Positions 1-64,000 of a DNA stretch of 64,000 nucleotides are shown here, one piece after another. How positions within the stretch are numbered: the first letter of the stretch is position 1; every line of letters starts with the position of its first letter. Origin of the DNA: Balanoglossus misakiensis (Eukaryota; Animalia; Hemichordata). The translations under genes and the position numbers were made by a program. The stretch is taken from the NCBI GenBank assembly GCA_040954595.2, contig CM082589.2, positions 10,986,894-11,050,893 on the forward strand, given 5' to 3'. A model generated the notes under the pieces. The model saw nothing but the letters and a program-made list of their open reading frames with translations, made no database searches and was not told the DNA's origin.

Positions 1-879
1 AGACTGTAACAAAACTCGATTTCATGACCCAAAGTTTGATTTTATGTGTTTTTGGTTTGGACGTGGCAAAGACATGTAAATTCCGACCACCTATACACCA
101 TCCATACATGTATGAATCGACATCATTTATTGCACGAGAGACTTCAAGCAAGCATTCCATCATCGCAAAAGGACAAAGAGAGAGCGACTTTGTCTCTTTA
201 AATTAATTTAGCAAGTTCAAAGTGAATGCCCACATGAAAACCTTTACTCAGCAATTTTTTTTGTAATTAATAAAACTAGGTTTGGTATGTTTTTGCGCTT
301 GTTTTATTTTCCTTTTGTCTATAAATAGTCGTATATTTTAAAACAGCTAAAATGAGTCAAATGGGGCATTTTTCCATCCCACCTCATCCTAGCTAAGAGC
401 TTCAGTGCCGGTCACCTCCACAAAATTAATTTACCACGAACAAATTGAAATACAGCCAATCGGAAAAAGTGCGCCACCACATGGTCATTTGAAGACTTTT
501 ATGCTCTCTTCTGGCCGTAAACGCATGTGATCTGGAATAAATCGAACATCGATCGTGTTTTATTTATTTTCACCACCAGCGAAAATCTACGACGGCCCAA
601 CCGCAGATTATTGCTGCTCCATACAACAACCGGCTTAAACTGTTCTGTGCATGTGTTTTGTGTTCTGGTGGCGTTTGCGGGTCTGAGACGTCATTTGTAG
701 AAGGCCCTATTCGTTTTCTACCAATAACTTTTACCAACCATGCTAGAACTATTTCGTTTTCTTTGACGACGCTTGACACTTTTCTTGCTTTGTTGTTAGT
801 ACATGTAGTTTGTTTGTTCGTTACGTCTGTTACTGGGGTTCTTCACTTGTAGTCTGGTTACACTATGAGATAGGTGCCG

Positions 880-2150
880 TTAATCAGAATTTTTGGTAAG
901 GAAGGTTTGAGAAGTCCATTCTATGTAAAAAATGGTGCTCATTCCAAAAAAGTCAGTCTTATTAACCCCACTCAAGACAAAATTGCCATTTTGGCCATTT
1001 TTAACCCCAAAATGGTCTTTTTTAGAAAACACTAAAAACACATTGTTTTCGTCACATTCTGAGATCTGATAACATATGATATGCTTATTCTATGTAAAAT
1101 TTGGTGAATATTACGAAAAAAGTAGTTCGATTGACCCAAAAAAACAGAAAATTGCCTTTTTGACCAATTTTTGCCCCAAAAACGTCATTTTTAGAAAAAA
1201 AATAAAACACACGGTTTTCTTCATAATGATTGATCTGGTGATATATGGAAAGTCAATTCTATGTTAAAAGTGGTGACTTTAAAAAATAAAGCAGTCTTTT
1301 TGACCTCAATCAATACAAAAATGCCATTTTTGGCCACTTTTTGTGGTCAAAAAAGGTCATTTTTACAAAAAAACTAAAAATAAATTGTGTTTATCATATT
1401 CAGAGATCATTGGATATATGAAATGTCCATTCTATGTAAAAAATGGTGCTGATTCCAGAAATAGCAGTCTTATTGACCCTACTCAAGAAAAAATGCCATT
1501 TTTGCCACTTTTTGCCCCAAAACGTCATTTTCAGAAAACACACAAAATTTATATATTTTCTTCACTTTCGGAGATCTGATAATGTATTATATGCCCACCC
1601 TATGTAAAATCTGGTGATTATTCGAAAAAAGCAGATTTATTGACCCAACCTAATGCAAAAATGCCCTTTTGGAAAGTTTTTGCCCAAAAAGGCCATTTTT
1701 AGAAAAAAAATTAAAAACAAACTTTTCTTCATAAAGCTCAGAGATCATGTTATATATGAAATGTTCATCCTATGTAAAAAATGGTGCTGATTCCAGAAAT
1801 AGCAGTCTTATTGATCCTACTCAAGAAAAAATGCCATTTTGCCACTTTTTGCCCCCAAAACGTCATTTTCAGAAAACACTCAAAATTTATATATTTTCTT
1901 CACTTTCGGAGATCTGATAATGAATTATATGCCCACTGTATGTGAAAAGTTTCCAAAAAAGCAGTTTTATTGATGCCACTCAAGATAAAAGTGCCTTTTT
2001 GGCAAGTTTTTGCCCAAAAAGTGTCATTTCTAGAAAATACGAAAATTATGCCATTTTCTTCCCATTGGTGATCAAATGATAAATAAAAGTACTAAAAAAC
2101 CCACTCTTACTGACCCCACTGAGGGAAAAAAATATCATTTTGGCCTCTTT
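880..2150. repeat. Degenerate ~170-bp tandem repeat, about 7-8 units with alternating (dimeric ~340-bp) character
   Basis: The CTATGTAAAA-like anchor recurs at ~921, 1090, 1259, 1432, 1600, 1770 and 1938. Units at 1432/1770 are near-identical, as are 1600/1938. Confidence 0.8.
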
Positions 2151-2924
2151 GCTCAAAAAGGTAACTGTTAGAAAAAATAAATACAAACTTATTCCTTTAT
2201 ATTCAGAGCCCTTGTGATGTATGTAAATTCGTTTTTTGTGTGTGTGTGTGTGCAAAAAATATGCTGATACCAGCACAACGGTCTTATTGAGACACCCCGC
2301 TCAGTACAAAATTGCCATTTAGCCATCTTTTGGTCAACAATAGGCATTTTCAGAAAACAAATATAATTGATGTTATATCGTGGCGGCTGTCCGGCTCCTG
2401 CAAACGCAGCGTACTGAGACACGAATGGGTTCGGGTATGACATCTGCTGGAAGTGTTGCTGGTATGCTGCGGCTGGATAGGGTGGGGATTGTTGGTTCGC
2501 AGAAGCTACAGGCTGGGGTGTGTTTGTGCTTGTGCTTGTTGTGGCAGTATCAGCAGAGGTTGCTATGCTTTTCTTTGTCTCTTCCTGTGGAGGATAAAAA
2601 GAACACAGTGTTTTTGCAAAGGTCGGGGAACACTGGTAATGGATTTGGGAACCCCGTTAATATTCCTATAACCTCCTAATATAACCACATTGATACACCC
2701 AGGGGAACCCAGGTAAAATGACTGGGGAACTCTGGTAGACTGCCTGACCACTGTGACATTGGCCTTGTTCTGTTGTTTTAATTCGGAGTGACTGGGGTAC
2801 TCCGGTAGATTTTATCTAGGTACCGCCCTTAACAAAAACACTAGAACAGAATTACAATTTGGAAGGCATGAGAGGCAAATACCATTTAAGGATGTACACG
2901 CACAACATAAACTGATAAACAGTG

Positions 2925-3800
2925 CATGTGTGTCTGTTCCTGAAAGGATTACATCGATAATTGCCAGAAAACAAACTTCTACTATTGTCTTTTTCACGAA
3001 ATTTTACACATAGCTCAGTCAAGTAAACGTAAATTCATTGGTCAAAAAAAATTATGTGGTCACCAAGCTCTATTATGAGATAAATTGCGTTAAAATCTTC
3101 GCCCATAGACAAACCATTGGTGAAAAATGCTGAGACAGCAAATTTCTTCTATTATCAACTAAATTCATGGCTCTGTATTTTTTTTAAAAAGGGCAATGAC
3201 CCCTACAATTTTTAACGGATTCTCATTATACATACACAGCATAATCCAAAAATCCACAATTAAAAGAATGACAATACTTTCAACGTGTATAATACCAGCA
3301 TACACCTGTTTCAAGTCCAGTGTCCTAATACACCATCATCATGAATTGGAACTCAAAGCAAGGCCAATGAGCAAACCCAGATTGACAACTCATTACACCA
3401 GCAAAGTGGTTTCTTTATGGAAGTGGTGGTACCAATAAATACTTTATTCAAGGTAAGAATTTCTTATTGTAGCAGTATTTTCATTTCCATTCATGTTTTA
3501 AAGGCCTTTTTTGTAGATTCTGAGTTTCTATGCCAGACAAAGTATGATTATTTTTCCACTAATGCAGCCTGAATTAAAGTCAACATTTTTCACCATAGGT
3601 CTTTCTATGTTATTTTTCTATAGGCATGGACACATTTAAGTTTATCTCAAAACTGAGCACAGTGGTGAGCCTACAACTTATATGAATCACTCAATTTAAT
3701 TTCATTTGGATGAGTTATGAGTGAAACTTCTTAAAATTACAATAGTAGAAAAGGGTTTTCTATCAATTCTTAATGTTATCCTATGGGAAGAAACACATTC
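2925..3800. mobile_element. Pair of inverted, diverged copies of a dispersed repeat (possible old foldback MITE)
   Basis: 2925-3150 (CTTCTACTATTGTC..AAATTTTACACATAGCT..GAGATAAA) is loosely the reverse complement of ~3560-3800 (TTTATCTCAAAA..ACAATAGTAGAA..CCTATGGGAAGAAACACA). A third copy lies at ~41480-41710. Confidence 0.55.
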
Positions 3801-4921
3801 CATGAGCTCATACATGTAGTGTGTGCCATTCTTAACCCTTTCAGTATTATATGAATCAGATATAGAAGCTTGTTCAACGTCCCGTTGCGGCCAAGCCAAT
3901 CAGATTGCACGTTATGTCAATCAAAACTGAAGGATACCTAAAGTTCTCTATAAGGCACCGTCTGATTGGTTTACTAGAGTTTTCAACGGGAGCTTCTATG
4001 GGAGTTGGTCAGATGTAGTGTGAGGCGACAGTATAAGAATACCGTACTGCGAAGTAAAAGACGTCGCCGTACCCTACATCTGATTTTAATCAGATTGTAT
4101 GCACACATAAGCTGGTTTAGAATACTGATAAACCCTGATGAAACAATCTCAGTAAAATATATACAGATGAGAATGAGAATGCAGTTAAAGTTAAATATAC
4201 ATTCGTTGTATCTTTTGGCTTTATTTCCAGTATTTTTGTTCTATGTAGCAAATGCGATTTCATGTTCTACTCCACACAGATTGTTACTTGTCAGCACAGA
4301 ATGTATGTGTATAATGGCCATTGTCATTGTTGACAATAATTCATGGATTCTAGTCTGGACTTAAATTCCAATTTGGCACAATAACAATGCTGACCATACA
4401 CATATATGTTTCATCATGTTTCGGGAATTTGCACAAGAAACTGCTAAACAAAGATACTGAAAACATAGGAAAAAGGTAAAGGTAATGGAGCTTTAATTAC
4501 AATTCACACTGTATACAAAATCCATGTAAAAATTCAAAATACTGGATTTGTCAGCTTCAACTGATATGGGGGTCACACAAGAAATTGCTAAAACGTCTCA
4601 GATCAAATACTGGCATAAATTATTATTGGTGAATGGTTTAAGTGGTCCTGAATCTTCTCAGATTTGAGACACGTCTCTTACCAGGTTCACACAGGGTAAA
4701 ATTTGAGACACTATTAGTCTATGGTAAACACAGAGCGTTAATACTTTGGGGGGGGGGGGGTTAGCTGGGCAGGCCCGCCCTCCTTTATTTTTTGCCACCC
4801 TGCTATCTTACGCGCCGCCCTGCTTTCTTTTCATTCCCGCCTTGGTAAATATTTATTGTTTCTGGTGCACGCTCCCGCATGCGGCTGGCATTTGAGAGAA
4901 TGATATTTATTCAGTTTAGGG

Positions 4922-6011
4922 ATGTTTTGTCGCCTTTGTACAAAACACAAGCAGAAGGCCAAGTGCGGAGGGACTTGGGTTACAACATCTCCATGTACAT
5001 GTACCACCCTTCGCGAAGACAAACTCAAGCAGCATGAAGAGACGATTATCGACCGGGCGGCAATGCAGCTTGACGCCGAGGCAGCAGTTATCGAGAACAG
5101 CAGCGGTCTTGTGGCTGCATTTGACAAGGTCATCACCTTTGAGACGCAAGCCTTCATGCATCGGCGTCCTACGATGCATGTATTTTCTCATGCACAGAGA
5201 ATTGCCGCACACCACCAACTTCATCCATGTTTTGGAATTGGCAAAGTCCCTCGGGTGTTCATTCCTTGGTACTCTCAGCAGTGATGACCACAACTATAAT
5301 GGTTTATTGCATTGGTAAGTAGGTCTACTGATTTTTGTGCAGATCTAAATTGTAGGCAATGTAGTAACATTTATTTAAACCTGGTTGTTTTCAAGAAAGG
5401 ATCACTGTTTAAGCAATAGTGTTACACTCAATAAAGAATAATTACTGTACAAATTACTGTGAATTTTGATAAGTTTAATCTGAAGAGTAATTTTCATTTA
5501 TTTCATTTTTCAGGCAAAGTCATCCTTGATGAGATTTTAGAGAAGATGAAAGGAAGTAACTTCTATTCACTGTTAATAGATGAAAACAACTGATGTGGCT
5601 GTATTGAAGCAATTAATCATCTATTCCAGGTACACCTTGAAGTCTGGGAAGTCAGTTGTGTCTTTCCTTGGAGTTAAAGAAGTAAGTGGAAAGTTTTTCA
5701 ATTTTTAAGTCTACACTGAATTAAAAACATACGATTAAACATGTTTTTGAGTGACCTCATTTAATTGATTTTGCTGACTAGTTATTTCAGGTGAGACAAA
5801 CATTGAGTTATACATTGCATGTGTTAACATCAAGGTTTTATTTTCACTTTTTTAGGTTGGTGATGGCAGAGCAGACACCATTGCACAGTCAGTGAAAGAG
5901 TTTTCTTCAGAGAATGGTATTGTCTTAAGAGATCGTCTGTCTGCTTTGGGCAGTGATGGTGCTCCTGTTATGCTAGGACAGAAAGGAGGGGTGGCTACCA
6001 AACTAAAAGAA
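4922..6011 (+). pseudogene. Spliced hAT-superfamily transposase (ZNF862/C17orf113-like) pseudogene, 3'-truncated
   Basis: Exon ~4922-5314: MFCRLCTKH zinc-finger-like start, frameshift into MYFLMHRELPHTTNF, donor GTAAGT at 5315. Exon 5514-5681: FYSLLIDE/TTDVAVLKQLIIYSRY with a +1 frameshift, donor GTAAGT at 5682. Exon 5856-6011: VGDGRADTIA..ALGSDGAPVMLGQKGGVATKLKE, donor GTGAGT at 6012. The DE-x-TD and DGA-x2-M-x-G motifs are typical of hAT catalytic aspartates. Confidence 0.8.
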
Positions 6012-9000
6012 GTGAGTGAAATTTTGAGTTGTGAAGACATTGTGATTTTGTAAGTTTTTAGTTGGTGTCTTTATATCGTGACAATAATAATAGTAATAAT
6101 TAAAGCTGCAAGCAGCATTGTCCGGGCCCAAGCTCTATTATCTGATCTGCACATAATTAATGAGTAGAAACATAATGCTGTGTTTTATCCCATGACATAT
6201 CAAGGTTATATCTATGTTTGGTGCTGATATTGGGTTAAGTAGGTCAAAGGTCATCTGAGGTCACCCAACATTTGGGCAGAAAATTTTGACCCATAGTGGT
6301 GCATGTCCAACAAAAACCAGACCTCTAGCCCTTTTGGTAAGCCCGGAATTAGATATGCACATAAATAATGGGTTAAGCAGGTGTCATAGGTGACCCAAAA
6401 CTTTGGATTTTCATTATGGCCCCATACCTCCAAACGCCAAGGCTGTATCTGCGGTGGATGTCAAGTTATGCAAAAGTAGGTCAAAGGTCACCCGAGGTCA
6501 CCCAACATTTGGGCAAAATATTTTGACCCCATACTGGTCCATGTATAACAAAAACAAAACCTCTAGGTCTATTGGTTCATCATTAATTAGGTATGCGCAT
6601 ATTTAATGAGGTCACCAGAGGTCAAAGGGGTCATGAAAAGTAGCAAAATGTTTTGATCACATACAAATCCACATACATCAAAAACCAAACTTATAGCCCT
6701 ATTGGTTAGCCTGGAATTAGATATGCAGAAAAATGATTCGTCAAAAGTAGGTCAAAGGTCATTGCCAAAATTACAAAATATTTATAGCTTATTCTTGTCA
6801 TATGATGATTCATATCCATAAAAAGAATTTCTGTGCTATCAATTTTTAGGCTAGAAAAGGAATTTTTACTTTTTAATCGTTTTTCACAAAATCCAATATG
6901 GCTGCCATAATCTTCAACCAATCACATTCCCCTTCGCAAACTTGATAGACATCCGTTTAATGACCACACACACCAAATCTTGTGACTCGGTTATCGCCCT
7001 TTCTGGAGGAGAAGATTTTTGAAGTTTTACTATAGTTTTTCGAAAATTCAATATGGCCGCCATAATCTTTGACCAATCACAATGATCTTTGCAAACTTGA
7101 TAGACATCAGTTAGGTGACCACATAACCCAAACGGCGTGACTCGGTTATCGCCGGTTCTGGAGAAGAAGATTTTTGAAATTTTGACCAGATTTCAGAAAA
7201 ACAACTGTAGCAAAAAAACTGCAACATTGACAGCAAAATATCCAATTACAAAAATGATGGGCAGAGGGTATACTACCAGCACGCCAAATCTGAAGTCGAT
7301 CTGACTTGTAGTTTCTGAGATCTGAGATTTGCATTTTTTCAGAAAATCCAATATGGCCGCCATGTCACGTGACTAATTAAGTATTCACAAGTCACTGCAC
7401 ATCTACTCATTGACCTTGACCACTGTAGTAAGTTTGAGAACTGTACCTGCAGCGGTGTCTGAGATCTAGAGCGCGAAAGAAATGAACCAAGAATAAAGAA
7501 AGAATTAAAGCTGCAAGCAGCATTGTCCGGGCCCAAGCTCTATTATCTGATCTGATTATTAGATATGCACATAATTAATGAGTTGAAACATAATGCTGTG
7601 TTTTATCCCCATGAAATATCAAGGTTATATGTATGTTTGTTGTTGATATAGTGTTAAGTAGGTCAAAGGTCACCCAGAGGTCACCCACAATTTGGGCAGA
7701 AAATTTTGACCAACAGTGGTCCATGTCCAACAAAAACCAGACCTCTAGCCCTTTTGGTTAGCCCGGAATTAGGTATGCACATAAATAATGCGTAAAGCAG
7801 GTGTCACAGGTGACCCAAAACTTTGGCTTTTCATTATGGTCCCATACCTCCAAATGTCAAGGCTGTACCTGCTTTGGATGCCGATATATGCAAAAGTAGG
7901 TCAAGGTCATCTGAGGTCATCCAAAATTTGGGCAGAAAATTTTGACCCATAGTGGTCCATGTCAAACAAAAACCGGACATCTAGCCCTTTTGGTTAGCCC
8001 GGAATTAGGTATGCACATAAATAATGAGTAAAGCAGGTGTCACAGGTGACTCAAAACTTTGGCTTTTCATTATGGCCCCATACCTCCAAACGCCAAGGCT
8101 GTATCTGGTGTGGATGTCGAGATATGCAAAAGTAGGTCAAAGGTCACCCGAGGTCACCCAACATTTGGGCAAAATATTTTGACCCCATACTGGTCCATGT
8201 ATAACAAAAACAAAACCTCTAGGTCTATTGGTTCATCATTAATTAGGTATGCGCATATTTAATGAGGTCACCAGAGGTCAAAGGGGTCATGAAAAGTAGC
8301 AAAATTTTTTGATCACATACAAATCCACATACATCAAAAACCAAACTTATAGCCCCATTGGTTAGCCAGGAATTAGATATGCAGAAAAATGATTCGTCAA
8401 AAGTAGGTCAAAGGTCATTGCCAAAATTACCAAAATATTTATAGCTTATTCTTGTCATATGATGATTCATATCCATAAAAAGAATTTCTGTGCTATCAAT
8501 GTTTAGGCTAGAAAAGGAATTTTTACTTTTTAATCGTTTTTCACAAAATCCAATATGGCCGCCATAATCTTCGACCAATCACATTCCCCTTCGCAAACTT
8601 GATAGACATCTGTTTAATGACCACACACACCAAATCTTGTGACTCGGTTATCGCCCGTTCTGGAGAAGAAGATTTTTGAAGTTTTACTATGGTTTTTCGA
8701 AAATCCAATATGGCCGCCATAATCTTCGACCAATCACAATGATCTTCGCAAACTTGATAGACATCAGTTAGGTGACCACATACCCCAAACGGCGTGACTC
8801 GGTTATTGCCGGTTCTGGAGAAGAAGATTTTTGAAATTTTGACCAGATTTCAGAAAAACAACTGTAGCAAAAAAACTGCAACATTGACAGCAAAATATCC
8901 AATTACAAAAATGATGGGCAGAGGGTATACTACCAGCACACCAAATCTGAAGTCGATCTGACTTGTAGTTTCTGAGATCTGAGATTTGCATTTTTTCAGA

Positions 9001-11337
9001 AAATCAAATATGGCCGCCATGTCACGTGACTAATTAAGTATTCACAAGTCACTGCACATCTACTCATTGACGTTGACCACTGTAGCAAGTTTGAGAACTG
9101 TACCTGCAGCAGTGTCTGAGATCTAGAGCGCGAAAGAAATGAACCAAGAATAAAGAAAGAATGAAAGCTGCAAGCAGCATTGTCCGGGCCCAAGCTCTAT
9201 TATCTGATCTGATGCTAATATAGTGTTAAGTAGGTCAAAGGTCACCCGAGGTCACCCAACATTTGGGCAAAATATTTTGACCACATACTGGTCCATGTAT
9301 AACAAAAACAAAACCTCTAGGTCTATTGGTTCATCATTAATTAGGTATGCGCATATTTAATGAGGTCACCAGAGGTCAAAGGGGTCATGAAAAGTAGCAA
9401 AATGTTTTGATCACATACAAATCCACATACATCAAAAACCAAACTTATAGCCCTATTGGTTAGCCTGGAATTAGATATGCAGAAAAATGATTCGTCAAAA
9501 GTAGGTCAAAGGTCATTGCCAAAATTACAAAAATATTTATAGCTTATTCTTGTCATATGATGATTCATATCCATAAAAAGAATTTCTGTGCTATCAATTT
9601 TTAGGCTAGAAAAGGAATTTTTACTTTTTAATCGTTTTTCACAAAATCCAATATGGCCGCCATAATCTTCAACCAATCACATTTCCCTTCGCAAACTTGA
9701 TAGACATCCGTTTAATGACCACACACACCAAATCTTGTGACTCGGTTATCGCCTGTTCTGGAGGAGAAGATTTTTGAAGTTTTACTATGGTTTTTCGAAA
9801 ATCCAATATGGCCGCCATAATCTTCGACCAATCACAATGATCTTCGCAAACTTGATAGACATCAGTTAGGTGACCACATACCCCAAACGGCGTGACTCGG
9901 TTATCGCTGGTTCTGGAGAAGAAGATTTTTGAAATTTTGACCAGATTTCAGAAAAACAACTGTAGCAAAAAAACTGCAACATTGACAGCAAAATATCCAA
10001 TTACAAAAATAATGGGCAGAGGGTATACTACCAGCACACCAAATCTGAAGTCGATCTGACTTGTAGTTTCTGAGATCTGAGATTTGCATTTTTTCAGAAA
10101 ATCCAATATGGCCACCATGTCACGTGACTAATTAGGTATTCACAAGTCACTGCACATCTACTCATTGACCTTGACTACTGTAGCAAGTTTGAGAACTGTA
10201 CCTGCAGCGGTGTCTGAGATCTAGAGCGCGAAAGAAATGAACCAAGAATAAAGAAAGAAAGAAAGAAAGAATTAAAGCTGCAAGCAGCATTGTCGGGCCC
10301 AAGCGCTGATCCGGAATTATATATGCACAGTATGAATGAGTAGAAACAGAATGCTCTAGCTGGTGTTTTATCTCATGACATTACAAGGACGAATGTATTT
10401 TTGCTGCTGAAATAGAGTAAAATAGGTCACCTGATGTCACCCAAATTTCGGGAAATTTCTTTTTACCCATACTGGTCCATGTCCAACAACAACCAAAGCT
10501 CTATTTGTTCGCCTGTAATTAGGTATGTGCATATTTAATGAGGTCAGCAGGTGTCACAGGTGACCCAAAAATTTGGCTTTACATTCTGGTCCCATCCTGG
10601 CCAATGCCAAGGCTGTATGTGCTCCGGATGCCGAGATCTCTGAAAGTAGGTCAAAAGTCACCCGAGGTCACACAACATTTGGGCAATTTTTTTTGCCCAT
10701 ACTGGTCCATGTCCAACAAAAACCAAACCTCTAGGTCTATTGGTTCGCCTGTAATTTGTATGCACATAATTAATGATGTCAGCAGAGGTCAAAGGGTTCA
10801 TGAAACGTAGCAAAATATTATGATTACACACTAATCCACATGCATCAAAAACCAAACGTCTAGCCCTATAGGTTAGCCTGGAAATAGATATGCAGAAATA
10901 ATAATGTGTGAAAAGTAGGTCAAAGGTCATGTGAAAAATCACCAAAAATTTGTAACATATTTTAGTCATATGACGATTAATATCCATAAAAGAATTTGCA
11001 TGCTATCAATTTTTAGACTAGAAAAAGGAATTTCAATTTTTCACTGCTTTTTACAAAATCCAATATGGCCGCCACATTTCTCGACCAATCACAATGCTCT
11101 TCGCAAACTTGATAGAAATCAGTGTAGTGACCATACTCCCCGAATCTTGCGAATCAGTTATCACCAGTTCTGGAGAAGATTGTTGGAGTTTTACTATGGT
11201 TTTTCAAAAATCCAATATGGCTGCCATAATCTTCGACCAATCACAATGTTCTTGGCAAACTTGGAAAAAATTGTGGCAAAAAAACTGGAACTTTGACAGC
11301 ATAATGTCCAATTGCAAAAATGATGAGCAGAAGGTAG

Positions 11338-11394
11338 ACTACCTGCACGCCAAATTTGAAGTCAATCTGACTTCAAATTTTGCGTGCAGGTAGT
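11338..11394. repeat. 26-bp inverted repeat (hairpin, 5-nt loop, 1 mismatch) at the core/unique-sequence junction
   Basis: ACTACCTGCACGCCAAATTTGAAGTC-AATCT-GACTTCAAATTTTGCGTGCAGGTAGT. Confidence 0.9.
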
Positions 11395-11429
11395 TGAGGG
11401 CGAAATACAAAGTTAGAATGGACACAATA

Positions 11430-11748
11430 TGTGATTGGTTAATTAGTCACTAGTGATGTGTGGATTGGTTGTAAATAGTTGAACATTTTCATCTGAATCA
11501 GTGAAAGTTTTGACAGAGGTATTTGTTTGGCTATAAACATATCTTTAATTAAGTGAACAGATCTGTATATTACATTCGTTAACTGTGAAGAGGATGTAGT
11601 ATAGATATGCCAATATATTGAGCTGTATAAACGGAGTGTTAACCCAACACGTCTATGGGGTATGAATCTGAAAGCAACTTCATCCTACGCACTTGAATCC
11701 GAAAACGAATCTGACTCCAGCAGAGGCGTTGACCTGAATCCGGTGAGT
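11430..11748 (+). promoter_or_regulatory. Candidate promoter and first non-coding exon of the Helentron transcript
   Basis: Two inverted CCAAT boxes (GATTGGTT at ~11433 and ~11463), TATAAA at ~11532, strong donor CG|GTGAGT at 11743. Inference only. Confidence 0.4.
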
Positions 11749-12926
11749 AACACGTTCATACAATTACATGCAGTTTTTAAATGTGGTACGAATGAGAGAA
11801 TCGGTGGTTTGAACGTATAATACTTGGTGATGTTGGTTATGAAGTTGTTGTTTAACCAATGGTAGTGTGATTTTGTTTGTTTGTGAGACGATGGCAGTTT
11901 TGTAAGATGTTTTGTATTTTCGTCTCGAGCGAATTCCAATATGGCGGCTATCGTAACGTGTCGAGATTGCTTACTGTATGTAAAGAATCCATGGTACCGT
12001 AAGCATGCATGTTTTGGCAAATGTTATATATATGTTGAGATGGTGGAGTTTGCTGGATTAAACAGAACAATTAGAGGCTGGGTAAATCAGAGTTTCTAGT
12101 GCGTTCCATTCAAGTTGAAATTACGAGATAAGCTTCTTTTTGCAGTCAATGTACAAATGATTATTTAGACTGGAAAGGGTTTAGGCAAGCGAATCTCGTG
12201 ACCGGAAGTGTTGAATTCGGGCGATCGGTGTGTCATGCGTATGTTACGTACAAGCGTTGGTGAAGTATTATTTCTGTGATGTGTATTTGTAAAGAAAAAT
12301 AAACTGTGTGGTATTTATGAATTGGCTTTTCCAAATACGTAAATACTGCATTTATTTCTGTGAATATTGTATGTTTATGTGATCAAAAGCCCAGGGGTTA
12401 TCATTGTTGTTTTTATCAGTTAATTCGATTTGTTTTTGATAATTGACAGGAATTTTGCTTCAAATATTGAACGATCTGTGTGAGTACAAAACAGAAACAT
12501 TGCTGGATTATTTGACGTTTTAGTTGTTTGTAAAAATGTGGGGACAAGCGGAGAATTGGCCAAATATTTTTGTGACCACTGTCTTTAGTGTGTATGCTTT
12601 CTGGTGACGACAGTTGTGCCAAAACATAGACAATGGAATCTGGCAGGAGCTTGAAAAGAACAGTTGACTTGTTAACATATTTTGATGCCATGAAACTATG
12701 TTGTGGGCAAGACAATTTATGTTATCAATCTGTGGTAACCTGTATGTGCCATTTGTATGGAAACTGTGATCAAGATATGAATTTCTGAATATCACAAGCT
12801 TGGCAGTGAATTCATTGTTAATTGTTATCCTGTTTGTAGGCAATTGTATATTTTCATGTATTAGTTTAAATATAAATGTATTGGTAATTAGTTAATTAAA
12901 CAGTTTTTTTTTAATTTTCTTGACAG

Positions 12927-12952
12927 ATTTTGGCTACCAAAGAGTTTGCAAG
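12927..12952 (+). other. Candidate 26-nt 5'UTR micro-exon
   Basis: Preceded by a polypyrimidine tract and GACAG; followed by AAG|GTGAGT. Confidence 0.5.
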
Positions 12953-13439
12953 GTGAGTGTTGGTGCACAACAGTGCATAGTATCATAGATTAACACACTC
13001 AGGTGTACATTGTGTCAAATGTGAATTAGCCTTTTAAATTATTTGTGGAGGAATTGCTTAGTTCTACTATCAGTCACACTGTGGTTAAATATCAGATAGG
13101 ATGATTGGCCACTGCCATGCACCGGCTGTTAATATATAAAAGCACTAGCCCATTTCTTTGAATTTGTTATTCAGGGGTGACGGAAGAAAAACATATTGTA
13201 ATAGTTCATAGAAATGGTGTTTATTGAATACATCAGAAAGGAAGGGACTTGTATGTGCAGAACAATCATTGTGCTATGTGGTGTTACATGTAAGACCATT
13301 GGATAGTGCCATTTCTTACAACAGTGGCTTCAATAAAACATTGGTATGATGTATGTTTCTTGATATACCTGCCTTGTTATTGAACTTGTATATTAAATTG
13401 CTAAGTGTAAATCAGGTCTAAAACAATCGTTTGTGATTT

Positions 13440-15070
13440 GTGTGAGTACATAATGAAAATGCCAGGATGTAAGGTCATACAGGGGTCAAGATTCAAGCCG
13501 TATCAGGTTCTTCAGGAGGGAAATGCGGTGTCAGTGAATACTGTGTGTGTATTTGTCCGTGTGTGTGTCTGTAAGAATGCTATATATGAATGCATACATG
13601 TATGCTTGTCATTGTACTTGGACTTGATATTGCTAACTGTTGGAAATTGTTTTGTGAGGAAATTTCATTCAGATTTGTCTGAATACATTGCAACGTAAAT
13701 GGGAAAATGTCGGGTCATACAGGGTCAGGTCTGAAGCCTTATTTGGTTGTACACAGTGGATGTTGGGGTGTGCATGTATTTGTGTATGTCTGTGCAAATT
13801 CATACATGTATGCCTATCATTGTACTTGGACTTGATGTTGCTTACTGGTGGAAATTGTTTTGTAAGGAAATTCCATTCACATTTGTCTCAGTACAATGCA
13901 ATGTAAATGACAAAATGTCGGGTCATAAAAGGTCAGGTCTGAAGCCCTATTTAGTTGTACACAGTGGATGTTGGGGTGTGCATGTATTTGTGTATGTCTG
14001 TGCAAATTCATACATGTATGCCTATCATTGTACTTGGACTTGATGTTGCTTACTGGTGGAAATTGTTTTGTAAGGAAATTCCATTCACATTTGTCTCAGT
14101 ACAATGCAATGTAAATGACAAAATGTCGGGTCATAAAAGGTCAGGTCTGAAGCCCTATTTAATTGTACACAGTGGATGTTGGGGTGTGCATGTATTTGTG
14201 TATGTCTGTGCAAATTCATACATGTATGCCTATCATTGTACTTGGACTTGATGTTGCTAACTGGTGGAAATTGTTTTGTAAGGAAATTCCATTCACATTT
14301 GTCTCAGTACAATGCAATGTAAAGGACAAAATGTCGGGTCATAAAAGGTCAGGTCTGAAGCCCTATTTAGTTGTACACAGTGGATGTTGGGGTGTGCATG
14401 TTTTTTGTGTATGTCTGTGCAAATTCATACATGTATGCCTATCATTGTACTTGGACTTGATATTGCTAACTGCTGGAAGTGATTTTGTAAGGAAAATTCA
14501 TTCACATTTGTCTGAGTACGTTGCAACGTAAATGAGAAAATGTCGGGTCATACAGGGTCGGGTCTGAAGCCTTATTTGGTTGTACACAGTGGATGTTGGG
14601 GTGTGCGTGTATTTGTTTATATCTGTGCAAATTCATACATGTATGCCTATCACTGTACTTGGACTTGATATTGCTAACTGGTGGGAATGATTTTGAAGTG
14701 AAATTTTATTCAGATTGGGCTGAGTTCATTGCAACGTAAATGACAAAATGTCGGGTCATACAGGGTCAGGTCTGAAGCCGTATCTGGTTCTTCAGTGGGT
14801 AAATGCTGTGTCCGCGAATACTGTGTGTATTGATCTTTGTATATGTGTGTGTATGTCTGTCTGTCTATATTAATGCATAACTGTATGCATGTCATTGTAC
14901 TGGTACTTGTTATTGCTAATTAGTGGAAATGGTTTTTAAAGAGAATTTAACTCAGATTTGCCTGAGCACATTGTCATGGGAATGCCAGAATGTAAGGTCA
15001 TACAGGGGTCAGGGTTGAAGCCTAATCGTGTTTTCCAGCTGAAAAAAGTGTGTCTGTGAATACTGTGTGT
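13440..15070. repeat. 208-bp tandem repeat upstream of the RepHel ORF (~5 good copies plus degenerate flanks)
   Basis: Near-identical short ORFs start at 13747, 13955 and 14163 (period 208); recurring AATGTCGGGTCATA..GGTCTGAAGCC. Confidence 0.9.
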
Positions 15071-15277
15071 ATATGTATACAGGCATGCAGATTTGTGTCC
15101 ATTATGTGTAGTCGCTGTTGAGACATCGTTTCTGTAAATCACTTCTGTCTGTAAAAGTTCCAATATTTTTTACTGGTTATAATCACTAGTGATGTGATTT
15201 GATGTGAAGGTAATCTGAAATCTGGTGTTCAATGGATAATAACAACCTAATCAGAGAGTATATTTGGTTTGTTCCAG

Positions 15278-18200
15278 ATGCCACGCAGTAGATACTGGAG
15301 GAAGAAGAGGAGTCAGAAGAAAGAAGATCCTGTTCTGTCTCAGAACAGGAGTGATGGAGAGGAGCCTGTCCTCTTAAAAAACAGGAATACAGAGATAGTA
15401 ACAGAGGAGTCTGTCCTCTTAAAAAACAGGAATACGGAGATTGTAACAGAGGAGTCTGTCCTCTTAAAAAACAGGAATACGGAGATTGTAACAGAGGAGC
15501 CTGTCCTCTTGAAAAACAGGAATACGGAGATTGTAACAGAGGAGTCTGTCCTCTTGAAAAACAGGAATACGGAGATTGATATAATCAGAAATAGTGACAG
15601 TTTGAGAGCAAATAAAGGAACAAAAGTGAACAATGGCATATTTGAGGAAAATGATTCATCTGATGACCTGTATATTAGCAGTGGAACAGGGGGCAGCGTA
15701 TATTCATTCTCCCCACTAACTTCTGATGTATGTGAACAGCTGTGTTGCAAATTTGATATTGTAGATAAAAATAATATTGATATTTTCAATAAACTTGGAA
15801 GTGTTACGATTGGAGAACCATGCAAGTACAGGTCAATAATTGGTGATGGGAACTGTTATTTTAGGTCCTTGTCATATTGTATAAGTGGGACTGAGCGAAA
15901 TCACGGAGTTATTCGAACGGCCATTGTGAATCACTTGAAAGCCAATGAGGAAGTATATTCAGGATGGGTAAGGTTAGATGGATATACATCAGTTGATGAT
16001 TATATTGCAAAGTCCAGAATGGATTGTCTAGGAACATGGGCTACAGAAACTGAAATCCTTGCCACTACTAATCTCTTCAATCTGAATATTTTTGTGTACA
16101 GTTTCGATAGTTGGTGGAAACATTCATGTAATATAATCAATAAAAACAATGTTGATAGAGGTGTTGGTATATACCTGAACCATCGCAATAGAAACCATTA
16201 TGAAGTAGTTAAGTGTGTGAAGACATCACATTTGGAAACTTGTCACTGTACACACATTGATTGCAATGAAGTTGTCCCTGTTGAGATTGTGACTGGCGAG
16301 TGCATGGATGTGACAGACGATGGGAACTTGACACATAATGGTTTGAAAAAAGAATTCCATTTAGATGAAGTATTTGCAACGCATGATGAACTTCAGTGTC
16401 TTGCACCAGTAAGAGGTAAGAAACGTGGAAGAGCCATGAGTGAACGGCTGAAAAAGAACCTCAGACGTAAAGAGTATGAAAGTGAAAAAACTAAATTAAA
16501 TGAATTAAATGTATCCAATTGTGTGAAGAGATCTAAAGCAGTTAAACAATATGAACGTTATCAGACTGATTCTGAATATAGAAGCAACATAAAATTGGAT
16601 AGTAGAAAGAGGTACCGTGAAGATGTACTATATAGAGAAGAGAAAAAACGTAGACTGACCGGACGATACAATTGTGATTTAGTATTTCGTGAAGCACAGA
16701 AAACTCTTTGTTCAGAACAGTGTGTGGCAAAATATGAAAAAGTTCCACTATACAGAGAACAAAAGAAGAGTCAGAGTGCAGCACAATGTGTTGACAAGTA
16801 CAAAAAAGATGAGAAGTTCCGAGAGCACAAGAAGAGTCAGAATGCTGCACAATGTCTTGATAAATACAAAAAAGATGAGAAGTTCCGAGAACGCAAGAAG
16901 AGTCAGAGTGCAGCACAATGTGTTGATAAGTATCGGAAAGATAAGCAGTTTCAAAGACGTCAGAGAAAGCGATGTTTAGAACGGTACCAGCAGGATCAGC
17001 ATTACAAAGAGATTGTATTAGAGAGAAGTCGTATTGAGGGGAAAGTGAAGAATATGAAAAAGCAAAATATAGAAGATGTTATAATTGATTTTAGGAATCA
17101 TACTTCAGTTGGGCCAAATTGTGTATGTTCAGTTTGTCACCGGCGACTTTTTCGAAAGCAGGTCCTTGTTTGTAACATGGATAAATATGTGTCCAGAAAT
17201 GCGTTTTGTGAAATGAATGCGAAGAAATGCATAACAGAAGATTATGTACACAACTGCAGTAAATTATGTATTGTTGATTGTCCCCTCAAGAGCAGTGCCG
17301 CCAGTAAATTATGGATTTGTCACACATGCCATAGCAAACTCTTGCGTGCAGAGATGCCTGTTCAAGCTGCTGCAAACAATCTTGATGTCAAACCAATACC
17401 TAATGAATTAAAATGCCTGAATTCGTTAGAGCAACATTTAATTGCACTGCATATTCCTTTCATGAAAATGATGGCGCTACCAAGAGGTGGACAAAATGGT
17501 GTTCATGGACCTGTTGTTTGTGTTCCATCTAATATAGAAAAAGCCACAAGTATTTTGCCTAGAGGTGAATTGGATGACCAGATGATAAAGGTGAAATTAA
17601 AGCGGAAATTAAGTTACAAAGGTTGTTATCAGTATCAATTTGTAAACAAAGGACACATACAAAATGCACTGGAATACCTACAGAAAAATAACAAGTGGTA
17701 TAGTGATGTGAAATTCAATCTCACTTGGGAAAATACTCTTGAAAAGACTGAAGAAAACATTGATGCTGAAGGTAATGAAAACACTGTGGAAAAAACTTCA
17801 GATACTGAACGCAATGATGTAGCATCAGACACAGAAGGTGGAAACGAGCCTGAAAAAGATACTGATGGAATATTCATGGACACATGCTTTCAACCAGTTG
17901 ACATTGGTCAGGATATTCTGGATTATCACTTTGACGATATCGCTTGTGTTGCTCCTGGTGAGGATAATAAACCTGTTAGAGTGTTGATGGAAAAGTTCAA
18001 TGAGGCAAAGTGCTTTCCTGTGATTTTCCCAACGGGGTCACCAACATTTTACGATGATCGAGAGGTTAAGATAACAATAGGACGATATTTGCAAAGTCGT
18101 CTAATGAATGCAAGCAACAGGTTTGCAAAAAGCACAGACTATATATTTTATGCACAATACCGTTCAGAACTTGACCAGGTTGTATCAAATGTGTCAATTG

Positions 18201-21200
18201 CTTTGAGAAAAGGCACTGCCAATGCTTGTGGCAAAAAGGTGACATCTGATGTTCTGACTGATGGGGATTCATTGAGAGAGATATTGAAGTGTGATGAAGG
18301 CTACAAGTTTTTAAAACCAGTACGAGGGACTCCCCCTTATTGGCAAGCTGCACAGAAAGATATTTTTGCAATGATCAGACAGTTAGGTATACCAACATGG
18401 TTCTGCTCATTTTCTGCTGCTGATTTACGATGGAGAGAAGTACTTGAAACTATCCTACGTGAAGAAGGTGATACACGTAATGCTGAGGATCTCGACTGGT
18501 CTGAGAAATGTGGCATCTTGAGACGAAACCCTGTAACCGCAGCAAGAATGTTTGATCATAGATTTCACTGTTTCTTGACTGAGGTAATTATGTCACCAGC
18601 TAGTCCTATTGGGAAGATCAAAGATTATTTTTATCGAGTTGAGTTTCAACAGCGTGGATCACCACACACTCACTGTTTGTTTTGGGTTGAAAATGCCCCC
18701 AAAGTGGACAAAGATTCTGATGATGATGTAGTTGACTTTGTTGACACATATGTAACATGTGAAATGCCTTCTATTGAAGAGGATGAGGTACTGCATGAGA
18801 TTGTGAAAACCGTCCAGAAACACAGTTCAAGACATTCAAAATCTTGCAAGAAAAAGGGTACTACATGCAGATTCAACTTCCCCCGACCTCCTTCAAACAA
18901 AACATTTGTATGCCACCCTTCTGTCAGCATAGATACCGGTACAGAGATGACCAATGATGAGGAGTGTAAGAATGCTAAAGTCACAACACCAGTGGAAAAT
19001 GAATTTAAAAGTGATTTGCCTCATGTAGATGATACAGCATTGGGTGAGAAAAGGGCTAGACACATTTTAGAACGAGTGTGGACATGCCTGTGTGACAAAG
19101 AGCAACAAATTGATACTATTGATGAATTGTTTAATGCAGTCGGCATATCTCAAGAGATGTTTGAACAAGCAAATGCAATTTTGGCCAAGAAAACAAGTGT
19201 AGTTCTAAAACGTGAGCCAAATGATGTTTGGGTAAACCAATATAATGCCAACCTTCTCCGTTGCTGGAATGCAAATATGGACATTCAGTTTGTTGTGGAT
19301 GCATATGCCTGTGTTGTGTACATTGTGTCATACATCTCTAAGGCAGAAAGAGAAATGGGTTTACTCTTGGAACATGCACAGAAAGAGGCTAACAAAGAAG
19401 GAAATATGGATGCAAAGTCTGCCATGAAAGAGTTAGGTGGTGTATATCTGCACAACAGGGAAATAAGTGCCCAGGAAGCTGTGTATAGGGTATGTGGTTT
19501 GAAACTGAAACAATCATCACGAAAAGTTCAGTTTATTCCAACAGGAGAAAATCAAATCAAAATGAGTTTGCCATTAGCTATAATACAGAAGAAAATGAAA
19601 GGTGTTGATTTAGATGAGGATGAGATCTGGATGAATAGCATTGTAGACAGGTACAAGAACAGACCAAATGGGGAAGATTTCGACAACATGTGTCTCGCCA
19701 CATTTTGTTCTGAATACAGAGTGGTTTCAAAATCAGAAATGAAAAATGTGAGTAATGACAAACGGCACAGTCCAATAGTGAAGTTGAAAAACAATGTCGG
19801 TTACATGCAGAAACGATCTAGAAGTGATGGGGCTGTTGTTAGATATGCTAGATTTTCTGTTACCAAATGTCCAGAAAAGCACTATGGCAGTATATTACAA
19901 CTGTTTCTCCCATACCGAACTGAATCACAACTGAAACCTAGTGGATTTGAATCGTATGAGGATTTTTATTGTCTTGGTGCAGTGAAATGTGGCTCTGCTT
20001 CTTTAGAAAAGGTTAAAGTGATCGTAGATACCAATAAAGCATTATATGAAACAGAGGCTGATGCTATTGATGCAGCTGGACAATTTCTTGATGAGAATGG
20101 TCATCTTGAAGATGCATGGGCTCAAATATGTCCAGAAAATGAATTGGAACGATTGGAATGCATTGAAGAAGGTAAAAAGTGTTGTGGTGATGATCAGGTT
20201 GATGACAGTGATATTCCGGACTTGGTAAAAAAACCTAAAGGTGATGATTGCCATGTAGAACTTTCAAATTCAATGAAGAAATATGAGGTTGAAACAATGT
20301 GTAGATCGTTGAACAAGAAACAAGCAGAAGTGTTTTACAGCATCAGGAAGTGGTGTTTGGACAAAAGCAATGGCAAGAATCCAGAACCCTTTTATCTGTT
20401 TGTCACTGGTGGTGCTGGTACTGGGAAAAGTCACTTAATCAAAACCATATATCATGAAGCCAAACGAATTCTAGCTCGTGCAATGCCAGACATTGATGGA
20501 ATTTCTATTGCTTTAACTGCACCGACAGGAGTCGCAGCATTTAATATACAAGGAACAACTCTCCATCATATATTCTCCATAGCTGTTGACTCAAAGCTAC
20601 CATATCAGCCACTGCGTGAGGAAAAGCTCAATACTCTTCGTTGCAAGTTTGGTAACCTTCAAATTTTGATAATAGATGAGATTTCTATGGTAGACAAAAA
20701 GTTATTGTACTATGTTCATGGAAGACTGCGACAAATCAAACAGTCATCAACTCAATCACCATTTGGAAATGTTTGTGTCATTGCTGTGGGTGACTTTTAT
20801 CAACTTCCACCTGTGAAAGGAAGTCCACTGTGTGTAGACATTGAATCAACCAATCTGTGGAAAGATAATTTCAGTATCATAGAACTAACAGAAATAATGA
20901 GACAGAAGGACTGTGCATTTGCAGAGGCGCTAAATCGGGTAAGAGTTCATAAAAAAGGAGACACACTAAATCCTGGTGATGTGGCAATGTTTCAAAAGTG
21001 TGTTACTGGTGAAACATCTGAGGCAATGCATGTTTTTGCTACAAATGCAGAGGTTAATAGCTGTAATGTTGAAATGCTTCATTCTGATTGTTCTGATCCT
21101 ATGTGTATTGAAGCAGAGGATTTTAGTCGGAATCCAAAAACTGGAAGATTAGAAAAAAAGGTAGATCATCATGTCAAAGTGTACAGGACGACGTTGCCAA

Positions 21201-22384
21201 AGACTCTTACTCTAGCTGTTGGTGCACGAGTACAACTGACACATAATATTGATGTGGCTGATGGTTTGGTGAATGGCGTATTTGGCACAGTATGTCACAT
21301 TGCAGTAAAACCCACTGAAAAATTCCCAGCTGCCATTTATGTTGTATTTGATAATGAGAAAGTTGGCCAAGGATTGCGTAAAAAGAAGTTTACATCTGAC
21401 CTTCCAGTAAACAGTACCCCTATAGAACCCCAGGAAATGTCTGTTGCAAGAAATGGTGGTATTAGGAAGCAGTTTCCTTTAAAACTAGCTTGGGCATGTA
21501 CAGTGCATAAGGTACAGGGATTGACAGTTGATAAAGCTGTTGTTAGTTTAAAGAAGATGTTTGCACCAGGACAGGCATATGTGGCATTGAGTCGGGTGAC
21601 ATCATTAGATGGTCTCATTATTAATGACTTTAACAAATCATCCATATATTGCAATGAAAAAGTACAAGAAGCACTGGAAACAATGCCAAAGTTTCTTCCC
21701 AAGTGTACTCAGACAGAACAGAGTAATTACAAGTGCTCATTTGTATTGCATAATGTTGAGGGACTTGTCAATCATATTAAAGATATTTGCAATGACAGTG
21801 AATTCTTGGAAGCAGACTTCATTTGTTTGACGGAGACATGGTTATCTGAAAAAGGAACACAATGTAATTTGCAATTGAGCGGATTCAAATTCAATCACCA
21901 ACCTCGATCTCAATCCTACAATCAATTTGATACAAATACATCAAGTCTACAGTTGCAACAGCGGGGTGGTGTTGGAGTCTATAGCAAACTATGTACTGAT
22001 TTTGAAATTTTGCATTTGGCTGTGTGTAATTTGGAATGTATTTCATTTTATGTCACTAAAATCAATGTTACAGTAGCTGTAGTTTACAGACCACCATCAT
22101 ACAAAGCAGAGGTATTCAAAAGTAGTTTGGTTTGTTTGGTGAAAGCAATGGAAAAATACCCAGGAGGCAAACTGATCATCGGTGATTTCAATGAAGATAT
22201 CTTTACCCGGTCATCACTTGTAAAGTTCATGGAAAATCATGGTTTCAGACAAACTGTAAGCGAACCAACTACAGAAGCTAATACATTGATTGATCATGTG
22301 TATGTGAAAGGAATAGAAAATGTCTTAGTAAATGTTGTACCAAAATACTTCAGCTTTCATGAAGCAATAAGCATCAAAATATAA
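15278..22384 (+). CDS. Helentron transposase: OTU-like cysteine protease, Zn-finger region, HUH Rep, PIF1-like SF1 helicase, AP-like endonuclease (~2368 aa from ATG at 15278)
   Basis: OTU: GDGNCYFRSLS..LGTWAT..NHYE. Cys clusters CSVCHRRLF and WICHTCH. Rep: FCSFSAAD, VEFQQRGSPHTH, YIVSYISKAE. Helicase: GGAGTGKS, IIDEISM, GDFYQLPPV, QFPLKLAWACTVHKVQGLT, GQAYVALSRV. Endonuclease: LHNVEGL, CLTETWL, GGVGVY, VYRPP, GDFNED, TLIDHVY, FSFH. The ATG directly follows the acceptor-like TTTGTTCCAG. Confidence 0.95.
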   Translation: MPRSRYWRKKRSQKKEDPVLSQNRSDGEEPVLLKNRNTEIVTEESVLLKNRNTEIVTEESVLLKNRNTEIVTEEPVLLKNRNTEIVTEESVLLKNRNTEIDIIRNSDSLRANKGTKVNNGIFEENDSSDDLYISSGTGGSVYSFSPLTSDVCEQLCCKFDIVDKNNIDIFNKLGSVTIGEPCKYRSIIGDGNCYFRSLSYCISGTERNHGVIRTAIVNHLKANEEVYSGWVRLDGYTSVDDYIAKSRMDCLGTWATETEILATTNLFNLNIFVYSFDSWWKHSCNIINKNNVDRGVGIYLNHRNRNHYEVVKCVKTSHLETCHCTHIDCNEVVPVEIVTGECMDVTDDGNLTHNGLKKEFHLDEVFATHDELQCLAPVRGKKRGRAMSERLKKNLRRKEYESEKTKLNELNVSNCVKRSKAVKQYERYQTDSEYRSNIKLDSRKRYREDVLYREEKKRRLTGRYNCDLVFREAQKTLCSEQCVAKYEKVPLYREQKKSQSAAQCVDKYKKDEKFREHKKSQNAAQCLDKYKKDEKFRERKKSQSAAQCVDKYRKDKQFQRRQRKRCLERYQQDQHYKEIVLERSRIEGKVKNMKKQNIEDVIIDFRNHTSVGPNCVCSVCHRRLFRKQVLVCNMDKYVSRNAFCEMNAKKCITEDYVHNCSKLCIVDCPLKSSAASKLWICHTCHSKLLRAEMPVQAAANNLDVKPIPNELKCLNSLEQHLIALHIPFMKMMALPRGGQNGVHGPVVCVPSNIEKATSILPRGELDDQMIKVKLKRKLSYKGCYQYQFVNKGHIQNALEYLQKNNKWYSDVKFNLTWENTLEKTEENIDAEGNENTVEKTSDTERNDVASDTEGGNEPEKDTDGIFMDTCFQPVDIGQDILDYHFDDIACVAPGEDNKPVRVLMEKFNEAKCFPVIFPTGSPTFYDDREVKITIGRYLQSRLMNASNRFAKSTDYIFYAQYRSELDQVVSNVSIALRKGTANACGKKVTSDVLTDGDSLREILKCDEGYKFLKPVRGTPPYWQAAQKDIFAMIRQLGIPTWFCSFSAADLRWREVLETILREEGDTRNAEDLDWSEKCGILRRNPVTAARMFDHRFHCFLTEVIMSPASPIGKIKDYFYRVEFQQRGSPHTHCLFWVENAPKVDKDSDDDVVDFVDTYVTCEMPSIEEDEVLHEIVKTVQKHSSRHSKSCKKKGTTCRFNFPRPPSNKTFVCHPSVSIDTGTEMTNDEECKNAKVTTPVENEFKSDLPHVDDTALGEKRARHILERVWTCLCDKEQQIDTIDELFNAVGISQEMFEQANAILAKKTSVVLKREPNDVWVNQYNANLLRCWNANMDIQFVVDAYACVVYIVSYISKAEREMGLLLEHAQKEANKEGNMDAKSAMKELGGVYLHNREISAQEAVYRVCGLKLKQSSRKVQFIPTGENQIKMSLPLAIIQKKMKGVDLDEDEIWMNSIVDRYKNRPNGEDFDNMCLATFCSEYRVVSKSEMKNVSNDKRHSPIVKLKNNVGYMQKRSRSDGAVVRYARFSVTKCPEKHYGSILQLFLPYRTESQLKPSGFESYEDFYCLGAVKCGSASLEKVKVIVDTNKALYETEADAIDAAGQFLDENGHLEDAWAQICPENELERLECIEEGKKCCGDDQVDDSDIPDLVKKPKGDDCHVELSNSMKKYEVETMCRSLNKKQAEVFYSIRKWCLDKSNGKNPEPFYLFVTGGAGTGKSHLIKTIYHEAKRILARAMPDIDGISIALTAPTGVAAFNIQGTTLHHIFSIAVDSKLPYQPLREEKLNTLRCKFGNLQILIIDEISMVDKKLLYYVHGRLRQIKQSSTQSPFGNVCVIAVGDFYQLPPVKGSPLCVDIESTNLWKDNFSIIELTEIMRQKDCAFAEALNRVRVHKKGDTLNPGDVAMFQKCVTGETSEAMHVFATNAEVNSCNVEMLHSDCSDPMCIEAEDFSRNPKTGRLEKKVDHHVKVYRTTLPKTLTLAVGARVQLTHNIDVADGLVNGVFGTVCHIAVKPTEKFPAAIYVVFDNEKVGQGLRKKKFTSDLPVNSTPIEPQEMSVARNGGIRKQFPLKLAWACTVHKVQGLTVDKAVVSLKKMFAPGQAYVALSRVTSLDGLIINDFNKSSIYCNEKVQEALETMPKFLPKCTQTEQSNYKCSFVLHNVEGLVNHIKDICNDSEFLEADFICLTETWLSEKGTQCNLQLSGFKFNHQPRSQSYNQFDTNTSSLQLQQRGGVGVYSKLCTDFEILHLAVCNLECISFYVTKINVTVAVVYRPPSYKAEVFKSSLVCLVKAMEKYPGGKLIIGDFNEDIFTRSSLVKFMENHGFRQTVSEPTTEANTLIDHVYVKGIENVLVNVVPKYFSFHEAISIKI
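15359..15577 (+). repeat. Coding 45-bp minisatellite, ~5 copies (EE[SP]VLLKNRNTEIVT)
   Basis: GAGGAG(C/T)CTGTCCTCTT(A/G)AAAAACAGGAATAC repeats every 45 nt, in frame. Confidence 0.95.
16688..16955 (+). repeat. Coding 66-bp repeat (22 aa, RExKKSQSAAQCVDKYKKDEKF), ~4 copies
   Basis: Visible directly in the translation and in the DNA. Confidence 0.85.
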
Positions 22385-22460
22385 AAATTGACATTTGTAG
22401 GATAAACCTCATTCAGGTACATGATTCAATAATGGCCTTTGTTACGGAAAAGTTGAGTGA

Positions 22461-22636
22461 TGGTACCAGACCTTGTTGCTTCACCAAGGCAAAGTGTGTG
22501 CTTCTGGTGGTACGACATGACCGGGCAAGTGATCTGATTTGGCGGGCGACTTGTACTTGTCGCTGCGCTCCTTGCCTGGTCATACTGCCAGAAGCACACT
22601 AGGGTGCACAGCAATGAGGTCTGGGAGTGAGACTAG
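22461..22636. mobile_element. Possible small degenerate MITE-like insert
   Basis: GC-richer patch bounded by CCAGACC and GGTCTGG(GAGTGAGACTAG); only a short inverted match. Confidence 0.25.
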
Positions 22637-23476
22637 ATAAAAGCAAAACTACCAAGCAAGAGGTTAAATGTTCTTATACTGGCTCCTATGGTAAATCAAT
22701 GTTCAATTCAAATACTTTATGGTCAACAACAGGTCTGAAAATGGTCTACAGGCTGATTAGTCAGAAATAAATTCAGGATTTTACATTTTGTTAACAATGT
22801 ATACATACACACAAAAAGAGAACATGATGAAAATCACATCTAGCATTGGATAGAACTAAGGAAGAATGCAACTTGAATTTAAAATAGATACCGGTCTTGG
22901 GAAAAATGTTTTTCTAAGCAATTGTTTCCTGGTAAATCAAATTCTGTCCATGATTGGAGTTTGAGAATAAATTTTGAAGTGGGTGTTCTGGACCTGTAAA
23001 AATATTATGTGCATATCGTTAAACTGCGTTATCGTACTTATATGCCAGAGAATTATGACAGCAGCCAATAACTTTCCCTGCAATACTCATAATATGAGAA
23101 AGCTGAAATCAACATTTCACATAACATGTATTTACCAAACTGCAAAATAATAATAGCCATCAGAATGCTTTCGATAAGGTAATAGTAAGGTAACAATACA
23201 CCAACTGCAAAAATTCGAAACGAAATAAGACGGAAAACATGAAGTGACTTATACAGGTTATCAATAGGAGATCCTAAATACGGAAAACGTGACGTGACTT
23301 ATACAGATTTTAATTATTGTGAAAGGTGGTGGGAAATCATAAATAAAGTTGTGATGAACGCCCTTATAGTAGTGTCATTATTTCTAATTTGCTTCCGTTA
23401 CATTATATCTATGGATATATTTATCGATGCATGCATGCATGCATGCATACCGGTATATACCTGTATGTATATACGG

Positions 23477-23550
23477 TATGTATGTATGTATGTATGTATG
23501 TATGTATGTATGTATGTATGTATGTATGTATGTATGTATGTATGTATGTA
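23477..23550. repeat. (TATG)n microsatellite
   Basis: About 18 perfect units. Confidence 0.95.
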
Positions 23551-25039
23551 CCTATTGGTATTTTAAAAATATATAATTATGTAAAATCTATGTAAAATAG
23601 GTCAAGTACTTTTAGGGCAGTTTAGATTATTTTGTTCAAAAGATTTTTTTTTTCTCCCAAAGTGTTACTATTGGTTTGCTGGCCAAATAGGATGTATTTA
23701 CAATATAATATTACTGTATCATAGGCTATTAATTTGGTATTGTATGAACATTTCTCTGCTGTTTCAATATGCAGGCTCAGCATAGACTTCATCATTCCTT
23801 TAAGTTTGCATTTAATTTTTGTCAAAGATACATAAGATACTGTCTTTTGAACATGTTATTATTATTATGAATTTTTAGTCAAGATATTTATCCTCAACAA
23901 GAAATGAATAGACAAGTTTTAAACGTGTCTTGGACATTTTGAGTGAAGATGGATATTATCATTATAAAATTAACAGTAATCTTTGAAAATGTCAAATTTA
24001 TTATCAAACATGGCTGTGATCACCAACAGTTTTAGAACAGTTAGTATAAATTTTGAGTCAATATACTGTATGTTTGAAATGGTAATTTTTATTCTCAAAG
24101 AAGATTATGTCTGTTGAGTATTTTATGTCAACATAGTTGCTTTTGTTAGAACATCACTAAAATTTCTTGTCAAACATGCTTTTGTCTATTGAATATATCA
24201 TGACAGATATTTATTTTGAGTCAAGACTTTTGCGTCTATTAGAACACATTCAAATATTTGGTGTTGAAAATTGTACACTTCATATAAATGTTAACTTCAA
24301 ATGTACAATGAAGAATCAAAGATTATGTTACCGTACAAAGATGGAACTATTATCATGATTTAATTGGCATTCATGATTTAATCCTATGAATGGTATTTCA
24401 ATCCAACGTAAATATTTACAGTTGACAGGAATACAGCAATGTATTTTTATGTTCGGCTTATGGTGAAAAAGCCTTATTATCATGCTAGTGTGTTTTCACA
24501 TCTGTACTGAATAGTGCATCGAGGGCTAGCATCAGATGTATATAGAGTGTGGAAACCGTGTATTTTAACAATGGGATGTACACTGCATCATCGGCTCTGT
24601 GGACTTTCAACCAAACAAAACCTCATCCACATGTGACAAAATTAACTTGATCACTATCACAAGATTGTGTGTCTGAGACCATAACTGACTATTACAGGAT
24701 GATGAGTGTGACACATGGACATGGGCCACAATGATGTGCTCTTCACCAAGCTCAACCATTTCCCATGAATGTTAGGAATGACATTCTGTTACTGGACTAT
24801 TTCTGTTATAGGATGAATAGATTAGAATAATGTTGTCTTCATCCTCCATGGGAATTGTTTTATAACCTATCGTGTTATCAACATAAATAGAAATTTGAGA
24901 AATATTTACACATAGAAATAACTATTATTTATACATGTTGTTATGTAACTTAATTATGTGTGGACCTTGCGTTAGCAATTGTTATTTATTGAAGCCAACA
25001 GTAGTCAGCACGCAATATAGTCTTGTAAAAGATTCTAAG

Positions 25040-25999
25040 AGCCAATGATTATTGAGAACTGTGTAAGTGAAATTCGCCAGTGGATGCATGATAACATGCT
25101 TATCCTTAACGATAGTAAGACCGAAGTTATTAGATTCTCTTCTAAGTTTGCTCATAGGGACCGACCACGAGAGTGTGATGTACAAGTCGGGGATATCAGC
25201 GTCCATTCATCACCTTCAGTGATTGACCTCGGTGTCACATTTGATGTTTCGATGACCATGACATCACATGTTTCCAGTTTGTGTAAATCAGCGTCGACGT
25301 CTTTTGCTTTGTGGAATATTAGTATAAAAAATCCGGAATTGTCTAGACCAAGAATCAACTGGAAAACTTGTTCATGCTTTTGTAACTTCTAGGTTAGACT
25401 ATTGTAACAGCCTTCTTTATGGTCTGCCAAATTATCAAATCAATAAGTTACAGTCTATTCAGAATGCCGCTGCACGTTTAGTCACTAAAAGCAGGAAAAC
25501 AGAACAATATACTAGTATTACACCACTATTTAAGAGATTGCACTGGCTTCCTATACAGAAACGGATTGATTTTAAAATTCTTTGTTTAACCTACAAAGTT
25601 TTAAATAATATGGCTCCGTCGTACCTGAAGGAGCTCATAAGTGTTCGTTCTTCTGTCCGCAACCTTCGTTCTACAACTGATTGTTCTTTTATTCTTGATC
25701 ATCCCAACGTTAACACAGTCTTTTATGGTGACAGGTCATTCTCTACAGGAGCACCACGGTTGTGGAACAAGGTACCGGTTCCACTGCGTAGCAGTGAGAG
25801 TTTTAATTTTTTTTTAATCAAACCTTAAAAGGTTTTTATTCAGGGACTGACTTTTTATCCAATATTTAACCATTGTCTATTTTATTATATAGTTTTAGTG
25901 TTTTACTTGTCTTTGTATTTTAAGCAGCTATGTACAGCACTTTGGGATGTCTTTTTACATGGAAAGCGTTTTTTAAGAATTAAATATTATTATTATTAT
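25040..25999 (+). mobile_element. 5'-truncated, frameshifted L2/CR1-group LINE inside the Helentron
   Basis: LNDSKTEV, LVHAFVTSRLDYCNSLLYGLP, IQNAAARLV, LHWLPIQKRIDFKILCLTYK..APSYL; ends in a (TAT)n tail. Confidence 0.85.
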
Positions 26000-28553
26000 G
26001 AATACTTAATTTATTCATTATTCTGCCCGGCGATTGACAGTAAAACCATGATCTGGATATGTTTCAATTTAAATGTGCAATTCGGTAGCAGGTGAATTGT
26101 GGGTAGCTAATTGTGTTTCATCATGCATTTGTTAAAAACTATGGACACTTCTATTCTGTGTTTTTGCAATAACCACAAAGACCTATAGTGCTGTCAATCT
26201 TATATTTGTTTCAGATGTATAACCTGTCATCAGCTCAATCATTGCTTTTTTGACAGAAGCCTTTCACTTAAGTCATATCTTTATTTTAGTGCACATTATA
26301 GGTCGCTGACCACTTAAGACAATTTCTGTGTCTGATTTCATTTTTTCTTTGTACTCTGAGTGTAAAATATATCAGGTTTGGCAGGTGCCCTTGATCCCAT
26401 GATACGGAAAGGTAGGTCTATCAGGTGTTTTATCTCATGAAATATCAAGGTTGTATCTATGTTTGGTGCTGATATAGAATAAAGTAAATAAAAGGTTACC
26501 GAAAGGTCAACCAAAATTTTGTCAAAAAAATACATCCCAATCTGATCCATGTCAAACAACAACCATACTTCTACCTCTATTAGTAAGCCTGGAATTAGGT
26601 ATGCACATACTTAATGAGTTAGGTGTAAGACTCCAGTAGGTGTTCCAACAATACAAATGCCAAAGCTGGACACTGCGATTTGACACCATATTGGTCCATG
26701 TCCAACAGAAACCAAACCTCTCGCCCGCTCTAATGGTTAGTCTGGAATTATATATGTGCATAATTAATGAGGTAAGATGAAAGACTCCAAAAGGTGTTCA
26801 ATCCCTCCAAATACCAAGGCTGTATCTGCTCTGGCTGCCGAGATATGGGAAAGTAGGTCAAAGGTCACCTGCGGTCACCCTATTTTTGGCCCAAATTTTT
26901 TTACCCCATACTAGTCATGGTAAGTGTCCAACAAAAACCAAACGTCTAGCCCTATTGGTTCACCGGGCATTAATGTCAATTATTAATGAGGTCACTTGTG
27001 AGAAACCCATTGGGCGTTCCATCCCTACAAATGACAAGTCTGTATCTGCTCTGGATACCGAGATATGAAAAAGTAGGTCAAAGGTCACCTAAAATTTGGG
27101 CAAATTTTTTTGACCCCATACTAGTCCATGTCCAACAAAAACCAAAACTCTAGCTCTATTGGTTCACCTGTAATTAGGTATGTGCATATTTAATGAGGTG
27201 AGCAGGTGTCACAGGTGACCCAAAAATGTGGCTTTACATTTTGGTCCCATCCTGCCAAATGCCATGGCAGTATCTGCTCTGGATACCGAGATATGAAAAA
27301 GTAGGTCAAAGGTCACCTAAAATTTGGGCAAATTTTTTTGACCCCATACTAGTCCATGTCCAACAAAAACCAAAACTCTAGCTCTATTGGTTCACCTGTA
27401 ATTAGGTGTGTGCATATTTAATGAGGTCAGCAGGTGTCACAGGTGACCCAAAAATGTGGCTTTACATTTTGGTCCCATCCTGCCAAATGCCATGGCAGTA
27501 TCTGCTCTGAATGCTGAGATATGCGAAAGTAGGTCAAAGGTCAACAAAGGTCACCCAACATTTGGGCAAAAAATTTTGATCCCATACTGGTCCATGTCCA
27601 ACAAAAACCAAACCTCTAGCTCTATTGGTTCGCCTGTAATTAGCTATGCACATAATTAATGAGGTCAAAGGGGTCATGAAAAGTAGCAAAATATTTTGAT
27701 CACACACTAATCCACATTCATCAAAAACCAAACGTCTAGCCTTATAGATTAGCCTGGAATTAGATATGCAGAAATAACGCGTGATAAGTAGGTCAAAGGT
27801 CATGTGAAAAATCGCCAAAAAATTGTAACATATTTTAGTCACATGACGATTGATATCCATAAAATGAATTTATATGCTATCAATTTTTAGACTAGAAAAA
27901 GGAATTTCAATTTTTCACTGCTTTTTACAAAATCCAATATGGCCACCATAATCTTCGACCAATCACAATGCTCTTTGCAAACTTGATAGACATCAGTGTA
28001 GTGACCATACTCCCCGAATCTTGCGACTCAGTCATCGCCCGTTCTGGAGAAGAAGATTTTTGGAGTTTATCTATGGTTTTTCGAAAATCCAATATGGCCG
28101 CCATAATCTCCGACCAATCACAATGATCTTCGCAAACTTGATAGACATCAGTTAGGTGACCACATACCCCAAACCCCGTGTCTCGGTTATCACCGGTTCT
28201 GGAGAAGAAGATTTTTGAAATTTAAGCCAGATTTCAGAAAAAACATTGTAGCAAAAAAACTGCAACTTCGACAGCAAAATTTCCAATTACAAAAATGATG
28301 GGTAGAAGGTAGTCTACCTGCATGCCAAATTTGAAGTCGATCTGACTTGTAGTTTCTGAGATCTGAGATTTGATTTTTTTCAGAAAATCCAATATGGCCG
28401 CCAGGTCACGTGACTAATTAAGTATTCACAAGTCACTGCACATCTACTCATTGACCTTGACCACTGTAGCAAGTTTGAGAAGTGTACCTGCAGCGGTGTC
28501 TGAGATCTCGTTGCCCAAAGAATTGACACAAGAATAAAGAAAGAAAGAAAGAA

Positions 28554-29953
28554 TTAAAGCTGCAAGCAGCATTGTCCGGGCCCAAGCTCTATTATCTGAT
28601 CTGATGCTGATATAGTGTTAAGTAGGTCAAAGGTCACCCGAGGTCACCCAACATTTGGGCAGACAATTTTGACCCATAGTGGTCCATGTCCAACAAAAAC
28701 CAGACCTCTAGCCCTTTTGGTTAGCCCGGAATTAGGTATGCACATAAATAATGAGTTAAGCAGGTGTCACTGGTGACCCAAAACTTTGGCTTTTCATTAT
28801 GGCCCCTTACCTCCAAACGCCAAGGCTGTATCTGCTGTGGATGTCGAGATATGCAAAAGTAGGTCAAAGGTCACCCGAGGTCACCCAACATTTGGGCAAA
28901 ATATTTTGACCCCATACTGGTCCATGTATAACAAAAACAAAACCTCTAGGTCTATTGGTTCATCATTAATTAGGTATGTGCATATTTAATGAGGTCAACA
29001 GAGGTCAAAGGGGTTATGAAAAGTAGCAAAAATTTTTGATCACATACAAATCCACATACATCAAAAACCAAACTTATAGCCCTATTGGTTAGCCTGGAAT
29101 TAGATATGCAGAAAAATGATGCATCAAAATTAGGTCAAAGGTCATTGCCAAAATTACCAAAATATTTATAGCTTATTCTTGGCATATGATGATTCATATC
29201 CATCAAAAAGAATTTCTGTGCTATCAATTTTTAGGCTAGAAAGGGAATTTTTACTTTTTAATTGTTTTTCACAAAATCCAATATGGCCGCCATAATCTTC
29301 GACCAAACACATTCCTCTTCGCAAACTTGATAGACATCTGTTTAATGACCACACACACCAAATCTTGTGACTCGGTTATCGCTGGTTCTTGAGAAGAAGA
29401 TTTTTGAAATTTTACTAGGGTTTTTCGAAAATCCAATATGGCCGCCATAATCTTGGACCAATCACAATGATCTTCGCAAACTTGATAGACATCAGTTAGG
29501 TGACCACATACCGCAAACCCCGTGTCTCGGTTATCACCGGTTCTGGAGAAGAAGATTTTTGAAATTTAAGCCAGATTTCAGAAAAAAAATTGTAGCAAAA
29601 AAACTGCAACTTTGTCAGCATAATTTCCAATTACAAATATGATGGGCAGAAGGTAGTCTACCAGCATGCCAAATTTGAAGTCGATCTGACTTGTAGTTTC
29701 TGAGATCTGAGATTTGCATTTTTTCAGAAAATCCAAGATGGCCGCCAGGTCACGTGACTAATTAAATATTCACAAGTCACTGCACATCTACTCATTGACC
29801 TTGACCACTGTAGCAAGTTTGAGAACTGTACCTGCAGCGGTGTCTGAGATCTAGAGCGATAAAGAATGGAACCAAGAATAAAGAAAGAAAGAAAGACAGA
29901 AAAACCCCAACGAAACCAATAGGGCCCAAGCGCTGGTATGCGCTTGGGCCCTA
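28554..29953 (+). mobile_element. Non-autonomous Helentron unit 5, complete, nested in the 3' end of unit 4
   Basis: Type-A 5' end; type-a hairpin TAGGGCCCAAGCGC-TGGTAT-GCGCTTGGGCCCTA ends at 29953. Confidence 0.85.
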
Positions 29954-31435
29954 AAAATTCCAACGAAACCAATAGGGCCCAAGCGCTTGCTTGCGCTTGG
30001 GCCCTAATTAAAGCTGCAAGCAGCATTGTCGGGCCCAAGCGCTGATCTTGAATTACATATGCACAGTATGAATGAGAAGAAACAGAATTTTCTATCAGAT
30101 GTATTATCTCATGACATAAAAGGATGTGTGTATTTTTGCTGCTGAAATAGAGTAAAGTAGGTCAAAGGTCACCTCAGGTCACCCAACATTTGGGCAAATT
30201 TTTTTTACCCATACTGGGCCATGTCCAACAAAAACCAAAACTCTAGCTCTATTGGTTCACCTGTAATAAGGTATGTGCATATTTAATGAGGTCAACAGGT
30301 GTCACAGGTGACCCAAAAATGTGGCTTTACATTTTGGTCCCATCCTGCCAAATGCCAATGCTGTATCTGTTCTGGATGCTGAGATACGCGAAAATAGGTC
30401 AAAGGTCACCAGAGGTCACCCAACATTTGGGCAAAAAATTTTGATCCCATACTGGTCCATGTCCAACAAAAACCAAACCTCTAGCTCTATTGGTTCGCAC
30501 GAAATTAGCTATGCACATAATTAATGAGGTCAGCAGAGGTCAAAGGGGTCATGGAAAGTAGCAAAATATTTTGATCATTCAATTATCCACATGCATCAAA
30601 AACCAAACGTCTACCCCTATAGGTTAGCCTGGAATTAGATATGCAGAAATAATAACGCGTAAAAAGTAGGTCAAAGGTCATGTGAAAAATCGACAAAAAT
30701 TTGTAACATATTTTAGTCACATGACGATTGATATCCATGAAAAGAATTTGTATGCTATCAATTTTTAGTCTAGAAAAAGGAATTTCAATTTTTCATTGCT
30801 TTTTACAAAATCAAATATGGCCGCCATAATCTTCGACCAATCACAATGCTCCTGGCAAACTTGATAGACATCAGTGTAGTGACCATACTCCCCAAATCTT
30901 GCGACTCAGTTATTGCCCGTTCTGGAGAAGAAGATTTTTGGAGTTTTACTATGGTTTTTCGAAAATCCAATATGGCCGCCATAATCTTCGACCAATCACA
31001 ATGATCTTCGCAAACTTGATAGACATATGTTAGGTGACCACATACCTCAAACCGCGTGACTCGGTTATCACCGGTTCTGGAGAAGAAGATTTTTGAAATT
31101 TTGACCAGATTTCAGAAAAACAACTGTAGCAAAAAAACTGCAACATTGACAGCAAAATATCCAATTACAAAAATGACGGGCAGAAGGTAGACTACCTGCA
31201 CGCCAAATCTGAAGTCGATCTGACTTGTAGTTTCTGAGATCTGAGATTTGCATTTTTTCAGAAAATCCAATATGGCCGCCATGTCACGTGACTAATTAAA
31301 TATTCACAAGCCACTGCACATCTACTCATTGACCTTGACCACTGTAGCAAGTTTGAGCAGTGTACCTGCAGTAGTTTCAGAGATCTTGTTGGCCGAAGAA
31401 TTGACAGGAGAATAAAGAAAGAAAGAAAGAAAGAA

Positions 31436-34400
31436 TTAAAGCTGCAAGCAGCATTGTCCGGGCCCAAGCTCTATTATCTGATCTGATTATTAGATATGCA
31501 CATAATTAATGAGTAGAAACATAATGCAGTGTTTTATCCCATGAAATATCAAGGTTATATCTATGTTTGGTGCTGATATAGTGTTAAGTAGGTCAAAGGT
31601 CACCCAGGGGTCACCCACAATTTGGGCAGAATATTTTGACCCATAGTGGTCAATGTCCAACAAAAACCAGACCTCTAGCCCTTTTGGTTAACCCGGAATT
31701 AGGTATGCACATAAATAATGCGTAAAGCAGGTGTCACAGGTGACCCCACAACTTTGGCTTTTCATTATGGCCCCATACCTCCAAACGCCAAGGTTGTACC
31801 TGCTTTGGATGCTGAGATATGCAAAAGTAGGTCAAAGGTCATCTGAGGTCACCCAAAATTTGGGTAGAAAATTTTGACCCGTAGTGGTCCATGTATAACA
31901 AAAACAAAACCTCTAGGTCTATTGGTTCATCTGTAATTAGGTATGTGCATATTTAATGAGTAAAGCAGGTGTCACAGGTGACCCAAAACTTTGGCTTTTC
32001 ATTATGGCCCCATACCTCCAAACGCCAAGGCTGTATCTGCTGTGGATGTCGAGATATGCAAAAGTAGGTCAAAGGTCACCCGAGGTCATCCAACATTTGG
32101 GCAAAATATTTTGACCCCATACTGATCCATGTCCAGAAAAAAACAAACCTCTAGGTCATTTGGTTCATCTGTAATTAGGTATGCGCATATTTAATGAGGT
32201 CAGCAGAGGTCAAAGGGGTCATGAAAAGTAGCAAAAATTTTTGATCACATACAAAACCACATACATCAAAAACCAAACTTATAGCCCTATTGGTTAGCCT
32301 GGAATTAGATATGCAGAAAAATGATGCGTCAAAAGTAGGTCAAAGGTCATTGCCAAAATTACCAAAATATTTATAGCTTATTCTTGTCATATGATGATTC
32401 ATATCCATAAAAAGAATTTCTGTGCTAACAATTTTTAGGCTAGAAACAGAATTTTTACTTTTTAATCGTTGTTCACAAAATCCAATATGGCCGCCAAAAT
32501 CTTCGACCAATCACAATGATCTTCGCAAACTTGATAGACATCTGTTTAATGACCACACACACCAAATCTTGTGACTCGGTTATCGCCGGTTCTTGAGAAG
32601 AAGATTTTTGAAATTTTACTAGGGTTTTTCGAAAATCCAATATGGCCGCCATAATCTTCCACCAATCACAATGATCTTCGCAAACTTGATAGACCTCAGT
32701 TTGGTGACCACATACCCCAAACCGCGTGACTCGGTTATCGCCGGTTCTGGAGAAGAAGATTTTTGAAATTTTGACCAGATTTCAGAAAAACAACTGTAGC
32801 AAAAAAACTGCAACATTGACAGCAAAATATCCAATTACAAAAATGATGGGTAGAAGGTAGACTACCTGCACACCAAGTTTGAAGTCGATCTGACTTGTAG
32901 TTTCTGAGATCTGAGATTTGCATTTTTTCAGAAAATCTAATATGGCCGCCAGGTCACGTGACTAATTAAAAATTCAAGGGTTCAATGCACATCTACTCAT
33001 TGACCTTGACCACTGTAGCAAGTTTGAGAAGTGTACCTGCAGTGGTGTCTGAGATCTAGAGCGACAAAGAATTGACACAAGAATAAAGAAAGATTAAAGC
33101 TGCAAGCAGCATTGTCCGGGCCCAAGCTCTATTATCTGATCTGATTATTAGAAATGCACATAATTAATGAGTAGAAACATAATGCTGTGTTTTATCCCAT
33201 GATATATCAAGGTTATATCTATGTTTGGTGTTGATATAGTGTTAAGTAGGTCAAAGGTCACCCAGAGGTCACCCACAATTCGGGCAGAAAATTTTGACCC
33301 ATAGTGGTCCATGTCCAACAAAAACCAGACCTCTAGCCCTTTTGGTTAGCCCGGAATTAGGTATGCACATAAATAATGAGTTAAGCAGGTGTCACAGGTG
33401 ACCCAAAACTTTGGCTTTTCATTATGGCCCCATACCTCCAAATGCCAAGGCTGTATCTGCTGTGGATGTCGAGATATGAAAAAGTAGGTCAAAGGTCACC
33501 CGAGGTCACCCAACATTTGGGCAAAATATTTTGACCCCATAATGGTCCATGTATAACAAAAACAAAACCTCTAGGTCTATTGGTTCATCTGTAATTAGGT
33601 ATGTGCATATTTAATGAGGTCAGCAGAGGTCAAAGGGGTCACGAAAAGTAGCAAAATTATTTGATCACATACAAATCCACATAAATCAAAAACCAAACTT
33701 ATAGCGCTATTGGTTAGCCTGGAATTAGATATGCAGAAAAATGATGCGTCAAAAGTAGGTCAAAGGTCATTGCCAAAATTACCAAAATATTTATAGCTTA
33801 TTCTTGGCATATGATGATTCATATCCATTAAGAGAATTTCTGTGCTATCAATTTTTAGGCTAGAAAGGGAATTTTTACTTTTTAATCGTTTTTCACAAAA
33901 TCCAATATGGCCGCCATAATCTTCGACCAATCACATTCTTCTTCGCAAATTTGATAGACATCTGTTTAATGACCACACACACCAAATCTTGTGACTCAGT
34001 TATCGCCGGTTCTTGAGAAAAAGATTTTTGAAATTTTACTAGGGTTTTTCGAAAATCCAATATGGCCGCCATAATCTTCGACCAATCACAATGATCTTCG
34101 CAAACTTGATAGACCTCAGTTTGATGACCACATACCCCAAACCGCGTGACTCAGTTATTGCCGGTTCTGGAGAAGAAGATTTTTGAAATTTTGACCAGAT
34201 TTCAGAAAAACAACTGTAGCAAAAAAACTGCAACATTGACAGCAAAATATCCAATTACAAAAATGATGGGTAGAAGTTAGACTACCTGCACACCAAATTT
34301 GAAGTCGATCTGACTTGTAGTTTCTGAGATCTGAGATTTGCATTTTTTCAGAAAATCCAAGATGGCCGCCAGGTCACGTGACTAATTAAAAATTCAAGGG

Positions 34401-34666
34401 TTCAATGCACGACTACTCATTGACCTTGACCACTGTAGCAAGTTTCAGAAGTGTAACTGCAGCGGTGTCTGAGATCTAGAGCGACAAAGAATTGACACAA
34501 GAAAAAAGAAAGAAAGAAAGAAAGAAAGACAGAAAAACCCCAACGAAACCAATAGGGCCCAAGCGCTGGTATGCGCTTGGGCCCTAAAGAAAGAAGAAAG
34601 AAGGAAAGACAGAAAAACCCCAACGAAACCAATAGGGCCCAAGCGCTGGTATGCGCTTGGGCCCTA
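31436..34666 (+). mobile_element. Non-autonomous Helentron unit 7; body 31436-33093, 3' end at 34587-34666
   Basis: Type-A 5' end; shares AAAATTCAAGGGTTCAATGCAC with unit 8; type-a hairpin. Confidence 0.8.
33094..34586 (+). mobile_element. Non-autonomous Helentron unit 8, complete, innermost
   Basis: TTAAAGCTGC at 33094; type-a hairpin ends at 34586; flanks rejoin as (GAAA)n. Confidence 0.85.
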
Positions 34667-35616
34667 AAAATTCCAACGAAACCAATAGGGCCCAAGCGCT
34701 TGCTTGCGCTTGGGCCCTAAAAACCCCAACGAAACCAATACGGGCCCAAGCCTGGCTTGGCTTGGGCCCGTAAAGAAAGAAAAACCCCAACGAAACCAAT
34801 ACGGGCCCAAGCCTGGCTTGGCTTGGGCCCGTAAAGAAAGAAAAACCCCAACGAAACCAATACGGGCCCAAGCCTGGCTTGGCTTGGGCCCGTAATTAAA
34901 GCTCCAAGCAGCATTGAAGGGGCCCAAGCATAGAGATAATAACCATTAGACTCCATTCAGGGTTGTACCATTCAATTGCGTAGGCTGTATTTGCTCTGGA
35001 TGTGGAGATATGGGGAAGTAGGCAACCACCCGAAATGGATGTCCTACAAGTACAAACACAACAACCACAAGTGAACTTCTACGTTATGTAAGGACTTCAG
35101 TTAAGTACTTCAAAGGTCAGCTGAGGGTACCCAAAAATTGGGCCAAAAATTTGGATTCCTATTTGGTTCATATTCAAGACAACGGAAAATTCTCGCCCTT
35201 TGGGTTTTTAAAATTAGGTATGGCCATAATAATGAGTTACGCAAGTAAGTTACAGGTGGCCCTAGGAATTTAGCATTTCATGACGGTCCTACCCTACCCC
35301 TCCAAACACGTGGCTATATATGATGTGCATGCTAACATATGGAAAGCAGGTCAATGGACACCTGAGGTCATTCAAAAATTTGACAGAAAAATTTCATTCC
35401 TGTTTATGTCTTGTGCAACAAATCCTACATTTGCAGCCCTTTCACTTTGCCTAACATTAGGTATGCACGTAATACATGAATCAAGCAGGTGTCAAAGGTA
35501 TCCCCCTGTATTTGGCATTTCATGATAGTTTCATCCCTCCAAATACCAAAGCTGCACCTGTACAACGGGATGAGATATGGCACTCTATGACAGAGGTCAT
35601 CCAAATCACCTTATAC

Positions 35617-36472
35617 ATCAATCAATCAATCAATCAGAGAAATTTGTATAGCGCCAGTATCTATAACAAGTGTCATACTCAAAAGCGCTTGTGCTCATTG
35701 GCCCACACCATATGCTCTTGCGAAATAATGCGTCTTCAGTCTTTTCTTAAAGATACTCAAACTTGGAGCTTGACGAATGTTCCACAGTTTCGTTGCAGCA
35801 TGAGAGAATGCTCGGCCACCGTATGAAGAACGTTTGTACATTGTAGTGCATAAAAGGCTCTTATTAGCTGAACGAAGCCTGCGACCAGGAGAATATGTCC
35901 GAATGAGATCGCGGATATAGTTCGGAGCGAGATTATTTAAGGCTTTGTATGTGAGCAGATTTATTTTATACTCTATCCTGTGGCGAACTGGTAACCAATG
36001 AAGAAGTTGAAGAACTGGCGTTATATGGGCAGACTTCCTGGACCGAGTTATGATTCTTGCAGCTGTATTTTGTGTGCGTTGTAGAAGGTTCAGACTGCGT
36101 TCTGGTATACCATACAGTAATGCATTACCATAGTCGAGTTTCGCTGCCAAAATAGCATGAATCACTGTTTGACATGTTGCTTTGTTAAGAAATTTCCTGA
36201 TTTGTCCGACACGGCGAAAGTGGTAATATATTGATTGACAAGTTTTCTTGATGTGATCTTTATACATGTGCGTATTGTCAAATATTACACCAATATTGCG
36301 AGCTGATTTAACGACGGGAACAGAGCTTGAACCAATGGTAATCTTGTCAATAGCATCAGCAGAGTGATGAAATTGTGAACGAATAAGTAGAATCTCAGTT
36401 TTTGGAGTCGTTGAGTTGAAGCTTGTTTTGGGTCATCCAGTCCTTAAGATCACGGATACAGGCCTCAATGGA
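35617..36472 (-). mobile_element. 5'-truncated L2-group LINE
   Basis: ORF 35695-36267: KLDYGNALLYG..QNTAARII..HITPVLQLLHWLPVRHRIEYK..FKKRLKTHYF; (TTGA)n tail on the minus strand; flanks rejoin to the Helentron core AGGTCATCCAA|CATTTGGGCAAAA. Confidence 0.85.
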
Positions 36473-37177
36473 CATTTGGGCAAAAACCAACTGACACTTA
36501 CATTCGTCCCTGTGGAACAAAAACCACACCTATCGCCCTGTTGGTTAGTGTCCAATTAAATGTACAAAATCAATGACTTAGGCAGGTGCAACAGACGACC
36601 CCGCCTTTGGTATATCATTATGGTCCCATCCGTATATGCCCCCCCCCCCCTCCCAAGCCAAAGCTGCATGCATCTGCTGTGGATGCTCACTAAGCAAAAG
36701 TAGGTGAAAGGTCACATAAGGTCGCCCACAACTTGACGGGAAAATCGGACTTCATATTGATCCATGTGCAACAAATAGCACGCTACCACCCCTTTCATTG
36801 ACCCCACAATTACGCATGCACATAATTATTGAGTTATGCAGGTGTCACAGGTGACACCCGAATCGGGTGTATTATTTTAGTCCCATACAGCTGCATGTAG
36901 CTGCGTGCCGTTACGGGCGACCTGATAACCCACACGGTCACCTGCGGGCCGACCCCCATACTGAACGTCCAGTTGCAACATCACGACTGAAGTAGGAACT
37001 TTTGAACGGCAACGAAGCCTGATCTCTGATTATTGCTGGTACCATACTCCTGTCGTGCAAGAAAATCACTGGTCTGCTGACGTATTTCAGCCAATTTCCC
37101 AAACTACTATCCACTACATGTGACTACAATGCTAATGAAACCTCCCACAACATTAGCGACTTAGGGTCAAAGTCCAC

Positions 37178-39715
37178 TGTTTTAAATTTTTTCATCGGTT
37201 TTACTTTAAAGGATGCCCACAAACTGCAACAGTAAATATTACTACAATATGCCAAAAATAAAACTTTCTTCACATCTTGACTAAAATGTTGAAAATGTCT
37301 CAATAGCATGTTTGCTCTAACACAAAATGCTCTTCTCTGTCGTTCAATATCTTCATTATCACAACCCTCACAAGATATAACATGGCCCAGATAGGTGTGT
37401 ACAGGTACAAACTTTAAAGTGATGTCATTAAGTTTAACCGAAGGAATTCTTTGAACGCTCATATTCTTCCCATTAAAAAGCATGCACACAGTTTTACTAG
37501 AATTATAAATTATATCATAATCCTTGCCATAAATTTCACAAATTCTAAGAAGACGGTGTAGACCCTTAATACTTGGACTGAGTAGAGTCATGTCGTCAGC
37601 GTAACCTAAAGTGTTAGCGCTGACACCACACATGGTACAGCCAACTTTGGCTTTACAGAGTGCATTGATAAGATCATCAATGTAGACATTAAAAAGATAG
37701 GGAGAGAGTACTCCCCCTTGTCTTACACCGTTAGAAACAGAAAACAACTCTGAGGTTTCATTACCCCACAACACAGTAAACAATTGATTTCTGTACCATT
37801 AAAGGTCACATGTCATGCTTTGGAAAGTTTTCATTTTTCCACGTCAAAAGCTCACCTAGGGTACCTGTCTATGCATTGCCTATTGTGTCGGTTCCGAAAA
37901 ATGTGCACGAATGCCGGAATTTGCCACCTTTTTTCATGCCTGTGATCGGGGAGCCACTTCGCACTCGAGCCAGGCGAAGGTATTTGCATATGGACAAACA
38001 AGTACACTATGTCGTAGTGTACCATTCTGTTTACAGTAAAGTGTAATTATCGGTCCATGAGTAATTAAGTCCACAGACAAAGATAAGCTATATAAACAGT
38101 GTTCAAAGCAAAGGAAGCCCTTGCCTCACATTGCAGGCAGAGGATTTACAAAGGTGTGAAAGACTATTTGTCCACATCAAGATAAGTCTTCGGCTTAACT
38201 TCGAAAAGCCAAAAAAAATCGACTGAGTTGGGTTAGGGGTACACGCCCACCCGCCACTTTTACTTGCTTGTTATCTAAGCACAAGGGGCAAAACGCATTG
38301 CAAGATAGTAACATACGTTAACTTCAAGACCCAAATAGTGATTTTACGCGTGGTTGTATAGGGCATGGCATGGGACCTTTAATATAAAATTCGTACAGCA
38401 TACAAGGGAACATTCCTGTCGATGAGCTTGTTAACCAGTTTAAAGTGATTAACTCTGTCAAAAGCTATTGAAGCATCCAGAAAACAAGTAAACACTGGTC
38501 TTCCATTGCTGGTGTAGTAGCTAATGATTTCTTTAAATGCAAATAAACACAGGTCAGTTGAATGTTCTCGCTTGAAACCAAATTGTAAATAATGAGAGGT
38601 AAGAAACTCCTCACAACGAGAAAGTAAAATAGGCTCAAAAACTTTAGAGAAAACAGTTGCTAGTGCTATCGGCCGGTAGTTACTGGCATCACTACAAAGC
38701 TTAGTTTTATCCTTAATTGGAACTAAAATAACTTTGATAGCCTCAGTTTGCAGGTAACCATGAACAATCAAGTCAAAATGGGTAACATAGAGGAGTCTGA
38801 GAATTTGAGGTGCTCAGCTGAAATATTGTCAATGCCAGCTGTCTTATCGTCAGGTAACTTATGTATAGCAGAAATTACTTCTTCTTCAGAAACATACATA
38901 TCAGAAGAAAATTTAACATACTTCATTTTCTCCTCGATGTCATTTTTACCAGTCTGAGCCTGGACAGAATTCAAAATATCACTGAAATGCTTGTGCCACA
39001 TAATTGCAATTTCACTCTCACCAGTCGCTCCACCTACAGTGTCAGAAAGCGGCATTTTTCTGCTAGTTTGCTTTCTGACTTCCTTCCAGAAGTCGTTCTG
39101 TTTGTGGCAGCGTAAATTGTCAGCCATCTTGTCAGCCCTATTTTGATTCTCAATCTTTTTACAAGCACGTAAAGCATACTTAAAACGAGCTCTGGAAGAT
39201 TTCATGGTTTCAAAAAGCGGGCCTTGTTAAGGTTTACCCCCATTAACCCATAATAAAAACATGGAACGGGCATAGTCGTGACTTTCTTTTACAAAATCGT
39301 TCCAGCCAGGCACAACATGAACTTTCTGGTGAAACTTACGCCTAATGGTATCTTTTGCAGCACAATTCAATGCGTCCACAACACTACTATAACAAGTATC
39401 AATTGCCTGTAAATGCGAAGGGTATGTACAGTTCACATTAGTGCAGAATAACTCTTCGGATATATTAATCTTATCAACCTTGGCTTTGGTACAACGGGTG
39501 TAGGCGGATATATTCTGCTGTGACAATTTTTTCCAATCAACTCGAAAATTACATTGCTTGAAGGAACTACTGCTGAAGCATTCATCAGCAGAAGTGTTGA
39601 AATGAACCTCTATTGAAACAGGAATATGGTCGGAGTCAACAACATTGCAAAGACTCGAAATTGAAAGAACATTGCTATAAAAAATTTTAGTGGTAACACA
39701 GTGGTCAATCCAAAC
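37178..39715 (-). mobile_element. Decayed LINE ORF2 (end of APE domain plus RT), RTE-X-like
   Basis: WIDHCVTT and DSDHIP (endonuclease end), VPGWNDFVK, NYRPIALATVFSKVFE, QFGFK, FLDASIAFDRVNH, GVRQGGVLSPYLFNVYIDDL, YADD. Several stops and frameshifts; no tail seen. Clade call from motif memory only. Confidence 0.85.
37803..38378. mobile_element. Non-autonomous TIR element with TTAA duplication (Kolobok-like)
   Basis: TTAA|AGGTCACATGTCATGC ... GCATGGCATGGGACCT|TTAA; 14/16 TIR match; splits the RT reading frame. Confidence 0.85.
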
Positions 39716-41043
39716 TCAGCGTAATTCAATAAAACGCCCTAACACAGCCTGAACTCCGATAATGTGTTGTCCCAAAATTCATTCCGTGGAAAATAATCAC
39801 TGGTCTGTTTACGTATTTCAGCCGATTTTCCAAGGACTACTGCAACCCGCCAGAAGTGAGTAGCCTGCTAATGAGATCTCCACAACATTACGTAATGACG
39901 GTCAAAGTCCGATGCCCCAGTGTCCGTCCTCAGCCCACCAAAAAATGCGAAAAAATATTACAAAAATCTTCTTCTCAAAATCGACGTGGCCTAGGACCTT
40001 GAAATTTGGCACAGGGGATTTTGGCCACATGGTCTACAAAAATCGCGAAAAGAATGTACATGCCCCCATTAACGTGCAAATTAGGTCAATTTGAAAATTT
40101 CGCTCGATTATAGCCACAAAGTCACGTGACTAATTACAAATTCAAAGGGCAGGTGCACCAGTACTCATGGGCCCCAACCACCGTGCCAAATTTGGAGGCG
40201 CACCTGCCGGAATTTCAGAGAAAAACGGGCGCAAAAAAACGACTCAAGAAGAAAGAAGACAAACTCCAGCAATAACAGAAGGGGACCAAGCGCCTGAGGG
40301 CTCTTGGTCCCCTAAATATGGGACTAAACTTGACAGATACCCGGAATATTTTCCTATTTAGGATACCTGGTTGCATTTCCACCTAAAGGCGTCCTATTGG
40401 CGTGGAAATTTTATAACTTGAAATCGTTTGACTGGGTGATAGGTATTAATATCTTATGATGTTATAAAACACTTAGCTCGCCAAAGGTAAGGACCGATTA
40501 TAGCGTCAGTCGTGTCATAAAATCTATATGAACGTCATGGGTCAATAAACTTGATGGTCCAATAAAATGTAATGGTTCGTAAAACTATTGTGTCCAATGT
40601 CTGCAGAGTATACTGGCTGCAACATGTGTATGAGTCAGGATTAACGGCTGTAGCCATCAACCCAAAAGGTGAACGTCCTATTCTCACTAACTTAAATAGG
40701 TTTTGCGACCTAGTTGAGTTATAAAAACCTTATGATAAAGTCGACACAATTTCAAGATGACGATGTGCAAATGAGAGTTCATAAGCTAAAGTAAAGTTCA
40801 ATGAATTCTATACAAAGTTCAAAAAAGATTTTTTACTAAAGGAAGACATGAACAAACTGATATCGTCTCTTCATATTCGTACATGTCCAACTGTTGTGAT
40901 TTGACCCCCCCCCCCATGGTACATGAACCTATTACTTAGTACACACTTAAACAATTGGCATTTGAAGTGCCTTGCTTGACAGTGTTTAATGCGGTGGTCA
41001 GCCGCGTTTATCTCTCGCCACTTCATGCATCATGTCGCCTTAA

Positions 41044-41363
41044 AGGGACAAACTCTCTCTCTCGTCGCCCTTTTCTATTAATTATGTTTGATACAAGACA
41101 CCGTTTATATTAATGGGCATGTGTATATGTAGTGAATGAACGTTCAACCACACACAACTTCCATCCTGCTTGTATGATATGAGAGTAAAAACTCGCCCAA
41201 AATGAATTAATGGTAGAGACCGATTTTTCAGTTTTGCGAGTTTTCGCTCTCGTGTCTACATGCGGGATAGAAGGTGTGTGCGGTTGAACGTTGCATCACT
41301 ATATATCCACATTTACATTAATATAAACGGTGTTTTGTATCAAACATGGAAAAGGGCAGCGAG
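41044..41363. mobile_element. Foldback MITE, TTAA-flanked (Kolobok-like), right end partly deleted
   Basis: TTAA|AGGGACA start; long internal inverted arms (TGATACAAGACACCGTTTATATT / AATATAAACGGTGTTTTGTATCA). Confidence 0.7.
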
Positions 41364-41479
41364 TTAAGGATGTACGATCAGTAAAATTGAAAGCATTGTC
41401 ATTTCTTTTAATCGTGAATTTTCGTTTCTGATTTGTATGTATAATGAAAATCCATTTTGGGTCACTGCACTTGTTTTCG

Positions 41480-41710
41480 ACTTTAAACAAGGCCGTGAAT
41501 TTAGTCGACAATTGAAGAAAACTGCTAACGGTCAGCATTTTCTACCAATGGTTTGTCTATGGATACAATATTGAACAAACTTTATCTCAAAATAGAGCGT
41601 GATGAATTTATTTTGATTTGTCGGAGCTATGTGTAAAATTTCATGAAAATGACAATAGTAGAAGTGAGTTTTCTAACTATTCTCCATGTACTCCTATGGG
41701 AAGAGACACA
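41480..41710 (-). repeat. Dispersed repeat related to 2925-3150, inverted orientation
   Basis: CCAATGGTTTGTCTATGG and AGCTATGTGTAAAATTT are exact reverse complements of motifs at ~3103-3120 and ~2999-3016. Confidence 0.7.
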
Positions 41711-42002
41711 GGCGCACAGTTTACCAGTTGACGACCTCTAAAGAGGAAACGGGGGGGGGGGGGGATGATGAAAGGTTTAAGACTTACAGATCACAACTTA
41801 AAGAGCCATTCAGAAAGAGGCTTAGAGTGGAGTATCAAATCGGACGATACCACTGACTGGTGGAGGAAGACAAAATAAGCAAACTGAGTAGATGAGTGCT
41901 CAGATTTCTTCAGAGGACCAAACGTTTCAAAGAATTATACGTGACAATCCATGCCTGGTCCGTCAGTAGATATAAACAGAACATTGTGGCTGTATTCATT
42001 AA

Positions 42003-42293
42003 AGGGACAAAGTCTCTCTCTCGCTGCCCTTTTTCCATTAATTATGTTTGATACAAGACTGCGTTTATATTATTCTACATATGGATATAGTGAACCAACG
42101 TTCAACCATACACACCTTCCACCCCGCTTGTATAGACACGAGAGTTTTAAAAAGTAGCCAAAATGAATAAACGGTCTCTACCATTTATTCATTTCGGGCG
42201 AGTTTTTACTCTCGTATCATACAAGCCGGATGGAAGTTGTGTGTGGTTGAACGTTCATTCACTAACATAAACGGTGTCTTGTATCATGTCCCT
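42003..42293. mobile_element. Second foldback MITE of the same family, opposite orientation
   Basis: TTAA|AGGGACA ... TGTCCCT|TTAA; central CGGTCTCTACCAT is the reverse complement of ATGGTAGAGACCG in the 41044 copy. Confidence 0.8.
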
Positions 42294-43074
42294 TTAACAC
42301 TTTTGAAGCATTTTACTAATGCTAACATGACTAGACCAATTGAATGATGTTACATTGCAGGTTATCAACTCAGAGGGGCGTCTTGTTATAAAGCGGTACC
42401 TGACAAACAATCAGCTGGCAACGCTGAAAATACCTGTCAGTCGTAAGTATGAAAGTATACATCATTTGAGTAGAATTTTACGGGAGTTCCTAACAAGGCT
42501 TGGACATGTCACGCACAAATACAAAGGGCGCGTATAAAGACAGACAAAACCTCGCTCAGTGTGAGGTGTTCAGCGATTGCATCTGATAAGTCGAAAATGC
42601 TTGATCACGTGTCATGTTCAGTTGGGAAATTGGATATGTCTCAGGCCAAAAAAACTAATATGTGCTATTCCGATTACATGGTTTTCAAAAATATTGTAGG
42701 TAGAAAGGGACATTTTTTTATTTTTCAATTTTTTTTATATCTTTGGCCGTCGTAGTGTAGAAGAATGACATCATAGTTCTTGCGTGATTCTCGCAATTTT
42801 CATGAATTGTTTTATATTTGACATCGTTATTTTTACTTCCGGTTTGCGAAGATCTAAACTGTTTTGGGTCGGCGGGCTAAAATTAGGGTAGTTCGGGTAA
42901 TCGTTATGACATTGGGAGCTACGGCTGCAAAGCCATGTGTCTCGTGCGAAAAGGGCCCTTAACCTTTTGCAATATTTAACAGCAAACAACAGACAGTTTT
43001 GAGAATAAAAGGTTTCCGTCGTGTCTGACTTTCATATCGCATTAATAGCATATCCCTAATTTTAAAGAAATTAG

Positions 43075-43320
43075 GAGAGACAGAGTGAAACAGGCAGAGT
43101 GGCAGACAGACACAAGCAGACAGACAGAGCAACATTCATCAGTAGAGACACTCACCGGTCGCTCGCTCGCTCGCTCGCTCACTCTCTCTCTCAGAGAGAG
43201 GGGGCAGACAGTCAGACAGACCGACGTTGACAGACAGTCAGTAAGTCAGTCAGCCAGTTAATCAGTCAGTCAGACGTCAAAGACACAGTGACACAAACAC
43301 AGCGAGGGAGACAACAGGAC
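43075..43320. repeat. Compound degenerate microsatellite (CAGA)n/(GCTC)n/(CAGT)n
   Basis: Direct reading. Confidence 0.8.
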
Positions 43321-44803
43321 CTTTCATGCTTAAACCCCTGTTCTTCTGTTATAAACTTTGAAAACCGTTCGTTTTCAGACTGCAGATTGCTCGAATAACG
43401 CGACACACTGCCGAAACAATAAAACAAATACTAGTGGGAGCTCATAAAATAAAATCGCTCAACCATTCCGTCGTCCTGAGTGACCTCAGCCACATTAATT
43501 CCGACGTCTTTTTAGGGTCATGAAAAAAGTCACAAATAAGGTATTTCCCCTAGGTCCACCTGAAGCAAAAAGTTTTCGTTTCGACTCCATCATTCCGAAT
43601 AGTAAGAAAGCAACAAAATTGAAAAGACAGATGTAAAATGCAATCTCTCTCACGTGGTAACGTTTGTAACTATGGCAATCACGGTACGTGTTCAGTACAC
43701 AGACAGGGAGAAAAGTTTCTCCATGCAATACATGTGTTCAGTAAGGTTTGACCTTGGTTTTACTTTGTACCATGATCGCCGCTTTCTAAGCATGGATGAA
43801 CGACGGCGGTCAGACCCAATCGAACCCTTTCATGTCAGATGACCACGGTATCTCCAGTGTGAGATGACATTTGACAAACCATTTGATTTCAACAAAATCT
43901 TCGCGTCGTCAACGCGTCGCATACCAGTCGCATATCGGTATTTACCCAATCATAAAAGTTGGAAATTCGGGAGACTCGATCTGCAACCAAGTTGAGAGTA
44001 AATTTTGACGTTTGACTATTGGCAAGTAAACAGGTTACACAATGACTTGTCGGTTTTTCCTCCGTCATGGTCGTTCTTGACCCAAGTGTCCTTCCTTGAC
44101 ATTTAGACACACCTTGCGGTATGACCTTGGTGGTCATGTGCAATTAGTTTTCTTGTATAAGACGCTTTTCATGCCGGGGTAGACGACTTGTGCGTGGATA
44201 ATCAACATTTCAGTGATATTTCAACGCAAAGTTTTAGCAATATTGAGAAAACAGGTAGTGAGGTGTCAAATGCATATCAATGTACGAAAATTAGGTCAAG
44301 CCACCCGACAGCAACCGCTTTCACACAGTGTCGGACGTTGCACGGAATGTGAAACGTTACACTGCTTCGGCCGTTCACATGCACCTGGGCTTGGTTTTGA
44401 TTGATGGTCAAACGCCCCCACTTACTTTGGGCGTTTTCAATGGTAAATGTGTCGTATTGATCGAAACCTTGCCGTAAACACATTTTTTTTGCTGAATCAA
44501 CATTCAGAGTTCAGCCGTCTAGTTAACGAAGTATTGAAATAAGCCACTTGTTCATCATTTTTTGTCTGTCAAACGTGTTTATTCGGACAGGGACCGGCCG
44601 CCAATGAGTGGTTTAGGGAGCCCACACGTACACTCTGGTACCTGGACAATTAACAAAGACATGACGTGTGTACCGTCCGGTTCGAAAAGATTGGTTTAAG
44701 GTAGTCCTGGTAACAGTCATCCTAACGAGGCCAGGGGAGGTCTCCAAGGGCGAAATAAACAAAGCTACCGATGACGAGTCGAATTCGAATCGGACGATGC
44801 TTG

Positions 44804-47800
44804 TTTTCGACTTTGCAAAATCTCAAAATTTCGTCGATTTTTGAAAAAAAATCATGGGTGAAAATGCATCAAAAAATGAGAAATTTTCGACTTTGCAAAA
44901 TCTCAAAATTTCGTCAATTTTGAAAAAAATCATGGGTGAAAATCATCAAAAAATGACAAATTTTCGACTTTGCAAAATCTCAAAATTTCGTCGATTTTTG
45001 AAAAAAATCATGGGTGAAAATCATCAAAAAAATGACAAATTTTCGACTTTGCAAAATCTCAAAATTTTGTTGATTTTTGAAAAAAATCATAGGTGAAAAT
45101 CATCAAAAAATGACAAATTTTCGACTTTGCAAAATCTCAAAATTTCGTCGATTTTTGAAGAAAATCATGGGTGAAAATCATCAAAAAATGACAAATTTTC
45201 GACTTTGCAAAATCTCAAAATTTTTTCGATTTTTGAAAAAAGACATGGGTGAAAATCATCAAAAAATGACAAATTTTCGACTTTGCAAAATCTCAAAATT
45301 TCGTCGATTTTTGAAATAAATCATGGGGAAAATCATGAAAAAAATGACAAATTTTCCTCTTTGCAAAATCTCAAAATTTCGTCGATTTTTAAAAAAAGAC
45401 ATGGGTGAAAATCATCAAAAAATAACAAATTTTCGACTTTGCAAAATCTCAAAATTTCGTCCATTTTGAAAAAAATCATGGGTGAAAATCATCAAAAAAT
45501 GACAAATTTTCGACTTTGCAAAATCTCAAAATTTCGTCGATTTTTGAAAAAAATCATGGGTGAAAATCATCAAAAAAATGACAAATTTTCGACTTTGCAA
45601 AATCTCAAAATTTTGTTGATTTTTGAAAAAAATCATAGGTGAAAATCATCAAAAAATGACAAATTTTCGACTTTGCAAAATCTCAAAATTTCGTCGATTT
45701 TTGAAAAAAATCATGGGTGAAAATCATCAAAAAAATGACAAATTTTCGACTTTGCAAAATCTCAAAATTTTGTTGATTTTTGAAAAAAAATCATAGGTGA
45801 AAATCATCAAAAAATGACAAATTTTCGACTTTGCAAAATCTCAAAATTTCGTCGATTTTTGAAGAAAATCATGGGTGAAAATCATCAAAAAATGACAAAT
45901 TTTCGACTTTGCAAAATCTCAAAATTTTTTCGATTTTTGAAAAAAGACATGGGTGAAAATCATCAAAAAATGACAAATTTTCGACTTTGCAAAATCTCAA
46001 AATTTCGTCGATTTTTAAAAAAAATCATGGGGGAAAATCATGAAAAAAATGACAAATTTTCCTCTTTGCAAAATCTCAAAATTTCGTCGATTTTTAAAAA
46101 AAGACATGGGTGAAAATCATCAAAAAATAACAAATTTTCGACTTTGCAAAATCTCAAAATTTCGTCCATTTTTGAAAAAAAATCATGGGTAAAAATCATC
46201 AAAAAATGACAAATTTTGAAAAAAAAACGGGTGAAAATCATCAAAAAATGACACATTTTCGACTTTGCAAAATCTCAAAATTTCGTCGATTTTTGAAAAA
46301 AAATCATGGGTGAAAATCATCAAAAAATGACAAATTTTCATCTTTGCAAAATCTCAAATTTTCGTCGATTTTTGAAAAAAAATCATGGTTGAAAATCATC
46401 AAAAATGACAAATTTTCATCTTTGCAAAATCTCAAATTTTCGTCGATTTTTGAAAAAAAATCATGGTTGAAAATCATCAAAAAATGACAAAATTTTCGAC
46501 TTTGCAAAATCTCAAAATTTCGTCGATTTTTGAAAAAAATCATGGGGGAAAATCATGAAAAAATGACAAATTTTCCTCTTTGCAAAATCTCAAAATTTCG
46601 TCGATTTTTGAAAAAAAATCATGGGTGAAAATCATCAAAAAATGACAAATTTTCGTCTTTGCAAAATCTCAAAATTTCGTCCATTTTTGAAAAAAATCAT
46701 GGGTGAAAATCATCAAAAAATGACAAATTTTCGACTTTGCATAATCTCAACATTTCGTCAATTTTTGAAGAAAATCATGGGTGAAAATCATCAAAAAATG
46801 ACAAATTTTCGACTTTGCAAAATCTCAAAATTTTTTCGATTTTTGAAAAAAGACATGGGTGAAAATCATCAAAAAATGACAAATTTTCGACTTTGCAAAA
46901 TCTCAAAATTTTGTCGATTTTTGAAAAAAAATCATTGTTGAAAATCATCAAAAAATGACAAAATTTTCGACTTTGTAAAATCACAAAATTTCGTCGATTT
47001 TGAAAAAAATCATAGGTTCGTCGATTTTTTAAAAAAAAACATGGGTGAAAATCATCAAAAAATGACAAATTTTGAAAAAAAAACGGGTGAAAATCATCAA
47101 AAAATGACACATTTTCGTCGACTTTGCAAAATCTCAAAATTTCGTCGATTTTTGAAAAAAATCATGGGGGAAAATCATGAAAAAATGACAAATTTTCCTC
47201 TTCGCAAAATCTCAAAATTTCGTCGATTTTTAAAAAAAGACATGGGTGAAAATCATCAAAAAATGACAAATTTTCGTCTTTGCAAAATCTCATAATTTCG
47301 TCGATTTTTGAAAAAAATCATGTGTGAAAATCATCAAAAAATGACAAATTTTCGACTTTGCAAAATCTCAAAATTTCGTCAATTTTTGAAAAAATCATGG
47401 GTGAAAATCATCAAAAAATGACAAATTTTCGTCTTTGCAAAATCTCAACATTTCGTCCATTTTAAAAAAAAAACGGGGGAAAATCATCAAAAAATGACAA
47501 ATTTTCGACTTTGCAAAATCTCAAAATTTCGTCGATTTTTGAAAAAAATCATGGGTGAAAATTATCAAAAAATGACAAATTTTCGACTTTGCAAAATCTC
47601 AAAATTTCGTCAATTTTTGAAAAAATCATGGGTGAAAATCATCAAAAAATGACAAATTTTGAAAAAAAAACGGGTGAAAATCATCAAAAAATGACACATT
47701 TTCGTCGACTTTGCAAAATCTCAAAATTCCGTCGATTTTTGAAAAAAATCATGGGTGAAAATCATCAAAAAATGACAAATTTTCGACTTTGCAAAATCTC

Positions 47801-50800
47801 AAAATTTTTTCGATTTTTGAAAAAAGACATGGGTGAAAATCATCAAAAAATGACAAATTTTCGACTTTGCAAAATCTCAAAATTTCGTCGATTTTTGAAA
47901 AAAATCATGGGGGAAAATCATGAAAAAAATGACAAATTTTCCTCTTTGCAAAATCTCAAAATTTCGTCGATTTTTAAAAAAAGACATGGGTGAAAATCAT
48001 CAAAAAATAACAAATTTTCGACTTTGCAAAATCTCAAAATTTCGTCCATTTTGAAAAAAATCATGGGTGAAAATCATCAAAAAATGACAAATTTTCGACT
48101 TTGCAAAATCTCAAAATTTCGTCGATTTTTGAAAAAAATCATGGGTGAAAATCATCAAAAAAATGACGAATTTTCGACTTTGCAAAATCTCAAAATTTGT
48201 TTGATTTTTGAAAAAAATCATAGGTGAAAATCATCAAAAAATGACAAATTTTCGACTTTGCAAAATCTCAAAATTTCGTCGATTTTTGAAAAAAATCATG
48301 GGTGAAAATCATCAAAAAAATGACAAATTTTCGACTTTGCAAAATCTCAAAATTTTGTTGATTTTTGAAAAAAATCATAGGTGAAAATCATCAAAAAATG
48401 ACAAATTTTCGACTTTGCAAAATCTCAAAATTTCGTCGATTTTTGAAGAAAATCATGGGTGAAAATCATCAAAAAATGACAAATTTTCGACTTTGCAAAA
48501 TCTCAAAATTTTTTCGATTTTTGAAAAAAGACATGGGTGAAAATCATCAAAAAATGACAAATTTTCGACTTTGCAAAATCTCAAAATTTCGTCGATTTTT
48601 AAAAAAAATCATGGGGGAAAATCATGAAAAAAATGACAAATTTTCCTCTTTGCAAAATCTCAAAATTTCGTCGATTTTTAAAAAAAGACATGGGTGAAAA
48701 TCATCAAAAAATAACAAATTTTCGACTTTGCAAAATCTCAAAATTTCGTACATTTTTGAAAAAAAATCATGGGTAAAAATCATCAAAAAATGACAAATTT
48801 TGAAAAAAAAACGGGTGAAAATCATCAAAAAATGACACATTTTCGACTTTGCAAAATCTCAAAATTTCGTCGATTTTTGAAAAAAAATCATGGGTGAAAA
48901 TCATCAAAAAATGACAAATTTTCGTCTTTGCAAAATCTCAAAATTTCGTCCATTTCTGAAAAAAAATTATGGGTAAAATCATCAAAAATGACAAATTTTC
49001 ATCTTTGCAAAATCTCAAATTTTCGTCGATTTTTGAAAAAAAATCATGGTTGAAAATCATCAAAAAATGACAAAATTTTCGACTTTGCAAAATCTCAAAA
49101 TTTCGTCGATTTTTGAAAAAAATCATGGGGGAAAATCATGAAAAAATGACAAATTTTCCTCTTTGCAAAATCTCAAAATTTCGTCGATTTTTGAAAAAAA
49201 ATCATGGGTGAAAATCATCAAAAAATGACAAATTTTCGTCTTTGCAAAATCTCAAAATTTCGTCCATTTTTGAAAAAAATCATGGGTGAAAATCATCAAA
49301 AAATGACAAATTTTCGACTTTGCAAAATCTCAACATTTCGTCAATTTTTGAAGAAAATCATGGGTGAAAATCATCAAAAAATGACAAATTTTCGACTTTG
49401 CAAAATCTCAAAATTTTTTCGATTTTTGAAAAAAGACATGGGTGAAAATCATCAAAAAATGACAAATTTTCGACTTTGCAAAATCTCAAAATTTCGTCGA
49501 TTTTTAAAAAAAATCATGGGGGAAAATCATGAAAAAAATGACAAATTTTCCTCTTTGCAAAATCTCAAAATTTCGTCGATTTTTAAAAAAAGACATGGGT
49601 GAAAATCATCAAAAAATAACAAATTTTCGACTTTGCAAAATCTCAAAATTTCGTCCATTTTTGAAAAAAAATCATGGGTAAAAATCATCAAAAAATGACA
49701 AATTTTGAAAAAAAAACGGGTGAAAATCATCAAAAAATGACACATTTTCGACTTTGCAAAATCTCAAAATTTCGTCGATTTTTGAAAAAAAATCATGGGT
49801 GAAAATCATCAAAAAATGACAAATTTTCATCTTTGCAAAATCTCAAATTTTCGTCGATTTTTGAAAAAAAATCATGGTTGAAAATCATCAAAAATGACAA
49901 ATTTTCATCTTTGCAAAATCTCAAATTTTCGTCGATTTTTGAAAAAAAATCATGGTTGAAAATCATCAAAAAATGACAAAATTTTCGACTTTGCAAAATC
50001 TCAAAATTTCGTCGATTTTTGAAAAAAATCATGGGGGAAAATCATGAAAAAATGACAAATTTTCCTCTTTGCAAAATCTCAAAATTTCGTCGATTTTTGA
50101 AAAAAAATCATGGGTGAAAATCATCAAAAAATGACAAATTTTCGTCTTTGCAAAATCTCAAAATTTCGTCCATTTTTGAAAAAAATCATGGGTGAAAATC
50201 ATCAAAAAATGACAAATTTTCGACTTTGCATAATCTCAACATTTCGTCAATTTTTGAAGAAAATCATGGGTGAAAATCATCAAAAAATGACAAATTTTCG
50301 ACTTTGCAAAATCTCAAAATTTTTTCGATTTTTGAAAAAAGACATGGGTGAAAATCATCAAAAAATGACAAATTTTCGACTTTGCAAAATCTCAAAATTT
50401 TGTCGATTTTTGAAAAAAAATCATTGTTGAAAATCATCAAAAAATGACAAAATTTTCGACTTTGTAAAATCACAAAATTTCGTCGATTTTGAAAAAAATC
50501 ATAGGTTCGTCGATTTTTTAAAAAAAAACATGGGTGAAAATCATCAAAAAATGACAAATTTTGAAAAAAAAACGGGTGAAAATCATCAAAAAATGACACA
50601 TTTTCGTCGACTTTGCAAAATCTCAAAATTTCGTCGATTTTTGAAAAAAATCATGGGGGAAAATCATGAAAAAATGACAAATTTTCCTCTTCGCAAAATC
50701 TCAAAATTTCGTCGATTTTTAAAAAAAGACATGGGTGAAAATCATCAAAAAATGACAAATTTTCGTCTTTGCAAAATCTCATAATTTCGTCGATTTTTGA

Positions 50801-53800
50801 AAAAAATCATGTGTGAAAATCATCAAAAAATGACAAATTTTCGACTTTGCAAAATCTCAAAATTTCGTCAATTTTTGAAAAAATCATGGGTGAAAATCAT
50901 CAAAAAATGACAAATTTTCGTCTTTGCAAAATCTCAACATTTCGTCCATTTTAAAAAAAAAACGGGGGAAAATCATCAAAAAATGACAAATTTTCGACTT
51001 TGCAAAATCTCAAAATTTCGTCGATTTTTGAAAAAAATCATGGGTGAAAATTATCAAAAAATGACAAATTTTCGACTTTGCAAAATCTCAAAATTTCGTC
51101 AATTTTTGAAAAAATCATGGGTGAAAATCATCAAAAAATGACAAATTTTGAAAAAAAAACGGGTGAAAATCATCAAAAAATGACACATTTTCGTCGACTT
51201 TGCAAAATCTCAAAATTCCGTCGATTTTTGAAAAAAATCATGGGTGAAAATCATCAAAAAATGACAAATTTTCGACTTTGCAAAATCTCAAAATTTTTTC
51301 GATTTTTGAAAAAAGACATGGGTGAAAATCATCAAAAAATGACAAATTTTCGACTTTGCAAAATCTCAAAATTTCGTCGATTTTTGAAAAAAATCATGGG
51401 GGAAAATCATGAAAAAAATGACAAATTTTCCTCTTTGCAAAATCTCAAAATTTCGTCGATTTTTAAAAAAAGACATGGGTGAAAATCATCAAAAAATAAC
51501 AAATTTTCGACTTTGCAAAATCTCAAAATTTCGTCCATTTTGAAAAAAATCATGGGTGAAAATCATCAAAAAATGACAAATTTTCGACTTTGCAAAATCT
51601 CAAAATTTCGTCGATTTTTGAAAAAAATCATGGGTGAAAATCATCAAAAAAATGACGAATTTTCGACTTTGCAAAATCTCAAAATTTGTTTGATTTTTGA
51701 AAAAAATCATAGGTGAAAATCATCAAAAAATGACAAATTTTCGACTTTGCAAAATCTCAAAATTTCGTCGATTTTTGAAAAAAATCATGGGTGAAAATCA
51801 TCAAAAAAATGACAAATTTTCGACTTTGCAAAATCTCAAAATTTTGTTGATTTTTGAAAAAAATCATAGGTGAAAATCATCAAAAAATGACAAATTTTCG
51901 ACTTTGCAAAATCTCAAAATTTCGTCGATTTTTGAAGAAAATCATGGGTGAAAATCATCAAAAAATGACAAATTTTCGACTTTGCAAAATCTCAAAATTT
52001 TTTCGATTTTTGAAAAAAGACATGGGTGAAAATCATCAAAAAATGACAAATTTTCGACTTTGCAAAATCTCAAAATTTCGTCGATTTTTAAAAAAAATCA
52101 TGGGGGAAAATCATGAAAAAAATGACAAATTTTCCTCTTTGCAAAATCTCAAAATTTCGTCGATTTTTAAAAAAAGACATGGGTGAAAATCATCAAAAAA
52201 TAACAAATTTTCGACTTTGCAAAATCTCAAAATTTCGTCCATTTTTGAAAAAAAATCATGGGTAAAAATCATCAAAAAATGACAAATTTTGAAAAAAAAA
52301 CGGGTGAAAATCATCAAAAAATGACACATTTTCGTCGACTTTGCAAAATCTCAAAATTCCGTCGATTTTTGAAAAAAATCATGGGTGAAAATCATCAAAA
52401 AATGACAAATTTTCGACTTTGCAAAATCTCAAAATTTTTTCGATTTTTGAAAAAAGACATGGGTGAAAATCATCAAAAAATGACAAATTTTCGACTTTGC
52501 AAAATCTCAAAATTTCGTCGATTTTTGAAAAAAATCATGGGGGAAAATCATGAAAAAAATGACAAATTTTCCTCTTTGCAAAATCTCAAAATTTCGTCGA
52601 TTTTTAAAAAAAGACATGGGTGAAAATCATCAAAAAATAACAAATTTTCGACTTTGCAAAATCTCAAAATTTCGTCCATTTTGAAAAAAATCATGGGTGA
52701 AAATCATCAAAAAATGACAAATTTTCGACTTTGCAAAATCTCAAAATTTCGTCGATTTTTGAAAAAAATCATGGGTGAAAATCATCAAAAAAATGACGAA
52801 TTTTCGACTTTGCAAAATCTCAAAATTTGTTTGATTTTTGAAAAAAATCATAGGTGAAAATCATCAAAAAATGACAAATTTTCGACTTTGCAAAATCTCA
52901 AAATTTCGTCGATTTTTGAAAAAAATCATGGGTGAAAATCATCAAAAAAATGACAAATTTTCGACTTTGCAAAATCTCAAAATTTTGTTGATTTTTGAAA
53001 AAAATCATAGGTGAAAATCATCAAAAAATGACAAATTTTCGACTTTGCAAAATCTCAAAATTTCGTCGATTTTTGAAGAAAATCATGGGTGAAAATCATC
53101 AAAAAATGACAAATTTTCGACTTTGCAAAATCTCAAAATTTTTTCGATTTTTGAAAAAAGACATGGGTGAAAATCATCAAAAAATGACAAATTTTCGACT
53201 TTGCAAAATCTCAAAATTTCGTCGATTTTTAAAAAAAATCATGGGGGAAAATCATGAAAAAAATGACAAATTTTCCTCTTTGCAAAATCTCAAAATTTCG
53301 TCGATTTTTAAAAAAAGACATGGGTGAAAATCATCAAAAAATAACAAATTTTCGACTTTGCAAAATCTCAAAATTTCGTCCATTTTTGAAAAAAAATCAT
53401 GGGTAAAAATCATCAAAAAATGACAAATTTTGAAAAAAAAACGGGTGAAAATCATCAAAAAATGACACATTTTCGACTTTGCAAAATCTCAAAATTTCGT
53501 CGATTTTTGAAAAAAAATCATGGGTGAAAATCATCAAAAAATGACAAATTTTAGTCTTTGCAAAATCTCAAAATTTCGTCCATTTCTGAAAAAAAATTAT
53601 GGGTAAAAATCATCAAAAATGACAAATTTTCATCTTTGCAAAATCTCAAATTTTCGTCGATTTTTGAAAAAAAATCATGGTTGAAAATCATCAAAAAATG
53701 ACAAAATTTTCGACTTTGCAAAATCTCAAAATTTCGTCGATTTTTGAAAAAAATCATGGGGGAAAATCATGAAAAAATGACAAATTTTCCTCTTTGCAAA

Positions 53801-56800
53801 ATCTCAAAATTTCGTCGATTTTTGAAAAAAAATCATGGGTGAAAATCATCAAAAAATGACAAATTTTCGTCTTTGCAAAATCTCAAAATTTCGTCCATTT
53901 TTGAAAAAAATCATGGGTGAAAATCATCAAAAAATGACAAATTTTCGACTTTGCAAAATCTCAACATTTCGTCAATTTTTGAAGAAAATCATGGGTGAAA
54001 ATCATCAAAAAATGACAAATTTTCGACTTTGCAAAATCTCAAAATTTTTTCGATTTTTGAAAAAAGACATGGGTGAAAATCATCAAAAAATGACAAATTT
54101 TCGACTTTGCAAAATCTCAAAATTTCGTCGATTTTTGAAAAAAATCATGGGGGAAAATCATGAAAAAAATGACAAATTTTCCTCTTTGCAAAATCTCAAA
54201 ATTTCGTCGATTTTTAAAAAAAGACATGGGTGAAAATCATCAAAAAATAACAAATTTTCGACTTTGCAAAATCTCAAAATTTCGTCCATTTTTGAAAAAA
54301 AATCATGGGTAAAAATCATCAAAAAATGACAAATTTTGAAAAAAAAAACGGGTGAAAATCATCAAAAAATGACACATTTTCGACTTTGCAAAATCTCAAA
54401 ATTTCGTCGATTTTTGAAAAAAAATCATGGGTGAAAATCATCAAAAAATGACAAATTTTCGTCTTTGCAAAATCTCAAAATTTCGTCCATTTCTGAATAA
54501 AAATTATGGGTAAAAATCATCAAAAATGACAAATTTTCATCTTTGCAAAATCTCAAATTTTCGTCGATTTTTGAAAAAAAATCATGGTTGAAAATCATCA
54601 AAAAATGACAAAATTTTCGACTTTGCAAAATCTCAAAATTTCGTCGATTTTTGAAAAAAATCATGGGGGAAAATCATGAAAAAATGACAAATTTTCCTCT
54701 TTGCAAAATCTCAAAATTTCGTCGATTTTTGAAAAAAAATCATGGGTGAAAATCATCAAAAAATGACAAATTTTCGTCTTTGCAAAATCTCAAAATTTCG
54801 TCCATTTTTGAAAAAAATCATGGGTGAAAATCATCAAAAAATGACAAATTTTCGACTTTGCAAAATCTCAACATTTCGTCAATTTTTGAAAAAATCATGG
54901 GTGAAAATCATCAAAAAATGACAAATTTTCGACTTTGCAAAATCTCAAAATTTCGTCGATTTTTGAAAAAAATCATGGGGGAAAATCATGAAAAAATGAC
55001 AAATTTTCCTCTCTGCAAAATCTCAAAATTTCGTCGATTTTTGAAAAAAAATCATGGGTGAAAATCATCAAAAAATGACAAATTTTCGTCTTTGCAAAAT
55101 CTCAAAATTTCGTCCATTTTTGAAAAAAAATCATGGGTAAAAATCATCAAAAATGACAAATTTTCGTCTTTGCAAAATCTCAAATTTTCGTCGATTTTTG
55201 AAAAAAAATCATTGTTGAAAATCATCAAAAAATGACAAAATTTTCGACTTTGTAAAATCACAAAATTTCGTCGATTTTGAAAAAAATCATAGGTTCGTCA
55301 ATTTTTAAAAAAAAAACATGGGTGAAAATCATCAAAAAATGACAAATTTTGAAAAAAAAACGGGTGAAAATCATCAAAAAATGACACATTTTCGTCGACT
55401 TTGCAAAATCTCAAAATTTCGTCGATTTTTGAAAAAAATCATGGGGGAAAATCATGAAAAAATGACAAATTTTCCTCTTCGCAAAATCTCAAAATTTCGT
55501 CGATTTTTAAAAAAAGACATGGGTGAAAATCATCAAAAAATGACAAATTTTCGTCTTTGCAAAATCTCACAATTTCGTCGATTTTTGAAAAAAATCATGT
55601 GTGAAAATCATCAAAAAATGACAAATTTTCGACTTTGCAAAATCTCAAAATTTCGTCAATTTTTGAAAAAATCATGGGTGAAAATCATCAAAAAATGACA
55701 AATTTTCGTCTTTGCAAAATCTCAACATTTCGTCCATTTTAAAAAAAAAACGGGGGAAAATCATCAAAAAATGACAAATTTTCGACTTTGCAAAATCTCA
55801 AAATTTCGTCGATTTTTGAAAAAAATCCTGGGTGGAAATCATCAAAAAATGACAAATTTTCGACTTTGCAAAATCTCAAAATTTCGTCAATTTTTGAAAA
55901 AATCATGGGTGAAAATCATCAAAAAATGACAAATTTTGAAAAAAAAACGGGTGAAAATCATCAAAAAATGACAAATTTTCGTCTTTGCAAAATCTCAAAA
56001 TTTCGTCCATTTTTGAAAAAAAATCATGGTTGAAAATCATCAAAAAATGACAAAATTTTCGACTTTGTAAAATCACAAAATTTCGTCGATTTTGAAACAA
56101 ATCATAGGTTCGTCGATTTTTTAAAAAAAAACATGTGTGAAAATCATCAAAAAATGACAAATTTTGAAAAAAAAACAGGTGAAAATCATCAAAAAATGAC
56201 ACATTTTCGTCGACTTTGCAAAATCTCAAAATTTCGTCGATTTTTGAAAAAAATCATGGGGGAAAATCATGAAAAAATGACAAATTTTCCTCTGCAAAAT
56301 CTCAAAATTTCGTCCATTTTTTAAAAAAAATCATGGGTAAAAATCATCAAAAAATGACAAATTTTCGTCTTTGCAAAATCTCACAATTTCGTAGATTTTT
56401 GAAAAAAATCATGTGTGAAAATCATCAAAAAATGACAAATTTTCGACTTTGCAAAATCTCAAAATTTCGTCAATTTTTGAAAAAATCATGGGTGAAAATC
56501 ATCAAAAAATGACAAATTTTCGTCTTTGCAAAATCTCAAAATTTCGTCCATTTAAAAAAAAAAACGGGGGAAAATCATCAAAAAATGACAAATTTTCGAC
56601 TTTGCAAAATCTCAAAATTTCGTCGATTTTTGAAAAAAATCATGGGTGAAAATCATCAAAAAATGACAAATTTTCGACTTTGCAAAATCTCAAAATTTCG
56701 TCAATTTTTGAAAAAATCGTGGGTGAAAATCATCAAAAAATGACAAATTTTCGTCTTTGCAAAATCTCAAAATTTCGTCGGTTTTTGAAAAATAATATGG

Positions 56801-59800
56801 GTGAAAATCATCTAAAAATGACAAATTTTTGACTGCAAAATCTCAAAATTTCGTAGATTTTTGAAAAAAATCATGTGTGAAAATCATCAAAAAATGACAA
56901 ATTTTCGACTTTGCAAAATCTCAAAATTTCGTCAATTTTTGAAAAAATCATGGGTGAAAATCATCAAAAAATGACAAATTTTCGTCTTTGCAAAATCTCA
57001 AAATTTCGTCCATTTAAAAAAAAAAACGGGGGAAAATCATCAAAAAATGACAAATTTTCGACTTTGCAAAATCTCAAAATTTCGTCGATTTTTGAAAAAA
57101 ATCATGGGTGAAAATCATCAAAAAATGACAAATTTTCGACTTTGCAAAATCTCAAAATTTCGTCAATTTTTAAAAAAAATCATGGGTGAAAATCATCAAA
57201 AAATGACAAATTTTCGTCTTTGCAAAATCTCAAAATTTCGTCGGTTTGAAAAAATGACAAAATTTTCGACTTTGTAAAATCACAAAATTTCGTCGATTTT
57301 TGAAAAAAATCATGGGGGAAAATCATGAAAAAATGACAAATTTTCCTCTTTGCAAAATCTCAAAATTTCGTCGATTTTTGAAAAAAAATCATGGTTGAAA
57401 ATCATCAAAAAATGACAAATTTTCGTCTTTGCAAAATCTCAAAATTTCGTCCATTTTTGAAAAAAAATCATGGTTGAAAATCATCAAAAAATGACAAAAT
57501 TTTCGACTTTGTAAAATCACAAAATTTCGTCGATTTTGAAACAAATCATAGGTTCGTCGATTTTTTAAAAAAAAACATGTGTGAAAATCATCAAAAAATG
57601 ACAAATTTTGAAAAAAAAACAGGTGAAAATCATCAAAAAATGACACATTTTCGTCGACTTTGCAAAATCTCAAAATTTCGTCGATTTTTGAAAAAAATCA
57701 TGGGGGAAAATCATGAAAAAATGACAAATTTTCCTCTGCAAAATCTCAAAATTTCGTCCATTTTTAAAAAAAAATCATGGGTAAAAATCATCAAAAAATG
57801 ACAAATTTTCGTCTTTGCAAAATCTCACAATTTCGTAGATTTTTGAAAAAAATCATGTGTGAAAATCATCAAAAAATGACAAATTTTCGACTTTGCAAAA
57901 TCTCAAAATTTCGTCAATTTTTGAAAAAATCATGGGTGAAAATCATCAAAAAATGACAAATTTTCGTCTTTGCAAAATCTCAAAATTTCGTCCATTTAAA
58001 AAAAAAAACGGGGGAAAATCATCAAAAAATGACAAATTTTCGACTTTGCAAAATCTCAAAATTTCGTCGATTTTTGAAAAAAATCATGGGTGAAAATCAT
58101 CAAAAAATGACAAATTTTCGACTTTGCAAAATCTCAAAATTTCGTCAATTTTTGAAAAAATCGTGGGTGAAAATCATCAAAAAATGACAAATTTTCGTCT
58201 TTGCAAAATCTCAAAATTTCGTCGGTTTTTGAAAAATAATATGGGTGAAAATCATCAAAAAATGACAAATTTTTGACTGCAAAATCTCAAAATTTCGTAG
58301 ATTTTTGAAAAAAATCATGTGTGAAAATCATCAAAAAATGACAAATTTTCGACTTTGCAAAATCTCAAAATTTCGTCGATTTTTGAAAAAAATCATGGGT
58401 GAAAATCATCAAAAAATGACAAATTTTCGACTTTGCAAAATCTCAAAATTTCGTCAATTTTTAAAAAAAAATCATGGGTGAAAATCATCAAAAAATGACA
58501 AATTTTCGTCTTTGCAAAATCTCAAAATTTCGTCGGTTTTTGAAAAATAATATGGGTGAAAATCATCAAAAAATGACAAATTTTTGACTGCAAAATCTCA
58601 AAATTTCGTCGATTTTTGAAAAAAATTATGGGTGAAAATCATCAAAAAATGACAAATTTTCGGCTTTGCAAAATCTCAAAATTTCGTCGGTTTTGAAAAA
58701 AATCATGGGTTCGTCGATTTTTTTAAATAAAAACATGGGTGAAAATCATCAAAAAATGACAAATGTTCGACTTTGCAAAATCTAAAAATTTCGTTGATTT
58801 TTGAAAAAAAATCATGGGTGAAAATCATCAAAAAATGACAAATTTTCGTCTTTGCAAAATCTCAAAATTTCGTCCATTTTTGAAAAAAAATCATGGGTAA
58901 AAATCATCAAAAATGACAAATTTTCGTCTTTGCAAAATCTCAAATTTTCGTCGATTTTTGAAAAAAAATCATGGTTGAAAATCATCAAAAAATGACAAAA
59001 TTTTCGACTTTGCAAAATCTCAAAATTTCGTCGATTTTTGAAAAAAATCATGGGTGAAAATCATCAAAAATGACAAATTTTCGACTTTGCAAAATCTATA
59101 AATTTCGTCAATTTTTAAAAAAAAATCATGGGTGAAAATCATCAAAAAATGACAAATTTTCGTCTTTGCAAAATCTCAAAATTTCGTCGGTTTTTGAAAA
59201 ATAATATGGGTGAAAATCATCAAAAAATGACAAATTTTTGACTGCAAAATCTCAAAATTTCGTCGATTTTTGAAAAAAATTATGGGTGAAAATCATCAAA
59301 AAATGACAAATTTTCGACTTTGCAAAATCTCAAAATTTCGTCGGTTTTGAAAAAAATCATGGGTTCGTCGATTTTTTTAAATAAAAACATGGGTGAAAAT
59401 CATCAAAAAATGACAAATGTTCGACTTTGCAAAATCTAAAAATTTCGTCGATTTTTGAAAAAAAATCATGGGTGAAAATCATCAAAAAATGACAAATTTT
59501 CGTCTTTGCAAAATCTCAAAATTTCGTCCATTTTTGAAAAAAAATCATGGGTAAAAATCATCAAAAATGACAAATTTTCGTCTTTGCAAAATCTCAAATT
59601 TTCGTCGATTTTTGAAAAAAAATCATGGTTGAAAATCATCAAAAAATGACAAAATTTTCGACTTTGTAAAATCACAAAATTTCGTCGATTTTGAAAAAAA
59701 TCATAGGTTCGTCGATTTTTTAAGAAAAAACATGGGTGAAAATCATCAAAAAATGACAAATTTTGAAAAAAAAACGGGTGAAAATCATCAAAAAATGACA

Positions 59801-62800
59801 CATTTTCGTCGACTTTGCAAAATCTCAAAATTTCGTCGATTTTTGAAAAAAATCATGGGGGAAAATCATGAAAAAATGACAAATTTTCCTCTTTGCAAAA
59901 TCTCAAAATTTCGTCCATTTTTGAAAAAAAATCATGGGTAAAAATCATCAAAAATGACAAATTTTCGACTTTGCAAAATCTCAAAATTTCGTCAATTTTT
60001 GAAAAAAATCATGGGAGAAAATCATCAAAAAATGACAAATTTTGAAAAAAAAAAAACGGGTGAAAATCATCAAAAAATGACACATTTTCCTCTGCAAAAT
60101 CTCAAAATTTCGTCGTTTTTTGAAAAAAAATCATTGGTGAAAATCATCAAAAAATGACAAATTTTCGTCTTTGCAAAATCTCAAAATTTCGTCCATTTTT
60201 GAAAAAAAATCATGGGTAAAAATCATCAAAAATGACAAATTTTCGTCTTTGCAAAATCTCAAATTTTTGTCGATTTTTGAAAAAAATCATGGGGGAAAAT
60301 CATGAAAAAATGACAAATTTTCCTCTTTGCAAAATCTCAAAATTTCGTCGATTTTTGAAAAAAATCATGGGTGAAAATCATGAAAAAATGACAAATTTTC
60401 CTCTTTGCAAAATATCAAAATTTCGTCGTTTTTTGAAAAAAAATCATGGGTAAAAATCATCAAAAATGACAAATTTTCGACTTTGCAAAATCTCAAATTT
60501 TTGTCGATTTTTGAAAAAAATCATGGGGGAAAATCATGAAAAAATGACAAATTTTCCTCTTTGCAAAATCTCAAAATTTCGTCGATTTTTGAAAAAAATC
60601 ATGGGTGAAAATCATGAAAAAATGACAAATTTTCCTCTTTGCAAAATATCAAAATTTCGTCGTTTTTTGAAAAAAAATCATGGGTAAAAATCATCAAAAA
60701 TGACAAATTTTCGACTTTGCAAAATCTCAAATTTTTGTCGATTTTTGAAAAAAATCATGGGGGAAAATCATGAAAAAATGACAAATTTTCCTCTTTGCAA
60801 AATCTCAAAATTTCGTCGATTTTTGAAAAAAATCATGGGTGAAAATCATGAAAAAATGACAAATTTTCCTCTTTGCAAAATATCAAAATTTCGTCGTTTT
60901 TTGAAAAAAAATCATGGGTAAAAATCATCAAAAATGACAAATTTTCGTCTTTGCAAAATCTCAAATTTTCGTCGATTTTTGAAAAAAAATCATGGTTGAA
61001 AATCATCAAAAAATGACAAAATTTTCGACTTTGTAAAATCACAAAATTTCGTCGATTTTGAAAAAAATCATAGGTTCGTCGATTTTTAAAAAAAAAAACA
61101 TGGGTGAAAATCATCAAAAAATGACACATTTTGAAAAAAAACGGTTGAAAATCATCAAAAAATGACACATTTTCGTCGACTTTGCAAAATCTCAAAATTT
61201 CGTCGATTTTTGAAAAAAATCATGGGGGAAAATCATGAAAAAATGACAAATTTTCCTCTTTGCAAAATCTCAAAATTTCGTCGATTTTTAAAAAAAGACA
61301 TGGGTGAAAATCATCAAAAAATAACAAATTTTCGACTTTGCAAAACCTCAAAATTTCGTCCATTTTTGAAAAAAAATCATGGGTAAAAATCATCAAAAAA
61401 TGAAAAATTTTCGTCTTTGCAAAATCTCACAATTTCGTCGATTTTTGAAAAAAATCATGTGTGAAAATCATCAAAAAATGACAAATTTTCGACTTTGCAA
61501 AACCTCAAAATTTCGTCCATTTTTGAAAAAAAATCATGGGTAAAAATCATCAAAAAATGACAAATTTTCGTCTTTGCAAAATCTCACAATTTCGTCGATT
61601 TTTGAAAAAAATCATGTGTGAAAATCATCAAAAAATGACAAATTTTCGACTTTGCAAAATCTCAAAATTTCGTCAATTTTTGAAAAAATCATGGGTGAAA
61701 ATCATCAAAAAATGACAAATTTTCCTCTTTGCAAAATCTATAAATTTCGTCGATTTTTGAAAAATTTTCAACTTTGCAAAATCTCAAAATTTCGTCGATT
61801 TTTGAAAAAAATCATGGGGGAAAATCATCAAAAAATGACAAATTTTCGACTGCAAAATCTCAAAATTTCGTCGATTTTTGAAATAAATCATTGTTGAAAA
61901 TTATCAAAAATTGACAAATTTTCCTTTTTGCAAAATCTCAAAATTTCGTCGATTTTTTGAAAAAAGACGGGTGAAAATCATCTAAAAATGACAAATTTTC
62001 GACTTTGCAAAATCTCAAAATTTCGTTGATTTTTGAAAAAAATCATGGGGGAAAATCATCAAAAATGACAAATTTACGACTACAAAATCTCAAAATTTCG
62101 TCGATTTGTGAAAAAAAATCATGGGTGAAAATCATCAAAAAATGACAAATTTTTGACTTTGCACAATCTCAAAATTTCGTCAATTTTGAAAAAAATCATG
62201 GGTGAAAATCATCAAAAAATGACAAATTTTCGACTTTGCAAAATCTGAAAATTTCATCGATTTTTGAAAAAATCATGGGTGAAAATCATGAAAAAATGAC
62301 AAATTTTCGACTTTGCAAAATCTCAAAATTTCGTCGATTTTTGAAAAAAATCATGGGGAAAATGATCAAAAAATGACAAATTTTCGACTGCAAAATTTCA
62401 AAATTTCGTCAATTTTGAAAAAATCATGGGTGAAAATCATCAAAAAATGACAAATTTTCGACTGCAAAATCTCAAAATTTCGTCGATTTTTGAAAAAAAA
62501 CGGGTGAAAATCATCAAAAAATGACAAATTTTCGACTGCAAAAACTCAAAATTTCGTCAATTTTGAAAAAAATCATGGGTGAAAATCATCAAAAAATGAC
62601 AAATTTTCCTCTTTGCAAAATCTATAAATTTCGTCGATTTTTGAAAAATTTTCAACTTTGCAAAATCTCAAAATTTCGTCAATTTTTGAAAAAAATCATG
62701 GGGGAAAATCATCAAAAAATGACAAATTTTCGACTGCAAAATCTCAAAATTTCGTCGATTTTTGAAATAAATCATTGTTGAAAATTATCAAAAAATGACA

Positions 62801-64000
62801 AATTTTCCTCTTTACAAAATCACAAAATTTCGTCGATTTTTTGAAAAAAGACGGGTGAAAATCATCTAAAAATGACAAATTTTCGACTTTGCAAAATCTC
62901 AAAATTTCGTTGATTTTTGAAAAAAATCATGGGGGAAAATCATCAAAAAATGACAAATTTTCGACTTTGCAAAATCTCAAAATTTTGCCAATTTTGAAAA
63001 AATCATGGGTGAAAATCATCAAAAAATGACAAATTTTTTACTGCAAAATCTCAAATTTTCGTCGATTTTTTAAAAAAATTGTTGAAAATCATCAAAAAAT
63101 GACAAATTTTTGACTGCAAAATCTCAAAATTTCGTCGATTTTTGAAAAAATATCATTGTTGAAAATCATCAAAAAATGACAAATTTTCCTCTTTGCAAAA
63201 TCTCAAAATTTCGTCGATTTTTGAAAAAAGACATGGGTGAAAATCATCAAAAAATGACAAATTTTCGACTTTGCAAAATCTCAAAATTTCGTCGATTTTT
63301 GAAAAAATCATGGGTGAAAATCATGAAAAAATGACAAATTTTCGACTTTGCAAAATCTGAAAATTTCGTCGATTTTTGAAAAAAATCATGGGGGAAAATG
63401 ATCAAAAAATGACAAATTTTCGACTGCAAAATCTCAAAATTTCGTCAATTTTGAAAAAAATCATGGTCGAAAATCATCAAATAATGACAATTTTTTTACT
63501 GCAAAATCTCAAAATTTCATCGATTTTTGAAAAAAATCATGGGTGAAAATCATCAAAAAATGACAAATTTTCGACTTTGCAAAATCTCAAAATTTCGTCG
63601 ATTTTTGAAGAAAATCAAGGGTGAAAATCATCAAAAAATGACAAATTTTCGACTTTGCAAAATCTCAAAATTTCGTCGATTTTTGAAAAAAATCATGGGG
63701 AAAATGATCAAAAAATGACAAATTTTCGACTGCAAAATTTCAAAATTTCGTCAATTTTGAAAAAATCATGGGTGAAAATCATCAAAAAATGACAAATTTT
63801 CGACTGCAAAATCTCAAAATTTCGTCGATTTTTGAAAAAAAAACGGGTGAAAATCATCAAAAAATTACAAATTTTCGACTGCAAAAACTCAAAATTTCGT
63901 CAATTTTGAAAAAAATCATGGGTGAAAATCATCAAAAAATGACAAATTTTCCTCTTTGCAAAATCTATAAATTTCGTCGATTTTTGAAAAATTTTCAACT
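44804..64000. repeat. Satellite DNA array, 78-bp monomer, running off the window end
   Basis: Consensus TGGGTGAAAATCATCAAAAAATGACAAATTTTCGACTTTGCAAAATCTCAAAATTTCGTCGATTTTTGAAAAAAATCA; spurious ORFs show a 26-aa period. Confidence 0.98.

Follow-up and report, generated by a model that had tools for sequence, protein, structure and literature searches.

A nest of eight Helentron-family transposons probably built by repeated insertion into their own microsatellite

How do many transposon ends come to lie on one side of a locus and their hairpins, stacked, on the other: by rolling-circle concatenation, or by copies inserting serially into one another? We addressed this question in a 64-kb window, meaning the whole stretch of DNA analyzed. 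The locus holds eight Helentron-family transposons, nested in one another to a depth of six levels; seven are non-coding, and one carries an open gene for a Rep-helicase-endonuclease protein (Table 1). New copies probably inserted time and again at a T|T site in the (CTTT)n microsatellite that each copy carries, and so built up the nest.

Left ends were located by a mismatch scan with the 20-base end on both strands of the whole window. The scan recovered, all on the plus strand, the eight positions given by an earlier sequence-only reading (6100, 7505, 9162, 10272, 28554, 30008, 31436 and 33094, with one mismatch at 9162) and added a ninth that this reading had missed (34896, one mismatch). 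The remaining pattern matches, just two at the five-mismatch limit (23097 and 36049), both lacked a subterminal repeat. The eight large hairpins likewise lie where they had been placed, ending at 29953, 30006, 34586, 34666, 34719, 34772, 34833 and 34894, and their sequence types run in the proposed order a, b, a, a, b, c, c, c; each has a 14-pair stem of about -19 kcal/mol. A ninth, diverged hairpin belongs to unit 9, whose body pieces match unit 8 at 68–76% and at whose end unit 1 sits. The left flank of the nest resembled hAT-transposase exons in a motif; its sole match against Pfam was a sub-threshold zinc finger (E = 0.055), and a downstream exon was looked for there and not found.

Table 1 Features of the nest and its surroundings, with positions counted from the first base of the window
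Feature	Positions	Strand	Details
Unit 1 body, non-coding HINE	6099..7503	-	3' end 6100-6134; ~236-bp and 155-bp internal repeats; cut end with 2 AAAG repeats remaining
Unit 2 body	7504..9160	-	Four 236-bp anchors; 2 AAAG repeats remaining
Unit 3 body, shortest	9161..10270	-	Left-end deletion common to unit 5; 5 AAAG repeats remaining
Unit 4 body, autonomous-type Helentron (predicted), type-B end	10271..28552	-	Left arm 10272-11373 and right arm about 26417-28552 both HINE-like, with a unique core between them; 4 AAAG repeats remaining
Fold-back palindrome	11338..11394	.	26 pairs, 3-base loop, -28.8 kcal/mol
Tandem repeat, 208-bp, 5.7 copies	13589..14783	.	Upstream of transposase frame
Open frame, 2377 codons	15251..22384	+	First Met 15278; antisense to conventional ends
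Unit 5, intact HINE with type-a hairpin	28553..29953	-	Inserted in microsatellite of unit 4
Unit 4 severed conventional 5' end, type b	29954..30006	-	No repeat remainder
Unit 6 body, type-B end	30007..31434	-	Head-to-tail against unit 4; 5 AAAG repeats remaining
Unit 7 body	31435..33093	-	2 AAAG repeats remaining
Unit 8, innermost copy of the nest, an intact HINE ending in a type-a hairpin	33094..34586	-	
Unit 7 severed 5' end, type a	34587..34666	-	Long repeat remainder
Unit 6 severed 5' end, type b	34667..34719	-	No remainder
Unit 3 severed 5' end, type c	34720..34772	-	No remainder
Unit 2 severed 5' end, type c	34773..34833	-	2 repeats
Unit 1 severed 5' end, type c	34834..34894	-	2 repeats
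Unit 9, older relative	34895..40313	-	Own hairpin 40280-40313; broken by two LINE-like insertions

By convention, these elements are read on the minus strand, and the hairpin stacks are piles of 5' ends; the 5' and 3' labels of the earlier reading matched the gene direction but were the opposite of the published usage. Helentrons and their non-autonomous HINE/DINE-1 partners are known from Thomas, Vadnagara & Pritham 2014 (PMC4067079), and Cg_HINE from oyster (PMC7492417). Read on the minus strand, the copies follow the HINE/DINE-1 plan of PMC7492417: a 5' subterminal inverted repeat (subTIR) with inverted repeat and microsatellite, central tandem repeats, and a 3' subTIR with a short palindrome, this conventional 3' end being seen in unit 1. 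The subTIRs, which span 11–15 bases in Helentron and HINE by criterion, measure 12 bases in units 4 and 6, 11 in units 1–3 and only 10 in units 5, 7 and 8. All seven sites rebuilt from host halves read A|A on the plus strand, that is, T|T insertion without target duplication. The terminal A count varies, unit 8 being one short, and variable terminal Ts are known for Helentron (PMC4067079). A canonical Helitron (HLE1: 5' TC, 3' hairpin plus CTRR, A|T target, inverted repeats absent) was rejected on the subTIRs and the A|A sites. The locus thus shares with the Helentron/HINE group (PMC4067079, PMC7492417) a RepHel protein with C-terminal endonuclease and OTU domain, subTIRs, and T|T sites with variable Ts.

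The sequence-only reading had missed the Rep-helicase-endonuclease gene of unit 4. Its Pfam domains are OTU-like, DUF6570, Rep (Helitron_like_N), PIF1 helicase and Exo_endo_phos, with Rep and helicase within one frame (PF14214, E = 5.9e-30; PF05970, E = 4.2e-28). RepHel motifs comprise HUH at residue 1127, YxxxYxxK at 1357 and Walker A at 1720, and the C terminus carries an apurinic/apyrimidinic-type endonuclease (PF03372, 30.5 bits against a cut-off of 24.5, residues 2167–2354). DUF6570 (PF20209, E = 4.4e-21) is a marker domain of HLE2 (PMC11417382), and both features of the Helentron rule of PMC4067079, an F/Y-x-R ahead of Rep motif 2 and an S placed between G and P, are present (FYRVEFQQRGSPHTH). 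The layout fits HLE2-reverse, defined by a stem-loop upstream of the left inverted repeat along the gene (PMC11417382): the gene lies on the plus strand and a palindrome at 10277–10288 precedes the subTIR along it. Reversed orientation is also found in FoHeli3/4/5 of Fusarium oxysporum (HLE2-reverse, PMC11417382), a likeness in layout, and Helentron-Da-40 likewise has its gene antisense to its ends. Unit 4 is accordingly classed, by its predicted protein, as an autonomous-type Helentron (HLE2 with endonuclease) with a gene predicted to be intact. A separate element within it was rejected; no further family left end or large hairpin was found between 10272 and 28554, and we therefore treated 10272–30006 as one element, 19.7 kb long less its guest. 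The fold-back palindrome marks the exact point where the left arm loses its HINE-body likeness, and this arm may be a captured HINE. A comparison of the RepHel core with viral contigs gave 12 candidates and no confirmed relatives. The stretch 4800–12800, which excludes the gene, was found in no RNA run searched.

The last-in-first-out parse proposed earlier, 1(2(3(4(5)6(7(8))))), was reproduced. Six headless bodies and six loose hairpins allow 720 pairings. Body group is consistent with 12 of these; 36 agree with the microsatellite remainders, under the rule that bodies with two repeats go with hairpins carrying the rest and bodies with four or five with hairpins carrying none; both hold for 4/720, an indicative figure and not a strict P value, as the short/long cut-off was set after data inspection. 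Last-in-first-out is among these four pairings and first-in-first-out is not. The longest subTIR match also falls on the last-in-first-out partners, with 12 bases shared by B and b and 11 by A and c; counting against serial insertion, the A-type left ends and a-type hairpins of units 5, 7 and 8 match over only 10 bases. Over the last 1 kb of the bodies, identity was 98.0–98.3% among units 1–3, 93.4% between units 4 and 6 and 93.3–95.5% among units 5, 7 and 8, with tree support of 100/99 for the first group and 100/100 for the second, while 5+7+8 was unsupported (51% of bootstrap trees). The end-type agreement described earlier stands for B units 4 and 6 with b and for the similar units 1–3 with c, but 5+7+8 form no supported clade. 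Unit 5 and the right arm of unit 4 have 11 variant sites in common, which, like the missing support for 5+7+8, counts against serial insertion; the bodies are mosaics.

For comparison with the rest of the genome, contigs were available from three runs of one sample with the flank region; they are short, skip microsatellites and may be the source of the assembly. Body-to-hairpin linkage is good within this locus but not strict in these contigs. Two contigs link a unit-7-type body end with a type-c end (33083 to 34771; depth 1036, side 31), so that linkage is not one-to-one in the genome, and a second exception joins 28543 to 34773 (side 20). Other contigs join the unit 4 body end directly to the type-b end without unit 5 (28553 to 29953), six of them in X1 and four in X2, with sides of only 18–26 letters; these joins speak for serial insertion. 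Among these short, microsatellite-skipping contigs, none was seen across the stack or representing an empty allele.

Serial self-insertion, which the sequence-only reading had proposed over a concatemer, is supported in that host microsatellites rejoin in phase once the guests are removed and that 6/6 internal insertion sites carry the same 11 bases, AAAGAAAGA|AA. The 11-mer occurs 16 times in the window, always within repeats of these elements. The repeat, (CTTT)n or AAAG on the plus strand, lies 53–80 bases from the conventional 5' end in each copy. Only 12 of the 175 AA sites of unit 5 lie in its repeat, unit 4 offers 2060 AA sites, and by our own arithmetic the chance of six landings in the repeat, given landing in that host, is about 1e-8. 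The RepHel-endonuclease protein, acting in trans, would copy a donor from elsewhere in the genome and insert it on the T-rich strand, which would fix a single orientation. Each insertion would leave its host in two pieces, a long body to one side and, to the other, a short end with the hairpin. The bodies would consequently build up to the left of the nest and the hairpins, in the opposite order, to its right. Two more events (1 against 9 and 4 against 6) would have used T|T at the extreme end of a resident copy, giving head-to-tail junctions. Guests differ from hosts by 4.5–13%, and by only 2% among units 1–3; most guests therefore appear to stem from other source copies and not from on-the-spot duplication. 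Since the junctions 30006/30007 and 34894/34895 are head-to-tail, the claim that the stack records insertion order holds only in part: 9 precedes 1, then 1<2<3<{4,6}, 4<5 and 6<7<8, but the order of 4 and 6 is not given. The B type is confined to these two siblings, a hint that they came in together. An origin of unit 6 in place from unit 4 was rejected, their identity being 88–95% against 98% among the older units 1–3.

Blocks such as 4(5), 6(7(8)) or the tandem pair 6+4 might instead have been built elsewhere and have entered when the transposase overran an inner stop; the structure would still be nested, yet local order would not be recorded. End bypass is a known Helitron property (PMC5148889), the a+b hairpin pairs that close the two blocks are nearly identical (97.8% across 134 bases), and siblings 4 and 6, both type B, meet at a circle-like junction. 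We nevertheless hold such block entry to be improbable, because an outer 5' start with the first 3' stop would give many heads and one body, against the eight and eight observed, and because units 4 and 6, only 88–95% alike in 100-base windows, are not copies from one circle. Somewhat less probable still is that units 1 and 2, or 1–3, arose when a body and, in a separate event, a 61-base hairpin module were duplicated locally in tandem, with counts equal by chance and the rest nested. This would account for the 98% likeness of units 1–3 over 1 kb, and the shared junction of units 1 and 2 and the identical 61-mers of the last two hairpin modules, which count against serial insertion, would be expected of duplication too. 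It needs two events for one, however; unit 3 is split 5+0 and units 1 and 2 are split 2+2, each matched on both sides, the cut after the second repeat recurs in unit 7, which is unrelated by duplication, and units 1, 2 and 3 differ in length and left-end structure, with the deletion in unit 3 recurring in unit 5.

A rolling-circle concatemer whose bodies subsequently shed their hairpins, with slippage multiplying these at two sites, is largely refuted: the repeat remainders are complementary, hairpin types mirror body groups in reverse order and the copies differ by 2–13%. We give it hardly any credence, although tandem Helitron arrays are known and two junctions are head-to-tail. An assembly artefact, conceivable for a very high-copy repeat beside a satellite and given that none of 13,008 X1 contigs on 9 kb is spanning, seems just as implausible: mis-joining would hardly yield eight distinct bodies whose junctions complement one another to the base, and similar intermediates occur in unrelated data.

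These data concern a distant family. The exact end patterns had no match in metagenome or viral contigs, and a looser end pattern retrieved only one distant family with a common left end. Of 66 loci, 5 were set aside as chance matches in GC-rich sequence, which left 61 loci with 63 ends. Three ends follow another copy's body and microsatellite, seven lie directly after a hairpin (two of which may be one locus), three follow bare (AAT)n and 50 have other A-rich flanks; at one locus, a repeat remainder separates two stacked hairpins. Distant relatives display the same nesting intermediates, which favours serial insertion.

Ordered nesting had seemed undescribed to the earlier reading. Multiple 5' termini ascribed to self-insertion are already published for FoHeli (Helitron2) of F. 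oxysporum (Chellapan et al. 2016, PMC5148889; PMC13342296), which also stacks short (<200 bp) 5' ends in one orientation, up to five per copy, whereas our literature search found no paper with a complete balanced nest or a microsatellite landing site; Table S6 and Supplementary Fig. 5 of the Fusarium work may show fuller nests. As described there, FoHeli has many 5' ends per one 3' end as products of onward transposition, while in the present nest the eight bodies still lie together with all their ends, insertion targets a microsatellite and the host genome is apparently animal-like. For maize Helitrons, nested intermediates have been proposed as the source of multiple termini (PMC3288121), with a tendency to insert in or near other Helitrons; that system is canonical Helitron1 (TC...CTAG ends), its intermediates are hypothetical and, in the account given, it has no fixed internal target. 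Telomeric Helitrons of Paramecium, oriented by strand-specific insertion into a simple repeat (PMC13085455), and a lepidopteran element disrupting (GAAA)n (PMID 20217059) target host repeats, whereas here the element itself carries the repeat. The descriptions in PMC4067079 and PMC7492417, as far as available, report neither self-nesting nor insertion into the element's own microsatellite, and "nested" has no occurrence in the main text of the latter. Accounts of Calliphora (PMC3630058) and oyster satellitomes (PMC11136912) and a review (PMC12628747) treat nested or complex loci in general, with no ordered self-nest in the text available.

The nest is therefore an unusually complete example of proposed self-insertion, not a new kind of element; it is moderately new and leaves the classification of these elements unchanged. 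It makes visible in one place the complete intermediate proposed for Helitron2 copies with several 5' ends, and its 11-base target, being named, is testable. At this locus an open Helentron transposase gene comes together with ends that match it and with natural targets; the structure that our search found solved for a transposase of this kind was that of the canonical Helitron Helraiser (7lcc). The nest also lets the subfamilies be ordered in time, in part, to within about 1% sequence change for each copy as judged from units 1–3, and implies for annotation that such nests will be miscalled as satellites or headless fragments. More speculatively, and with considerable doubt, the microsatellite by the 5' end of HINE/DINE-1 could be a self-made landing pad, in which transposase held at a resident hairpin directs new copies, always in the same register, into the (CTTT)n next to it. 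If so, animal Helentrons would in general use their own copies as a safe harbour, and new subfamilies would arise when deletions between nest repeats exchanged hairpin ends among bodies.

The locus is a real, well-preserved Helentron/HINE self-nest that encloses an open transposase gene. A mismatch scan of both strands recovered, in a single orientation, all eight left ends and all eight large hairpins where the sequence-only reading had placed them, and added one further left end, the ninth, at 34896 as well as a diverged ninth hairpin at 40280-40313. Between these two lie pieces 68-76% like the body (the long left-hand part) of unit 8, interrupted by two LINE-like insertions. Because of this left end, hairpin and intervening sequence, the complete parse, with units numbered by left end and paired last in, first out (LIFO) with hairpins, is 1(2(3(4(5)6(7(8))))), then an older unit 9. 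Units 1-3 and 5-8 are non-coding and 1.1-1.7 kb long, with internal repeats of ~236 bp and 155 bp; unit 1 is flanked by (AAT)-rich sequence on one side and the end of unit 9 on the other. The final 19 kb of the window is a 78-bp satellite unrelated to the nest. The exon-like pieces beside the stack matched only a zinc finger in Pfam (E 0.055), and no later exon of this candidate was found within the window.

Features of the nest and its surroundings
Feature	Position	Strand	Remarks
Tandem repeat	914-2037		169-bp, 6.7 copies
Dispersed inverted copies	2910-3283, 41387-41729, 41040-42272		71-83%; look like small non-autonomous DNA transposons
Exon-like pieces of probable transposase gene	4904-6014		immediately left of stack; presumably hAT/ZNF862-type (DGAxxMxG motif)
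Unit 4	10271-30006		holds open frame at 15251-22384
Direct repeats in unit 4 arms	10419-11263, 27298-28140		about 850 bases, 88% identical
Fold-back	11338-11394		57-base, near-perfect; junction of unit 4 HINE-like arm with unique core
In-frame tandem repeats in transposase frame	15358-15578, 16755-16932		45-bp and 66-bp
LINE-like element within unit 4	25039-25990		broken 3' piece, (ATT)n tail
Unit 9	34895-40313		older family member with own hairpin
LINE-like insertion in unit 9	about 35618-36460	minus	TGAT-type tail
LINE-like insertion in unit 9	about 37190-39715	minus	RVT_1 hits
Satellite	44804-64000		AT-rich, 78-bp, about 246 copies; higher-order periods (157, 231)

Bodies fell into a tight group of units 1-3 (98.0-98.3% identity; support 100/99), the pair 4 and 6 (93.4%; 100/100) and a loose, unsupported remainder of 5, 7 and 8. 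Independently of hairpin type, we compared the (AAAG)n repeats kept by the cut hosts (2, 2, 5, 4, 5 and 2 in units 1, 2, 3, 4, 6 and 7) with those on the loose ends, the short severed hairpin pieces on the right (2, 2, 0, 0, 0 and about 7). Among 720 pairings, 12 fit the body groups, 36 the repeat remainders (with a cut-off fixed after the data had been seen) and 4 both; the LIFO parse proposed from sequence alone belongs to those 4. All six internal insertion sites share AAAGAAAGA|AA, an 11-mer whose 16 occurrences in the window all lie within these elements' repeats. In unit 5 the repeat accounts for 12 of 175 AA sites, in unit 8 for 17 of 195, and unit 4 offers 2060 AA sites.

From the observed anatomy and shared site, we infer enzymology and timing. 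Probably, copies drawn from several source subfamilies were inserted in succession by a RepHel-endonuclease acting in trans, each entering at T|T of the (CTTT)n adjoining the 5' hairpin of a copy already in place. The single orientation would follow from strand preference, and every event would split the host into a left-hand body and a right-hand end of 53-80 bases. A lepidopteran element reportedly disrupts (GAAA)n. The claim that the stack records insertion order holds in part: unit 9 would precede 1, with 1, 2 and 3 in turn, then 4 and 6, 5 after 4, and 7 and 8 after 6, but 4 and 6 are not ordered relative to each other.

Several observations count against serial insertion: mosaic bodies, with 11 variant sites common to unit 5 and unit 4's right arm; the loose group with type-a hairpins; contigs with cross-linked ends; and the coincidence of two siblings with the two copies bearing type-B left ends. 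Entry of pre-nested units as blocks seems unlikely. Units 1 and 2 also have identical junctions, a further point against serial insertion; their origin by local duplication is improbable. The earlier preference for serial self-insertion over a concatemer is supported by the restricted set of pairings and the shared sites, and a concatemer with slippage is very hard to credit. We consider an artefact highly improbable. Three runs from a single sample contain the region; because they are possibly the assembly's source, they are not independent.

Contigs from these runs matched to 27000-36000 numbered 13,008, 6,706 and 100, showing a very abundant family; none spanned the stack. The proposed linkage of bodies to hairpin types was partly upheld: unit 4's body end ran uninterrupted into a type-b end in 10 contigs (short sides), but, among the joints listed, a unit-7-type body end met a type-c end, against strict linkage. 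Another of these joints runs from a type-c end through a few AAT into a left end. A distant family with the same left end was found at 65 metagenome loci and one genome locus. Removing 5 GC-rich chance matches left 63 ends at 61 loci: 50 had ordinary A-rich flanks, 7 formed head-to-tail junctions, 3 were nested in the microsatellite of another copy and 3 followed a bare (AAT)n. Among the distant relatives that share this 15-base left end, there is a stack of two hairpins (L003:580-730) and there are body-microsatellite-new-end junctions (L035, L062, L065). Given such head-to-tail, nested and stacked-hairpin junctions, intermediates of this kind are common across the wider clan. At L066, a contig of a bacterial genome bin bears an end of this animal-type transposon beside a typical flank, which suggests host DNA inside that bin.

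The sequence-only reading suggested that ordered nesting might be undescribed for Helentrons; the self-nesting principle is already published. Earlier papers attribute the several short 5' ends of some Helitron2 copies to self-insertion (PMC5148889), report up to five (PMC13342296), propose nested intermediates in maize (PMC3288121) and strand-specific targeting of telomeric repeats (PMC13085455), and describe a frog Helentron bearing two left ends (PMC11417382). In the open literature searched, which for the Fusarium papers means main-text passages, neither a complete balanced nest nor insertion into an element's own microsatellite was found described; within that scope the completeness, depth and exact target appear unpublished.

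According to PMC7492417 and PMC4067079, a microsatellite accompanies the subTIR and its inverted repeat at the 5' end of a HINE, a short palindrome lies with a subTIR at the 3' end, and insertion occurs at T|T. This layout and target match the minus strand here; therefore the hairpins, previously labelled 3', correspond by convention to 5' ends, and the gene runs antisense to the element ends, as PMC4067079 and PMC11417382 describe for Helentron-Da-40 and the HLE2-reverse group. The unit 4 frame (2377 codons) encodes OTU-like, DUF6570, Rep, PIF1 helicase and endonuclease domains; its Rep motif 2 is FYRVEFQQRGSPHTH, and this motif carries both Helentron signatures given in PMC4067079.

Unit 4 has a HINE-like arm at each end. 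Unit 6 resembles the left arm over its first 150 bases and the right arm thereafter (about 93%), a pattern that a deletion derivative of a relative would show. Recombination between unit 4's direct-repeat arms would remove the gene and leave a unit-6-like HINE. Where the left arm ends sits the fold-back, with 26 pairs, which resembles a scar left by template switching and might reveal how the reversed gene became joined to unit 4's ends.
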